Source of the DNA: Neoechinorhynchus agilis
Taxonomy: Eukaryota > Animalia > Acanthocephala
Length of the DNA: 64,000 nucleotides
Assembly (NCBI GenBank): GCA_051530055.1
Contig: CM121343.1
Span: 2,016,389 to 2,080,388 of the forward strand
Direction: 5' to 3'
The translations under genes were made by a program, and so were the position numbers. Under the pieces are notes generated by a model. That model made no database searches. It saw only the letters and a list, made by a program, of their open reading frames with translations, and was not told the origin of the DNA. Of the stretch, positions 1 to 64,000 are shown in pieces. Numbering within the stretch: position 1 is the first letter of the stretch; the number at the start of each line of letters is the position of its first letter.

Positions 1-2610
1 TCTGGCAGTGTTTGCATTGATTGACGAAGATTTCCACGTCTGCTCCAATTGTAATGACCGTCGTGGAGCATACTCAACACCGTTGGGCGCAATTGCTTAA
101 GAATGACAATTCTTTGTTGCATCATGAGCATGCCGTCTTCCTCTTACAATTCGCTTCTTCGGTCCCAGTATTTCTTTTCATCTCTATCCATCTTAGGCTC
201 GCAACCGTATTTCAAAAACCTGACTATTCGTTGAGTTTCATCATCGTATTTCGTAGCCTCAATAATCGTCCTTCTTGATAGCTGATAGTGTTTGACACCT
301 TCGTTCTGAATCGTAAACAACGTCCTGGCGTCGACAGTGCTCTCCTTTGCTTCTAGACTTAGTGGGTTGGGTAAGCGAGATAGACACTCGGCATACAAAT
401 TCGTTTTGCCCTTCACGTATCTCACATCGTAATCGTACTCGTCCAACGTACTATTCGTCCATTGGTCATCTTGCTTAATGTTCTGTTTTCTCCAAATATA
501 TGCCTTAACGGTTGATGATCCGTTTCGATCGTGAAGTGTCGGCCAAAAATATATTTACGAAAAGCCAGGGCTTCCTTATCCAATGTTGAATATTATAGCC
601 CTGCTGGGCTGAGTTTCTTGGAAGCAAACATGATAGGCATATATTTCTGGTTTCGCTCATCAAATTGGAAAATAGCAGCTCTAACTCCTTTCTCGCTAGC
701 ATCACAAGCTAAGGTCACTAGTTTCGCTTCATCGAATAGTATCAAGCTGATATGATTCGATACAGCCTCCTTGACATCGATAAACGCATTTTTTCATTTT
801 TGCCCCATTTCCACTTGGGATTCACTATAAGCAAATCCTGCAACGGTGCAAAAATTGTTTGCAAATGTGATATGAATTTGTCTAAGAAGTTCACCGCACC
901 TAAAAAGGATAGCAGCTCTTTCTTACAAACAGGATCTGCCGCCAGTTTCAAATCATCCACTCGTTCTGCACTTGCTTGTCATTCCCCTTCACCAGAGAGT
1001 GCCCCAAATAACTAACATGTTCTTTTAGAAATTGACATTTGTCCTTCTTTACTCGCACTCCCGCCGATTCCAGCCTTGAAAGGACAGTCTTCGAGTTCCG
1101 CAAATGGTCCTCATCATTCGTCCCCGAGACAATAATATCATCAATATATGCTTGTGTCATCGGTATGCCCTCAAGCAGCTCATCCATGAACAGCTGAAAC
1201 ATCTTCGGAGCTGCAGAAATTCCGAATTGGAGTCTTTGATAGCTGAACAACTCCCGGGAGTTGCAATCGTCAATAGTCCCTTAATGTCCTCATCAACTTC
1301 GAATTGTAAATATGCATCAGCCAGGTCTAAGACAGAATACTTCTAACCATTGAACAATTTACCCGCTAGTACCTCCATACTAGGCACCTTAAAGTCCCCG
1401 CAACTCCGAATCCTTCCATCGGGTATTTTTATGGGCATAATCGGTGTCGCCCATTCGATTGACTGTTCGGCGCTCTGCACTGGCTTGAGAATTCCTTCAC
1501 CTTCCAGTCGCTGTAATTCTTCTTTGATCGGTTTAATCAATGCGAACGGTATCCAACGAGCTGGCAGAAAAATGGGTTCGGCATTCTTTTTCAATGATAA
1601 TTTAACTTTATAATTCTTGATCGTGTCTTGGGTTTTTCGAAATACATTCGCATAATCACCCACAAGCTTTTGTAAACGTACGTCCCTTGATCCTTCGTTA
1701 ACGGTATTCACGAAAACCTGATAAGGCAGCTTCATCTCGAATTCCCTGCACCATACCAGTCTGAACAAACATCGAGGTGCCCTATCTATCACAGTCACCG
1801 GGACCTTATTCCTTTGATTTTCAACTTCCACCCATACCTTGCATTGTCCCAAATTCGGTATCCTCGATCCACTGAAACCGGTCAATAATGAGCTAGTTTC
1901 CCTATGCGATTCCAAACGACTTTACTTATTATACTGACATCGGCACCTGTGTCAAATTGCATCGAAACTTTAGAACCATTTATCCTGACTTCCACCCATG
2001 CTTGCTTTTGGATCGGTATTTTCTCAACTTTTGTAACCTGAAATTCGTTTTCGCTCGGATCGGGGCTGATTCGCTGTAGCATGCTCACATTTTGACCCCA
2101 GCACTTTCTAGCGACATGGCCATATCTTTCACACTTGAAACACTTGATCATCTGTGCCTTGCATTGGTGATTTTGACCATGGCCTAGTCCACATTTAGAG
2201 CATTCGTTTCTCCGATTGTTGAGGTCTCTTGAATTTCTTTTTATCGGCCACACGTGCTCTTCGATCTCAGCTGCAGGCTTCGGGATCAACTCCATCGCTC
2301 TTTTCGTTGCTTCGAATTTAAGAGCTATTTCCTGAAGCATTTCAAAACTAAGATTCTCCATCTGAAACGCAGCTCTTCTGGCTGCTTCGTGCGGTGTATG
2401 GAGCACCACATGATCCCTCAGCCTTTCTGACTCCGTTTCTATCTCTTTTTTTATAGAATTTGCAGCCTTCTGCAGCTCCCTTTAGTTCAGCATACCATTC
2501 AGAATAGGTTTGTACTGCCTTCATCAAAACTTGACCGAACTTATATCGAGCCGTCACCTCGTGTTCGAACATTCCCAGCAGACTTCAGAGCGTGTTGCAA
2601 ATTTCCGCAT
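1..2610 (-). mobile_element. Degenerate Ty3/Gypsy LTR retrotransposon (gag with CCHC knuckles, protease, RT, RNase H), running off the left edge of the window
   Basis: Minus-strand ORFs carry gag CFKCERYGHVARKC, protease MQFDTGADVS, RT WATPIMPIKIPDGRIRSCGDFK / YQRLQFGISAAPKMFQ / AYIDDIIV / VSYLGH and RNase H YDYDVRYVKGKTNLYAECLSRLP. The coding region is broken by stops and frameshifts. No LTR pair is visible. Confidence 0.92.
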
Positions 2611-2627
2611 AACTCACCAACTGCAAC

Positions 2628-3915
2628 CACAAATACGGAATGTACAAACTCGGCTAGTATTTTAGCTCGGGGTAAGTGTTGAATTCTTAAATGCTTTTAC
2701 TGGCAAGCCGGTTCTATTGATTCAGATTTAGGAGATTATCATAACACTTCCTTAACAACAACAACACACCAACGCGCTGCCACACCACTACCACAATAAT
2801 CATTGGCACACTCTACATACGTCACCCGTCACCGCAATATTGATCACCACAGACATTCCTTCTCCGGCATCTTTTGTTTTTCCTTCTTGCCATGAAACCA
2901 CACCGATCTCTTACATCACAGAAGTGATTGAATCACTTAGAATCTGATGCATACTGTAAAGAGTTTGTACATTCTTGTCCGGATTCTAAGATACCTCCAG
3001 GAGGCGGGACCCCTTCCTTCAGCGAGGTTTCGTCCCCTTTTTAGTTATGCATCATCGGCGATCGTGGATATTGAACCCTTTGACTCTTAAAACGGGATTA
3101 AAGGCTCAAGTCCACTTGACTTCTTCAGCACAACTACCGAATGTACAAACTCGGCCAGTATTACAGTTCGGGCGGGTATTGAATTCTTAAATGTTTTTAC
3201 TGGCAAGCCGGTTCTATTGATTCAGATTTAGGAGATTATCATAACAATTCCTTAACAACAACACACCAACGCGCTGCCACACCACTACCACAATAATCAT
3301 TGGCACACTCTACATACGTCACCCGTCACCGCAATATTGATCACCACAGACATTCCTTCTCCGGCATCTTTTGTTTTTCCTTCTTGCCATGAAGCCACAC
3401 CGATCTCTTACATCACAGAAGTGATTGAATCACTTAGAATCTGATGCATACTGTAAAGAGTTTGTACATTCTTGTCCGGATTCTAAGATACCTCCAGGAG
3501 GCGGGACCCCTTCCTTCAGCGATGTTTCGTCCCCTTTTTAGTTGTGCATCATCGGCGATCGTTGATATTGAACCCTTTGACTCTTAAACCGGGATTAAAG
3601 GCTCAAGTCCAGTTTACCTTTTCAGCACAACTACGGAATGTACGAACCCGGCCAGTATTTTAGCTCGGGTTAAGTGTTGAATTCTTAAATGCTTTTACTG
3701 GCAAGCCGGTTCTATTGATTCAGATTTAGGACATTCCTTCCTTGGGATTTACAAACTCTTTACCGTATGCATCAGAGTATAAGTGATTCAATCATTTCTC
3801 TGGTGTATGGGGTCGGCGTGGCTTCATGCCAAGAAGGGACACTAAAAAAGCCGAGGAAAGAATGTAATAATCTGAATATATAGAACCGGCTTGCCAGGAA
3901 AAACATTTAAGAAAA
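2628..3915 (-). mobile_element. tRNA-head/hammerhead family locus A: about 2.3 tandem copies of a ~500 bp unit plus an inverted arm at the 5' end
   Basis: gaatgtac(a/g)aac recurs at ~2638, ~3138 and ~3636. The minus strand reads GTAGTTGTGCTGAAG..GGGTTCAATATCC..GGGGACGAAACCTC..GGTCCCGCCTCCTGGAGGTATC. Positions 3745-3915 are an inverted copy of part of the unit (actggcaagccggttc vs gaaccggcttgccag). Confidence 0.85.
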
Positions 3916-4397
3916 TCGATACATGGCTACACTACCAAGTAAATCTTCATTTTTCACATACAGTTCCAAAATGCACCAAATATAGCGATTCAGCAATGTA
4001 ATTTAATTCAAAAAGACATTATGATTAGTTGTTATCCCCTATTGAACCAAAAACAAAGGCAGCTATGAAAATGAAGGCGACGTGAGAAATCACATGATCC
4101 AATGTTACTCGTTTATAATAAAACGCGATCTCACGCGACTTATCCACACCCCATTGATTGCATCGATCTTCATGTAAATCCTAATCATTGTTTAATCGAT
4201 TCGAAAACCATTCCGAGTGGGACATACGAACCGTGTATTTCGCAAGCAGCCACGAAAGAATCGGATAGAAGGCATAGCATTTCTGAAATTACGCTCATTT
4301 AATTATTTTCGTCTTTTGGTAAATATTTCGTGCCGTTTTGTATTTGTAGGCGTTTTTGAAATGTTCGGTGAATGTGAAAATTTGATTTTTTTTTCAG

Positions 4398-7043
4398 ATG
4401 TCCGAACCAATCAGATCACGATTTTTCCGAGGAGCAACGGGTTCCAGCTCAAGTACAAGCGAATCGGAAGATGAGGTCGTAGAAGCAACACCAAGAACTC
4501 GACTATTTAAACCCCAGCGGAAGATGAGTGACGATGAGAAGAAAAGGGTCGTCCGGTCTGAAAAAGATAAACGGCACGGCGATATGCAAATGGCTATTAA
4601 AATGATGCACAACGCAATGAAAATCAATGATTTTGGTCGATTAATTGATGGATTTGATACGTTGACTAAATCCTTCGCCAAAGCAGCTAAAGTGATTGCG
4701 GTGCATGGAATTCCAAATTTCTTCATTGTCGCATTGGCTCAACTTCAAGACTATATTGACGAATGCTGGGATCGGGAAGATGGAGCTTGGCGTCGAAATC
4801 TTGATAAAAATGCTTCAAAGCATCTTAGTTCTTTAAAGCAACGATTAAAGAAATACAATCGTGATTTCGAATCAGAAATCGCCGTCTGTAGACAAAATCC
4901 TGCTGCGTTTGCACAAACTGCGGAATCAGAGGAATTTGAGGGCGATGGGGACGACCGTTCGACCCTGAGTAGCAATCATTTTTCAATTGATGAGCAAAGG
5001 GAAAGGATGAGTGAGGGATCAACGATTTTGGAACTCTCGGAAGACGATGAAATGTTTGTTGTTGGTGATGTGGCTGGCATAGAAGATATTGATTTCGACG
5101 CCACTAATCCCGATGAAATGTGGAAGTTGTTTTTAAAAGACGAGAAACCGGCTAAGCTCGAAGGGGCACCAGTGGCGACCAAAAAGCGGAAGCAAAGGGC
5201 TCAAAAAATCGTGATTGGAGCCGAAGGAGACGAGGAAGCCATTTCTGATGGCGAAGGATGGGAAGAAGTTAAGAAGGGAGAAGGAGTAACCTTGGAGCGA
5301 GTGAAAATGTTTGACAAAAATGCTGTTATCACAGAAGAAGACATGATCAATAAATTAAATGAAATAGCATCAATGCGGAACAAGCGAGGGATGACGAACC
5401 AAGAAAAACGTGACCGACTCTCGGAGCTACGCTCAGTCTTTAGAACGAACGGCACATTTCCCATTGGAATCGATGTTAAATTGATTGTGCAGCTTATTGA
5501 TTTGCAACTCGACCGTAGTCGACGACTTCAACCCTTTGAAGATTGGTTGGCATCATTAGGATTATTGGAAGAGTTTTTGAAGATATTGACTTCCCGAGAT
5601 GATGTTAAGTTGGTCCATGGCTTATACGACGACGAAGACTTGACGACAAACGGTAATTTTAAGGTCCGATCATGTTATGTGAGTTTACTTGAGTCTCTCT
5701 CCAAAGAGCATACAAAAATCCTCCAAAATACCGATCCATCAAGTTGGGAATACATTAGACGATCTGCTATGATTTCTAGAATGCGGGCGTTGTATAATGA
5801 GTCCGAGAAATATTTTCAAGCTGCATTTGAAGGCAGCGATGCTATCGATAGGCTATGTAGGTTGTACATTATATGTTTAGAAAGCGAGTACGCATTCCAT
5901 CGAACTGTAGGCGAACCGGAATGGACCACCTTTTCGGAAAGAGTTCGATTTATCGTAAAAAATTCAGATGATAAAAGCAGTCGACTAAAAGCGGTTCTGT
6001 TCGAAGCATATCGCCTTGCAATGCATGATTTGTTTGAAGAGTCTCATGATATACTCTGCTCTTCCCTGGTCCAAGATTCCATTCAAACAAAAGAAGCCGA
6101 TATTCAAATCCTTTACAATCGTGCATATTTGCAATGCGGAGTCTGTGCCTTTCGACAATCTCACATTCGCGATTCATACGCAATCCTGTCAGACATTTAT
6201 GGCACCAATCGAGTTCGGGAGTTGGTCGGACAAGGAATGCCAACTGCCCGCAATATTGACAAAATTCGCGAACAAGAAGTTTTGGAAAGACAACGAATCC
6301 TTCCTTACCATCTTCACATGAACTTAGAAATGGCGGAGTGCGTTTATCTCACAGGCGCCATACTGACTGAAATATCTGCTATGAATATTGATTCGCCTCG
6401 AAAACGACAGCTTAACAAACAATTCTTCCACCAGATTAAACAATATGAACGGCAACCCTTCTTTGGATCACCGGATACTTGTAAAGAACACGTAATGGCA
6501 GCAATACGATGTGTCAAAAATGCCGATTGGAATGGAGCATGCGATTTGCTTATCAACGACAAAATGAATCGAAAAGTGTGGGGACGATTAGCCACTCCGA
6601 ATTTCCCCATTGAACAAATCCAAGCAACCGTTACAAACGCAGCCAAAATAGAATGCCTCAAGATTTTTTTAATGTGCTTGGCAACGTCTTATACAAACTT
6701 ACGACTTAAGACGCTCTCTGATATGTTTGACCTTCCAGAGTACCTAGAGTATTCCAAAGACCTTCCTGTGAATACTACGGTCGAATGTGTTAAGCGGATT
6801 GTCAGTGATATGATTTCTCGAGGTGAAATAAGAGCAAAATTGAGTGAACAGGACGATCATTTGGTTATGCTTCACTCCCGGCAAACTCCGGTTTTGAAGT
6901 CGGCAATAAACGTCATCGATAAATTCCTTCAGCTTATGGAAATAGGAGAAAAGATTGCATCATACACCAGTGGAAATCCCGGCACAATCGGGAACATCAT
7001 TGGGCAACAAATTTCAAGAACACACCAAAGAACCAATAATTGA
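4398..7043 (+). CDS. EIF3C: Eukaryotic translation initiation factor 3 subunit C (881 aa, single open frame)
   Basis: N-terminal SRFF..SSS..SESEDE, KRVVRSEKDKR, AMKINDF; central LYNRAYLQCGVCAFRQ, RILPYHLHMNLEMAECVYL and GSPDTCKEHVMAA; C-terminal PCI-like region. Confidence 0.95.
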   Translation: MSEPIRSRFFRGATGSSSSTSESEDEVVEATPRTRLFKPQRKMSDDEKKRVVRSEKDKRHGDMQMAIKMMHNAMKINDFGRLIDGFDTLTKSFAKAAKVIAVHGIPNFFIVALAQLQDYIDECWDREDGAWRRNLDKNASKHLSSLKQRLKKYNRDFESEIAVCRQNPAAFAQTAESEEFEGDGDDRSTLSSNHFSIDEQRERMSEGSTILELSEDDEMFVVGDVAGIEDIDFDATNPDEMWKLFLKDEKPAKLEGAPVATKKRKQRAQKIVIGAEGDEEAISDGEGWEEVKKGEGVTLERVKMFDKNAVITEEDMINKLNEIASMRNKRGMTNQEKRDRLSELRSVFRTNGTFPIGIDVKLIVQLIDLQLDRSRRLQPFEDWLASLGLLEEFLKILTSRDDVKLVHGLYDDEDLTTNGNFKVRSCYVSLLESLSKEHTKILQNTDPSSWEYIRRSAMISRMRALYNESEKYFQAAFEGSDAIDRLCRLYIICLESEYAFHRTVGEPEWTTFSERVRFIVKNSDDKSSRLKAVLFEAYRLAMHDLFEESHDILCSSLVQDSIQTKEADIQILYNRAYLQCGVCAFRQSHIRDSYAILSDIYGTNRVRELVGQGMPTARNIDKIREQEVLERQRILPYHLHMNLEMAECVYLTGAILTEISAMNIDSPRKRQLNKQFFHQIKQYERQPFFGSPDTCKEHVMAAIRCVKNADWNGACDLLINDKMNRKVWGRLATPNFPIEQIQATVTNAAKIECLKIFLMCLATSYTNLRLKTLSDMFDLPEYLEYSKDLPVNTTVECVKRIVSDMISRGEIRAKLSEQDDHLVMLHSRQTPVLKSAINVIDKFLQLMEIGEKIASYTSGNPGTIGNIIGQQISRTHQRTNN

Positions 7044-7269
7044 ATAAAACGACCTGTGTTTTTCACTTATGTTTCTTATAAACACATTTAATAAGGCTAA
7101 TGCTTCTTTTCTAGTGGCTTCACTGCGAAGGAAAACGAGGATCGATCACGAAAATGGTATTTGCGATTTACTTGCTCTGATGTGTTTCTGTATCTAACCA
7201 TTATCGCATTCCGTGCAAGCAAATATTTTTATTTGGTTTATAAAACCTATCAATTTTTGTTGTTTGTTG

Positions 7270-7906
7270 GATTTACTTAGCAAACCACTCATCTATCAAA
7301 TTCGTTAGAGGTGGCTCCGAACCATCCGATCACAATGTGGACAGGAATTTGCCGCTGGGAGCTGTGGGCTTTTTTGGCTCCTCAACCTTTCTCTTTCCTA
7401 TCTCTGATGTTCCTGGACATTTTATCGTCGGAGATCTTGACACTCGAGAGGATCTTGTCAATGAACTTTTTCCGATCGTTCTCCATGTTTCAGTGTTGAA
7501 GTTCGCAAGAGTGAGGAATTTTTGGGTTGGTCCTTTAATCTCCTTTCCAGGGCATCTCTTGAACGGTAGCCGTTTTCGTTCACTTCGAAGAGAATCTGCT
7601 TTGGAAGGTTGATGCTGGGAAACCGATAAATGTCTCCGAGGAAGTGGACTCGGTGCTTCAGGATCAGACCGTCGATGCGTGACATCCCACTTCGCTCCAA
7701 GGATGTTTCTTGGCTTCTGTTGGTGGAAATGTTCAAGATCGTTAATTTGCCCATTGTATAATGTCCAAGTTTCGGAGACATATTAAAGAGCTGGTTGGAT
7801 TACAGCCAATTGCACTTGGAGTTTGGTTGAGACTCAGATTCCTTTGATTGAAAACGCGTTTGAGGCTCGAATTCCATTCTGGATATCTAGTGTGAGATCG
7901 TTGTTA
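7270..7906 (-). mobile_element. 3' part of an RTE-clade LINE (post-RT region and C-terminal Cys/His motif), degenerate
   Basis: The minus strand gives STKLQV...YVSETWTLY..QINDLEHFHQQKPRNILGAKW, HRVHFLGDIYRFPSINLPKQILFEV and CPHCDRMVRSHL, typical of RTE ORF C-termini. It is contiguous with the 175-bp satellite. Confidence 0.8.
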
Positions 7907-8116
7907 CACTGATGATACTGCTAAGATAGCAGAATATTCTGTCGAGTTGTGCGTCTTGGTTGGGAGTCTCGGGAAATTGCCTGAACAATGTACTTATTTT
8001 TATCGATGTTCACTAATAGCACTGCCAAATTGTATGCGTTTTTGAAGGATTCATCGCTCCTTTGAAGATCTTCCAAGGAATCACTGATGATACTTTGCTA
8101 AGATAATGAGAATATT

Positions 8117-8156
<40 letters not shown>

Positions 8157-11100
8157 TACTGTAGGAGTTGTGCGTCCTGGTTGGAGTCTCGGGAAATTGC
8201 CTGAACAATGTGCTTATTTTTTTATCGATGGTTCACTAATAGCACTGCCAAATTGTACGCGTTTCCGAAGGATTCAGCGCTCCTTTGAAGATCTTCCAAG
8301 GAATCACTGGTGATACTGCTAGAATGATCTTCTGTAGAGTTGTGCGTCTTGGTTGGAGTATAATTGCCTGAACAATGTACTTATTTTTATCGATGTTCAC
8401 TAATAGCCCTGCCAAATTGTACGCGTTTTCGGAGGATTCAGCGCTCCTTTGAAGATCTTCCAAGGAATCACTGATGATACTGCTAAGATAGCAGAATATT
8501 CTGTAGAGTGATGCGTCTTGGTTGGGAGTCTCGGGAAATTGTATGAACAATGTACTTACTTTTTATCGATGTTCACTAATAGCCCTGCCAAATTGTACGC
8601 GTTTTCGAAGGATTCAGCGCTCCTTTGAAGATCGTCCAAGCAATCACTGATGATACTGCTAAGATAGCAGAATATTCTGTAGAGTTGTGCGTCTTGGTTG
8701 GGAGTCTCGGGAAATTGCCTGAACAATGTACTTATTTTTATCGATGTTCACTAATAACCCTGCCAAATTGTACGCGTTTTCGAAGGATTCAGCGCCACTT
8801 TGAAGATCTTCCAAGTAATTACTGATGATACTGCTAAGATAGCAGAATATTCTGTAGAGTTGTGCGTATTGGTTGGGAGTCTCGGGAAAATTACCTGAAT
8901 AATGTACTTATTTTTATCGATGTTCACTAATAGCCCTGTAAAATTGTACGCGTTTTCGAAGGATTCAGCGCTCCTTTGAAGAACTTCCAAGGAGTCACTG
9001 ATGATACTGCTAAGATAGCAGAATATTCTGTAGAGTTGTGCGTCTTGGTTGGGAGTCTCGGGAAATTGCCTGAACAATGTACTTATTTTTATCGATGTTC
9101 ACTAATAGCCCTGCCAAATTGTACGCGTTTTCGTAGGATTCAGCGCTCCTTTGAAGAACTTCCAAGGAATCACTGATGATACTGCTAAGATAGCAGAATA
9201 TTCTGTAGAGTTGTGCGTCTTGGTTGGGAGTCTCGGGAAATTGCCTGAACAATGCACTTATTTTTATCGATGCTCACTAATAGCCCTGCCAAATTGTACG
9301 CGTTTTCGAAGGATTCAGCGCTCCTTTGAAGAACTTCCAAGGAATCACTGATGATACTGCTAAGATAGCAGAATATTCTGTAGAGTTGTGCGTCTTGGTT
9401 GGGAGTCTCGGGAAATTACCTACAATGTACATATTTTTTATCGATGTTCACTAATAGCCCTGCCAAATTGTACGCGTTTTCGAAGGATTCAGCGCTCGCT
9501 GAAGATCTTCCAAGGAATCACTGATGATACTGCTAAGATAGCAGAATATTCTGCAAGTTGTACGTCTTGGTTGGAGTCTCGAAGTACTGAACAATGTACT
9601 TATTTTTATCGATGTTCACTAATAGCCCTTCCAAATTGTACGCGTTTTCGAAGGATTCAGCGCTCCTTTGAAGATCTTCCAAGGAATCACTGATGATACT
9701 GCTAAGATAGCAGAATATTCTGTAGAGTTGAGCGTCTTGGTTGAGAGTCTCGGGATATTGCCTGAACAATGTACTTATTTTTTATCGATGTTCACTAATA
9801 GCCCTGCCCAATGGTACGCGTTTGCGAAGGATTAAGCGCTCCTTTGAAGATCTTCCAAGGAATCACTGATGATACTGCTAAGATAGCAGAATATTCTGTA
9901 GAGTTGTGCGTCTTGGTTGGGAGTCTCGGGAAATTGCCTGAACAATGTACTTATTTTTTATCGATGATCACTAATAGCCCTGCCCAATGGTACGCGTTTT
10001 CGAAGGATTCAGCGCTCCTTTGAAGATCTTCCAAGGAATCACTGATGATACTGCTAAGATAGCAGAATATTCTGTAGAGTTGTGCATCTTGGTTGGGAGT
10101 CTCGGGAAATTACCTGAACAATGTACTTATTTTTATCGATGTTCACTAATAGCCCTGCCAAATTGTACGTGTTTTCGAAGGATTCAGCGCTCCTTTGAAG
10201 ATCTTCCAAGGAATCACTGATGATACTGCTAAGATAGCAGAATATTCTGTAGAGTTGTTAGTCTTGGTTGGGAGTCTCGGGAAATTGCCTGAACAATGTA
10301 CTTCATTTATCGATGTTCACTAATAGCCCTGCCAGGTGTGCGTTTTCCAGAAGGATTCAGCGCCCTTTGAAGATCTTCCAAGCAATCATTGATGATACTG
10401 CTAAGATAGCAGAATATTCTGTAGAGTTGTGCGTCTTGGTTGGGAGTCTCCGGAAATTGCCTGAACAATGTACTTATTTTTATCGATGTTCACTAATAGC
10501 CCTGCCAAATTGTACACGTTTTCGAAGGATTCAGCGCTCCTTTGAAGGTCTTCCAAGGAATCACTGATGATACTGCTAAGATAGCAGAATATTCTGTAGA
10601 GTTGTGCGTCTTGGTTGGGAGTCTCGGGAAATTGCCTGAACAATGTATTTGTTTTTATCGATGTTCACTAATAGCCCTGCCAAATTGTACGCGTTTTCGA
10701 AGGATTCAGCGCTCCTTTGAAGATCTTCCAAGGAATCACTGATGATACTGCTAGGATAGCAGAATATTCTGCAGAGTTGTGCGTCTTGGTTGGGAGTCTC
10801 GGGAAATTGCCTGAACAATGTACTTATTTTTATCGATGTTCACTAATAGCCCTGCCAAATTGTACGTTTTCGAAGGATTCAGCGCTCCTTTGAAGGTCTT
10901 CGAGCAATCACTGATGATACTGCAAAATGGCAAATGTACTGTAGTTGTGCGTCTTGGTTGGGAGTCTCGGGAAATTGCCTGAACAATGTACTTATTTTTA
11001 TCGATGTTCACTAATAGCCCTGCCAAATTGTACGCGTTTTCGAAGGATTCAGCGCTCCTTTGAAGATCTTCAAGGAATCACTGATGATACTGCTAAGATA

Positions 11101-14100
11101 GCAGAATATTCTGTAGAGTTGTGCGTCTTGGTTGGGAGTCTCGGGAAATTGCCTGAACAATGTACTTATTTTTATCGATGTTCACTAATAGCCCTGCCAA
11201 ATTGTACGCGTTTTCGAAGGATTCAGCGCTCCTTTGAAGATCTTCCAAGGAATCACTGATGATACTGCCAAGATAGCAGAATATTCTGTAGAGTTGTGCG
11301 TCTTGGTTGGGAGTCTCGGGAAATTACCTGAACAATGTACTTATTTTTATCGATGTTCACTAATAGCCCTGCCAAATTGTACGGCGTTTTCGAAGGATTC
11401 AACGCTACTTTGAAGATCTTCAAAGAATCACTGATGATACTGCTAAGATAGCAGAATATTCTGTGAAGTTGTGCGTCTTGGTTGGGAGTCTCGGAAATTG
11501 CTGAACAATGTACTTATTTTTTTATCGATGTTATCTAATAGCCCTGCCGATTGTACGCGTTTTCGAAGGATTCGCGCTCCTTTGAAGATCTTCCAAGGAA
11601 TCACTGATGATACTGCTAAGATATGCAGAATATTCTGTAGAGTTGTGCGTCTTGGTTGGGAGTCTCAGGAAATTGCCTGAACAATGTACTTATTTTTATC
11701 GATGTTCACTAATAGCCCCGCCAAATTGTACGCGTTTTTCGATGGATTCAGCGCTCCTTTGAAGGTCTTCCAAGGAATCACTGATGATACTGCTAAGATA
11801 GCAGAATATTCTGTAGAGTTGTGCGTCTTGGTTGGGAGTCTCGAGAAATCGCCTGAACAATGTACTTATTTTTATCGATGTTCACCAATTGCCCTGCCAA
11901 ATTGTACGCGTTTTCGAAGGATTCATCGCTCCTTTGAAGATCTTCCAAGGAATCACTGATGATACTGCTAAGATAGCAGAATATTCTGTAGAGTTGTGCG
12001 TCTTGGTTGGGAGTCTCGGAAAATTGCCTGAACAATGTACTTATTTTTATCGATGTTATCTAATAGCCCTGCCAAATTGTACGCGTTTTCGAAGGATTCA
12101 GCGCTACTATGAATATCTTCCAAGGAATCACTGATGATACTGCTAAGATAGCAGAATATTCTGTAGAGTTGTGCGTCTTGGTTGGGAGTCTCGGGAAATT
12201 GCCTGAACAATGTACTTATTTTTATCGATGTTATCTAATAGCCCTGCCAAATTGTACGCATTCAAATTCCAGCATACTTGAAGATCTTCCGAGGAATCAC
12301 TGATGATACTGTTAAGATAGCAGAATATTCTGTAGAGTTGTGCGTCTTGGTTAGAGTCTTCGGGAAATTGCCTGAACAATGTACTTTTTTTCTCGATGTT
12401 CACTAATAGCCCTGCCAAATTGTACGCGTTTTCGAAGGATTCAGCGCTCCTTTGAAGATCTTTCCAAGGAATCACTGATGATACTGCTAAAGATAGCAGA
12501 ATATTCTGTAGGTTATTGCATCTTGATTTGGGGTCATATCGGCACAATCTTATACTTCTTTTTTTATCGATGTTAACTAATAGCCCTGCCAAATTGTACG
12601 CGTTTTCGAAGGATTCAGCGCTACTTTGAAGATCTTCCAAGGAATCACTGATGATACTGCTAAGATAGCAGAATATTCTGTAGAGTTGTGCGTCCTGGTT
12701 GGGAGTCTCGGGAAATTGCCTGAACAATGTACTTATTTTTATCGATGTTCACTAATAGCCCTGCCAAATTGTACGCGTTTTCGAAGGATTCATCGCTCCT
12801 TTGAAGATCTTCCAAGGAATAGCAGATGATACTGCTAAGATAGCAGAATATTCTGTCGAGTTGTGCGTCCTGGTTGGGAGTCTCGGGAAATTGCCTGAAC
12901 AATGTACTTATTTTTATCGATGTTCACTAATAGCCCTGCCAAATTGTACGCGTTTTCGAAGGATTCAGCGCTCCTTTGAAGATCTTCAAGGAATCACTGA
13001 TGATACTGCTAAGATAGCAGAATATTCTGTAGAGTTGTGCGTCTTGGTTGGGAGTCTCGGAAATTGCACAAACAATGTACTTATTTTTATCGATGTTCAC
13101 TAATAGCTTTTCTGGAAGTGTACGCGTTTTTTCGAAAGTTCAGCGCTCCTTTGAAGATCTTCAAGGAATCACTGATGCGTACTGCTAAGATAGCAGAATA
13201 TTGGCAAAGTTGTGCGTCTTGGTTTGGAGTGTCGAAATTGCCTGAACAATGTACTTATTTTTATCGATGTTCCACTAATAGCACAAATTATATGCGTTTT
13301 GAAAGTTCATGTCGCTCCTTTGAAGATCTTCAAGGAATCACTGATGATACTGCTAAGATAGCAGAATATTCTGTAGAGTTGTGCGTCTTGGTTTGAAGTC
13401 TCGAGGAAATTGCCTGAACAATGTACTTATTTTTATCGATGTTCACCAATAGCCCTGCCAAATTGTACGCGTTTTCGAAGGATTCAGCGCTCCTTTGAAG
13501 GTCTTCCAAGCAATCACTGATGATACTGCTAAGATAGCAGAATATTCTGTAGAGTTGTGCGTCCTGGTTGGGAGTCTCGGGAAATTGCCTGAACAATGTA
13601 CTTATTTTTATCGATGTTCACTAATAGCCCTGCTAAATTGTACGCGTTTTCGAAGGATTTAGCGCTCAGCACGAAGATCTTCAAGGAATCACTGATGATG
13701 CTGCTAAGATAGCAGAATCTGTGAGTTGTGCGTCCTGGTTGGGAGTATACAATGTACTTATTTTTATCGATGTTCACTAATAGCACTGCCAAATTGTATG
13801 CGTTTTTGAAGGATTCATCGCTCCTTTGAAGATCTTCCAAGGAATCACTGATGATACTGCTAAGATAGCAGAATATTCTGTAGAGTTGTGCGTCCTGGTT
13901 GGGAGTCTCGGGAAATTGCCTGAACAATGTACTTATTTTTATCGATGTTCACTAATAGCACTGCCAAATTGTATGCGTTTTTGAAGGATTCATCGCTCCT
14001 TTGAAGATCTTCCAAGGAATCACTGATGATACTGCTAAGATAGCAGAATATTCTGTAGAGTTGTGCGTCTGGTTGGGAGTCTCGGGAAATTGCCTGAACA

Positions 14101-14191
14101 ATGTACTTATTTTTATCGATGTTCACTAATAGCCCTGCCAAATTGTACGCGTTTTAGAAGGATTCAGCGCTCCTTTGAAGATCTTCCAAGG
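7907..14191. repeat. 175-bp tandem satellite, ~36 copies, derived from the RT region of the adjacent RTE LINE
   Basis: Unit cactgatgatactgctaagatagcagaatattctgtagag...gaagatcttccaaggaat recurs every 175 nt. The minus strand translates as SLEDLQRSAESFENAYNLAGLLVNIDKNKYIVQ...FCYLSSIIS. Confidence 0.97.
8118..8156. repeat. Poly-C run (39 nt) inside the satellite, probably a sequencing/assembly artefact
   Basis: Pure C homopolymer interrupting a monomer; the flanking monomers are error-rich. Confidence 0.6.
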
Positions 14192-14849
14192 TCTATAACG
14201 TTCACAATAATTTATGTAAAGGTGGCAGTCTTTTCCCTTGAAAGTCTCGATGAACACATGAACTATTCGTGCGATCCATATCCTCATCACGAAGACCGCT
14301 AACATCGAAGAGATGTACAAACCATTTAAACTGTTGCTCAATCCGCGCATTATCACCAGAAAAACAGGTCCAAAAACAATTACAAAAATATATACTTGCT
14401 TTATTGACAATGCAGATTCTAACTTGTGTTGCTCAGAATTTCGTTTTCTTAAAGCTTCATGAAATAGATCCTTTCTAACGTCCTCATTCAACAGCAGCAA
14501 ATTATTCGATCACATGATCACTTGGACAACACATCACATGATTTAAAAGGTTATCTTGATAGAGGATTACTGATATTCGAATTCTACCAAAAACTTTTAA
14601 ATCCTTGTCAGGAGCCAAATGCGTCGTGTTTGTTTTTAACTTCGGATAATCTTATTCGTTAGCTGAGTATCGAAATTGAGGTGAAAGATATCATTGATTG
14701 GATATCCACCGTGTTTATAGGACCTTTTGGTTAACAGATCTTCTTCCTTTTTAGAATCATTTTTTAATTTTGGGTTCACTTACTGAGCATTTTCTTTAAC
14801 ATCCTTTTTGGTCAACAATTCGAGATGCTCAATTGAATTAATGATCAAT

Positions 14850-16790
14850 TCCCCTGCTCACTTTGAACATTATCCCTAAGTTCGCCGGTGCAAATTTTTC
14901 TGCCACCTCAGCGAAATATATTACCGGCCTCGAGGATTTTAGATGCGTGATCGGAGTTCAATGCCTTGCTAATGATAGCGTTGAACTCTGTGTGCCCTGC
15001 GAAGCGGCCACTCCACCGTTTGTACCCCGGGCCATGTCGTCCGGACTCGTCAACATTGGAACCACATCGGCATTTGTGTGGGGCACATTTGAAGTAGACC
15101 CAGCTCAAGTGGGACAGCGATCACCACTGTTACGTTATCTAGCAGACTGCCTTTGATGCTGATCAGAACAACGTTCATTTAAGCTTCGGACTCCATCGAC
15201 CAGCTCGATATTAGTCGTGATCGGGAGACATCGTCGAGTCAGCCTTATAGAGGATCGGAAGCCTTCTCAACGAGAGGTGAATACTTCTCAATGAAGACAG
15301 GAATCCTGGGATGGAAAGTCTGACGACGTTTTGTATGCCTATCTCACTTATCCGAATTGGTTGATTTGTTTTACTGCATGCTTTATCGGAGATGGATATC
15401 TTGAATATGTAATGCATATTCGACCTCAATTTGTAGTTTAGCTTTGCCAAGGTCGCCAAATGCTCAAAAAGGGTGCAGCTCGCAATTTATACAGTAACTT
15501 TTGGATGTATAGGCACCCCCGGACAACGAACATGACTTCATGAGCTTTGAGATCGCGAGCCCGTTGACAGAACAATTCTAGTTTGTAAGCTCCTCATTGG
15601 CCTTCCTCCCGGTATTTGACATAGGAACGTAATTCCTTCCAAGGTCAAGCTGATTCACATTGATCGATAGGATTCCCAGAGCGACCGAATTGAAAAAACT
15701 CACTATATTCGAAGATTCGGTACCAGAAACATTCAAGGGCAAGATTAAACACTTTTGCTGTTGATATTGAGGTCTACGGCGGACGCACCAACACCGAATG
15801 TGGCATCACGGAGGTTCCAACTTTTGAATTTCGGTCGCAAGCAACGGGCGACTGTGTTCGTAACTAATGCCAAGCCCAACGGACCTCACTGATGCACTCC
15901 AGTCTCTGACCAGAAAGCGTGGACTTCGTATATCAATGGGTTTTAGTTCCATAAGCCGTTACGAAGTATCCGTAGGCCTTCGGTTCATCGTTCGCTATGG
16001 TTTTGGCCGTCCCATTGACAGTACTGAAAGCTTTCCGATAGTCCATCTTAAGGAACGCCGTTGGATCGACACTGTTTTCGACCAAAGTTCGTATGGCGTG
16101 AACAGTCCTCTGAGTTCCGCAAGATGTATGACCCAACCGAATTGGTTCATAGCTGAGAATATCTTTCAAGTGCATAGAGCTTCGACCGTCCGGGCCAGGT
16201 CCCGATCCTTTGACGAAACATGCGATGGCCCGTTCAAGATCCCAGGAGTAACGGCGGCTTAATGGAAAGTGTCCAATAGGTGCTAGCAGTAGGATAGGCC
16301 TGAAGGATGTTCAACCTTTAGGTTTTAAAAGTGAACTTGTCGTTGTTTGCGAATGACTCAGCTTAGCATAGAATCCTGACGGCATCACGTAGGTCAGAAT
16401 CAACCAGTTTGGCTTGATCGAAAGGATATTAGCGTCCATTAATTTCAAATGTTACAGACTGTGTTTTCTTTAGAACGTTCTTTAACATTACATCGAAAGT
16501 CGTGAGACGCTTATTGGTAGTTTTTGTAAGGCTGCGGTTCCTATCGCAATTGGTGCAGAATAAAGCCTTGGAAAGGTCGAAATGAAGTTAATTAATCTCG
16601 CTCTTATCGTTCAAGAACCTGGAAAGCATCGAGGAATATGACTGAGTTCACTGCTTTCTTGCACTTTTTGGAATCCTTTCCAGTATCACACGACGAAGTT
16701 ATCAAAGAAAATCTCGGATCCAAGATGTAAATGTGGATGAATGACATGTTGGCTGGACAGAAGAGCCGGGACAACCTTATCTCACAGGTT
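14850..16790 (-). mobile_element. Degenerate CRE-clade (restriction-like endonuclease) non-LTR retrotransposon
   Basis: Minus-strand fragments read RIPKSAR, IACFVKGSGPGPDGRSSMHLKDIL, TSCGTQRTVHAIRTLV..FLKMDYRKAFSTV and CRCGSNVDESGRHG....SGRFAGHTEFNAIISKAL. These match CRE-type RT and zinc-knuckle motifs as I recall them. Confidence 0.75.
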
Positions 16791-17826
16791 CGTATTTCTT
16801 TTTTTGGTCACTATTGGTCACTTCGATGTAATGTTCACATTTAGACCATCGAGTCGGCGGTTGCTAAACTCGTTCTGATCAATGTGGAAATTCAGAATGC
16901 AACTTTTATGTTGCAACCCAGTTTGTTTCATTTGCTCTTGTACGGCGACGATTAATTTCTGCTCGATCGCATTTATTATTTGTCGTAAAGTCGAAATCTA
17001 GAAAACATTGAGTTTTTGGTCGCAATCATTATCAATTTATTCATTTTAAAAGGACCGATTTCTGTCTTCTAGCCCGTTCCGTTCTTTGTTGCTTTCCCCT
17101 TTTCTACACATCTAAATGATCGGATGCATTTTGAATTTTCATTCATGGAATAATCTTCCTTCTTGAAAAATAATCCAAAATGTCCGTTAAATATCAACGA
17201 AGGGGACAACTATTTCCCCTGCCAACTTTGAATGAAAACTCGAAAATCGAAGATGCAAAATTTGCCATCGATTTCCTTACAAATTATCAGTGCATATCAA
17301 ACAGTTTCTCTTGAGTACTTAATTATCAAAAGTATCTTTTTAGTTGACTTCCAAAAAAGCTTTTAAAAAGAACAAAAAATTTTCTATTCAAGTTTTTAGG
17401 CGATTAAAGTATTTCCAGAAAATAGCACCTGCCGATGTTTCATCACACAAGAATACATTTCTTGTAATATTTAAGTACGTGATCGATTAGAAAAAAGACA
17501 ACATATTGATATGATTTTCCTTTGTTTTCGTAGTTTTGCTACCCCCTCCCCGGATCACGGTGGCAAAAATACCAAAAGGAAGTATCTTTTCCCCCCGAAA
17601 ATAATAATCCAAGACATATTGATATGAGTGGGTCTGTCTCTGCTTAAAAATCGTCATTAATGAGCGGACCCACCACTGTTCATAATACTCGTTCACAGTC
17701 GTCTTTTTTGTTCTCGGGGATGTGTTGATCAAAATCTCTGATTGGAAATATTTTATATTTTTTATTTTTTTTATTTTGTACGACACAGGAATTCTGGATC
17801 GTCATTTCCGACGTTCGGAGAACTAG

Positions 17827-18213
17827 ACATCGAAACGTCTTTTATTTCGGGAACGGCGACGATACCAACTTCATTCATTGGACGACCTTGCTATTCTGGT
17901 TTTGCGTGGCGAAAATAATGGTTCAAACACCGCAGCCCAGCAACTTGACCGTCCATATTTTACTGATTTAATGAAGAAAATGCTGACACTCGATCCACAC
18001 GTTCGAATGAGTGCAATTCTTGGATTAGAACATCCATTTTTGACTTTGGATCATTTATTCGCTGAACCCGAATACCTAAAAGAGAGCCGCAATGATATGA
18101 AAGTTTGTTTAATTACAAGCTACCATCATAAACGTCTTCAGGACGAACAGAGACCGTTACTGAATACCTCGTGGCTTATTGAAAATTATAGGGGAACTCG
18201 GCGGAATATTTGA
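17827..18213 (+). CDS. C-terminal fragment of a CMGC protein kinase domain, HIPK-like
   Basis: ERRRYQLHSLDDLA...DRPYFTDLMKKMLTLDPHVRMSAILGLEHPFLTLDHL...ESRNDMKVC resembles HIPK subdomain XI and the sequence after it. No upstream catalytic exons were recognised. Confidence 0.55.
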   Translation, partial: TSKRLLFRERRRYQLHSLDDLAILVLRGENNGSNTAAQQLDRPYFTDLMKKMLTLDPHVRMSAILGLEHPFLTLDHLFAEPEYLKESRNDMKVCLITSYHHKRLQDEQRPLLNTSWLIENYRGTRRNI

Positions 18214-19410
18214 CACGAAGACTCTTCGGACAAGAATTTCACCATTTCGACAACAATCTTGGAGTTTAAAAATAAAACGTTTGGTTGGCGCAATGCTATA
18301 TTTATAGAAGAGATAAAAATATAAACGGATTTATCAAGAAAATACAGAATTTATTTCGTTGAATTTTGTTGTCTTTATCATAGAATTTGCGATCTTGGTA
18401 AATCTCGAAAGTCATTAATTATTTCTATGTTTTAATTAGTTAATTCTTGTGCTCTACGAAGCGACTCCTTTATTTGTTTCTAAATTCTGCAGCAAAAAAA
18501 ATAATACTGTCATCGAATAAAAATTTATTGCGCACTTGCTATTGTATTAACTTTTCCGAAAAATATTATTTGATATGAAACAACGATCATATCTCCCGTT
18601 TACAATGTCGTTCCTCTTTCTTATATAACCGTCAATAATACGCTTGCTCGATTTTTCCCGACGTCGAATGACCGCTTAATTGTTGCATTCAGCTTATTAT
18701 TTTGTATCGCCGCGCCAATTACATTAAAAGAAAACGTGCAAATCTTTTCATTGTTCAACTTGTCTTCCCAGCGAAGGACAAAAATTTATTTATTTATTTC
18801 GTGTTTTTCTGACGTGATATCTTCTCTCTATTGACAAATCGATATCTTTTTCATGGAGGCCGAGTGCCATTCGGGCTTTGGTAACTGGAATACCTACGTT
18901 GTGTTTCGTTTTTCATTTATTTGGAAAGATTTTCTCTCGAGCGAAAGCAAAAAAACAAGTGCAAGGTTTATTTTCTTGAAGATAAATTTTGTGTTTTCAT
19001 ATTATTAACAAACTTTATTTCTTGAGGTATAAAATTCAATGTTTAGCAAGTTTTTTCAGAAATTCATGTAATAATATTAAGGGATATGAAAAACGTCGAT
19101 GAGGGGAGCGTTTAACCTTTTAATACCGAACCTTGTCGCAATGTCCGACGGATAATTCGCAAAGAATTAAAGAAAAAGGACAGCAGCAAACGTGCTTTTT
19201 AAAATATTTACTTGAGCTATTTTTGACTACCACTTTCTTGGATCTACATCGAATCTGTGACGTCCTTTCGTAATCTTTTTTTGTTGTAAATATCATATTT
19301 TTTACTAATTCCTCGTATAAGTGCAAATATAATCTTGTAAATTATAATTTAGTTTCAATTTAGTCAAAGAAAGCACAGTTTAATGGGTCAATAATTGTTT
19401 CAGATAAAGA

Positions 19411-19998
19411 ATGGACTATACTGAACCGGTATATGAACACAAACTCGTGAATTGGGTTTTAGCACAGTTTAACGGATTTTTAATAAAGCAGAGATCACCA
19501 ACAAGCAACTTTTTTACTTCGGATATCCCTGTAATAATGAATCTCGTCGCAATTTGTCTCCATGGACGACGGTCGCATCTCAACTTTGTCGCTCATCATT
19601 TATTTGTGTTAACTTTGAACGTAATTGTACATAGTAGCAACTTTGTTCCGCAATTGGCTCATATAAAGTTTCTTATGGAGGTAAGTATTCCCTTTGTTAA
19701 TCTAAGATGGTACCTGAGAACCCATCGAACACTAAAAGGTGAAGTAAAAACAAAAACAGAGTTGGAAAGGATAGATGAAATCATCATTTTCATACTATTC
19801 TTCGCTTTCAGGATATGTCCTATTCCTATTTTCTGGATAATGAGATTTCAAATACAACGTCCTCTGGATCTTCCCTTTTATAGCAACCTTGACTCATTTA
19901 TGACGACAATGGTGATTTGCCTTGATGTACTGAACGCTTACTGGTTTGTGAAAATAGCTGTACCTGCAAAGACAGTCTTTAAACATAAGGAACACTGA
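19411..19998 (+). CDS. TLC (TRAM/LAG1/CLN8) domain membrane protein, TLCD/TMEM56-like; may lack upstream exon(s)
   Basis: HHLFVL, LMEVSIPFVNLRWYL, FFAFRICPIPIFW and LNAYWFVKI are TLC-domain motifs; several hydrophobic segments. Confidence 0.8.
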   Translation: MDYTEPVYEHKLVNWVLAQFNGFLIKQRSPTSNFFTSDIPVIMNLVAICLHGRRSHLNFVAHHLFVLTLNVIVHSSNFVPQLAHIKFLMEVSIPFVNLRWYLRTHRTLKGEVKTKTELERIDEIIIFILFFAFRICPIPIFWIMRFQIQRPLDLPFYSNLDSFMTTMVICLDVLNAYWFVKIAVPAKTVFKHKEH

Positions 19999-21204
19999 AC
20001 TTGGCATTAATCAATGCTCAATGTATTAAATCTTTACAAGGATGTGCGCAGTAATCCTCATTGTAGGAACTACTCTTTTACAGAATGAACAGCAACCTTC
20101 CGAACTATGAAAGCCTTTAGGTTGAAAGATCTAATTAAATTAATATTTTATGAACCTAGCAATCGCGCTATGGACCTGCTTCCGTTTTAATCCTTCAGAT
20201 GTTACCCGATTAATTGGCACAACCTTAATCCTTGCCATTAATTGTGAACGGAGCACATTTCCTTGGCACTTCACTCAATGTCATGCGACTTTGTCTTGGT
20301 TGTATTGACAATCAATTTATCCCCAGTACTTAAATTAATTTTCTCAGCACTCAACATGTTATTATTTATTTCAAAATTAAATTTTGTGGCTGATTTCGAT
20401 CGGTATAACATTCGGCTAATCGTAATGAGGGAAGAAGAGAAAATAACAAAATCGTAGCCTAGTACTTTTTCAGTTTGAATTTCGGCAACCGGTTTTATTG
20501 CAAAATTTAGATCTTTTCAAACCATCGATCAATTCCGAAACGAGGGTCCTTTACTAAAAATGTAATAAAATTCGTTATGATGGTTACAAAACTGGCTAGG
20601 CACTGCGGGTTCCACTCTCCTAAAATAATATCTGGTTCTCAATTTAAGAAATGAGTAATGTTGTTTCTAATAAAACGTGAAACCTTCCTTGTTGCAATAT
20701 GAATATTTATCAGTGTAAGCGACTGCTTACCTTTCAATTCTTGGTTACTGCGTAAAATATACTAAATCTTAAGGTTTATATGGCAAAATCTTGTCTTTAT
20801 TTCAAACAGTAATTTAGAAAGGCTAATTTATTAAAGTTTGTAAACCATCAAGAAATTGAGACTATTATTAAATTTGTGTTTCTGTAAAGCATTTAATGCG
20901 AGGTCGGCTAATACTTTCAGTAAGTTTGCCTAACTTCTCCAGCTCAATCACACTTTTGTGATTTTATCTCGAAGTGAGCATCGCAAAATTGTCAGATTTT
21001 TTAGCCAGAGCCACCGACGACTCGTGGGTGCGTCTCTTTGTGTTCCCCAGATTAGTGTTTTCCGCCATTGATATTACTGGCAGTCTGACCACGAAACTCA
21101 ATAGTTGGCCGCAAAGCTTGCAATCCATCCCTATTTTTCCAAAAGCATTGTACTCATTCAAAAAGCTTATTTTTGGTCAGTAAATAATTTTAGCTCTGTC
21201 GCCC

Positions 21205-21621
21205 TCAGTGATAACAAACGTTGGCATCCTTACAAACGAGACACTCAGTGCACTTTGGATCGTGTCTTGTGCAGGTGGTACCGGCAAGAGTTAAACGAAC
21301 TCCATTCACGGCGCCAAAGTCCAGGAGCCGTGCGTTAGGCCATCGATGGAGGTACTGTCCTTCAAAGTAAATTCGCTGCATGCACAGAGGAATGCATGAA
21401 ACCTTCGCGATTTTCTCTTGGAGATCCGATACTCTGATAGGTCTATCTCTTTGCAAGTACAACGGCAACATCGTTGAACCGTGTTGAACTTCCAAATTGA
21501 CGACGTACATGCCTTGGAGTGGGTAGTCGTGGCACGGTGTTTCCATTCTGAAGACGAAGTTGATGAACGTCCCACTACTAAATTTTGAACATATTAGATA
21601 TTTAGTTGCCATGGTGATCAA
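21205..21621 (-). CDS. Small ubiquitin-like-domain protein (BAG1-type Ubl)
   Basis: LEVQHGS...RVSDLQEKIAKVSCIPLCMQRIYFEGQYL...LLDFGAVNGVRLTLAG fits a Ubl fold pattern. The true start is probably the internal Met (MYVVNLEV). Confidence 0.6.
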   Translation of the reverse strand: MITMATKYLICSKFSSGTFINFVFRMETPCHDYPLQGMYVVNLEVQHGSTMLPLYLQRDRPIRVSDLQEKIAKVSCIPLCMQRIYFEGQYLHRWPNARLLDFGAVNGVRLTLAGTTCTRHDPKCTECLVCKDANVCYH

Positions 21622-21739
21622 TCCGTAGAGCCAACGTATTTAAGCTTAATTAGTTCTGTTTTTTGTAATTAAATCCAATTCAAGTTTACTTATAAGCAAT
21701 TGCTCTCTTTAGTACTGGAAATCTTCAGCGAATTCTAAA

Positions 21740-23400
21740 ATGAGAGGTAGGGAATGCCAAAATCTATCACACGTTGATCTTATCGGGTGGAATCCGAAGC
21801 TTCGATGTGTAATCTGGCTTGTTTCCATCAAAAATGGATGACGACTGGATATACGCAGCTTCCATGACCACACGACTGAATCGATCGTGACTTCGTAATA
21901 ACACTTGTATGTTATCAAAATCGATCTGATGTCCAGTATTCACAGCGTGTGAGACCACTGCAGAACTCATGTCACTCTTTCTATTTATCGATCGCTTGTG
22001 CTCTTGAATTCTCCTATTTAGATCGTTCGTTTGTCCGATGTAGACCTGATTACATTCACTACATGGAATCCTGTATACTGATCCAGATTGAGGCTCGCCT
22101 TTTTGTTGGGACAAAGTAGTGTGTAAATTACATCCCTTCCGACAATACACACCTACCAGGGGACTGCTACTTCCTGTTTATAGTGTCCTCTGCATCTTCC
22201 TGAACAAGGATTCATCATGGAAGGGTACCTCTAGGAAAATCTTCGCTTTCTTCACATTAGAAACCCTTCCGTGGCTGTCTCACTCCTTCAAGGCATCTTT
22301 TTTCCAAATGTAGAGGATAACCGAGTCTGCCCGACAAGTCGAACAGAAAATTAAGCTCTTTATCCCGTATAAATTCATCACTACAGTGTGTAAAAGCTCT
22401 GTGAAATAACCATCTAATCCTAGACATTTTTTTTATTTTTGCGGTTGCATTGAACTCCATGGAACAAAACGATGCGGGAAACCATATTTCCTGTACACGC
22501 TCGTTGTGTATGAATTCTCCTTTCGTTTAATGGATACATCGAGAAACGAAAAATATCCTCGTTCCTCAATGTCCATTGTCCACTGTATGTGGTCGTCCTT
22601 ACCATTCAGCTGATTGTGAAGCTCCTCAGGAGACAGGACAGAAGAGTCTAGCAATATGAAGGTATCGTCCACATATCTAACCCAGAATGCGATCCCAGGG
22701 ATGGCCTTTAGGAAATCAGATTCCCATTGCCTCATATATAACTCAGCTAAGATAGGAGCTAGAGGACTTCCCATTGCCAAGCCATCTTTTTGGTCATAGT
22801 CGCATCCCTCGAATCGAAAATTGGAAAATCTGGTACAGAACAGTAAAAGTTTTTTCCAGTCAGTCTTAGTGAGTTTCCATTCATTGTTAAGTGAAAGCAA
22901 AGGAATAGCTAGATTGATTGCACGATTCACATGAATTTTTGTGAAGAGGGACGTAACATCAGCAGAAACCATTGTGTAAGTAGAACCCAAATTAGAGCGA
23001 AGTCTTGATATGAAATCCTCACCATTATCAATAGTATTATCGGAAAATCCCATTATACTACGTAGCATATCTGCTATTTTTCGGGACATATCAGTACAGA
23101 ATGCCGAGTGGGCAGCCACTATAGGTCGAAACATAATAGGATTTTTGTGTACCTTGGCGAGAAGGTATAGTCTGGGCGTTTTTGCATCAGTAGAGCGAAG
23201 TGCTTTATAATCATCAGGAGGAAGCTTCCCTTGATTTTTCAATCTCAAAATAAATGAGTTGAATTCCCTTTCACGACTTTTTGTTGGGCATGTACTGAGC
23301 TGCTCAAACTCATTACCGTTGAGGATTTCACGGCCCGCTTCTCGATATTGTTGTGAATTCGCAATTCCTTGATGTCCCTGAGAAGGTCCATTCCACGCTG
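21740..23400 (-). mobile_element. Penelope-like element (RT + C-terminal GIY-YIG endonuclease), frameshifted
   Basis: RT: TPRLYLLAKVHK..FRPIVA, SADVTSLFTKI, QKDGLAMGSPLAPILAELYM, WVRYVDDTF, FSFLDV..VYRK. Downstream GIY-YIG: GSVYRIPCSECNQVYIGQT...RIQEHKR...SHAVNTGHQIDFDN. Confidence 0.93.
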
Positions 23401-24075
23401 CATTCTCCGGGAGATGTTAGAGTTAACATTCTTATTTTTAATAACTGAATCATACTACTACCTAATTTTTTAGCGGCAGGACATCGAATGCGAATTATAA
23501 TGTGAATGAGATTATTTGTCAAACGAAGTTAAAAAAAGTGGTTTTGTATTGCTCATAATTGATTGTTTTTCAAAGATGTCCCTGTTTATTTTTGTAAAAT
23601 ACTGTAATACGCAATTCAAAGAAAGCAGATTTTTCTAGCACTTGTGTATGTAAATGAAATATTCTTATGTTTCTGCATAAGCGATCTTGTTGTTTTATTA
23701 GAAATACTATAAAACCAAAATGATCGGCAGAAAATGATTAACCCTTTTTATTGTCTCAAAACCGCGTACACGTTGTAAACTAAGTAGAGCTGTCGTTGGA
23801 AATTTTTGACTTAATCTCAATTAAGTTAATCTTTGACAGAACGATTTATTTTAACGCTTTTTAAGTTTCACTCGCTTTGCTTTATAGTGAAAATTCAAAA
23901 GGACTTGTATTGGGTCGTAAAAGGTAAGTTTAATAAGCTTTGTTGGATTCGTCGCAACTTTCAAAGAAAGGTGTTTATTGATGAGATCATCGATATCGAA
24001 GGGCACAGGAGGTTTTCCTTTGTGGTTAAGGTAGGATTCACTTTTCAAAGAACATCAAAAGAGCACCAATTTACG

Positions 24076-25790
24076 CTAACGATCTTCGCCTAGGGCCGGT
24101 TTAGAACGATCACCACTTTGGATTTTTTCGACTTCATAAAAAGCTCTCAAAAACGTGCCTAAAAGTGCATCGCACAGGATGCCCGTAACTCTTTTCCAGT
24201 TATTCCACCAACATTGAGCCCTCTGCCCAATTTCAGGTGCAAGTTCACAGGAAATGTTTAACAGGCTGCCCAGATAATTGAAGTTATTCCTCTTTTCGAC
24301 ATTAACCTCCTGCATGCCTACTTCGCCTCGTCCCATATCGTTTTGCTCCTGCTAATTTTCAGGCCGTTGCTTTCTAAGCACTGTCGCCAACTCTCTAATA
24401 TTTTCTCGAGTGCCACCGAGTCCCTCGCCGTGAGCAGCAGATCTTCTGCAAATAATGTCGTCCAGGGCGCGTTCATCTCTGCATTTCCTAGGACATCGAT
24501 GACTGTCGCGAACAAGAATTTGCTAAGCACTGAACCTTGATGTAGACCAATGGACACCTGAAAATAATCTGTCCTTCCTATTTGACATTCCACGCTTTGA
24601 TCGTGGTCACAAAATGCTCTGGACAGATTCTCTTCCTCAAACTGGCCCAAATCAGGTCTCGGGGCACGGTGTTATTTGCTTTCTCCAGGCCGATGAAGAC
24701 ACTATGCAACGAACGATGTTTCTCATTAAATTTTTCATAGCACGAAGATCGCGTCGATTGTGCTTCTACCTGGCACAAAGCCGCGCTGGGCTTCACTGAT
24801 TTGGATCTCCTCCCCAATCCGATTGTCAACCATTCGCTCCCACAATTTCATTGTGTGGGACATCAGCTTGATGCCACGGCAATTGTTGCACTGCAAAATG
24901 TTGCCTTTACCCTTAAAAATCGGCACAAGTATGCTTCTTTGCCATGCTGACAGAATGTTTTGCTCTGCATCTATCTTTCGAAAGAGTCTAGCAAGCAGTT
25001 TGACTAAGAAGGCGTCCAAACATTTCCTTAACTCAATCGGGATGTTATCTGGACCGGCACTCTTACCAATCTCCATCATTCTGATCTGCGATCCGACCTC
25101 ATCGTATGAATACGGTCTAGTCATATTGATATTCGGCTGTACTTGTTCAATAGGCAATCTTTTATTCTCTATGTTCAGGAGGGATCCGAAGTACCGTACG
25201 ATGTCCCTTGACCTTTTTTCCCGGATTTTGGCCAACTTGAAGATAATATCCCTCCCGTTATCTCTCCTCCAGCTGCGGATTCCCTCTTTGCTTTGGCGCA
25301 TTCTCGGGCAGCCTTCCTTTTTGCGTCTTTGTATGCGTCTTTGTTATGGGTTGAAGAATCGAAATCTAATATTTTCCTTGCTGCTCTTTTTGATTGATGG
25401 CGTCCTTGACCGTTTGATTCCACCATCATGCCTCTTTGTTCGGAGGTGGAGGTTTCCCCGACGTCATTCCCAAGATGATTTTGGCTTCTCGGATGATAAC
25501 TTCGACCGTCCCATCTCACCAGGTTTCTACTTCGACCACGTTCTTGCTTAGTTTCTGGGTGAGCACAATCCTCATCTTTTCTTCGAGGATAGGATCTTTT
25601 AGCTTCCACTACTTGATTTTTCGTGAGATGCTCGGTGTCTGCCGTTTGACTTTTACCCTAATCCTGAGGTCGGCCACGAGTACTCTATGTTGCATCGCAC
25701 CCTCTTCGCCTAATATGGTCTTGGCATTTCAGACTTCGCGAGTATGTGTGTAGGTGTCTTGTCTTCGCTGCTTAAATTTATAGGGGATGA
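24076..25790 (-). mobile_element. Degenerate RTE-clade LINE (end of APE domain, RT)
   Basis: QHRVLVADLRI..WKLK, GPDNIPIEL, SILVPIFKGKGNILQCNNCRGIKLMSHTMKLWERM, QRGFVPGRSTIDAIF, GLHQGSVLS, LFAEDLLL, NYLGSLL. Confidence 0.9.
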
Positions 25791-26460
25791 TCCTAAGAAA
25801 ATTAATAACTTTGGATATATCCGCTTAAATAATCTTCCTTAAATCAAGTGACTTGGCAAGGAATTTCTTCGCTTGTGCTCCAAAAAATAAATCAAGAGGT
25901 AGAATTTGCAGTTAAAACAATTTCTAATAAGAAAATCTTCTGAGTTTTGCCTAACCGAAATCGCGTCGTTAATGACAGATATTGTCTTCAACGATTCAAA
26001 ATCACACAAGATACGAACCTGCTCGTCCTCTACTCCCAAATATTTATCTGGAGGTTCTGAGGGCCTCCGTGATCCACTGTTTGTTTATATTATTAGGGAG
26101 CTTGTAGGTACGTGATTGGTAGATGTTTGAAGGCATTGGAGGATTATGATCTTCCTGTGTTTCAAATATCTATTCTATTGTTGGAATGCGTTTGAGACAC
26201 AAGAAAAAACGCTTCATTTTATCCACCTTTTGCATCACCCTTTTCTATTTACTCAACGTACGAATTTTACATTCTTTAATAACGATGCAGACTATTGAAT
26301 ACTAAACAACTTTGTTCCTATTTTTTGAATATTTTGTATTAGATAAAAAATATCGATAAAGACTATTATTGACTATTTATTTTACAAATATTACATACTC
26401 TTGAATCCCTCCCGCACAGTCGAGTACAAGTGACTCAATTGGTTTTCTTATTATGAATGT

Positions 26461-27600
26461 CTATTGGTTGTTGCATATTCGCTCTGCTTGAATTCGTTTG
26501 GATTCCACCAAAATCGAAAAAAGAGGTTTGAATTCGTTCAACACCCCATCTTTGTGATAGTCCCACAAAACACGTTCCCACGACAAAGATGCTACTTTCA
26601 CATTGCCGAGGAATCTCTGAAGCTGTATGTCTTGTACTCTCGCATCAACTTTGCTAAATCTTCGCAAATATTCCAGTGCTTCATGGACATCAACTTGGAG
26701 CGATTCCAAAATGAGCTCATAGGGAATGCTATTTTCGGAGGAGAGTAGCAAAACCATTCGCATCAGAAGGAAATGCTCAGGTCGAGCAAAACTCATTGAA
26801 TGTAGCTGCTTTACTGCTTCGTTTGTTCGAGAAATAGCAAGGCGCAAATCTCTAGTCAACGATTCAATTTTAAACATCGTATCCCTAATTTCGATTTGTT
26901 TCTTTTTTTAGGAATTTGCAGTGCTACTAATTTTTACTTACCAATCCAAGATAACGTTTGCCGCAAATCCGATTCCCTCTAATTTGTTGAAATAGCTACG
27001 AGCTATAAAGGATAACAATGTTGCATCAATGAAACCTGAAGCAATCATTCGTATTCTTGAATTCAAATTGATATCATTCGTATTCTTGAATTCAAATTGA
27101 TTCGCTCAAATCCTTTTGTGAGAAATTGTAAGAAATGTAATACTTAAAATGTCCTACCTGGAACTTCATTTAGCCACCTGACCAGATAAAGAAGTTCGTT
27201 GTTAAAAACCTCACCGATGAATTTCGGGAAAGAGCTACGACTCATATCCACGCTCTCAATCTCATTGCAATTTATGTTCAGCAATTGTGTAATCAACATA
27301 CTAATTTGGCAGTTTCTCTACCGTGAAGAGATAAGTTTTGAATCGATTTAAAATAAACTTACAATCTCGACCATAGTAACGATTGCCTTGTCCACATTAC
27401 GCTTAACTGCTTCACTTAACGGTTCTGGTGGAAATTGCTCGTGAATTACTACTTCGCTCTGTCTCGTGAGTTGTCTTAAGTTCCTATCTCCTTGAACAAT
27501 TCTACATCTCCCTATCGAAATTAAGCGATATCTATTTCGTTCAATTGTCTTATCAATCTACGTACCAGTCCGAAACATTCCAGCATTCTCGCAAGCCTTG
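26461..27600 (-). pseudogene. Nuclear hormone receptor gene (end of DBD, hinge, LBD), frameshifted and 5'-interrupted
   Basis: Splicing four short GT..AG introns gives KACENAGMFRT (DBD end) ... LVRWLNEVPGFERINLNSRIRMI (LBD signature) ... EHFLLMRMVLLL ... KPLFSILV. A 29-nt tandem duplication (27044-27101) introduces a stop, and the satellite at 27601 replaces the rest of the DBD. Confidence 0.75.
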
Positions 27601-28882
27601 CCTTTGGTTGTGCGTCATTGGTGGTAATGGATTCGAACCAGTTGACCCTTAACTCGGATCAAGAGCATTAGCCCACTTGACCACCTCGACACAACTACTG
27701 ACATTCCTCCGGATTCTCAGATACCTCCAGGAGGCGGATCAGTGAGTTTTCTCGCTTCAACGAGGTATTTCGTCCCTTTTGGTTGTGCGTCATTGGTGGT
27801 AATGGATTCGAACCAGTTGACCCTTAACTCGGATCAAGAGCATTAGCCCACTTGACCACCTCGACACAACTACTGACATTCCTCCGGATTCTCAGATACC
27901 TCCAGGAGGCGGATCAGTGAGTTTCCTCCTTCAACGAGGTATTTCGTCCTTTTTGGTTGTGCGTCATTGGTGGTAATGGATTCGAACCAGTTGACCCTTA
28001 ACTCGGATCAAGAGCATTAGCCCACTTGACCACCTCGACACAACTACTGACATTCCTCCGGATTCTCAGATACCTCCAGGAGGCGGATCAGTGAGTTTCC
28101 TCCCTTCAACGAGGTATTTCGTCTCTTTTGGTTGTGCGTCATTGGTGGTAATGGATTCGAACCAGTTGACCCTTAACTCGGATCAAGAGCATTAGCCCAC
28201 TTGACCACCTCGACACAACTACTGACATTCCTCCGGATTCTCAGATACCTCCAGGAGGCGGATCAGTGAGTTTCTCTTCAACGAGGTATTTCGTCCTTTT
28301 TGGTTGTGCGTCATTGGTGGTAATGGATTCGAACCAGTTGACCCTTAACTCGGATCAAGAGCATTAGCCCACTTGACCACCTCGACACAACTACTGACAT
28401 TCCTCCGGATTCTCAGATACCTCCAGGAGGCGGATCAGTGAGTTTCCTCCTTCAACGAGGTATTTCGTCCCCTTTGGTTGTGCGTCATTGGTGGTAATGG
28501 ATTCGAACCAGTTGACCCTTAACTCGGATCAAGAGCATTAGCCCACTTGACCACCTCGACACAACTACTGACATTCCTCCGGATTCTCAGATACCTCCAG
28601 GAGGCGGATCAGTGAGTTTCCTCCCTTCAACGAGGTATTTCGTCCCTTTTGGTTGTGCGTCATTGGTGGTAATGGATTCGAACCAGTTGACCCTTAACTC
28701 GGATCAAGAGCATTAGCCCACTTGACCACCTCGACACAACTACTGACATTCCTCCGGATTCTCAGATACCTCCAGGAGGCGGATCAGTTAGTTTCCTCCC
28801 TTCAACGAGGTATTTCGTCCTTTTTGGTTGTGCGTCATTGGTGGTAATGGATTCGAACCAGTTGACCCTGAAACAGGGATCC
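27601..28882 (-). repeat. tRNA-head/hammerhead family locus B: ~174-bp tandem array, 7 full copies plus partial
   Basis: ggttgtgcgtc recurs at 27606, 27781, 27955, 28130, 28302, 28476, 28651 and 28826. The minus-strand unit is GTAGTTGTGTCGAGGTGGTCAAG..GGTTCGAATCC..GGACGAAATACCTC..CTCACTGATCCGCCTCCTGGAGGTATCTGAGAATCC. Confidence 0.95.
27711..27776 (-). ncRNA. Non-circularly permuted hammerhead-ribozyme-like motif (first of 7 copies; 5-nt core deletion, predicted inactive)
   Basis: GGGAC-GAAA-TACCTC, CTCA-CTGAT[GAGTC missing]CC and GAGGTA-TC-TGAG. Stem III (ATACCTC/GAGGTAT) and stem I (CTCA/TGAG) pair perfectly. The missing bases are present in sibling copies at 41301-41312 and 46963-46976. 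Confidence 0.7.
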
Positions 28883-28937
28883 GAATTCCAGTTCTTAGTA
28901 CAATTAATTTAATGGATCAAGCAAATATTACAAAAAG

Positions 28938-29432
28938 AGGGATAAAAGAAGGAGTACAGTAACAGGAGGTTTGTGGTGCAGTCCACAGGGGTTGCGGCTA
29001 CTGCCGAGGTGGACCGAAAGGTGGCGTACCCTTTAAAGTGGGGACTCTTGGTGAGCTCGGCATTTAGATTTACGAAGGAATTATCGAGTAGACTCCAGGC
29101 CAAGACAAAAAATGCAAGAGCTGGTGCCTTCCTGCGCAAAAACATTGGTCTCGCGATCCAAAGAGGAAACGCAGCGAGCGTAATCGCGACCACCGAGGGG
29201 AGAGCTATGCCTCTTCTTCGTGGACGGTGGTGATAGTTGAAACGTTTTGTTGTTGTGTGAGTAAATGGGAAAAAAAGCCGAATTTATTGTTGAGTACAAT
29301 AATCTTTTTATTTTTCATCATTAGGCAACTGAGATAATATTGAATCTACTTTTAAAATTTAGCATACTTTCCTTTTTGGTAACGACTTAAACTTTATTTC
29401 GGATGACGATTCACGGCACCTGAGAAAATGTT
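28938..29432 (+). mobile_element. 5'-truncated CRE-clade fragment (endonuclease C-terminus) between ~53-bp direct repeats
   Basis: ORF 28973-29233 reads AATAEVDRKVAY...FTKELSSRLQAKTKNARAGAFLRKNIGLAIQRGNAASVIAT. attccagttcttagtaca(t)aattaatttaatggatcaagcaaatattacaaaaa occurs at 28885-28937 and 29433-29487. Confidence 0.75.
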
Positions 29433-29812
29433 ATTCCAGTTCTTAGTACATAATTAATTTAATGGATCAAGCAAATATTACAAAAAAGAAGACGTGAGTG
29501 TAGTAGATCGACCTTTCTGAGGGTCAGCGGCATCACTTCTCCTAATTTCTTTGTGATGACGACAAAAGAGAGGAGGATGTTTTACTCTGAACCGACCATT
29601 TCGGCCCCGAGCGCAATTCACGAACGATCTTAAGATTGAAAATCATTGGTCAAGAGCCATTCAGGCAATTGGTGCCGTCGGATCAAGCACCACTTAATTT
29701 TTAACCAAAGTTGGGAAATGGTTGGTGTAGTGTCGATATGTGTAAAACGGATGTGTGAAAAGCGGCGTTTTTGGTTTTAATTCGATATAAAACTATGTCA
29801 AATCGTAAGGTC

Positions 29813-32128
29813 TCGATATTTTGGACAAGATAAAAGCACGCGAGGTAGGTTCCGAAAACAATCGGATTAAAAAAAATAATTTCACTTTTCCGTCATAAAA
29901 AGATCATCAACATTTAAAACTTCAAACGGATTTCAAGAGTTAAAATACGAATTAAGTTGACTTAAGATAAAAAAAGTTAAATAATCATTGAAATCGAAAG
30001 GATCATTTTATTGAATTATGTTTATTAATGGTGGAAAAATTGAAGGAATTTGTTAAATTCGATATTTTGGAGTTCCGAAAACAATCGGATTAAAAAAAAA
30101 CATTTCCGTCATAAAAAGATCATCAACATTTAAAAATTCAAACGGATTTCAAGAGTTAAAATACGAATTAAGTTGACTTAAGATAAAAAAAGTTAAATAA
30201 TCATTGAAATCGAAAGCATCATTTTATTGAATTATGTTTATTAATGGTGGAAAAATTGAAGGAATTTGTTAAATTCGATATTTTGGACAAGATAAAAGCA
30301 CGCGAGGTAGGTTCCGAAAACAATCGGATTAAAAAATAATTTCCGTCATATAAAAAGATCATCAACATTTAAAAATTCAAACGGATTTCAAGAGTTAAAA
30401 TACGAATTAAGTTGACTTAAGATAAAAAAGTTAAATAATCATTGAAATCGAAAGGATCATTTTATTGAATTATGTTTATTAATGGTGGAAAAATTGAAGG
30501 AATTTGTTAAATTCGATATTTTGGACAAGATAAAAGCACGCGAGGTAGGTTCCGAAAACAATCGGATTAAAAAATAATTTCCGTCATATAAAAAGATCAT
30601 CAACATTTAAAACTTCAAACGGATTTCAAGAGTTAAAATACGAATTAAGTTGACTTAAGATAAAAAAAGTTAAATAATCATTGAAATCGAAAGGATCATT
30701 TTATTGAATTATGTTTATTAATGGTGGAAAAATTGAAGGAATTTGTTAAATTCGATATTTTTGACAAGATAAAAGCACGCGAGGTAGGTTCCGAAAACAA
30801 TCGGATTAAAAAAAAATTTCCGTCATATAAAAAGATCATCAACATTTAAAAATTCAAACGGATTTCAAGAGTTAAAATACGAATTAAGTTGACTTAAGAT
30901 AAAAAAAGTTAAATAATCATTGAAATCGAAAGGATCATTTTATTGAATTATGTTTATTAATGGTGGAAAAATTGAAGGAATTTGTTAAATTCGATATTTT
31001 GGAGTTCGGAAAACAATCGGATTAAAAAAATAATTTCACTTTTCCGTCATAAAAAGATCATCAACATTTAAAAATTCAAACGGATTTCAAGAGTTAAAAT
31101 ACGAATTAAGTTGACTTAAGATAAAAAAAGTTAAATAATCATTGAAATCGAAAGGATCATTTTATTGAATTATGTTTATTAATGGTGGAAAAATTGAAGG
31201 AATTTGTTAAATTCGATATTTTGGACAAGATAAAAGCACGCAAGGTAGGTTCCGAAAACAATCGGATTAAAAAAATAATTTCACTTTTCCGTCATATAAA
31301 AAGATCATCAACATTTAAAAATTCAAACGGATTTCAAGAGTTAAAATACGAATTAAGTTGACTTAAGATAAAAAAAGTTAAATAATCATTGAAATCGAAA
31401 GGATCATTTTATTGAATTATGTTTATTAATGGTGGAAAAATTGAAGGAATTTGTTAAATTCGATATTTTGGAGTTCCGAAAACAATCGGATTAAAAATAA
31501 TTTCACTTTTCCGTCATAAAAAGATCATCAACATTTAAAAATTCAAACGGATTTCAAGAGTTAAAATACGAATTAAGTTGACTTAAGATAAAAAAAGTTA
31601 AATAATCATTGAAATCGAAAGGATCATTTTATTGAATTATGTTTATTAATGGTGGAAAAATTGAAGGAATTTGTTAAATTCGATATTTTGGAGTTCGGAA
31701 AACAATCGGATTAAAAAAATAATTTCACTTTTCCGTCATAAAAAGATCATCAACATTTAAAACTTCAAACGGATTTCAAGAGTTAAAATACGAATTAAGT
31801 TGACTTAAGATAAAAAAAGTTAAATAATCATTGAAATCGAAAGGATCATTTTATTGAATTATGTTTATTAATGGTGGAAAAATTGAAGGAATTTGTTAAA
31901 TTCGATATTTTGGAGTTCCGAAAACAATCGGATTAAAAAAATAATTTCACTTTTCCGTCATAAAAAGATCATCAACATTTAAAAATTCAAACGGATTTCA
32001 AGAGTTAAAATACGAATTAAGTTGACTTAAGATAAAAAAAGTTAAATAATCATTGAAATCGAAAGCATCATTTTATTGAATTATGTTTGTTAATGGTGGA
32101 AAAATTGAAGGAATTTGTTAAATTCGAT
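29813..32128. repeat. AT-rich tandem satellite, 10 copies, two length classes (~218 and ~237-249 bp), containing a MITE-like inverted repeat
   Basis: tcgatatttt recurs ten times. Long units contain ggacaagataaaagcacgcgaggtag and short ones lack it. atggtggaaaaattgaagg...ttttccgtcat matches dispersed hairpins at 55628-55790 and 63680-63810. Confidence 0.95.
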
Positions 32129-32333
32129 GGTTCTAACAAATGGTATTTGTTAATTATTTGATTATCAAATCTCAAAAATAAGATAATGACGATGAAGTTG
32201 GTTTAAAATATCGTTAAAACTTGTGATCGATCTTTATTAGGTTCGATAGGGGAAGTTTTGACTGATAAGCCAGCGACCATAAATCCCAAAACTAAGTTCA
32301 ATATTCTACTTTTTCTCCCTTTCCATTTCGTTA

Positions 32334-32942
32334 CTAGTCAATTTTGTGAGTTTGAAGATGCGATCCGTTTCCATCCGTCTTAGAAAACACGGTCTTTGCT
32401 TTGTCTGATGTTTGTTTAAGGACGCCTTCGACGCGGCCGACATATTTATCGATTGGTTCTCGATGTTTGAGGAATATTGGTTTCACAACTAAATAATAGA
32501 TAACATGACTTCCACCACTGGAGCCCGGCACCATCATCCATAGAAGAAGGAGACATTTTCCAAGCCAATAAAAAGGAATCCAGGATGTAATAAATGAAAG
32601 AATATGTTCGGCGACCATAAATCCAGCGAAGACGACCCAATACATAAGCCATTCGCAATCATCAGCACTCGTCTTTGCTTCAATAGCTCGTATCGTTTGA
32701 AGTGAAGGATAAGCGAATCCAATGAGATCACAGATCAGATTGTTTGCCCAGCCTACGGCTAGATAAACAAAAATCAATAGAACGGATGCATAAAATATGA
32801 TTTCTCGGCGAACTCCGGTCCTAACTTCGATCTTCTTCAATACACCACCGAAAATACTGTCGTCGTTCGCAACCAGGGCATTCACACCCTTCTGAATCCG
32901 ATCCAAAAGCGATTGATGGCTTGGTTTAAGATTCTGCATCAT
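32334..32942 (-). CDS. REEP5: Receptor expression-enhancing protein REEP5/6 (DP1/YOP1 family ER-shaping protein)
   Basis: ICDLIGFAYPSLQTIRAIE....DDCEWLMYWVVFA..., SWIPFYWLGKCLLLLW and GSHVIYYLVVKPIF are TB2/DP1/HVA22 family motifs. The REEP5 versus REEP6 distinction cannot be made by eye. Confidence 0.9.
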   Translation of the reverse strand: MMQNLKPSHQSLLDRIQKGVNALVANDDSIFGGVLKKIEVRTGVRREIIFYASVLLIFVYLAVGWANNLICDLIGFAYPSLQTIRAIEAKTSADDCEWLMYWVVFAGFMVAEHILSFITSWIPFYWLGKCLLLLWMMVPGSSGGSHVIYYLVVKPIFLKHREPIDKYVGRVEGVLKQTSDKAKTVFSKTDGNGSHLQTHKID

Positions 32943-33289
32943 CTACCTTCACAGCGAAACGGACTCTAAGCGATGGAACACAACTCCAGAGAGCGCAGAA
33001 CTACGACCAGTGCGAACCGACCCGAAAGAATTAAGCGTCATGCGATTACGTCATCAGGAATGCAAGCGTGTCGCTTTCACACCAAAAAACGAGATGTAAC
33101 GCGAGACGAAACGCAATGTTTTACTTTTGTTACTTTCGAAAGGTGGGTGACTCTCAATTGTGATGATTTTGGGTCTTCAATGAAAAAAAAGAAACAAGAA
33201 CACTAACACAATAGAGCAAAAATGACGCAAAATTATACAAAGAAACGCAATGATCTATGAAACCAGTGAGATCCAGCCTTTTTTTCAAG

Positions 33290-36200
33290 AAAAAGATAAT
33301 AAATCGACCGAATCCCCGATGAAAAACGTTAACGCGGTGGGAAAAATAATCCTATCGAGAAACTCTAATAAGCAATCAGGATCGGGATTTTTTCTACCAC
33401 GGAAAATAAATCGACCGAATCCCCAAAAACGAAACACTTTAATGAGAAGAGAAAAGGATCCCTTCGAGAAACCCAAATAAACTAAGAGGATCGGACTTTT
33501 TCACCCAAAGATAGTAAAACGAAAACCCAAAAAAAAAAACCACCAAAAAGCCGAATCCCAAAACGAAACCTTAATGAGAAAAATCTTCGAAAACCCAAAT
33601 AAATAAGAGGATCGGACTTTTTCACCCAAAGATAGCCGAATCCCCAAAAACGAAACCCTTTAATGAGAAGAGAAAAAGATCCCTTCGAGAAACCCAAATA
33701 AAATAAGAGGATCGGACTTTTTCACCCAAAGATAGCCGAATCCCCAAAAACGAAACACTTTAATGAGAAGAGAAAAAGATCCCTTCGAGAAACCCAAATA
33801 AAATAAGAGGATCGGACTTTTTCACCCAAAGATAGCCGAATCCCCAAAAACGAAACACTTTAATGAGAAGAGAAAAAGACATCTTCGAGAAACCCAAATA
33901 AACTAAGAGGATCGGACTTTTTCACCCAAAGATAGCCGAATCCCCAAAAACGAAACCCTTTAATGAGAAGAGAAAAAGATCCCTTCGAGAAACCCAAATA
34001 AACTAAGAGGATCGGACTTTTTCACCCAAAGATAGCCGAATCCCAAAAACGAAACCCTTTAATGAGAAGAGAAAAAGATCCCTTCGAGAAACCCAAATAA
34101 ACTAAGAGGATCGGACTTTTTCACCCAAAGATAGCCGAATCCCCAAAAACGAAACCCTTTAATGAGAAGAGAAAGGATCCCTTCGAGAAACCCAAATAAA
34201 CTAAGAGGATCGGACTTTTTCACCCAAAGATAGCCGAATCCCCAAAAACGAAACACTTTAATGAGAAGAGAAAAAGATCCCTTCGAGAAACCCAAATAAA
34301 ATAAGAGGATCGGACTTTTTCACCCAAAGATAGCCGAATCCCCAAAAGCGAAACCCTTTAATGAGAAGAGAAAAGGATCCCTTCGAGAAACCCAAATAAA
34401 CTAAGAGGATCGGACTTTTTTCACCCAAAGATAGCCGAATCCCCAAAAACGAAACCCTTTAATGAGAAGAGAAAAAGATCCCTTCGAGAAACCCAAATAA
34501 ACTAAGAGGATCGGACTTTTTTCACCCAAAGATAGTAAATCGACCGAATCCCCAAAAGCGAAACCCTTTAATGAGAAGAGAAAAGGATCCCTTCGAGAAA
34601 CCCAAATAAACTAAGAGGATCGGACTTTTTTCACCCAAAGATAGCCGAATCCCCAAAAACGAAACCCTTTAATGAGAAGAGAAAAAGATCCCTTCGAGAA
34701 ACCCAAATAAAATAAGAGGATCGGACTTTTTTCACCCAAAGATAGCCGAATCCCCAAAAACGAAACCCTTTAATGAGAAGAGAAAAAGATCCCTTCGAGA
34801 AACCCAAATAAACTAAGAGGATCGGACTTTTTCACCCAAAGATAGCCGAATCCCCAAAAACGAAACCCTTTAATGAGAAGAGAAAAAGATCCCTTCGAGA
34901 AACCCAAATAAACTAAGAGGATCGGACTTTTTTCACCCAAAGATAGCCGAATCCCCAAAAACGAAACACTTTAATGAGAAGAGAAAAAGATCCCTTCGAG
35001 AAACCCAAATAAACTAAGAGGATCGGACTTTTTCACCCAAAGATAGTAAATCGACCGTCCCCAAAACGAAACACTTTAATGGAGAGAAAAGATCGAAACC
35101 CAAATAAACTAAGAGGATCGGACTTTTTCACCCAAAGATAGCCGAATCCCCAAAAACGAAACCCTTTAATGAGAAGAGAAAAAGATCCCTTCGAGAAACC
35201 CAAATAAACTAAGAGGATCGGACTTTTTCACCCAAAGATAGCCGAATCCCCAAAAACGAAACACTTTAATGAGAAGAGAAAGGATCCCTTCGAGAAACCC
35301 AAATAAACTAAGAGGATCGGACTTTTTCACCCAAAGATAGCCGAATCCCCAAAAACGAAACACTTTAATGAGAAGAGAAAAAGACATCTTCGAGAAACCC
35401 AAATAAAATAAGAGGATCGGACTTTTTTCACCCAAAGATAGTAAATCGACCGAATCCCCAAAAGCGAAACCCTTTAATGAGAAGAGAAAAGGATCCCTTC
35501 GAGAAACCCAAATAAAATAAGAGGATCGGACTTTTTTCACCCAAAGATAGTAAATCGACCGAATCCCCAAAAGCGAAACCCTTTAATGAGAAGAGAAAAG
35601 GATCCCTTCGAGAAACCCAAATAAACTAAGAGGATCGGACTTTTTTCACCCAAAGATAGCCGAATCCCCAAAAGCGAAACCCTTTAATGAGAAGAGAAAA
35701 AGATCCCTTCGAGAAACCCAAATAAAATAAGAGGATCGGACTTTTTTCACCCAAAGATAGTAAATCGACCGAATCCCCAAAAGCGAAACCCTTTAATGAG
35801 AAGAGAAAAGGATCCCTTCGAGAAACCCAAATAAACTAAGAGGATCGGACTTTTTTCACCCAAAGATAGATGACCGAATCCCCAAAAGCGAAACACTTTA
35901 ATGAGAAGAGAAAAAGATCCCTTCGAGAAACCCAAATAAACTAAGAGGATCGGACTTTTTCACCCAAAGATAGCCGAATCCCCAAAAACGAAACACTTTA
36001 ATGAGAAGAGAAAAAGATCGAAACCCAAATAAATAAGAGGATCGGACTTTTTCACCCAAAGATAGTAAATCGACCGAATCCCCAAAAACGAAACACTTTA
36101 ATGAGAAGAGAAAAAGATCGAAACCCAAATAAACTAAGAGGATCGGACTTTTTCACCCAAAGATAGTAAATCGACCGAATCCCCAAAAGCGAAACCCTTT

Positions 36201-37225
36201 AATGAGAAGAGAAAAGGATCCCTTCGAGAAACCCAAATAAACTAAGAGGATCGGACTTTTTTCACCCAAAGATAGCCGAATCCCCAAAAACGAAACCCTT
36301 TAATGAGAAGAGAAAAAGATCCCTTCGAGAAACCCAAATAAAATAAGAGGATCGGACTTTTTTCACCCAAAGATAGTAAATCGACCGAATCCCCAAAAGC
36401 GAAACCCTTTAATGAGAAGAGAAAAGGATCCCTTCGAGAAACCCAAATAAACTAAGAGGATCGGACTTTTTTCACCCAAAGATAGTAAATCGACCGAATC
36501 CCCAAAAGCGAAACCCTTTAATGAGAAGAGAAAAGGATCCCTTCGAGAAACCCAAATAAACTAAGAGGATCGGACTTTTTCACCCAAAGATAGCCGAATC
36601 CCCAAAAACGAAACACTTTAATGAGAAGAGAAAAAGATCCCTTCGAGAAACCCAAATAAACTAAGAGGATCGGACTTTTTCACCCAAAGATAGTAAATCG
36701 ACCGAATCCCCAAAAACGAAACACTTTAATGAGAAGAGAAAAGGATCCCTTCGAGAAACCCAAATAAACTAAGAGGATCGGACTTTTTTCACCCAAAGAT
36801 AGTAAATCGACTTCAACCAAAGATAGTAAAACGACAGATTCCCCAAAAACGAAACACTTTAATGTGATGAGAAAAAGATCGAAACCCAAATAAACTAAGA
36901 GGATCGGACTTTTTTCACCCAAAGATAGTAAATCGACCGAATCCCCAAAAACGAAACACTTTAATGAGAAGAGAAAAGGATCCCTTCGAGAAACCCAAAT
37001 AAACTAAGAGGATCGGACTTTTTTCACCCAAAGATAGTAAATCGACTTCAACCAAAGATAGTAAAACGACCGATTCCCCAAAAACGAAACACTTTAATGT
37101 GATGAGAAAAAGATCGAAACCCAAATAAACTAAGAGGATCGGACTTTTTTCACCCGAAGATAGTAAATCGACCGAATCCCGATGGAGAACTTCCATGCGA
37201 TGGGAAAAATAATCCTTTCGAGAAA
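33290..37225. repeat. 100-111 bp tandem satellite (~37 monomers) with diverged terminal monomers
   Basis: Unit gatag(taaatcga)ccgaatccccaaaaacgaaac(a/c)ctttaatgagaagagaaaa(a/g)gatcccttcgagaaacccaaataaactaagaggatcggactttttcacccaaa. Confidence 0.96.
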
Positions 37226-37399
37226 CCCTCCTCTCGTCGTCTACTCTATAAACAAATTGATAAGCAGTGAACAGGACTCGGCCAAGTATTCTTCTCTTAT
37301 CGATGTCGCACTAAAAAAGTGCTTTCGGAAGCTATTCAATGCGAAATGGAAGCCCTTAAAAATGAACAGTTGGTCGAAGTCAAAAAATGCAAAGGTAAA

Positions 37400-40300
37400 A
37401 GAGGTAACGACTCAAATGGGCAGGCAAAGGTTTAAAAGGTGAATTCTAAGAAACAGACTAAAGGTTTACTGAAATCGGATAGTGAAGCGGCCACAATGGA
37501 GAATACTGCGATTGTTTCGACAATTGCTAGGCACTTGGCACCAACCTCTGTAGTACTTGATTCTAAAATTGCTGTGGAGCAGTATGATATTGCGACTGGG
37601 ATAAAAAGTAACGATAGGAAAAGCGAAAGCGATTCACCTTTAGTAACTACTAAGGAAGCTAGGGTCGAAGAAACATCTGAACGAGTAGGAACAAGAGCAA
37701 AAGGAAGAACTTCATTATACCATCCGATTCATTTCGGTCATGGTACGTCAATCCCTGCCACTCTTAATTCGACCAAAGATAGAAATCGCACCATATTTAT
37801 TTCTGAAATGCCGGAAGCCCCGGTTACAGATCCTGTCGCCGCTGATGCACGCAACCGCCACCAAACCCTTCAAATCGGTCAACGCCTTTTCCCCGACATT
37901 CACTCTACTACTCCTCCCCATTAAGAGTTATGCGCATTCCCTCCAAAAATCTCTTTAACCCGAGACCACGTCTCCTCAAAGTAACTTTCATCGCTCCATT
38001 CGTAGCCTCCCTCTTTCTTAACAGGAGATACAAACTCCTTACTTCTCAACTTTCTTTTCGTATCCAACCACATAAGAACTTATCACAAAATCTTTCCACC
38101 GGCCCTCCAAACTCAACCAAGATCTCATCTTCCCAATGTAACCCGTCACTTTTAGCAAAAACCCCCCCGAAGAATAGGCGACCTCCCAGTTTTTTTGATT
38201 ACGTGCAACTCCACCGGCGCCCGAATAACCACAAGGGTCAATCTCCCAGCCCTTCCACATTAAATACTCTCTTTTTCCCGAATCACGTAAATAATTATCA
38301 CTCAACCTCTACACAAAAATATCGTGACTGATCGACATTCATTCTCAATTCAAAACTTATTCCTAATTCTGCCAATCGCTCATCCGAACACAAATTTGCG
38401 GTTAACTCCCGGATTAGGATAATCAGTCTTTTTGGATAGACAGCTTTTTTCGCTTCCTCCCTTAATTTATCATCCATGACAAACAAAGCAACTCCACCGA
38501 TAATGTACCTAAATCCAAAATTTCCATCGGCATCTTTATATACCCCAACACTCCTTTCTAAACTAGATGAAATATCGACGTAATCATCTTTTCCAGGAGG
38601 GGTGTCTCAATTTTCATACGATAATACCTATCCTACTCTTCCATTTCTCATAGGATCTCGGCAAAACTCCGACCTAGAATGTATCACCGTCCACTTGTCA
38701 GCTCCTCTAAGAAATAGTCTTAGAGAATTAACGATTGATATCGTCTAGCGCCATCCTGCCTCTCAACCTAAGTCCTCTTTACGTAAGCCAGAATCCATGA
38801 TGGAGCTCATAAACTTCGCAAATTCACACCATTTCCACATTACAGGTGACGCCATTAAGCTATTTCTTCAATTGACTTCCCATCACATCTTGACGCTCAC
38901 CTCGACAAAGTATTCACCAATATCGACGCCTTATTATTCTCCAAGTCAAAGATCACTTCGCTTACCCGTCTGGGATAAAATGTGATCATCGCATCCACAA
39001 TTTTATAAAATTATTCAACTCTAACGTCCGCTCACCCCACTCTGACAACACAAATGACCCTTCCTTGGCCTTGTCCTCCCTAACCTTAATCATAGAAAAT
39101 TCGCTAGCTTCGGCAATTCCCAAGAAATTCATTAGGATCTCCAACCGCGACCCTTCATGGATAACCTCCATTCTGAAACTTCTACAAAGGCAAGCTTCAA
39201 AGGCCCATCGCAATAACAACCCAGACTCTCATCGTTTACAAAAAGCACTTACTAACAAAATACTTATCGCCCGCAAAAACTTCCTTTCTTCTAAAGTTCG
39301 ATCAAGTGGCAACTCAACATGGTGGCGGGCCGTCAAGGACTCTCTTGGTCTACGCCACCCGGATCCCTTCCCTAATTTGTTCTCCACTGAATTAATACAG
39401 GTTCTAGATTCCATTCATCAGAACCTCTGCCCTGACTCAATTTACAATCACTGCTCAACATCACTCTCCACACAATCTTTCACGCCCACACCTGAAACTT
39501 TTATCAACCTGGCGATACTCCCTTTAGTTTCATCACATGAAGAACTAAAGTACCTCGTGAAATTACCTAAAAATTGGTCCTCTCAATCCGAAATCTCATA
39601 CTGCGTTCTTCGCTACACCATCCCCGAACTTCTCGACCCTCTTAGATACATTATAAACCTCAGCTTTTTATATGGCATCTACCCCTCTTGCCTGAAAACT
39701 GCCAAAGTTATACTCGTTCCAAAAAAGGGCATCCTATTTCGGTCGAATCATTCCGTTCAATTTTCATTTTTAACACTTTCAAAAATCATCGAAAAATGTT
39801 TTAAATCTCGCCTTCTTTCACTTCTCCACGAAGAGTTATGGCCCCTACAATTTGGCTTCCTACTCTGATTTTCTGCAACCGATGCCCTGCTTTGCATTTA
39901 TGACACGCTCCTACGTAACCTCGACAATAATCCCTCCCATGTCACCCGTCTCGTTCAACTTGATTTATCTGAAGCTTTCGACTCAGTATACCATCCACTC
40001 CTTCTCCGGGCCTGCTCCGATTTTGGTCTCAACTTGTGGCAGATCCGCTGGCTCGAATCTTATCTTCTTAATCGCAAACAATACATTCACTGCCGTTCTA
40101 CCTCTTCAATCAGCCTATCCATCACCAAAGGCGTGCCTCAAGGTGCTGTGCTGTCACCACTTCTCTTTAATATTTTCCTAGACGACCTCAAACCTCTCTC
40201 CTCTCACTCTAAACTTTACTTATACACCGACGATCTCACCCTCATTAATCAATCACCCTCTAATCTCTCTCCCTCTCTTTAACCTCTAACGAAATCACAC

Positions 40301-41060
40301 CCATAAAAGATTTCTGCAACAATCACAACTCCATGTCAATTTCTCTAAATGCTTCGAAACAATTCTTTCATTATCCCACAACACCACATCCTACCCCGAT
40401 CTTCCAAATGACATCTCCTTCAGAATTCTGGGTCTTCAATTTTAATCAAATCTAAAATAAGACTAGCAAATTACACTTTCCCTCAAACGCAATACCTTTA
40501 AAATTTACCTACACAAACGCCTCCGCCATTTATGAATCCCTACGCTCGCTCTTTCCCAATTTTACTTCAGCTTTTTTATCCTTCTTCACCTACGACTATC
40601 CAGTCTTTTGCAACCTGTCCAAATCACAAATCCGTCGCCTTTAAATGTTTTATAGAAGATGCTCTAAAATTCTAACAGTTGATGTTTCACCGCTCACTGA
40701 ATGCCAACAAACAAAACCCCTCTCAACCCTGTCACCAAATGTTTTAACTATTTTCAGTCCACTTTTCACATGATCACAACACTCGTAATCCCAATTCCTT
40801 TCATCATCCCTCTACCTCCGCTCCTTTTTCCATGCTGCCCAATCTTCTGGGATATCGAAACCCTAAATGAATCGGAGGAATAAACCAAACTCACAAACTC
40901 TCACAAAAGCACCTGACATTCCCTTCCGACCGAACACGTAATCCACTGCAAAATCAACAACTGCGTTCAGTGAACAAATCTGAATTCAAGTGTTAATGAG
41001 GACCCAAAGGTACGTGGGTCCTATTATTTTTAATTAACAAATAAACGTGTTGTAAATCTT
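37400..41060 (+). mobile_element. Degenerate near-full-length LINE of the CR1/L2/Jockey group (ORF1, APE, RT, 3' stem-loop)
   Basis: ORF1-like KDRNRTIFISEMPE and PRLLKVTF; RT IINLSFLYGIYPSCLKTAKVILVPKK, LQFGF, GVPQGAVLSPLLFNIFLDDL and LYTDDLTL; 3' hairpin aggaccca-aaggtacg-tgggtcct at ~40999-41022. Confidence 0.85.
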
Positions 41061-41065
41061 AAAGG

Positions 41066-41385
41066 TTACTGGCAAGCCGGATCTTTATTATTCATGTTAT
41101 TACATCCCTTCCTCGGCTTTTTGGCATGAAGTTCCGCGGATCTCTTGCCTAACACAGAGTTATAAATACTGGCCGAGTTTGTACATTCCGTGGCTGTGCA
41201 CGAGTCCTGAATCTCTGTTTCAGGGGCAATGTTCGAAAGCCAGTATCGCCAATGAAGCATAATCACAGGGGACCAAATACCGCCGAAACGAGGAAACTCA
41301 CCGATGAGTCTCGCCTCCTCAATAATGAATCTGAGAATCCGGAGGGATGTAACCAAAAAGCCGAGGAAGGGATGCAATAACCCGA
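41066..41385 (+). mobile_element. tRNA-head/hammerhead family locus C: single degenerate copy with 5' inverted arm
   Basis: actggccgagtttgtacattccgtggctgtg..gttcgaaagcc..ggggaccaaatacc..ggaaactcaccgatgagtctcgcctcct..atctgagaatcc. catcccttcctcggctttttgg (~41101-41122) is inverted relative to ccaaaaagccgaggaagggatg (~41353-41374). Confidence 0.8.
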
Positions 41386-41409
41386 ATAAACGTGTTTTTA
41401 TTAAAAAAC

Positions 41410-41630
41410 AAACAGGATAGGGATTTCTTCTCCCACGGAAAATAAATCGACCAAATTCCCAAAAACGAAACACTTTAATGAGAAGAGAAAAGTATCCCTT
41501 CGAGAAACCCAAATAAACTAAGAGGATCGGACTTTTTTCACCCAAAGATAGTAAATCGACCAAATTCCCAATAACCAAACACTTTAATGAGAACAGAAAA
41601 GGATCCCTTGGAGAAATCCAAATAAACAAG
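41410..41630. repeat. Outlying ~2 monomers of the 100-111 bp satellite
   Basis: aaatcgaccaaattccccaaaaacgaaacactttaatgagaagagaaaagtatcccttcgagaaacccaaataaactaagaggatcgg matches the 33.3-37.2 kb array. Confidence 0.9.
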
Positions 41631-41997
41631 ATCAGGTTTTAAAAGTACTTCCAAAAACAAACATACGAAAATCCGTGTTTACAAACAGAGTGCAAAATTA
41701 ATCATCTTCACAGACTGATAATTAAAATAAATAATCAAGAGAAAATAACAAAAGATGATAGAGTTACCTCGAAGCCACAGCTTAAAAAGTTCTGCCAAAA
41801 ATAATTAAACAAAAGTTAAGATCACTTTGAGTTTATTTTTCCCTCACGTGAGATTGAGCGAGATAGTCACGGCTCATATTGACAATAAAAAGTTAATTGT
41901 TTCATAGAGATCTGACAATGATCATAATCAAGCGGTGCTTAGGAGATTGAACTATTTAAAAATTGTGGTGATCCCCCGGATCTCGGAATATTCTGAA

Positions 41998-42035
41998 TTG
42001 AGATATTTCGAAAGAAGAAGCCTCATCAGTCATTG
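41998..42035 (-). ncRNA. Penelope-type minimal hammerhead-like motif within a ~291-bp unit bounded by direct repeats (41930-42308)
   Basis: The minus strand reads caatga-CTGATGA-ggcttcttctttc-GAAA-TA-TC-tcaatt. A ~75-bp direct repeat sits at 41945 and 42236. Stem II is weak in this copy. Confidence 0.5.
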
Positions 42036-42523
42036 CTTTCAGCGAATGGCCGATGAAGCGAATCTTTTTCCCGGAACATCTCAATTCAATGTAATCACGA
42101 AGTCTCCAAATCTTTTGATTGGAAACGATTTTGTCTCTGATTGGAGCAACCACTTAGAGAATCGACTAACTTGAATTATACTGATAATCGTGAACCAAAG
42201 CGACGACATTAATGACAAGGAGCGGATCTTGGGAAGATTGAACTATTTAAAAATTGTGGTGATCCCCCGGATCTCGGAATATTCTGAATTGAGATATTTC
42301 GAAAGAATCCTTCCCTTGGATTGGAAAGCCAGTTCCAAGAAGAAAATCCCTCCCCGAAAAAAGTGACTATACGTCGAACCACGCAAACGAAGATGAAGCT
42401 GACGAAAATTCCTGCGCGCGTCCACAAAGCCACGGTGATTCTTCCGGATAAAGCGCAGGATTCCACTAGAGGACGCCTTTATTTCACTGGTTTTGCGTCC
42501 GTATTCGATCAAAGTTCTTGGAG

Positions 42524-43208
42524 ATGAACGTCTTCCGTTTGGCTGGAGATTTGTCGCATTTAATTGCAATCTTAATTTTGCTACTGAAGATATGGCGTAC
42601 ACAAAGCTGCTTGGGTGTTTCGGGGAAATCGATATGTCTTTATGCGATTGTATTTGTGAGTCGATATTTGGATCTCTTTACGCATTACGTCTCAGCGTAT
42701 AACTCATTTATGAAACTTTTCTACATATCGGCTACGTTTTTGACTCTTTATTTGATATATAAGAAATTCCGGGTGACTTACAACTGGAACAACGATACGT
42801 TCAAAATCCAATATCTGATCGTACCATGCCTTGCTCTAGCGCTTGTTATCAATAGAGCTTTCACTTTCCTTGAAATCATGTGGACTTTCTCTATTTATCT
42901 TGAATCTGTAGCCGTATTACCGCAGTTGTTCATGATCAGTAAAACCGGAGAAGCCGAATCAATCACTACTCATTACCTATTCGCATTAGGAATATACAGA
43001 GCGTTTTATATCATGAATTGGGCGTATCGATATTTTTTTGAACGATATCTCGACTTGATTGCGATCGTTGCAGGTTGCTTACAAACTGTCCTCTATTGCG
43101 ATTTCTTCTATCTATATGTTACCAAAGGTATCCCAGTGAAAATACTTCCTGAAAAATCATCTCTTCCATTTAGTCATCAAAGGCAAGAGACTGTCATTGC
43201 CGGCATAA
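42524..43208 (+). CDS. KDELR: ER lumen protein-retaining (KDEL) receptor; exons 42524-43127 and 43174-43208
   Basis: [65 protein letters not shown]. Removing a 46-nt GT..AG intron restores the canonical C-terminus [11 protein letters not shown]. Confidence 0.97.
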
Positions 43209-43434
43209 TGTAAGGAACGAATACCTGCAATTTCTCGACCTATAAGAAACTTGTGTTATGAATGTGCTGGCCGGTAAGGGAAAACTATTCTCGGAAACTT
43301 AAATCTGTTTAAGAAATCTTGGTGCTTTCCTTGACAATCTTTTAAATCTTCAAGTCTAGTCAAATCAACGGTTTATTCGACCAGCCGGTTACTAGAACCA
43401 AAACCATCGCTTCCTACTGTGGTCTGAATAACCG

Positions 43435-46400
43435 GATTTGACTGTAATTTTAAAAGCCAAGTGCTGAAATCGTAAATCTGGAGCGATTTAGCCCAAAGCA
43501 AAATTGGCTGAGTTTGTTGTACATTTCGTAGTTGTCTCGAGGTGGTCTAGTTGATTTGAGTCCGAATTCCATGTTCAAAGGGTTCAGAATCCACGAATTT
43601 GACTGTAATTTTAAAGGGCAAGTGCTGAAATCGTAAATCTGGAGCGATTTAGCCCAAGGCGAAATTGGCTGAGTTTGGGTACATTTCGTAGTTGTCTCGA
43701 GGTGGTCTAGTTGATTTGAGCCCGAATCCCAGGTTCAAGGGTTCAGAATCCATGGATTTGACTTAATTTAAAAGCAAGTGCTGAAATCGCAAATCTGAGC
43801 GATTGCCCAAAGCAAAATTGGCTGAGTTTGTAGTACATTTCGTAGTTGTCTCGAGGTGGTCTAGTTGATTTGAGCCCGAATCCCAGGTTCAAAGGGTTCA
43901 GAATCCATGGATTTGACTGTAATTTTAAAAGCCAAGTGCTGAAATCGCAAATCTGGAGCGATTTAGCCCAAAGCAAAATTGGCTGAGTTTGTTGTACATT
44001 TCGTAGTTGTCTCGAGGTGGTCTAGTTGATTTGAGCCCGAATCCCAGGTTCAAAGGGTTCAGAATCCATGGATTTGACTGTAATTTTAAAGGGCAAGTGC
44101 TGAAATCGCAAATCTGGAGCGATTTAGCCCAAAGCAAAATTGGCTGAGTTTGTTGTACATTTCGTAGTTGTGTCGAGGTGGTCTAGTTGATTTGAGCCCG
44201 AATCCCAGGTTCAAAGGGTTCAGAATCCATGGATTTGACTGTAATTTTAAAAGGCAAGTGCTGAAATCGCAAATCTGGAGCGATTTTGCCCAAAGCAAAA
44301 TTGGCTGAGTTTGTTGTACATTCGTAGTTGTGTCGAGGTGGTCTAGTTGATTTGAGCCCGAATCCCAGGTTCAAAGGGTTCAGAATCCATGGATTTGACT
44401 GTAATTTTAAAAGGCAAGTGCTGAAATCGCAAATCTGGAGCGATTTAGCCCAAAGCAAAATTGGCTGAGTTTGTTGTACATTTCGTAGTTGTCTCGAGGT
44501 GGTCTAGTTGATTTGAGCCCGAATCCCAGGTTCAAAGGGTTCAGAATCCATGGATTTGACTGTAATTTTAAAAGCCAAGTGCTGAAATCGCAAATCTGGA
44601 GCGATTTAGCCCAAAGCAAAATTGGCTGAGTTTGTTGTACATTTCGTAGTTGTGTCGAGGTGGTCTAGTTGATTTGAGCCCGAATTCCAGGTTCAAAGGG
44701 TTCAGAATCCATGGATTTGACTGTAATTTTAAAAGCCAAGTGCTGAAATCGCAAATCTGGAGCGATTTAGCCCAAAGCAAAATTGGCTGAGTTTGTTGTA
44801 CATTCGATAGTTGTGTCGAGGTGGTCTAGTTGATTTGAGCCCGAATCCCAGGTTCAAAGGGTTCAGAATCCATGGATTTGACTGTAATTTTAAAAGGCAA
44901 GTGCTGAAATCGCAAATCTGGAGCGATTTAGCCCAAAGCAAAATTGGCTGAGTTTGTTGTACATTTCGTAGTTGTCTCGAGGTGGTCTAGTTGATTTGAG
45001 CCCGAATTCCAGGTTCAAAGGGTTCAGAATCCATGGATTTGACTGTAATTTTAAAAGGCGCTGAAATCGCAAATCTGGAGCGATTTAGCCCAAGCAAAAT
45101 TGGCTGAGTTTGTTGTACATTTCGTAGTTGTGTCGAGGTGGTCTAGTTGATTTGAGCCCGAATCCCATTCAAAGGGTTCAGAATCCATGGATTTGACTGT
45201 AATTTTAAAAGGCAAGTGCTGAAATCGCAAATCTGGAGCGATTTAGCCCAAAGCAAAATTGGCTGAGTTTGTTGTACATTTCGTAGTTGTCTCGAGGTGG
45301 TCTAGTTGATTTGAGCCCGAATCCCAGGTTCAAAGGGTTCAGAATCCATGGATTTGACTGTAATTTTAAAAGGCAAGTGCTGAAATCGCAAATCTGGAGC
45401 GATTTAGCCCAAAGCAAAATTGGCTGAGTTTGTTGTACATTTCGTAGTTGTCTCGAGGTGGTCTAGTTGATTTGAGCCCGAATTCCATGTTCAAAGGGTT
45501 CAGAATCCATGGATTTGACTGTAATTTTAAAGGGCAAGTGCTGAAATCGTAAATCTGGAGCGATTTTGCCCAAAGCAAAATTGGCTGAGTTTGTTGTACA
45601 TTTCGTAGTTGTGTCGAGGTGGTCTAGTTGATTTGAGCCCGAATCCCAGGTTCAAAGGGTTCAGAATCCATGGATTTGACTGTAATTTTAAAAGGCAAGT
45701 GCTGAAATCGTAAATCTGGAGCGATTTAGCCCAAAGCAAAATTGGCTGAGTTTGTTGTACATTCGATAGTTGTGTCGAGGTGGTCTAGTTGATTTGAGCC
45801 CGAATCCCAGGTTCAAAGGGTTCAGAATCCATGGATTTGACTGTAATTTTAAAAGGCAAGTGCTGAAATCGCAAATCTGGAGCGATTTAGCCCAAAGCAA
45901 AATTGGCTGAGTTTGTTGTACATTTCGTAGTTGTCTCGAGGTGGTCTAGTTGATTTGAGCCCGAATTCCATGTTCAAAGGGTTCAGAATCCATGGATTTG
46001 ACTGTAATTTTAAAGGGCAAGTGCTGAAATCGTAAATCTGGAGCGATTTAGCCCAAAGCAAAATTGGCTGAGTTTGTTGTACATTTCGTAGTTGTCTCGA
46101 GGTGGTCTAGTTGATTTGAGCCCGAATCCCAGGTTCAAAGGGTTCAGAATCCATGGATTTGACTGTAATTTTAAAAGCCAAGTGCTGAAATCGCAAATCT
46201 GGAGCGATTTAGCCCAAAGCAAAATTGGCTGAGTTTGTTGTACATTCCGTAGTTGTGTCGAGGTGGTCTAGTTGATTTGAGCCCGAATCCCAGGTTCAAA
46301 GGGTTCAGAATCCATGGATTTGACTGTAATTTTAAAAGGCAAGTGCTGAAATCGTAAATCTGGAGCGATTTTGCCCAAAGCAAAATTGGCTGAGTTTGTT

Positions 46401-46960
46401 GTACATTCGATAGTGGTGTCGAGGTGGTCTAGTTGATTTGAGCCCGAATTCCAGGTTCAAAGGGTTCAGAATCCATGGATTTGACTGTAATTTTAAAAGG
46501 CAAGTGCTGAAATCGTAAATCTGGAGCGATTTAGCCCAAAGCAAAATTGGCTGAGTTTGTAGTACATTTCGTAGTTGTCTCGAGGTGGTCTAGTTGATTT
46601 GAGCCGGAATCCCAGGTTCAAAGGGTTCAGGATCTATGGATTTAACTGTAATTCTAAAAGCCAAGTGCTAAAATCGTAAATCTGGAGCGATTTAGCCCAA
46701 AGCAAAATTGGCTGAGTTTGTTGTACATTTCGTAGTTGTCTCGAGGTGGTCTAGTTGATTTGAGCCCGAATTCCATGTTCAAAGGGTTCAGAATCCATGG
46801 ATTTGACTGTAATTTTAAAGGGCAAGTGCTGAAATCGCAAATCTGGAGCGATTTACCCCAAAGCAAAATTAGCTGAGTTTGTTATACATTTCGTAGTTGT
46901 ATCGAGGTGGTCTAGTTGACTTGAGCACAAATCCCAGGGTTAGGGATTCAGAATCCATTA
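43435..46960 (+). repeat. tRNA-head family locus D: 161-bp tandem array (~22 copies) of the tRNA-like head only
   Basis: Unit gtacatttcGTAGTTGT(C/G)TCGAGGTGGTCTAGTTGATTTGAGCCCGAATCCCAGGTTCAAAGGGTTCAGAATCCatggatttgactg... with a period of 161 nt. Confidence 0.96.
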
Positions 46961-47345
46961 TCGCCGATGACGTCCCGCCTCCTCGAGAGGTATCTGAGGA
47001 TCCGGACGGGGATATACAAAACCCATAATCGTATGGTTCAGTGTTTTGAATGATTTATTGCGACTCCCTGACCAATAAAACGGTGGGCTGTGAGCCCAAC
47101 GAAAAATAATCAGCCGTGTAAGGGATATTCACTTCAACACTTATAAAATGTATCCGGCTAGCCAGATACTTGCCCCAATCTAGAAACTGGAAAAGTTTAT
47201 ACATTCCGTAGTTGTGTCGAGGTGGTCTATTGGACTTTAGCCCGAATCCCAGGGTCAAAGGGTTCAGAATCCATTATCACCGATGACGTCCCGCCTCCTC
47301 GAGAGGTATCTGAGGATCTCATTGGGGATGTACAGACTCGGAACG
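46961..47345 (+). mobile_element. Continuation of locus D into the full family body (~320-bp unit with internally deleted hammerhead)
   Basis: tcgccgatgacgtcccgcctcctcgagaggtatctgaggatcc occurs at 46961 and (with tcaccgatg) at ~47278. The body matches locus F. Confidence 0.85.
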
Positions 47346-47766
47346 TTGGCTGTGTGCACAAAAATCGGCACTTCAAAATATACTCAAGAGGTAATAGGCT
47401 AGCCACACCTACAATAAACTAATTTAATAGTTCTATGTTCGATTTAAATTGTTTATTTTCATTTATTGCCTTATATGCCAATTCTCAGCACATGACACTT
47501 TTTATGAGCACTTTTAATACTTAAATACCTTTTAGCTCCCTAGATAATATGTTTCACCGTAAGGACTAAGATCCCAATGTAATGTATAGATTGCTTTTGA
47601 GCCTACATTTTCTGCAATCTACGCGTTTTAAGAATTTCTGGGTGTGATCGATCACTGATTCTTTGGAAATTAAACATGAATAATTGGAAGACGTTTTTCG
47701 TACTTTTCAACATTGATTCTTGGCAGATGAACATTATACTTTCGTTTTCTTTATCTTTGTTTTCAG

Positions 47767-48772
47767 ATGATACAGACACAATCAAAAGTGGCACGAATTA
47801 GCGGTTCGGTTAAATTCACATGCTTAAAACTCTACATGAGTTTTATTTTGTTACTATTCGTGTTGCATGTTACACCGGATTTGTATTTGAGGATTAGCTA
47901 CATGAGAATGAAGAATGGCTTGATGAAACTTGTTGGTGACGAACCTGTTAACTATAGTTATTTATTTGCGATCGGAACGAGACCCAAAATTCAGTTGGAA
48001 ATAATGCGAAATACATCGGATTTCGATTTCGACGGCGATCGTACTTACGCAAAACTTCTAGTAAATGCATTTAAGCGAGTCGTCTCCAATGAACTAGATC
48101 CTGTTGTTATATACAATACGAGATTTTCCTTTGCATCAAACTTTCCTGATGAATCATTAATCGATCCTGAGTCAATTGCGATTTTTCTTCGCTTAGCTAA
48201 AACCGAAGAATCAGGTATTTACTACGATAAAAACAAACCTGTAGCGTTAATATCTGCCAGCGACGAAAAAATGGTTGATATCTTATTTGCGAATGCTATA
48301 AAGACAATTATCTTACAAGAAAAATCAATTTCGTATTATAATCGCCGGCTAGTTAATCAATGCTTATGGACTTTAAAAGCAATCGTAGATGGCGAAGACT
48401 CGACAAGGTTCTTCTATTCTGTCATGTCTACGCAGATTAAATTCAGTGGAGAAAATAAACGACCCTGCGTTGATGGAGGGCGTTATGAGCCATCTAAAAT
48501 CTGTTAGATCTAATGAACAATCGTCCAGGAGGAGCGTTTTCGATTGCATCCATAACACTAATGAGAGCGAAAGGCTTTCTCTACACTGTATTAAGTGTCA
48601 TGAATACCTGAGGAGAATATATTTCGATGGACGCCTTTTCGAACTAACACCTTTTCCGGATGATCAGAGAATCGGAATTTATCTCCCCCTACTTTTCCCG
48701 TTCGTAGTGGCAGTTTTAAGTATATTCATCGCTAATAAGGCGGATAAATATATGTTCACCCGTTTGTCCTAA
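47767..48772 (+). CDS. PIGS: GPI transamidase component PIG-S-like; two overlapping ORFs joined by a small intron or frameshift near 48410-48436
   Basis: N-terminal TM segment; C-terminal RIYFDGRLFELTPFPDDQRIGIYLPLLFPFVVAVL matches the PIG-S FFD..L..L.YFPDDQK.AIY.PLF.P motif as recalled. Confidence 0.75.
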
Positions 48773-48989
48773 ATAACGTTAAGGATGTTTTATATTAAGC
48801 AACTTATCAAACGATACCCAACTTTACGTTTGGAAGTTTCATGGTGTATAATTTAAGCGATCTACAATCACAAAGTTTGATCAGGACGCTTAAATTTTTT
48901 ACGTTATGTAATGTGTGAGCGTTCCTGTCTATATAAAGGATAATTCGTTTTCTAATTGGCGTTACTCCACCCGGCTGATCTGAACACAC

Positions 48990-49135
48990 ATTCCACCGAT
49001 TTATTGGTCAGGGAATCGCATTAAATCACTTAAAACCCTGAACGATACGATTATGAGTTTTGTACATCCCCGCCCGGATCCTCAGATACCTCTCGAGGAG
49101 GCGGCATCGGCGATAATGGATTATGAACCCTAATA
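48990..49135 (-). mobile_element. tRNA-head/hammerhead family locus E (fragment)
   Basis: cggatcctcagatacctctcgaggaggcggcatcggcgataatggatt and tttattggtcagggaatcgcattaaatca are reverse complements of locus D/F sequence. Confidence 0.85.
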
Positions 49136-49470
49136 CCCAAATTCAGCCTTAACCCATTTACACTTAAAAATATAATCGGCTGAGCCACACATAAGCTCAA
49201 ATAATCGGTTTATGCCTTTGTCTAGATCCGTTATATAAATGCCAGCGGCTTTACATTGAAGTATCGTTAATTTGTGATGATCTGACGCCATTTGTATGCG
49301 TGATTGTTCGGATAAGCACAAGGCGGAGAGATATCTGATTGAACCAAGAAGCAATAATTGCTCCTTGTCTTCATCCGCTTCTTTATATTGAAGGTCGGTT
49401 TCACCACAAAAAAGACGGGAATCCACAATTTTCGGTATCTTATGTCAAATTTCTTAATCATTTCCATCAC
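49130..49470 (-). CDS. Unidentified coding-like fragment (frameshifted ORF pair)
   Basis: Two overlapping ORFs with protein-like composition (DSRLFCGETDLQYKEADEDKEQLLLLGSIRYLSALCL...). No family recognised; it ends at locus E. Confidence 0.25.
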
Positions 49471-50119
49471 ATTCTTACATTACCGTGATTGGTGCGACAA
49501 AGTCGACGATTTCTGCTCGTTCTGATGCTTTTTCTAAAACTCATCAACACTTTTCCATCTTTCTAAAGAAGTTTTTCACATATATGAATTTTTTTGTGAT
49601 AATAAAAATAGAGATTGATTTATTATTCTTATTTAAAAACTTACAAACAACCTGAAGAAGTCCGACAAAACGGACGAAATATCGAGAAAATCATCCACGC
49701 GCAATATTTTTGTGCTTTACTAACACTGAAAATCACGAACGATTTTTTGAATGAACGAGGTTTCTGAATTCATTAGCGACCCCTTTTCTAGACTAACGAC
49801 TTCTTACAGGGTTTTGCTAACGTTAAAACTTCGTCTCTTTAGTAACATTCCGTATTCCAGTGCAGTGCCGGTTCTAAAATCATCTATTTTCTAGATATAG
49901 CAGCTTCTTCATTAAGAAGGATATCGCATTCGTTTAACTGAAGATACCCTTTTTATGTAGTCAACTTTTAAGTAAAGTATTGACGAATTGATTCTGGATT
50001 TCGGTGTGGGAAATTCCTTTGTTTTATAATAAACTGTGTGGATTAGTTTCCATTTTAGGATGGTTTTTAATACCTCAACTTTTGACTCCAGTAAAAGAAG
50101 CGCTATCTTTATTTTACCC

Positions 50120-50570
50120 TCCCTCACCTACTGTTATCCCGTCTTTTGCAACCCATCTCAAATCCGCCGTCTTTAAAAGTTTCATAAAAGAACATCTAAA
50201 ATTTACACAGCTGATTTTAAAACAAACAAAACGCCTCTAAACCCTACCACCACATTTTATTCCTCTTTCCACAGGAACACAACACTCGTAATCCTAATTC
50301 GTTTCATCCTCCATTACCACTCTCCTTTTTCCATGCTGCCCAATCTTCTCGGATACCATAACCCGAAATGATTCTGAGGAAAGACCAACCTTACAAGCGC
50401 TCCTGCAAGCAATAAACATCAATTCTCACCAGAACGGAGCTTCCAACCAGATATTCTCATACGAACGGACAATCCTTGAATGGAACACACAAAAAACAGA
50501 AAAATTGTGTGTTTATGAGGACCCAAAGCTACATGGGTCTAATTTCTTAAACACAAAAATCAATAAAACT
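50120..50570 (+). mobile_element. 3' fragment of the same LINE family as 37400-41060
   Basis: cacaacactcgtaatcc.aattc.tttcatc...ccatgctgcccaatcttct and atgaggacccaaag.tac.tgggtc are shared with 40770-41025. Confidence 0.85.
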
Positions 50571-51309
50571 GTCGTTTTCGAGTTTTGTACCATTCGAAAG
50601 TGTATACAGTTGGGCACTTGAAAAACAGTTACGATATTTGACTTATTACTCTATGAGCGAAAAGATCTCACTTTGATTTACTCCTGCATAAGAAGGAAGT
50701 TCAATCATGAAGCGATGGAGTGCGTGTACCGTAGATTTTTACTATAGTTTAATTCGAACCCTTTTTCCGGTTGATCTGGGCACACAGCCAACCGATTTAT
50801 TAGTCCGGGACGCACACATCCGTATGGTGGTTCATGGATATTTAGAGCCGAGGCTGTGATTGACCGGCTGAACCATGCAGATGCTTAAAAAGTACCTTAG
50901 ATTCTCCTGTGATTATTTAATTTTCGTGTGATTGTTAGTGGAGAAAGGCTTCGGAAAATCTGAACGCTAAATGGAAAAGATTATTTCTAACGAACAAATT
51001 TCCATCACAACTGTCAGCGCTATGTTGCGAGGCCGTAAAAGTCAACAAAATTTTACTATTGAGCTTCTGATTTTTTTCTTGGAAATTAAAAGTGGTATAA
51101 AATATAAAAACAAACGAAAATCGACGTATAGTTAAGCGCTAAAAATTTATTTGTGCGAGTTAAGAGAATCAGCATGTCAATTTTTTGAATCATTTAAAAT
51201 CCACGTTCGATGATTCGGTTCCGTTTTCATGGCTACTTTTACCAAACAAAAGTGTGCTTCATTAATGATAATATTGACGCTTTACAGCATAAGAGTTTCA
51301 CTCACATTT

Positions 51310-53091
51310 TTAAATATACAATGATGTTACATAAATAAAAGTTAGCATAAACTTAGCCTTTCGTTTTCGATCTGCGGAGAATAACTGCTCGCCAATTTGA
51401 AGAATCGTGTCACCGATACAATTCTCGTTTGTACAGATCGATTCTTTGTATTGTGCAAATAAGCACATCAGAATCTTTTCGAAAACATCGGTAATTTTGT
51501 GTGGTTCTGGGAGTTCTTCATTCAAAACAGCATACAAAATATTGTACAATTCCGAATGCGAGGCGATCTTGGCATCGATCACTTGTGGAACATTTAAAAT
51601 CGCCGCCGTATATCGTATAAATGCAATAGTCTTGGATGTCGTATTAATTGGTCGAGCATTGTTATATATCTCAAGTAGCTTGTTTAATATGGTGGTATCC
51701 TCCAGCTTTGGTATTACGGAACTTATGCTTCTTGGAAGTCTTACACATTTCGGAGGTTTTCCATATCGAATATTTTCGATCGCCATACCTACACAAACGT
51801 GCAAAGCAAAAAAAAAGTTTGTACCATTTTGACTTACCCGCAGATTTACACTTCGCAAACCTACACGCCGGGCAATTGTTTCGGTTACTCATTGTTATTT
51901 CACAGCGGACGGTGCACGGGGTAATAACTCGTTGTTTCCGGCTGTATCTGCGAAAAAATCCTTTACATGCTTCACAAGTAAAAACACCGAAATGAAATCC
52001 GCTGCTTTTAGCACCGCAGACTTTGCAATATTCAGTATCCGGTTTCTCTTTTAAATACATTTAATCTTTTGAAAGAAAAACGAGTTCATACCTGTGGCCG
52101 CCGATGATACTTGAGCATTGCGCTGTCGAAGTTTAGTCAATGTCAGAAAGGTATCGCGAATTTTTACATCGCTTCTGTAAAAAGGATGAAGTGTTGCCAC
52201 CGCTGCTGCTGCTGCAGCAACATTGTTACTGGATGGAGGATGGTAAACCAAATGAGATTGTTGAGGGTTCGATGTTCCAGCCATTGAGGTTCCAATGTCT
52301 GCGGAATATCTGAGTGTATCGGCATAGTCCACCGCAGCGGCGGCCATTACATGTGGCGCAAACGAATTCACTGAATTGGGATACATTAGCGAATGGTGGT
52401 GATTGGGCGATAGCGCATTGGTCGAATGAACGGGAGCGTTTCCGAAGGCACCGGGCGGCGGTGGAGCCATGTTGCAACGATTAATGTGCGACAATGTATA
52501 AGCGCCTTGATTTATTGTATTTCCACTGGACTGAATCAAGGGCAACTGCGCTAAATTGTTACAATGATTATTACTATCGCCATTTGAGCGAGTTAATCCA
52601 CGGATACCACCTCCAGGGTTCTGACCGGCATTAATTCCGCCGCCGCCGGGCACACCGATCGATGGTGTCGTTTGGCCAAACAAAATTCCACTGTTTACGT
52701 TCGTTGAATAATAATCGGCTGCAAAGAATGGGTTATGTGGCATGGAATTAAGGTTGACCTGTGGAATCTGGTAGGAGCCGACGTGCCGAGCTGTCGTGGC
52801 GCCGAACACGAACTCGCTGCTTTGCTGGTGCTGAATTTGATTGGTGCTGTTACAAACACTATGATGATGATGATGATGCATCGATGTATATTGCTGATGT
52901 TGTGCCGACATCTCCGCAGGCACGGCTGCTGGTGGACGCCCGTGCTGTGGATTGCAATTATACTCCATGTAACAAGTCCTACTCCTTGAACCTGGAGTAA
53001 TAACTGATGTACTCGGTGAGGCGAAACGGTTATCGTCGATTGGAGAATTGGTTTCATTGTCATCTCGACTAACCCTTCCGTCGGCGGTCAA
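51310..53091 (-). CDS. Nuclear hormone receptor (NR1-like DBD, long low-complexity N-terminus, short divergent LBD); exons 53091-52092, 52047-51838, 51788-51310; upstream exon(s) not located
   Basis: CKVCGAKSSGFHFGVFTCEACKGFFRR...CTVRCEITMSNRNNCPACRFAKCKSAG|MAIENIRYGKPPK. Introns of 44 and 49 nt with GT..AG restore the frame. Confidence 0.9.
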
Positions 53092-55627
53092 CTGAAAGTG
53101 AAATGCATTTTAATGTTGAAGCCGAAAATGACTGGGTTTTTATATTGATTTGAGAGCATAAATAGAAAAAAAACATTAAATTTTTTTCTACGTACACGGT
53201 GAGAGTATAAAAAATCTCCATTCATAATACTGCACCGTACATAAGTCTCCTTCCTCCGGATGCTAAATTGTAAGGTCTTTGGAAAATTGTAAAGATATAA
53301 GATAAAAATTTCATAAGTTTAACCCACCTAAATAAAAAATTACGTAGGCATCTTTTGATGCATCCACCAATCGCGGTTGCCGTTAATAAAGCAACCAATG
53401 ATTGCATTGCACTACATAATACTGAGCGCAATAGACCCACGGGGATATTAATCAAAGAAAATCCAAATACATGTGACAACGTCCCCGAGTCCAGTTTGTC
53501 ATTCAGCCTCCCCCAAATAAGACGTGATGGCAATTGTCCCGAAAACGGTATCTAATATTCGTAGGTTTGGACTTATTTAATGGTGGTCATTAGTGGATTC
53601 TGTACAACGCAATAGGGATATTATCACTTCCGAATTAAAAAGATTAGATAAAGACTATATTTCCAACTTCTTCTTTTTAGCTTTTGTAGCGCCCATCTCG
53701 ATATGGTTCACGGACGTGGAATAAAAAAATCAATGTCTTAGTATTGGATGGTAGTGGTGACTAGTTTAAAGCTTGGCCAGTGAGTTTTCCTGGCTATTGC
53801 TGGGATGCGAATGGGAAAAAAGGATACTTTTCTAGAAGGAAATAATGCACGTCTTCGTTCATTATCTGGAAATTTGCAGCAGCTATCCTGTAACTGTTGG
53901 ATGTGTGTATGCTAGGTAACGATGAGTGAGCCTTCTCCATTTGGCACAGAATATATTTTTTTAGGAGCCACAATACCCTTCGAATATATCTCGTCGAAAA
54001 ACCTGGGACGGGCACCAAACAAATTATAAGTTTTAAAGATTTATCTGGTTTTCGCGCACATGGACCAAAATTGGACAATGGGTCACAAGTCGCTTTTAAA
54101 TTCTAAGCTATGCACCCACCTTTTAATTGTTGGAGTTGCTTCTTTACAACGTGATACAAATCCTATATCGCAACAGTTTTGATTTTTCCAAAGCACGGGC
54201 GCGTGATATCTCTAACGCGAGCTTGTTCTCACTCCAGCAGTTCGCTCAACCTCAAATATGCTTTTCTAGCTTTGAGAGCATATATTTCTCCTATCTTTCC
54301 TCACACTGAAAACACCACGTTTCCGCCATAACCACTAATAGGAACCTACCACCATCAAACTGATTGTCGCCCCTTGTCGGCTGCTGCTGCTCCGTCATCT
54401 GTGCTGCTGCTGCACTGCCATCAAATTAAGTGCTCCCGTGCCAATGGACCCCAATGCATTCTGTACCAGGAAACGCAATACGTTTAACAGAAATTCTCCC
54501 ATCATGGAATATGTGCACGCATTAAATTACTGTCCAACCCAGTATCCAATAACCTGGTTCATGGCTACCAAGTCTACTTTTGCACTCTCGTTTACCACCA
54601 CCACCACCGCAACCATTAACAAATAACACGCGCGCGCGCTATACGCTTCATGTCTTCGCCATTTTCAGCCATTCGACCAATAGAATCCTTGCGTCCGTGC
54701 GCACCCTCTCTAATTAACGGTTGGAAAAAAGTATATAACAAAAACCAATTTTAAACGCTTTTCATACAAATTAAGAAATCCACTCCTATTTTAAACATTA
54801 TTTTTGATCTCGGCGAAACTTACCATCTTCAAATCATCTTTTATACAATTCTTTGCAAACTTACTAAGAATCTTTTCCCGAAAATCTAACACGTATTATA
54901 CATTTAAATTTGCCGATAAAAACAAAAATTGTAGATAAAAATTGCAAATAACGTGTTATATCTCGATCATGGAGATAAAAAAAAATTTAAATTGTACCAT
55001 TTTTATGGTTGCATTTAACGTTAGAATTGGGGAAAAAAGAGTAATATTTATGGTTCAATACTCTTCGGATAATTTCTTCGATTTATATTACGAAAAATCG
55101 AAGCTTTTTTTTTGATGCATTCGATTTTGCATAAACCAACTAATTTCTGAACTTCCCGTTTGCAATTAAAATTCCTTCGAGTAATCACATTTAAATGGTC
55201 AACCAGAATTGTTGTTTGGGAAATAGTCATTTGCGGTTTGCGTTTACTGATGAAAGAACAAGATATTATCAATGCATTATCGACAATTAGTTCAAATTTC
55301 TTGCTTTTAATGCATTAGCTAATTTTTCCCATTTTCAAAATGTCGGTTAAGCACAGGCTGTCAATATATCCTCGATATTATTAAAGCCTTTCTGTAAGAC
55401 TTTGCGTGGACGAATCACCAACCTTGAATCTTGAAAGATAATTTATTAATTTTCCAATCAACGGGTTTTGTGAAGCACAATAGCGAGGCGCTTCTTTATT
55501 TACAAAGACTAAATTTTAATCAAATTACGATTATCCTACAATCACAGTGAAAAATCTTACTGTTCTTTGATTCGACAGAATAATTGCAAGACATGGAGCG
55601 ACTTTAATGAGATTTTCAAATATTACT

Positions 55628-55790
55628 GTGTTTGTTTATGGCGGAAAAATTGAAGGTTTTTTAAATCCGATATTTGGGCATGATTGCGTGCCTAAATTTA
55701 TTAGTTAATAAAAGAAAAAAGGCAAAAGATTGCGCCGAAAACAATCGGATTTAATAAATTCCTTCAATTTTTCCGCCATAAACAAACATG
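55628..55790. mobile_element. MITE-like hairpin element (TIR ~45 bp)
   Basis: tgtttgtttatggcggaaaaattgaagg ... ccttcaatttttccgccataaacaaaca; homologous to the 29.8-32.1 kb satellite unit. Confidence 0.7.
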
Positions 55791-56404
55791 AATAATTCTA
55801 TCTTGAAACAAATATAATCATTAAAGTTAAAAACACGTTATAACCAAAATTTTAATGCTGAAACGTGTGTATTTTCGGATCCGTGGACGGACGATTTTTG
55901 ATATAAAAAAGCTGTAACCGACTCAAGTCAAATTAGAAATATTTTACCATTTAAACCTTCTTTTGAAGTATCGTTGTAAATTTTCGTCATTTCACAAAGA
56001 TTTTTAAGACATAGAGGGAATCAGTAAGGTTTATCACTAAATCCACAAATATACGCAGTTATCAAAAAGCAATAGTTATCTGTAACAGACGAAAATCAAA
56101 TGAATCGTGCCCGAAATGGGAAATGTTTTGAGCTTCAATCCCATTTCGTCTTCTAATGAAAAAAAAATTTTGAACTGTTGAATTGTCTCGTAAAAAAATA
56201 GATAGTCAACGTGTTTAAAATTCACGTAGGAAAAATGTACACTATTTTTTATTAGAGTTTTGGTGATAATAATTTCGTGACGATTAAACACTTTTCCGCT
56301 CACTAAAACCTTACAAACAGTGACTTCGCGATCCGAGGGATTATGATCACCACAACATCGCCAACTGTTTCATCCCCATGGATTTTCTCTCGGTGATTAA
56401 TATT

Positions 56405-56525
56405 TTTTTTATTAAATATCTATGTACGGCCTTTTTCACGGTTGATAATTTTCCTTGGGCACACATCCGACCCAAATTATCAGCCGTGATAAAAAAAGCC
56501 GCACATAGATACTTAATAAAAAAAG
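56405..56525. repeat. Imperfect ~120-bp inverted repeat
   Basis: tttttattaaatatctatgtacggcc..cacggttgataattt pairs with aaattatcagccgtg..gccgcacatagatacttaataaaaa. Confidence 0.75.
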
Positions 56526-56699
56526 TTACCGGCTGGATAGACTTCAAAAATATATTTTTATCTTCTCTTATTTCGAAGCTTCTAGAGGACCAATGGGGAA
56601 ACGCATGAATTCCTTTAAAGGGCACTATTTCGTTAAAAATATCAAACGGTTCAGAATGCACCATCATGAATCGATACGGGCTCCGGTGTTTCGGAGAAA

Positions 56700-57535
56700 A
56701 GTTTTTATCTTATGTCTGGTTAGCCGGATAAACTTTTTTAAGTGTTGAAATGAACATCCCTTAAAAGGCAAATAATTTTCTTTGGGCTAGGGACGTACAA
56801 AACCCATAATCGTATCGTTCAGGGTTTTAAATGATTTAATGCGATTCCCTGACCAATAAAACGGTGAGCTATGAGCCAAAGGAAAATAATCAGCCGTGTA
56901 AGGGATATTCACTTCAGCACTTAAAAAATGTACCCGGCTAGCCAGATACTTGCCCCAATCTAAAAACTGGAAAAGTTTATACATTCCGTAGTTGTGTCGA
57001 GGTGGTCTATTGGATTTGAGTTCGAATCCCAGGGTCAAAAGGTTCAGAATCCATTATCGCCGATGACGCCCCGCCTCCTCGAGAGGTATCTGAGGATCCG
57101 GGCGGGAATGTACAAAAGTCGTAATCGTGTGGTTCAGGGTTTTAAGAACACCACAAAAAACCAACCACCCCCCAAACAACTGATTTAATGCGATTCCCTG
57201 ACCAATAAAACGGTGAGCTATGAGCCAAAGGAAAATAATCAGCCGTGTAAGGGATATTCACTTCAGCACTTAAAAAATGTACCCGGCTAGCCAGATACTT
57301 GCCCCGATCTTAAAACTGGAAAAGTTTATACATTCCGTAGTTGTGTCGAGGTGGTCTATTGGATTTGAGTTCGAATCCCAGGGTCAAAAGGTTCAGAATC
57401 CATTATCGCCGATGACGCCCCGCTTCCTCGAGAGGTATCTGAGGATCCGGACGGGAATGTACAAAAGTCGTAATCGTGTGGTTCAGGGTTTTAAGTGATT
57501 TAATGCGATTCTCTGACCAATAAATAGGCGGGCCG
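56700..57535 (+). mobile_element. tRNA-head/hammerhead family locus F: ~2.3 tandem units of ~325-360 bp with 5' inverted arm
   Basis: cattccGTAGTTGTGTCGAGGTGGTCTATTGGATTTGAGTTCGAATCC..ccgatgacgccccgc(c/t)tcctcgagaggtatctgaggatcc occurs twice (~56985, ~57335). Positions 56710-56790 are an inverted copy of ~56875-56950. Confidence 0.88.
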
Positions 57536-57828
57536 TGCACCAAAAAGAAAATGATCATCCTTAAAAAAGTTTTTATGTTACTAATTGTTTGATTGTTGAC
57601 TTTATGTTTTTCTCTAAAGTGAGGAATCATGTCAAAAGGTGGATGTCTTTGTTACCAATCACCGCGGAAAATTATGGAATAGACTTTCGACAAAGTTATT
57701 TAGAATCCTTGTACTTGTTAACATTAACTGTGAACATTCTCATGAATAACGCATTCTTATTTAAATCTTCTCAATTAAGGAAATTCGTTAAAATTGTATG
57801 TGTTAACCGGAGACTTTTGAATTTGCAT

Positions 57829-58740
57829 CTACTTGTAGACGATAGCCATTTTGTCTTTCACTAACGTGAGTAATGCGCTGCTCGATACAGTATTATTCAT
57901 TTGACAAGGTTGCCAGCAAGTACAAATGATTGGGGATGTGCTGTAAGCGAGTTCTTTTACTCCACTTAAAAAAGAATACGAACCTTTCTGACTGTAATGT
58001 CTGTTCGAGCGCGCCCAACTTGACATCAAAGACGAGTGTGATTCCATCATTGCACCCGACGGCCAAATATGAGCCATCGGCACTCAAGTCGCATTTCTGA
58101 CAATCAGAATGGAGTTTTATACCAATATGTGCGTTCTTCGTAGAGCTCTGAAGAACTCAATAGGTTTAGATAATCGTTTTCGATCGTGTAGACAACGTTC
58201 ATCATCCTCGAATCTATAATACATATGCGGTTGTTTCTAAGGCAGCAAATTATCTGGCTGGTTAACTGCCTTCCGGAACATAGACTGATGCATGGAGACC
58301 GGTCAGTCAGCGAGCATTCGTTAACTGGCTTACTCGGTTGGCGATCATCGTAAAGGCGGATGGATTTGTCATGATGAGAGCTAACTAGAATTGGACCGTC
58401 CATGGAATATAACTTCATATCGAGACACGATGAACCAACGCATAACGTCCGGCTACATTGGTGGGCACCTACATCCCACAGTTTTATAGTTCGATCGTGG
58501 CTACTGGTAGCTACCAGATTAGAGGAACATGCACAAATGGCCGATATGCGACCGGTGTGACCAGTGTGCGTTTGCTATACGAAGAACAATGAAAGCAATC
58601 GCTTTTCTAAATTGAGGATGAAATGCCCAGGAACACACAATTGCCGAAGTTACGCCCTGAAATATGCGTTGGGAATAAATTTCGACAGCATATTTCCATT
58701 CGAAAGATAAATCCAAATCTGTAAATAATAAGCTCAACAT
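57829..58740 (-). CDS. ATG16L1: ATG16L C-terminal WD40 repeats (several exons)
   Basis: LVATSSHDRTIKLWDV..CSRTLCVGSSCLD, ILVSSHHDKSIRLYD, ICCLRNNRICIIDSR and MSADGSYLAVGCNDG follow the ATG16L1 WD repeat order. Confidence 0.85.
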
Positions 58741-59520
58741 TCATTAATGCAAGACTGTGGCCTAGTTCGAAATTAGAAGTTTACAAAACTCAATTTCAAC
58801 ATTTTTGGAGATGTGGTTTTCATAAATCGTCGATTAAAAATCTCCTTTTGAATAGGAAATCAAATCGGAACTAACTGAAAGTGTAATTTAGGTATTCACT
58901 TGGTAAGGAATTTTTCATTAAATACTTTACGAACCTCATCGGATTCATCATCAGTTTGTTGGTTTTTAAAAGACCACCACAAAATCGAAAAATTGGTCGC
59001 TGGTTTCCACGGGGGGGGTTGCGAGGCTGCGGTAAGGGTGGGGTCAGGTTTTGAGATCGCCCATTGGCCCCAGAAGAGGGTTGGACCTGTCCCTTCGAGT
59101 GCGACTGAGCGCCTCCGAGGTGTATGAGTTAGCCAAGAGGCTCCCAAAGACATGCCGTGAGGCCCTGAGGGTATGCGATTTAAAATAAATGAAGTACACT
59201 GAGTATGTTTTTAATCCATTATTCGAAGGAGAAAGTAATATTAAACATGAACTGGAGATTCTAAAACAAAATGGATGCAACCATTTCTCGATTTTTCTTT
59301 TACATCCAGAAAGGAATTTCGGTTTCAAGCTTACGTTTAATTTTACTTTCTTGGTTCAATAATTTATAAAAAAAACACTCAATGTACTTTATGTGCATAA
59401 ATGGACGTGAATTACGAGGTTATTACAATGTTCAAAATCTTGTATCACTAAACTATTAATCATATCGAGAGAAAATCCATCAGGATGTAAAATTTTGACT
59501 TGTAGTGAAGAATACTCAGG

Positions 59521-59675
59521 CGGTTAAAAATCGTTTTATTCTTCTGAAATATTTCGAAAGAGAAAAAACCTCGCCTTCTCAATCATTGCTGCGAATAAAA
59601 CACTTTAACAATGATTGAGAAGCCGAAGTTTCCTCTTTCGAAATATTTCAGAAGAATATAGTGATTTTTAAGCCG
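59521..59675. mobile_element. Fold-back element whose arms are degenerate Penelope-type hammerhead motifs (in an ATG16L intron)
   Basis: Arms 59521-59588 and 59609-59675 are inverted. Each reads caatga-TTGAGAAG..(c/t)ctctttc-GAAA-TATT-tca outward, related to the motifs at 41998 and 61311. Confidence 0.7.
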
Positions 59676-60039
59676 AAGATGCTCAGTGTGCTAAAGTTTC
59701 GACTATATTTTTTATAAGAACGGCTATCCTCTCTCAAGATAGGTAAATATTGTGAGTGAATGGGATTTCAAGATAAAAGTTATAAATAGTTCTAATTGTG
59801 AACTTGATGCTCTCATAGTGATTCAAAGGTTGGATTCCCAGAAATTTGAATTATTAGAACTATTCTTAGAATTTCCGAGTTGCCAATATAATGCACTATT
59901 TTGTTCTTAATGAGCAACCAACCAATAGGCGTTTCGTAGTTCCAACACTATACAGCCTCAAAGCGTAATCAATTGATCCACTATACAGTATTGATCCCTA
60001 TGTTTAAATTCAAAATTATTTGAATGGAATCCAATTCGC

Positions 60040-60471
60040 ACCTGATCATCGAACTCTAACGCAGATATGGCACCGTTACTGTTCGTGTATGAAAACCCAA
60101 GCTTAGGCAATTCATTTGTTGTTCCACAAACATCTACTGACCATAAATCAACTTTGCGATCGTATCCACCGATGGCGACTATGGATCCAGACGGATGGAA
60201 TTTCGCGATTACATTATCAGCGGATGATGTTTTCTAAACGCCGTCAGAGCAAAAACTCTAAAAATGAGCTTACCCATTCGAAACTGAGTTTTCTTGGACA
60301 TACGGTTGGCATTGTTACAGCTGTTGAAGTCGAGTGAACCGACGATTCATCGGATTTGGCGGGCTGAGTGAACAGGTTTGAAAAAACACTTATAAAAGCC
60401 GATTTTATATCCGTCTTTTCATCGCATATATCATTTACACGTATCGCAGTGTTTTTAGAATGTTCTTGCAT
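60040..60471 (-). CDS. ATG16L1: ATG16L linker and first WD40 repeats (two exons)
   Basis: MPTVCPRKLSFE|intron|..AKFHPSGSIVAIGGYDRKVDLWSV...YTNSNGAISALEFDDQ corresponds to ATG16L1 [20 protein letters not shown]...GSNAGITSIEFD. Confidence 0.85.
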
Positions 60472-60639
60472 TCTAGCGGTTTGAACTTCTGGCCGATAAA
60501 GCTTTTAGTATAAAAAAACCCCATTAAGATCCAGAAGGATAAAACTTCGAAGGAATAAGCTAATTCTATAGCAGTGAAATGATGTGTAATGCCTTGGCTG
60601 TCGAAAATTACGGCTTAAATAACGGTAAAACGTATTCTT

Positions 60640-61351
60640 GTAAGTTATTAATAATCGAGAGAAAATCCCTCGGGATGGTAGAGTTGCCGTGATCATAATC
60701 CCCTTCCCGGATAAAATATATTTTATTGAGATATTTCGCAAGGAAGCCTCGCCGCAAGGGATACTAAATGATAAGAAAATTGATTAAAGAACTAATCAAA
60801 TAATATGAAAATTGTAAGGCATGTTTTTTAAATAATAATCCAATAATCATCGAGAGAAAATTCCTCGGGATGATAGAGTTGCCGTGATCATAATCCCCTC
60901 CCCGGATAAAATATATTTTATTGAGATATTTCGCAAGGAAGCCTCGCCGCAAGGGATACTAAATGATAAGAAAATTGATTAAAGAACTAATCAAATAATA
61001 TGAAAATTGTAAGGCATGTTTTTTAAATAATAATCCAATAATCATCGAGAGAAAATTCCTCGGGATGATAGAGTTGCCGTGATCATAATCCCCTCCCCGG
61101 ATAAAATATATTTTATTGAGATATTTCGCAAGGAAGCCTCGCCGCAAGGGATACTAAATGATAAGAAAATTGATTAAAGAACTAATCAAATAATATGAAA
61201 ATTGTAAGGCGTGTTTTTCAAATATTAATCCAATAATCACCGAGAGAAAATTCCTCGGGATGATAGAGTTGCCGTGATCATAATCCCCTCCCAGGATAAA
61301 ATATATTTTATTGAGATATTTCGCAAGGAAGCCTCGCTTCATCAGTCATTG
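60640..61351 (-). repeat. 195-bp tandem repeat (~3.5 copies) in an ATG16L intron; each unit holds half of a hammerhead-like motif
   Basis: Identical ORFs at 60764, 60959 and 61154 give a period of 195. gagatatttcgcaaggaagcctcgc occurs in every unit, but tcatcagtcattg only in the last. Confidence 0.93.
61311..61351 (-). ncRNA. Penelope-type minimal hammerhead ribozyme candidate (best copy)
   Basis: caatga-CTGATGA-A-GCGAGG-ctt-CCTTGC-GAAA-TA-TC-tcaa: 6-bp stem II, palindromic ATAT in place of stem III, 3-bp stem I (TGA/TCA). Confidence 0.65.
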
Positions 61352-61564
61352 TAAATTATTTCGAGATAAAAGAGAAAGTCAAGAAGCTGTTGTTTGCAAT
61401 TGATCTGGGAAACTTCATAACTTTTTATTTTCGAAACAATTTTCAATGACTGCTAAGACTTCCTCTTTCGAAATATCTTAATATGTTTTATCTGGGATTG
61501 ATTACTTAAGTGGCATTTAAAACATGATATTGGCGATTACCTATTTCAAAATGTAAAATTCGGA

Positions 61565-62104
61565 TCAGAAGCTCAAAGTCTGACGTTCATACTCATCTAG
61601 TTGGAGATTTAATTTGTCAGCGATTTCAGCTTGACCGGACGTATATCGATCGACTAATTCCTCATAATCTTTCTTAAGCGAAGAATATTTTGACTTTGTT
61701 ACATTGGCATCGAGTCTTAATGTTGTGTATTCATCTGCCTGAAGTTGAATAACTCTGTCCTTTTCACTTATAACCGTTTCTCGTTCAGAAATTATCAAAA
61801 GCAAACGATTATTTTCCTTTTTCCACTGAACTTCCTTCACTTCGAAATCGCTAAGCTTCCCATTCAACTCGGCATTGGCTTCTGATAGACGTTGCGCTTG
61901 CTCAGTTGCTGCATCTATACGTTTATGAAGGAAAATCACTTCATGTTGCAACTCAATTAATCTTAAACGATCTCGTTCCCTTCTCGGGCCAATAAGATTG
62001 CGAGGTGAAGGAAAAAGAACGTACCGATTGTTTGCAAACGCCGAATTACTCCGTGTGAGATTAATTGCATCGACTAGTCGACCATCTAAACTAACAAAAA
62101 TCAT
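61565..62104 (-). CDS. ATG16L1: ATG16L N-terminal coiled-coil (ATG16) domain exon
   Basis: ELQHEVIFLHKR..., QLQADEYTTLRL...LKKDYEELVDRYTSGQAEIADKLNLQ resembles the ATG16 coiled coil; same strand and upstream of the WD40 exons. Confidence 0.8.
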   Translation of the reverse strand: MIFVSLDGRLVDAINLTRSNSAFANNRYVLFPSPRNLIGPRRERDRLRLIELQHEVIFLHKRIDAATEQAQRLSEANAELNGKLSDFEVKEVQWKKENNRLLLIISERETVISEKDRVIQLQADEYTTLRLDANVTKSKYSSLKKDYEELVDRYTSGQAEIADKLNLQLDEYERQTLSF

Positions 62105-63092
62105 AATCCATTTGAGTAAATAAAATCAATAATCCTACAATCTTCAATCATCTCATCGTAAATTGAAGTTAATGAATTCCGTTTATCGATTAAGCCCAGC
62201 AGATTTTTCAAAATCATTGCAGAAGACGCCATTTCTTATCTTAAAATGACAGCTCATCGATTCACAAGGCATAAAGTTTCTCGATGAAAAATGTTGAAGA
62301 ATCTTCATTGAACTTATTTTTTAAGACGTTCTTGTAATACGCAGTTCTAAGATGATTCTGTCTACTTTTCTTGAATTTAAAAAAATCGAATAATAAGAAA
62401 AGTTCCAACTTTGAAAACTAGACGACGTCGGACTTCAATCGTAAAGTTGATATTAGATCGGAAACAAAAATCAATAAAACAGCGATTTTTCCACAATTGA
62501 TGCCTTTTATGGTGTTAAACCAATTGAAATGATGGAAAAGACAATTTTAAGAAGGAAAATATTTATTCCCAGAAGCATCAAAGAGAAATCTTTCCTTTAA
62601 GATTTTTAAGAGTAGCTAAAAACCCACCACAAAAAGAGAGTTCATGGCGTTCAAAAATAATCTCATTTCCATCTCCGTCCTTTACCCGGTGAATTTAAGC
62701 CCGCAGTTTTCTTTCGTGAGCAATCATCATCGATTTGGTAGTTCAAATATCGATTATAATTTCTTGCAGTTTAGAAAATATTGACTTAGTGGAAAGTTAA
62801 GATTATGGCCGTCGAGTGAGGGAAACGAATTAAAAAATAAAAGATTTTATTTGAATTTTCAAAATGATTTCGGTCGCTTAATGGATCGATTTTTATTAAG
62901 TGTCAAACAAAATAATCACTTTAAAAGATTGTTTTGGTCAAGACAAAATAAAGACAATTGATTTAATATTTCGTTCTCTACATGAGACTTCTACAGAATT
63001 GTTTGAAAGTAGAGATATTAAAATGATTTCTGAACAATTCCAAAAAAAAGTTCCACGTCGAAGACGAAATATTAAAATTAAATCAATTTTCT

Positions 63093-63600
63093 TTATTTCG
63101 GCAAATCAAGTTTATTCTTTTCGTTCACGAATTCCTTCTTTTCGTCCAATTCTGCAACTATCGTCATGATTGTTCGGCAGTTTTCTTGATGGCCGCGTTG
63201 GATCGCCGCGCTGATTCGCTGCATCAGGAAGCTGCTGGAGAGCATGTCACCATTGGCATATTTCAGCATCTTTCCCAGTCGAGAAAGGAAATAATCGGCT
63301 CCTTTTCGGAGGCATTCCAGCATCCGCTGGGTCTGGCGACTGCTCCCGCTTTTGAAGTTGGCATCCCGTAAGTGGGACGTTTCGAGAGTGTTGGGGCAAG
63401 TAAAATCCCAAACCAGTATTTTCCCGGAACACCATGCGAGGTCGTTCCGGAAAAGTCCGACTGGTTCGAGGCCGTTGAGAGGGCTCCCCTAATTATGCGG
63501 TTGACTGCCGAGTGCCCTGCGTGGCGAGCATTTGAACGCTTGCAGTCAAGGCCGTGAGTTCCCGTTCACGGTCTCACCGCACCGACATGTAACAAAACCA
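63093..63600 (-). mobile_element. CRE-clade non-LTR fragment (zinc knuckle + restriction-like endonuclease)
   Basis: HGLDCKRSNARHAGHSAVNRIIRGAL, KILVWDFTCPNTLETSHL and FLMQRISAAIQRG. Confidence 0.8.
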
Positions 63601-63679
63601 TTGCAAACGTCACCTAATAAATATCTAAGCTATTTTTTTACAAAAAAATACGAATATTTGTTACAAAAATATGTTTTTA

Positions 63680-63810
63680 AATGGCGGAAAATTTGAAGTA
63701 GATTATTTATTGAGTTTATTGGAATTTTTTCCGAAAAAATAATTGATTAATTCACAAGATTGTGAATCGTTTTCAATAAATTCCTTCAATTTTTTCCGTC
63801 ATTTAAAAAA
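63680..63810. mobile_element. Third copy of the MITE-like hairpin family
   Basis: atggcggaaaatttgaag ... ttccttcaattttttccgtcat. Confidence 0.65.
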
Positions 63811-64000
63811 GAAACATGACTGATTCAATGTTCAGAAATATAAAGATATCTCAAAATACCGAAAATGCTATGTTAAGCAACGATTTCGATTTGGAAACGA
63901 ATGGATAATTCGAATTTCTCTAAAAACGAAGCGAAAGCCTTAAGTGTTTAAAAACTTGTGGATAGTTTGAACATGGCTTAAAAAGTGTAAAATCAAAACA

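Follow-up and report, generated by a model that had tools for sequence, protein, structure and literature searches.

The hammerhead of the schistosome Sm-alpha element is active, and its stem II (GUCC/GGAC flanked by CUGAUGA and GAAA) resembles that of the repeat family described here. The Sm-alpha motif is a contiguous hammerhead of classical type I, retrieved in tens of thousands of copies by blastn with the Rfam motif (PMC2770079). Metazoan retrozymes carry a hammerhead per monomer, their TSDs exceed 4 bp where present, and a non-LTR retrotransposon is suspected as their partner (PMC7229834). Penelope-like insertions are laid out as an inverted 5'-truncated copy together with partial tandems (PMC8557442). 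Hammerheads with a permuted block order have been found in metatranscriptomes and in bacteria, with cleavage shown, and type GCS is known from one bacterial sequence without covariation support (PMC10085705).

Here we analyzed a 64-kb stretch of the Neoechinorhynchus agilis genome (the window) and delineated one repeat family, all copies of which within the window carry inactivating ribozyme lesions. On balance, we favor its interpretation as a SINE-like family of short retroelements that are non-coding and decayed, an Sm-alpha-like SINE/retrozyme relative with a predicted hammerhead.

Results

Six homologous loci form one family

Arrays were called with TRF, units were mapped by BLAST to a reference unit, and alignment A1 was used for block comparison. 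Self-BLAST of the window revealed six mutually homologous loci (A–F; Table 1) on both strands with E-values of 1e-8 to 1e-160, ranging from 1e-8 to 1e-50 across loci, and matched no further family members in the 64 kb. The sense strand is minus for A, B and E and plus for C, D and F. The parts common to the loci are a tRNA-like head of ~75 nt and a ~95-nt module. In the full unit, a 14-bp inverted repeat (GAATGTACAAACTC / GAGTTTGTACATTC) brackets a variable body, and the family terminus reads ...CCGGCTWGCCAG followed by 7–20 nt.

The unit sizes of 161, 175, 315/349 and 497 bp, together with a window GC content of 39%, agree with the tandem-repeat size and low GC of retrozymes. The first-pass annotation, which had proposed one family at six or more loci in both orientations and with differing monomer lengths, is borne out for the orientations, the lengths and the shared sequence, but not for a uniform set of parts: the hammerhead is absent from the D monomers and partial in E, F and the units extending the D array (Dend), and E retains only the 3' part of the head.

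Beyond the window, two other N. agilis loci contain small fragments only, and a scan of public metagenomes with the most conserved 18-mer of the family yielded chance-level matches only. An exact look-up of the window ORFs returned no match. We also considered the 175-bp satellite at 8159–14191, which contains CUGAUGA and a hairpin, as a family member, and likewise the remaining satellites of the window; none was significant against shuffles or matched the hammerhead descriptor. Rod-like circular folding was modest for the B and A units (z = −2.7 and −2.1, respectively) and not significant for D and F.

Table 1 Coordinates of the family loci, their parts and the RT-bearing fragments in the window.
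Feature	Position	Strand	Basis
Locus A, 2.2 direct units of 497–498 bp (TRF period 497 bp)	2628–3735	-	TRF; BLAST to reference unit
Locus A unit parts: tRNA-like head, hammerhead-block module, 14-bp inverted repeat, body, foreign 120-nt insert	2628–3735	-	
Locus A inverted piece, head-to-head, 5'-truncated, reference 157–443, without the 120-nt insert; 3' end (position T) points outwards	3747–3913	+	
Locus B, 7.3 units of 175 bp, head and hammerhead module only; unit 1 5'-truncated within head	27603–28885	-	
Locus B array, 175 bp x 7.3	27603–28869		TRF
B heads (n = 7)	27618–27689, 27793–27864, 27967–28038, 28142–28213, 28314–28385, 28488–28559, 28663–28734	-	
B representative tRNA-like head, A box TGGTCAAGTGG, B box GGTTCGAATCC	28488–28559	-	ARAGORN at 90% threshold; box search
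Block G of one B unit, GGGAC-GAA-AUACCUCG (stem II 3' side, G12 A13 A14, stem III 5' side)	28631–28646	-	
Block C of the same B unit, ACUCA-CUGAU//CC (stem I 3' side and C3–U7 kept)	28606–28617	-	
Block S of the same B unit, GGAGGUAU-C|UGAG-AAUCC (stem III 3' side, cleavage-site C17, stem I 5' side)	28581–28598	-	
Locus C, single insertion: inverted piece 41052–41154 (minus sense), then direct copy	41052–41384	+	
Locus C block G, G12>C	41268–41283	+	
Locus C block C, CCGAUGA-GUCUC, U4>C	41295–41312	+	
Locus C block S, stem III 3' side replaced	41325–41340	+	
Locus C TSD, 12 bp, AATAAACGTGTT	left 41040–41051, right 41385–41396		
Locus D, 22 units of 161 bp: head, reference 465–497 and ~60 nt unique sequence; no hammerhead block	43434–46958	+	TRF; BLAST
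Dend, F-type units extending the D array; block C-like CCGAUGA-C-GUCCC and block S, without block G	46959–47345	+	
Locus E, 5'-truncated F-type copy: 3' part of head, block S, body	48961–49160	-	
Locus E head-to-head inverted piece, ends ...CCACACATAAG; terminus identical to F inverted piece	49161–49195	+	SW score 36, reached by 0/1000 shuffles
Locus F, one insertion: inverted piece 56709–56790 (minus sense), partial unit, two 98.7%-identical units, partial unit	56709–57564	+	
Locus F array, 349 bp x 1.9 (315-bp unit plus 34-nt insert)	56832–57495		TRF
Locus F heads	56995–57063, 57344–57412	+	
Locus F TSD, 12 bp, AAAAGTTTTTAT	left 56697–56708, right 57565–57576		
Penelope-like fragment; RT ORF 22433–23248, C-terminal GIY-YIG ORF 21767–22150	21723–23459	-	Pfam
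LINE-like RT	24076–25600		Pfam

The head is tRNA-like

At default settings, ARAGORN called no tRNA in the whole window, and the Rfam tRNA model gave no match in the window or its sub-regions, neither at the gathering score nor at E ≤ 10. Lowering the ARAGORN threshold to 90% yielded the seven B heads as the sole matches in 64 kb, all on the sense strand and labeled tRNA-Ser(cga); at 85% the F heads joined them. In a box search, both the A and the B box of the B unit were perfect, with a spacing of 44 nt; the unit contains no T4 run, and the F heads carry one mismatch in each of the two boxes. The tRNA-like head suggested at first reading is thus recovered at the 90% threshold and by its boxes, but not by ARAGORN defaults or Rfam. 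Its organization is that of a tRNA-derived 5' head with Pol III boxes, as in Sm-alpha-type SINEs, with a sub-threshold cloverleaf. Judged from these sequence features, the head probably derives from a tRNA, with the Pol III boxes kept in the best copies.

Hammerhead blocks occur in permuted order

Following the block definitions of Eckert et al. 2023 (PMC10085705), hammerhead pieces are recognizable block by block only. Rfam detected no hammerhead or other ribozyme at the gathering score or at E ≤ 10, either in the whole window or in three sub-regions of 0.4–0.9 kb. A, B and C each contain all three blocks in the order G-C-S, as opposed to the classical order C-G-S. The hammerhead remnants that had been noted earlier can therefore be read one block at a time, but not in the order of the type I ribozyme found in retrozymes, Penelope-like elements and Sm-alpha. 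Block G is absent from E, F and Dend, leaving the set incomplete there, and 22/22 D monomers lack any ribozyme part, comprising the head and unrelated sequence only. Block S is the best-conserved stretch of the family. The combination CUGAUGA-GUCCC...GGGAC-GAAA is the stem II signature of schistosome and newt hammerheads.

Block comparison confirmed that each locus exhibits a different ribozyme lesion, and these lesions complement one another between loci. All B units share a 5-nt deletion in the catalytic core, removing G8, A9 and 10.1–10.3. Position 4 is U in B alone and C in locus C and in every F-type copy, so that the founder core may have been an inactive CCGAUGA. Stem III (7/7) and stem I (4/4) are complete in B and stem II (5/5) in A and C, never all three in one copy, and compensatory covariation was not observed in any stem across copies. 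Block G is intact in B (15/15), and on direct reading the redundant neighboring relics CCGAUGA and CGAGGAAAC|UCAC are ~40% decayed. A complete hammerhead is found in 0 of about 15 copies.

A locus-majority reconstruction resulted in stems I/II/III of 4/5/7 bp, A15.1-U16.1, C17 and the predicted cleavage site GUAUC|U. The full core (C3 U4 G5 A6 N7 G8 A9, G12 A13 A14, A15.1-U16.1, H17) is present in this reconstruction and in no single copy. The reconstruction passes an any-order descriptor with stems I = 4, II = 5 and III = 7, which matches shuffled sequence 0.03 times per 128 kb; for the 100-nt module, allowing 40–800 choices among locus states, this corresponds to roughly p = 0.001–0.02. A descriptor loose enough for the actual B copies gave 6.7 matches per shuffle and was not significant, and the case for a hammerhead hence rests on the reconstruction from three loci. 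A nested two-unit fold lies ≤3 kcal/mol from the MFE.

Two other readings of the blocks were rejected. Taking GGGAC-GAAA...CUGAUGA-GUCCC as a type II hammerhead leaves just 7 nt for stem I. A second junction present in all subfamilies (CCGAUGA / CCCGCC-GGCGGG / GAAU / GUACAAAC stem) deviates at two invariant core positions in every copy and has no stem I.

Discrete insertions with an inverted 5' piece

At C and F, the homology borders coincide exactly with perfect direct repeats of 12 bp. The chance of a repeat of at least 12 bp is 0.003 per locus, and each 12-mer occurs just twice in the window. These copies inserted as discrete pieces with 12-bp TSDs and without poly(A). No poly(A) tail was found at any locus, no terminal inverted repeats were found, and TSDs were not detected at A, B, D and E. 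Copies end in ...AATAACCCG and ...CATCCTTA, neither an A-rich, simple-repeat nor LINE-shared tail, and self-BLAST showed no similarity to the RT-bearing fragments of the window. When mapped to the reference unit, none of the arrays or copies ended at the predicted cleavage site.

The layout consists of an inverted, 5'-truncated piece placed head-to-head on the 5' side of partially tandem (pseudo-LTR) direct copies. It is present at A, C, E and F, where all inverted pieces end at one unit position (T); no inverted pieces were found at B and D. The inverted pieces are ~81% identical to the adjoining direct units, and 5' truncation points vary among copies. In C, E and F, the direct copies have their outer end at reference ~255–275 and not at T, where the inverted pieces end on the outside. 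The inverted piece of locus C has its outer terminus at reference 451, next to reference 464, where the direct copy begins at its 5' side. A sub-terminal inverted repeat is present in C (37 bp) and in F (55 bp), with the two ends differing by 45–55 nt. Instead of the LINE 3' tail or the TIR or Helitron ends that would have spoken for other kinds of element, we thus found 12-bp TSDs at C and F, with inverted repeats that are internal and asymmetric.

A Penelope-like fragment lies in the window

Pfam analysis of the fragment previously described as an RT + GIY-YIG Penelope element identified RVT_1 (3e-11) followed by a C-terminal GIY-YIG domain (1.3e-7). The domains are as described, but only 1.7 kb of the element remain, truncated at the 5' side and interrupted by stops and frameshifts. 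Neither the any-order descriptor nor Rfam found a hammerhead in this copy, which has no pseudo-LTR, and a search returned no close relative of its RT. We compared the element ends with this Penelope fragment. Near both 3' ends, the family and the fragment share the 13-mer CATTTWAGAATTC; this match is not significant against the one degraded fragment available (SW p about 0.1). A Penelope-style insertion layout is supported by the partial tandems and the inverted pieces at A, C, E and F, but not by any significant sequence link to the Penelope fragment of the window. Likewise, the family has no BLAST similarity to the LINE fragment.

Discussion

In the interpretation we favor, insertion would proceed by target-primed reverse transcription, with a Penelope-like RT/GIY-YIG enzyme acting in trans. 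The founder would have carried a functional hammerhead with two possible folds: a pseudoknotted, permuted ribozyme (type GCS) confined to one unit, or a nested type I ribozyme for which, in a Pol III multimer, one unit supplies block C and the following unit blocks G and S. Complementary loss in a tandem pair of type I hammerheads is the probable origin of the G-C-S composite. Later F-type lineages would have lost the ribozyme and continued to transpose, and B and D may have been amplified into satellites at the DNA level after ribozyme loss.

Several observations weigh against this SINE-like family with a founder hammerhead. No copy is complete and Rfam is negative; stem I has just 4 bp and no compensatory covariation; U4 occurs in B alone, and the TSD-bearing copies have no working ribozyme. 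The outer ends of direct copies and inverted pieces differ, whereas a simple Penelope model puts both at the element 3' end. The inverted pieces are diverged from their neighbors, significant similarity to the Penelope fragment was not found, and no TSD was detected at A, B, D and E. The blocks could also be what is left, in scrambled form, of a pair of classical hammerheads and never have functioned in G-C-S order.

A more far-reaching version appears doubtful to us. The founder would have possessed a working G-C-S hammerhead, the first non-circularly permuted one in an animal genome, produced by complementary loss from a tandem type I pair and folded as a pseudoknot in one unit or interleaved across neighboring units of a multimeric Pol III RNA. 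In that case, intact copies would persist elsewhere in the genome and yield monomeric or circular RNAs that are copied by a Penelope-like RT.

It is unlikely that the family is a live or recently live retrozyme, in which Pol III multimers are cut by the hammerhead to monomers (possibly circular), a Penelope RT copies these, and the arrays are the direct products. The three blocks, the retained boxes and the B unit devoid of a Pol III terminator would suit such an element, as would the Penelope-like insertion layout and monomers of 161–497 bp at 39% GC, within the metazoan retrozyme range (PMC7229834). However, one 5-nt core deletion in 7/7 B monomers and the missing ribozyme in 22/22 D monomers indicate that the arrays expanded without self-cleavage, after ribozyme loss, and not by the cutting of multimers into monomers as had been inferred at first. 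C and F, with perfect TSDs, have no functional ribozyme, so that recent mobility did not need self-cleavage. Array and copy ends that never coincide with the predicted cleavage site and the missing link to the Penelope fragment argue in the same direction.

We likewise give little credence to an ordinary tRNA-derived SINE moved by a LINE, with satellite-like growth later, hammerhead strings that are chance or irrelevant, and inverted pieces from twin priming or nested insertions. The tRNA-like head, the LINE-like RT in the window and the negative Rfam result are compatible with it, 12-bp TSDs suit LINE target-primed insertion, and reference 451 beside 464 in locus C has the geometry of twin priming. 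Yet the copies lack a poly(A) or simple-repeat tail, and BLAST detected no resemblance to the LINE fragment. Moreover, twin priming predicts variable sites, whereas the outer end of the inverted piece is the same in four loci, and the composite hammerhead is improbable by chance given the shuffled expectation.

A DNA-level repeat without RNA intermediate, i.e., a satellite, a MITE/foldback or a tandem repeat carried by a Helitron/Helentron, is highly improbable despite the large arrays and the sub-terminal inverted repeats of C and F, as a 12-bp TSD exceeds the usual length for DNA transposons, Helitrons make none, the inverted repeats are non-terminal with offset ends, and copies are variably 5'-truncated.

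If our favored interpretation is true, the Sm-alpha element type reaches a second parasitic phylum, and the insertion architecture ties such an element to Penelope-like retrotransposition, a partnership that is suspected, not shown, for animal retrozymes. Duplication with complementary loss would be a route to non-circular ribozyme permutation, and the family would provide a naturally occurring candidate for type GCS, a block order otherwise represented by one doubtful bacterial example. Transposition and satellite formation after ribozyme loss would also bear on whether hammerheads are needed for mobility or are passengers.

Comparison with known systems

Among described elements, tRNA-derived SINEs resemble the family in the A/B-box head, a length of 160–500 bp, TSDs and 5' truncation. 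The present family differs by the missing LINE tail, A-rich or microsatellite end, by complex insertions combining inverted and tandem copies, and by its hammerhead blocks. Metazoan non-LTR retrozymes (Cervera and de la Pena 2020, PMC7229834) are likewise non-coding tandem repeats of 150–450 bp with low GC. They possess intact type I hammerheads and abundant circular RNAs, in contrast to the permuted dead ribozyme and tRNA-like head observed here; the monomers of the present family do not each carry a working type I hammerhead, the ribozyme being absent from D and defective elsewhere.

Insertions of Penelope-like elements and of non-autonomous derivatives such as Chlamys MRC1 share partial tandems, an inverted 5'-truncated copy on the 5' side, one-sided extension, the lack of poly(A) and head-to-tail multicopy insertion of non-autonomous members (PMC8557442). 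The non-autonomous derivatives have a 3' end in common with an autonomous family and no described tRNA-like head, whereas no such link was found here with the fragment in the window, and the two outer insertion ends of the present family lie at different unit positions.

[quoted passage not shown] Likened by description, the two differ in host (Platyhelminthes versus Acanthocephala), in the parent tRNA (tRNA-Gln versus Ser-like by ARAGORN) and in the ribozyme, which is classical and contiguous in Sm-alpha and here has the order G-C-S, no Rfam match and defects in all copies. In their block order, the non-circularly permuted hammerheads SGC, CSG and GCS (Eckert et al. 2023, PMC10085705) offer the counterpart: they retain three stems and the conserved core in orders outside classical types I–III. 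The present ribozyme is a predicted one, hosted by an animal retroelement and damaged in all copies, and its order G-C-S belongs to the rotation class of the validated type SGC (PMC10085705).

Repeat family and unit anatomy

Self-BLAST joined the six loci (A–F) of the tRNA-headed, non-coding repeat family in both orientations and drew in no other sequence of the window, in agreement with the first-pass annotation, whose arrays were likewise recovered by TRF with units of 497, 175, 161 and 349 bp. Every locus was mapped to the 498-nt sense consensus of locus A, used as the reference unit. The monomers of array D comprise unit positions 465–497 and 3–67 plus ~60 nt of their own sequence, and nothing more. 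The 120-nt insert of the A units (window 2737–2851 and 3237–3348) recurs at 81–84% identity in an N. agilis comparison locus (L001, 3643–3758), with no family sequence around it in that contig. A 34-nt C/A-rich insert (AACACCACAAAAAACCAACCACCCCCCAAACAAC, 57146–57180) lies exactly at the junction of two near-identical F units and is missing from the remaining unit junctions.

Features of the repeat family and of the Penelope fragment (unit positions refer to the A consensus; sense strands of loci from self-BLAST)
Feature	Position	Strand	Remark
Locus A	2628–3913	minus	
Locus B	27603–28885	minus	
Locus C	41052–41384	plus	
Locus D	43434–46958	plus	F-type units continue to 47345 (Dend)
Locus E	48961–49195	minus	
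Locus F	56709–57564	plus	
Head + CCGATGA	unit 1–77		
Segment limited to A, B, C	unit 78–120		
Best-conserved block	unit 119–168		followed by GAATGTACAAACTC
Body	unit 157–276		
A-specific insert	unit 277–398		independent repeat, also in N. agilis
Stretch containing CCGGCTTGCCAG	unit 399–451		
GAGTTTGTACATTC-CGTAGTTGTG	unit 455–498		
Possible terminus vs block S pairing	56933–56949 vs 57086–57102; 57282–57298 vs 57435–57450		
RT ORF	22433–23248	minus	precedes GIY-YIG ORF
GIY-YIG ORF	21767–22150	minus	

The head was matched neither by ARAGORN at default settings nor by the Rfam tRNA model. At an ARAGORN threshold of 90%, only the seven B heads matched in 64 kb with both strands searched, all on the sense strand, and lowering the threshold to 85% added the F heads plus six presumably false matches. 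The B unit has perfect A and B boxes, 44 nt apart, and lacks any run of four T; F carries one mismatch in each box, and A and C are more decayed. Based on these matches and boxes, the head is by its sequence a worn tRNA derivative of the SINE kind.

Hammerhead blocks in a non-classical order

No Rfam family matched the module, even in a search space below 1 kb. We read it by the block scheme of Eckert et al. 2023, in which block C comprises the stem I 3′ side, CUGAnGA and the stem II 5′ side, block G the stem II 3′ side, GAAA and the stem III 5′ side, and block S the stem III 3′ side, H17 and the stem I 5′ side (PMC10085705). Loci A, B and C hold all three blocks in the order G-C-S, reading GGGAC-GAA-AUACCUC ... 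CUCA-CUGAUGA-GUCCC ... GAGGUAU-C|UGAG. The window and the two N. agilis loci contain no match to a descriptor open to any block order, which does pass the locus-majority sequence (stem I 4 bp, stem II 5 bp, stem III 7 bp). The chance rate of such a match was 0.03 per 128 kb (400 dinucleotide shuffles of the window), or ~0.001–0.02 for the 100-nt module when the freedom to pick locus states is generously allowed for. Relaxed until real B copies pass, the descriptor was not significant; the stems showed no covariation among copies, and support for U4 comes from B only.

As the first-pass annotation had noticed, the damage differs by locus, and it is complementary between loci. All B units share one 5-nt deletion removing G8, A9 and 10.1–10.3, with stems I and III kept; in locus C, U4>C and G12>C are joined by replacement of the stem III 3′ side, with stems I and II kept; the block C core is gone from locus A. 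Block G is missing from E, F and Dend, the deletion being bounded by two CCGATGA repeats. The terminus region CCGGCTAGCCAGATAC is complementary at 12/16 positions to block S plus flanking sequence (GTATCTGAGGATCCGG), and may thus pair with the predicted cleavage-site region, possibly by chance.

Block G is preceded by a decayed CCGAUGA and followed by a hairpin (CCUCG/CGAGG) and by CGAGGAAAC|UCAC, the latter resembling block S (GGAGGUAUC|UGAG). We infer that two tandem classical type I hammerheads would have given rise to this order, the first retaining block G alone and the second C and S. Block G of B is intact (15/15), against ~40% decay in the redundant relics left by the first hammerhead, a difference suggestive of past selection on the composite. 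A multimer would allow folding without a pseudoknot, with block C taken from one unit and G and S from the next; the interleaved two-unit fold is predicted to lie at most 3 kcal/mol from the minimum free energy fold.

Insertion architecture

Loci C and F are flanked on both sides, at their homology borders, by perfect 12-mers (AATAAACGTGTT and AAAAGTTTTTAT, respectively), each occurring only twice in the window; the empirical chance of a repeat of at least 12 bp is 0.003 per locus. No locus has a poly(A) tail, and no target-site duplication was seen at A, B, D or E. On the 5′ side of their direct copies, A, C, E and F carry a head-to-head inverted, 5′-truncated piece, which was sought and not found at B and D. 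The outer ends of these pieces fall at one common unit position, 7–20 nt past CCGGCTWGCCAG, with an identical end (ACATAAG) in E and F; in F, inverted piece plus 2.x tandem units lie together inside one duplication pair. These insertions share the layout described for Penelope-like insertions, namely partial tandems, an inverted 5′-truncated copy and one-sided extension (PMC8557442). Besides the missing duplications at A, B, D and E and the missing inverted pieces at B and D, two features misfit a simple model: the direct copies end 45–55 nt short of the inverted-piece terminus, and the inverted pieces are ~81% identical to neighbouring units.

Both ORFs of the annotated Penelope element were found, but within a 1.7-kb 5′-truncated fragment with stops and frameshifts. 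The fragment has no hammerhead by the any-order descriptor, and comparing it with the family gave no significant similarity; a 13-mer (CATTTWAGAATTC) near the 3′ ends of both reached a Smith-Waterman p of ~0.1. A second reverse transcriptase, LINE-like (RVT_1), is present as fragments at 24076–25600 (minus) and, at 96% identity, in the N. agilis locus L001 (18610–20354).

The arrays had also been attributed to monomer cutting; B and D, however, expanded after ribozyme loss. Since, in addition, the copies with intact duplications (C, F) have no working ribozyme and no copy ends at the predicted cleavage site, self-cleavage was unnecessary for the events visible in the window. In the founder, it may have played a role.

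Genomic setting

The analysis covered the 64 kb window and 28 kb of the N. agilis genome. The window has a GC content of 39% and abundant tandem arrays, with about one third being satellite DNA. Aligned blocks of N. agilis CM121343.1 are rearranged relative to the window at 94–97% identity. A TLC-domain exon (19411–19995, also given as 19411–19998; Pfam 3e-15) matches an N. agilis protein and shares 96% identity with CM121343.1 at a paralogous or allelic region. These matches place the window in this acanthocephalan or a species very close to it, at a different locus or haplotype. A further host-gene ORF (17878–18213) ends in a motif resembling, by eye, the C-terminus of a kinase, with no Pfam match.

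At 8118–14191, a run of 39 C stands immediately 5′ of a 175-bp satellite (34.8 copies), whose unit contains a canonical CTGATGA, a 6-bp hairpin (CTGCTA/TAGCAG) and GAAT. As a hammerhead this unit fails the any-order descriptor, and its similarity to the family is not significant. The window's remaining satellites showed no relation to the family. A 100-bp satellite (33415–37180; 33 copies, higher-order variants of 133/235 bp) has extra copies at 41400–41500, directly downstream of locus C, and two more, unrelated arrays occupy 30069–32128 (units of 222/461 bp) and 60649–61337 (unit of 195 bp). A long, almost perfect hairpin at 59538–59657 matches Rfam MIR9408 at E = 2e-5 but reaches 43 bits where the gathering score is 90. 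The hairpin is probably of foldback or MITE-like type, not a microRNA gene.

Comparison with known elements

Sm-alpha/Sj-alpha of schistosomes, tRNA-derived and SINE-like with a hammerhead (PMC2770079), come closest, followed by the metazoan non-LTR retrozymes (PMC7229834), classed in a review as a kind of SINE (PMC7761336). Novel in this family are its host phylum, an insertion architecture of Penelope style in an element with a tRNA head, and a block order outside the classical ones.

What the first reader, a model, noticed from the sequence alone, without database searches (positions are those of the whole stretch)
27601..28882. Hammerhead ribozyme with non-circularly permuted strand order, carried by a tRNA-headed repeat family
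Seen in sequence: on the minus strand each monomer contains, in this order, (b) GGGAC-GAAA-TACCTC, (a) CTCA-CTGAT..CC and (c) GAGGTA-TC-TGAG. Sibling copies supply the five bases missing here (41297-41312 CTCACCGATGAGTCTC; 46963-46976 CCGATGACGTCCC; 3006-3010 GTCCC). The reconstructed consensus is GGGAC GAAA TACCTC gytgaaggagg aaa CTCA CTGATGA GTCCC gcctcctg GAGGTA TC TGAG. All three helices close perfectly on the catalytic core: II GTCCC/GGGAC, III ATACCTC/GAGGTAT and I CTCA/TGAG, with an AUC cleavage triplet. Established: types I, II and III hammerheads are the circular orders a-b-c, b-c-a and c-a-b. Here the order is b-a-c, so no helix is closed by a hairpin loop. The two linkers (AGGAGG and CCTCCT) are themselves complementary and could form a fourth helix. 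Natural non-circularly permuted hammerheads have been reported, as I recall, but I know of none coupled to a tRNA-derived head. Inference: an ancestral self-cleaving, Pol III-transcribed retroelement. No copy in this window is intact.
Basis: partly seen in the sequence, partly recalled or inferred. Interest (0 to 1): 0.92.

Follow-up and report, generated by a model that had tools for sequence, protein, structure and literature searches.

The report
Dead hammerhead-like motif in tRNA-headed repeat
This is a young tandem array of a short repeat that begins with a decayed tRNA-like promoter and carries the three pieces of a hammerhead ribozyme in a rare scrambled order, but every copy we could read is broken, so it is a testable lead and not a demonstrated ribozyme.

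Summary
The sequence facts hold. Window 27603-28872 (minus strand) is 7.3 copies of a 175-bp monomer, 97-100% identical. Each monomer has a 72-nt tRNA-like head, then GGGAC-GAAA-TACCTC, CTCA-CTGAT|CC and GAGGTA-TC-TGAG.

This block order is the 'type GCS' non-circular hammerhead permutation of Eckert et al. 2023. That type is known from one bacterial sequence, which cleaves slowly in vitro.

No ribozyme is shown here.
- All monomers lack G8, A9 and the 3' strand of stem II.
- All 12 family copies in 69.6 kb are broken, each lineage differently.
- None of the 16 proposed base pairs shows a compensatory change.
- The younger subfamily lacks blocks G and C altogether.
- Rfam finds nothing, but it models only the canonical orders.

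Against pure chance, the majority-rule ancestor is formally an intact GCS hammerhead. Shuffled sequence gives this about 0.001 times per 70 kb.

A tRNA-derived head joined to a hammerhead is already known from schistosome Smα/Sjα, with the canonical type I order.

Best reading: a satellite-amplified, catalytically dead member of a tRNA-headed short retroelement family. I put about 0.2 on a once-active GCS hammerhead. The rest of the genome could not be reached.

The parts
27603..28872 (-). Tandem array, 7.3 x 175-bp monomers. Monomer starts on the minus strand: 28745, 28570, 28396, 28224, 28049, 27875, 27700. The first copy is 5'-truncated. The last copy ends just before block G.
   Evidence: TRF; BLAST of the monomer gives 97-100% identity; monomer alignment
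28663..28734 (-). tRNA-like head of a representative monomer (72 nt, degenerate cloverleaf, nominal anticodon CGA, A box at 8-18, B box at 52-62). Equivalent heads lie at 27618-27689, 27793-27864, 27967-28038, 28142-28213, 28314-28385 and 28488-28559.
   Evidence: ARAGORN -ps90 gives seven hits in 69.6 kb, all of them here; B box positions
28632..28646 (-). Block G: GGGAC GAAA TACCTC (stem II 5' strand, G12-A15.1, stem III 5' strand). Also at 27762, 27936, 28111, 28283, 28457 and 28807 (start positions), with GGGAC, AGGAC or GAGAC.
28603..28616 (-). Remnant of block C: CTCA CTGAT|CCGCC. G8, A9 and the GUC of stem II are missing in all seven monomers.
28586..28597 (-). Block S: GAGGTA TC TGAG (stem III 3' strand, U16.1, C17, stem I 3' strand). 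It is part of a 17-nt stretch, GGTATCTGAGRATCCGG, kept in all 12 family copies.
41160..41350 (+). Old sibling with all three blocks, each damaged. Block G at 41269-41283 reads CAAA (G12C). Block C at 41297-41312 reads CCGATGA GTCTC (U4C). In block S at 41324-41335 the stem III strand is destroyed.
2628..3735 (-). 2.2 units of a 497-bp long form. It has the head, block G (GGGGAC GAAA), GGTCCC and block S, but no block C. An inverted truncated copy adjoins at 3747-3913 (+).
46882..47345 (+). Form A copies (349-bp unit, 1.3 units). The head is followed directly by CCGATGACGTCCCGCCTCC and block S. Blocks G and C are absent. Further Form A copies lie at 56790-57560 (+) and 48994-49138 (-).
43434..46958 (+). 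161-bp x 22 satellite built from the family's 3' end plus its tRNA-like head, abutting the Form A copy.

Best explanation
The feature is a young, satellite-like tandem array of a shortened member of an older family of short elements.

Each element begins with a decayed tRNA-like head carrying RNA polymerase III A and B boxes. The family sits in the genome as head-to-tail partial multimers. Three loci also have an inverted truncated copy beside them. That insertion pattern is described for Penelope-like elements and their non-autonomous derivatives, and a degenerate Penelope-like element lies 5 kb away.

In the older family members the region behind the head holds the three hammerhead blocks in the order G-C-S (type GCS). 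The array monomers have lost G8, A9 and the 3' strand of stem II. They therefore cannot self-cleave, either alone or as multimers.

The array grew at the DNA level, by unequal exchange or by insertion as a multimer, after that loss.

I judge the hammerhead likeness to be non-functional in everything observed. Its origin is more likely a by-product of local inverted repeats plus a duplicated CCGATGA box than a selected ribozyme. A fossil ribozyme is a serious minority possibility.

Shown: array structure, head, block order, and the defects in each copy. Inferred: Pol III transcription, Penelope-type mobilisation, DNA-level amplification, and absence of catalysis.
For: - Array and identity.
- tRNA-like head.
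- All seven monomers read CTGATCCGCC.
- Every one of 12 copies is defective. The 27k copies carry the 5-nt loss. The 41k copy has U4C, G12C and a broken stem III. The four 3k-type copies lack block C. The L067 2.7k copy lacks block G and has G5A. The five Form A copies lack G and C.
- No compensatory change in 16 pairs, and the covariation score equals the shuffle mean.
- B-type lineages are 72-75% alike, while Form A copies are 80-98% alike. The block-free form is therefore the younger one and still spread.
- Differences among monomers fall only in the GGGAC strand and the purine linker.
- The 17-nt stretch around block S is kept in copies that have no partner strands.
- Block C (TCACCGATGA) is a 9/10 copy of the box ending the head (TCGCCGATGA).
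- MFE folds of the consensus are nested hairpins that bury the core, with z = -0.5.
- No Rfam ribozyme or strict-descriptor hit in 69.6 kb.
- Partial multimers with adjacent inverted copies, matching the PLE architecture in PMC8557442.
- PLE RT and GIY-YIG ORFs at 21767-23248.
Against: - The majority-rule ancestor is formally an intact type-GCS hammerhead with stems of 4, 5 and 5 bp. This is expected only about 0.001 times per 70 kb of shuffled sequence.
- Stem II is the archetypal GUCCC/GGGAC with a G10.1-C11.1 pair.
- The motif sits in just the kind of tandem, promoter-headed element in which animal hammerheads are normally found.
- The only tested GCS RNA cleaves, so the topology is viable.
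- Only 69.6 kb of one genome could be examined.
- The RNA folds are not rod-like, and no 3' end is shared with the neighbouring PLE. The Penelope link therefore rests on architecture alone.
Confidence: 0.6

Rival explanations
1. Fossil, or elsewhere still active, type-GCS hammerhead. The family's ancestor, or the common ancestor of the 27k and L067-2.7k lineages, carried a working G-C-S hammerhead. It cut Pol III multimer transcripts 3' of GAGGUAUC, as retrozyme and Smα hammerheads do. The copies seen here are decayed descendants.
For: - The majority-rule ancestor is a strict GCS hit, with a chance rate of 0.0013 per 69.6 kb.
- GAAA, UAUC, GGGAC/GUCCC and CUCA/UGAG are each the majority state across independent lineages.
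- The two changes in the 10.x strand (41k and L067-3.8k) keep pairing as G-U.
- GCS-1 cleaves at 0.014 per min. The linkers here are longer: 15 and 8 nt, against about 3-5 and 2 nt in GCS-1.
- The monomer has no TTTT run, so Pol III read-through multimers are plausible.
Against: - 0 of 12 copies is intact.
- All three lineages that keep block C have a core defect.
- There are no compensatory changes.
- Form A spread without blocks G and C.
- Stem I has only 4 bp.
- Strong nested alternative folds exist.
- With the paralogous head box as outgroup, position 4 is ancestrally C (CCGAUGA).
- The predicted cleavage site is not at the monomer junction.
Confidence: 0.2
2. Scrambled relic of a canonical type I hammerhead. 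A retrozyme- or Penelope-derived hammerhead was rearranged by template switching or by duplication and deletion in a multimer. The pieces are truly hammerhead-derived but were dead on arrival in the G-C-S order.
For: - Archetypal CUGAUGA-GUCCC and GGGAC-GAAA strings.
- Two C-like boxes flank block G (C'-G-C-S), as expected after a partial duplication.
- The family shows many independent indels and inverted junctions.
- A PLE is present in the window.
Against: - No canonical hammerhead with these stems, or any other, is found in 69.6 kb.
- At least two rearrangements are needed.
- C' has neither a stem I nor a stem II partner.
Confidence: 0.12
3. A hammerhead assembled across neighbouring monomers of a multimer transcript. 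One version uses block C of unit n with blocks G and S of unit n+1, giving the canonical order with very large loops. The other uses S(n), G(n+1) and C(n+1), giving type SGC with the tRNA-like head in the linker.
For: The tandem arrangement makes GCS, CSG and SGC circular permutations of one another. Dimeric hammerheads are known in amphibian retrozymes.
Against: Block C in every monomer lacks G8, A9 and its stem II strand, so no combination of monomers restores a core. The loops would be 110-130 nt.
Confidence: 0.02
4. The family is a tRNA-bearing miniature LTR element (Helenus-type TRIM), and the 'multimers' are LTR-internal-LTR arrays.
For: - Helenus elements carry a tRNA-like sequence in their LTRs and form tandem arrays (PMC10886601).
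- Purine-rich tracts precede some unit starts, and the units contain TG...CA strings.
Against: - No primer-binding site follows the candidate LTR end.
- Loci end at different unit positions.
- No 4-5 bp target duplications were seen.
- Inverted adjacent copies are not an LTR feature.
Confidence: 0.05

Closest known systems
Type-GCS hammerhead permutation (Eckert, Friedrich, Weinberg & Weinberg, NAR 2023, PMC10085705)
   Same: The block order is identical: GAAA block, then CUGAnGA block, then cleavage-site block. All three stems cross one another. My descriptor classes both the published GCS-1 RNA and the consensus here as GCS.
   Different: - GCS-1 is a single intact bacterial sequence (Caballeronia) of 51 nt that cleaves in vitro. 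Here no intact copy exists.
- The host here is a eukaryote.
- The linkers are longer (15 and 8 nt).
- The motif sits in a multicopy repeat.
Schistosome Smα / Sjα SINE-like elements
   Same: A tRNA-related Pol III head and a hammerhead motif in a short, high-copy element that also forms tandem arrays (PMC2770079).
   Different: - Smα carries an active canonical type I hammerhead that Rfam detects. Here the order is G-C-S, the copies are dead and Rfam is silent.
- Sequence homology could not be tested because no Smα sequence was at hand.
Animal non-LTR retrozymes (Cervera & de la Peña, NAR 2020, PMC7229834)
   Same: Tandem repeats of 150-450 bp, co-existence with Penelope-like elements, and a multimeric arrangement.
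   Different: - Retrozymes have an intact type I hammerhead per unit and highly self-paired RNAs.
- Here there is no intact hammerhead.
- The folds are not exceptional: z = -1.65 for the monomer and 0.07 for the 349-nt unit.
- No tRNA-like head is mentioned for retrozymes in the passages of that paper that I read.
Penelope-like element insertion architecture and non-autonomous derivatives (Craig et al., MBE 2021, PMC8557442)
   Same: Partial head-to-tail tandems, and an inverted 5'-truncated copy abutting the upstream end at three loci.
   Different: No 3'-end similarity to the one PLE remnant in the window. Locus ends are heterogeneous.
SINE-derived satellite DNA
   Same: A short tRNA-headed element amplified into near-identical tandem monomers. 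There are two such arrays from the same family within 20 kb (27603-28872 and 43434-46958).
   Different: No A-rich or LINE-like tail and no target-site duplications were seen, so SINE status itself is unproven.

Membership tests
Hammerhead ribozyme (any block order, including type GCS) | Block C: contiguous C3-U4-G5-A6-N7-G8-A9 flanked directly by strands of stems I and II | tested here: not met
   27k monomers read CUGAU|CC, with no G8, A9 or 10.1-10.3. The 41k copy reads CCGAUGA. The L067-2.7k copy reads CUAAUGA. The block is absent from the four 3k-type and five Form A copies.
Hammerhead ribozyme (any block order, including type GCS) | Block G: G12-A13-A14-A15.1 flanked by strands of stems II and III | tested here: met
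   GGGAC GAAA TACCTC is present in the array (stem II strand intact in 3 of 7 monomers) and in the 3k-type copies. It reads CAAA in 41k and is absent in Form A.
Hammerhead ribozyme (any block order, including type GCS) | Block S: U16.1-H17 cleavage site flanked by strands of stems III and I | tested here: met
   GAGGTA-TC-TGAG is present in all array monomers. Stem III has 7 bp and stem I has 4 bp.
Hammerhead ribozyme (any block order, including type GCS) | All three stems and the full core present in one molecule | tested here: not met
   The strict descriptor (six orders, stems of at least 4/4/4 bp) gives 0 hits in 69.6 kb on both strands. It does recognise GCS-1 and the consensus.
Hammerhead ribozyme (any block order, including type GCS) | Covariation supporting stems I-III | tested here: not met
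   0 of 16 pairs change on both sides. The score is 0.035 against a shuffle mean of 0.036. There are few independent lineages, so power is low.
Hammerhead ribozyme (any block order, including type GCS) | Site-specific Mg2+-dependent self-cleavage | not testable with these tools
   This needs in vitro transcription. Rfam negatives say nothing about GCS, because the models cover only the canonical orders.
tRNA-derived SINE | 5' head derived from a tRNA, with A and B boxes at tRNA spacing | tested here: met
   A box at 8-18 and B box GGTTCGAATCC at 52-62. ARAGORN -ps90 hits only these seven heads. The cloverleaf is degenerate, and there is no hit with default ARAGORN or the Rfam tRNA model.
tRNA-derived SINE | Dispersed copies with a common 3' end (A-rich, repeat or LINE-derived tail) and target-site duplications | tested here: not met
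   Loci end at different unit positions. No tail and no duplications were seen.
Animal non-LTR retrozyme | Tandem units of 150-450 bp | tested here: met
   Units of 175, 349 and 497 bp.
Animal non-LTR retrozyme | Canonical type I hammerhead in each unit | tested here: not met
   No hammerhead by Rfam or by descriptor.
Animal non-LTR retrozyme | Highly self-paired unit RNA, expressed as circular RNA | tested here: not met
   MFE z-scores are -1.65 (175 nt) and 0.07 (349 nt). Expression is not testable here.
Non-autonomous Penelope-like derivative | Partial tandems plus an adjacent inverted 5'-truncated copy | tested here: met
   Seen at three loci: 3747-3913 (+) against 3735-2628 (-), 56715-56788 (-) against 56790 onward (+), and 41047-41131 (-) against 41149 onward (+). 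Not seen at the 27k array itself.
Non-autonomous Penelope-like derivative | 3'-end similarity to an autonomous PLE of the same genome | tested here: inconclusive
   No similarity to the single degenerate PLE in the window. Other PLEs of the genome could not be reached.
Helenus-type TRIM | LTRs with TG...CA ends, primer-binding site, polypurine tract and 4-5 bp target duplications | tested here: not met
   No primer-binding site follows the candidate LTR end. Locus ends are inconsistent. This was checked by eye only.

The most novel reading that the evidence does not exclude
Elsewhere in this genome, or in the family's recent past, intact copies carry a working type-GCS hammerhead. It sits behind a tRNA-like Pol III promoter and cuts multimer transcripts 3' of GAGGUAUC. 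This would be the first eukaryotic non-circularly permuted hammerhead. It would also be the first multicopy natural family of the one permutation that Eckert et al. 2023 left marked '?'.
Probability: 0.15. Interest if true: 0.85.

Novelty: new member of a known kind. Interest (0 to 1): 0.4.

Why it matters
Five of the six possible hammerhead block orders have natural support. Type GCS rests on one bacterial sequence with no covariation, and I found no later report in the library searched.

A repeat family whose consensus is a GCS hammerhead would supply many sequences for a covariation test. It would extend non-circular RNA permutation to eukaryotes. It would also tie that permutation to the promoter-plus-ribozyme design already known from schistosome Smα elements.

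If the resemblance is empty, as I think more likely, the locus is an ordinary SINE-derived satellite. It would also be a useful caution. A consensus stitched from broken siblings can look like a perfect ribozyme while no real molecule is one.

Tried and rejected
1. Rfam at gathering score and at E up to 10, on the whole window and on two sub-regions, gave no hammerhead, tRNA or other ribozyme.

2. A metagenome scan for GGTATCTGAGRATCCGG gave 66 loci. None had family-like flanks, so all are chance matches.

3. I made three attempts to reach other parts of the source genome through proteins: eIF3c, the Penelope-like RT, and a concatenated Gypsy gag-pol. No same-genome paralogue was returned, and no relative was above 46% identity. 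A look-up of the KDEL-receptor ORF found no record. Only 5.6 kb upstream was gained (L067).

4. I tested whether the 175-bp satellite at 8159-14191, which has CTGATGA in each monomer, is related or is a hammerhead. It shows no significant homology and has no GAAA or stems.

5. I looked for family remnants or an inverted copy in the flanks of the 27k array and found none. Hammerhead-like fragments seen there by eye are at chance level.

6. I considered CpG decay as the source of CTGAT from CCGAT. CpG observed/expected is 1.08, so there is no support.

7. I considered rod-like retrozyme folding. The z-scores are unremarkable.

8. A literature search for the motif strings returned only unrelated primers. 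Ferbeyre et al. 1998 is not held.
Full report
**What is there**

On the minus strand, window 27603-28872 is a tandem array of 7.3 monomers of 175 bp (TRF: 98% matches; BLAST: 97-100% identity). Each monomer reads: a 9-nt leader (GTAGTTGTG), a 72-nt tRNA-like head, CCAATGACGCACAACCAAAA, GGGAC-GAAA-TACCTC, GTTGAAGGGAGGAAA, CTCA-CTGAT|CCGCCTCCTG, GAGGTA-TC-TGAG, and AATCCGGAGGAATGTCA.

The head has an A-box-like TGGTCAAGTGG at positions 8-18 and a perfect B box GGTTCGAATCC at 52-62. Default ARAGORN and Rfam do not call it. ARAGORN at a 90% threshold returns exactly seven hits in 69.6 kb, and all are these heads. It is therefore a decayed tRNA-derived Pol III promoter region.

The monomer has no TTTT run, so Pol III read-through into multimers is conceivable. 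This is an inference.

One coordinate is off by one base. Three qualifications matter.
- The stem II 5' strand is GGGAC in only three of seven monomers (AGGAC in three, GAGAC in one). All differences among the internal monomers fall in this strand and in the purine linker.
- Every monomer reads CTGATCCGCC. G8, A9 and the first three bases of the stem II 3' strand are absent.
- The sibling at 46964-46976 is not block C. It is the CCGATGA box that ends the tRNA-like head, fused to TCCCGCC with an extra C.

**The family**

The source is chromosome CM121343.1 of assembly GCA_051530055.1. The organism has no close relative in the protein collection: the best eIF3c match is 30% identical.

In the window plus 5.6 kb upstream (locus L067) I found 12 copies or copy groups that carry the block S region.

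| Copy group | Block G | Block C | Other damage |
|---|---|---|---|
| 27k array | present | CUGAU, 5 nt lost | none noted |
| 41k copy | CAAA (G12C) | CCGAUGA-GUCUC (U4C) | stem III strand of block S destroyed |
| Four 3k-type copies (497-bp units) | present, with GGUCCC | absent | none noted |
| L067-2.7k copy | absent | CUAAUGA-UUCCC (G5A) | none noted |
| Five Form A copies (349-bp units) | absent | absent | only CCGATGAC-GTCCC remains |

The B-type lineages are 72-75% identical to one another, while Form A copies are 80-98% identical. The full form is therefore the older one. Form A looks like a deletion between the two TC(G/A)CCGATGA boxes, and it still multiplied.

The copies lie as head-to-tail partial multimers. 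Three loci have an inverted truncated copy abutting their upstream end. This is the architecture described for Penelope-like elements and their non-autonomous derivatives (PMC8557442). Animal retrozymes have recently been argued to be such derivatives. A degenerate Penelope-like element, with RT and GIY-YIG ORFs, lies at 21767-23248. It shares no 3' end with the family.

Locus ends are heterogeneous. Clean SINE or LTR membership is therefore not met. A second satellite from the same family (161 bp x 22) lies at 43434-46958.

**What the block order corresponds to**

Eckert et al. 2023 (PMC10085705) divide the hammerhead into block C (CUGAnGA), block G (GAAA) and block S (the cleavage site). They show that natural non-circular permutations exist: type SGC is well supported and type CSG has modest support. 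They found that type in one sequence only, from Caballeronia. It cleaves at 0.014 per min in vitro and has no covariation, and they marked its biological relevance as unclear. I found no later report.

The topology is therefore chemically viable. The linkers here (15 and 8 nt) are longer than in GCS-1 (about 3-5 and 2 nt).

In a tandem transcript, GCS, CSG and SGC are circular permutations of one another.

The coupling of a tRNA-related head to a hammerhead is not new. Smα and Sjα of schistosomes have it, with the canonical type I order (PMC2770079).

**Tests of the ribozyme claim**

1. Extant sequence. It finds nothing in the real 69.6 kb. With up to two core defects allowed, the real sequence has 26 hits against about 23 per shuffle.

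2. Ancestor. [quoted passage not shown]
   - In 1500 dinucleotide shuffles, such a hit arises 0.0013 times per 69.6 kb for GCS and 0.0067 times for all six orders. The resemblance of the ancestor is therefore not trivial.
   - Only position 4 is ambiguous: T in two lineages and C in one.
   - With the paralogous head box as outgroup, C is favoured.
   - CpG decay cannot be invoked, because CpG observed/expected is 1.08.

3. Covariation. On 12 sequences and 16 proposed pairs, no pair changes on both sides. The score equals the shuffle mean. Two C-to-U changes keep G-U pairing, which is weak evidence. Power is low.

4. Dispensability. The younger Form A lacks blocks G and C. The array expanded after the 5-nt loss. 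The 17-nt GGTATCTGAGRATCCGG is kept even where it has no partner strands, so it is conserved for some reason other than a hammerhead.

5. Folding. With flanks included, CCUCC pairs with the downstream GGAGG. The fourth helix nests inside stem III and leaves one nucleotide to reach the far end of stem II. By simple geometry it competes with the active fold (inference).

6. Retrozyme-like rod structure is not supported: z = -1.65 and 0.07.

**Verdict**

What is in the window is a catalytically dead, DNA-amplified array of a tRNA-headed short retroelement. The hammerhead likeness is real at the level of the family consensus but unsupported as a function. My weights are:
- about 0.6 on the non-functional reading;
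- 0.2 on a once-active, or elsewhere active, type-GCS ribozyme;
- about 0.1 on a scrambled relic of a canonical hammerhead.

The decisive data are the rest of this genome and one in vitro transcription experiment. Neither was within reach. All three protein searches failed to return same-genome paralogues, and the metagenome scan gave only chance hits.

Noticed in passing
window 8118-14191: A run of 39 C is followed by a 175-bp satellite of 34.8 copies. Every monomer contains CTGATGA, but there is no GAAA or matching stems, so it is not a hammerhead. It has no significant homology to the 27k monomer despite the identical period.
   Followed up: yes
window 43434-46958: 161-bp x 22 satellite built from the same family's 3' end plus its tRNA-like head, abutting a Form A copy. 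This is a second independent satellite from the one family within 20 kb.
   Followed up: partly
window 21767-23248 (-): Degenerate canonical Penelope-like element. The RT ORF is at 22433-23248 and a GIY-YIG endonuclease ORF (…VYRIPC…YIGQT…) is at 21767-22150. No hammerhead motif was found around it.
   Followed up: partly
window 1-2409 (-) and L067 4680-8012: Frameshifted Gypsy-type gag-pol remnant lying between two arrays of the 497-bp family unit. No same-genome paralogue is present in the protein collection.
   Followed up: partly
window 3747-3913, 41047-41131, 56715-56788: Inverted truncated family copies abut the upstream end of three family loci. This is the architecture reported for Penelope-like insertions.
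   Followed up: partly
window 4398-7043 (+): Intronless 881-aa eIF3c gene whose nearest database relative is only 30% identical. The source organism appears phylogenetically isolated in the collection. KDEL-receptor (42518-43213) and TB2/DP1 (32334-32942) ORFs also look intron-poor.
   Followed up: no
window 33415-37180 and 30069-32128: Strongly A-skewed 100-bp satellite (33 copies, AT skew up to 0.41), and an AT-rich (25% GC) array of 222/461-bp repeats.
   Followed up: no
window 59538-59657 (-): 120-nt near-perfect hairpin with a sub-threshold match to a plant microRNA family (MIR9408: 43 bits against a gathering score of 90). Probably a foldback repeat.
   Followed up: no
whole window: CpG observed/expected is 1.08 and TpA is 0.67, so there is no sign of methylation-driven CpG decay.
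   Followed up: yes
window 57800-62104 (-): Multi-exon ATG16-like gene (ATG16 domain ORF at 61565-62104, WD-repeat-like ORFs at 58104-58418). A 195-bp x 3.5 repeat at 60649-61337 lies in a presumed intron.
   Followed up: no
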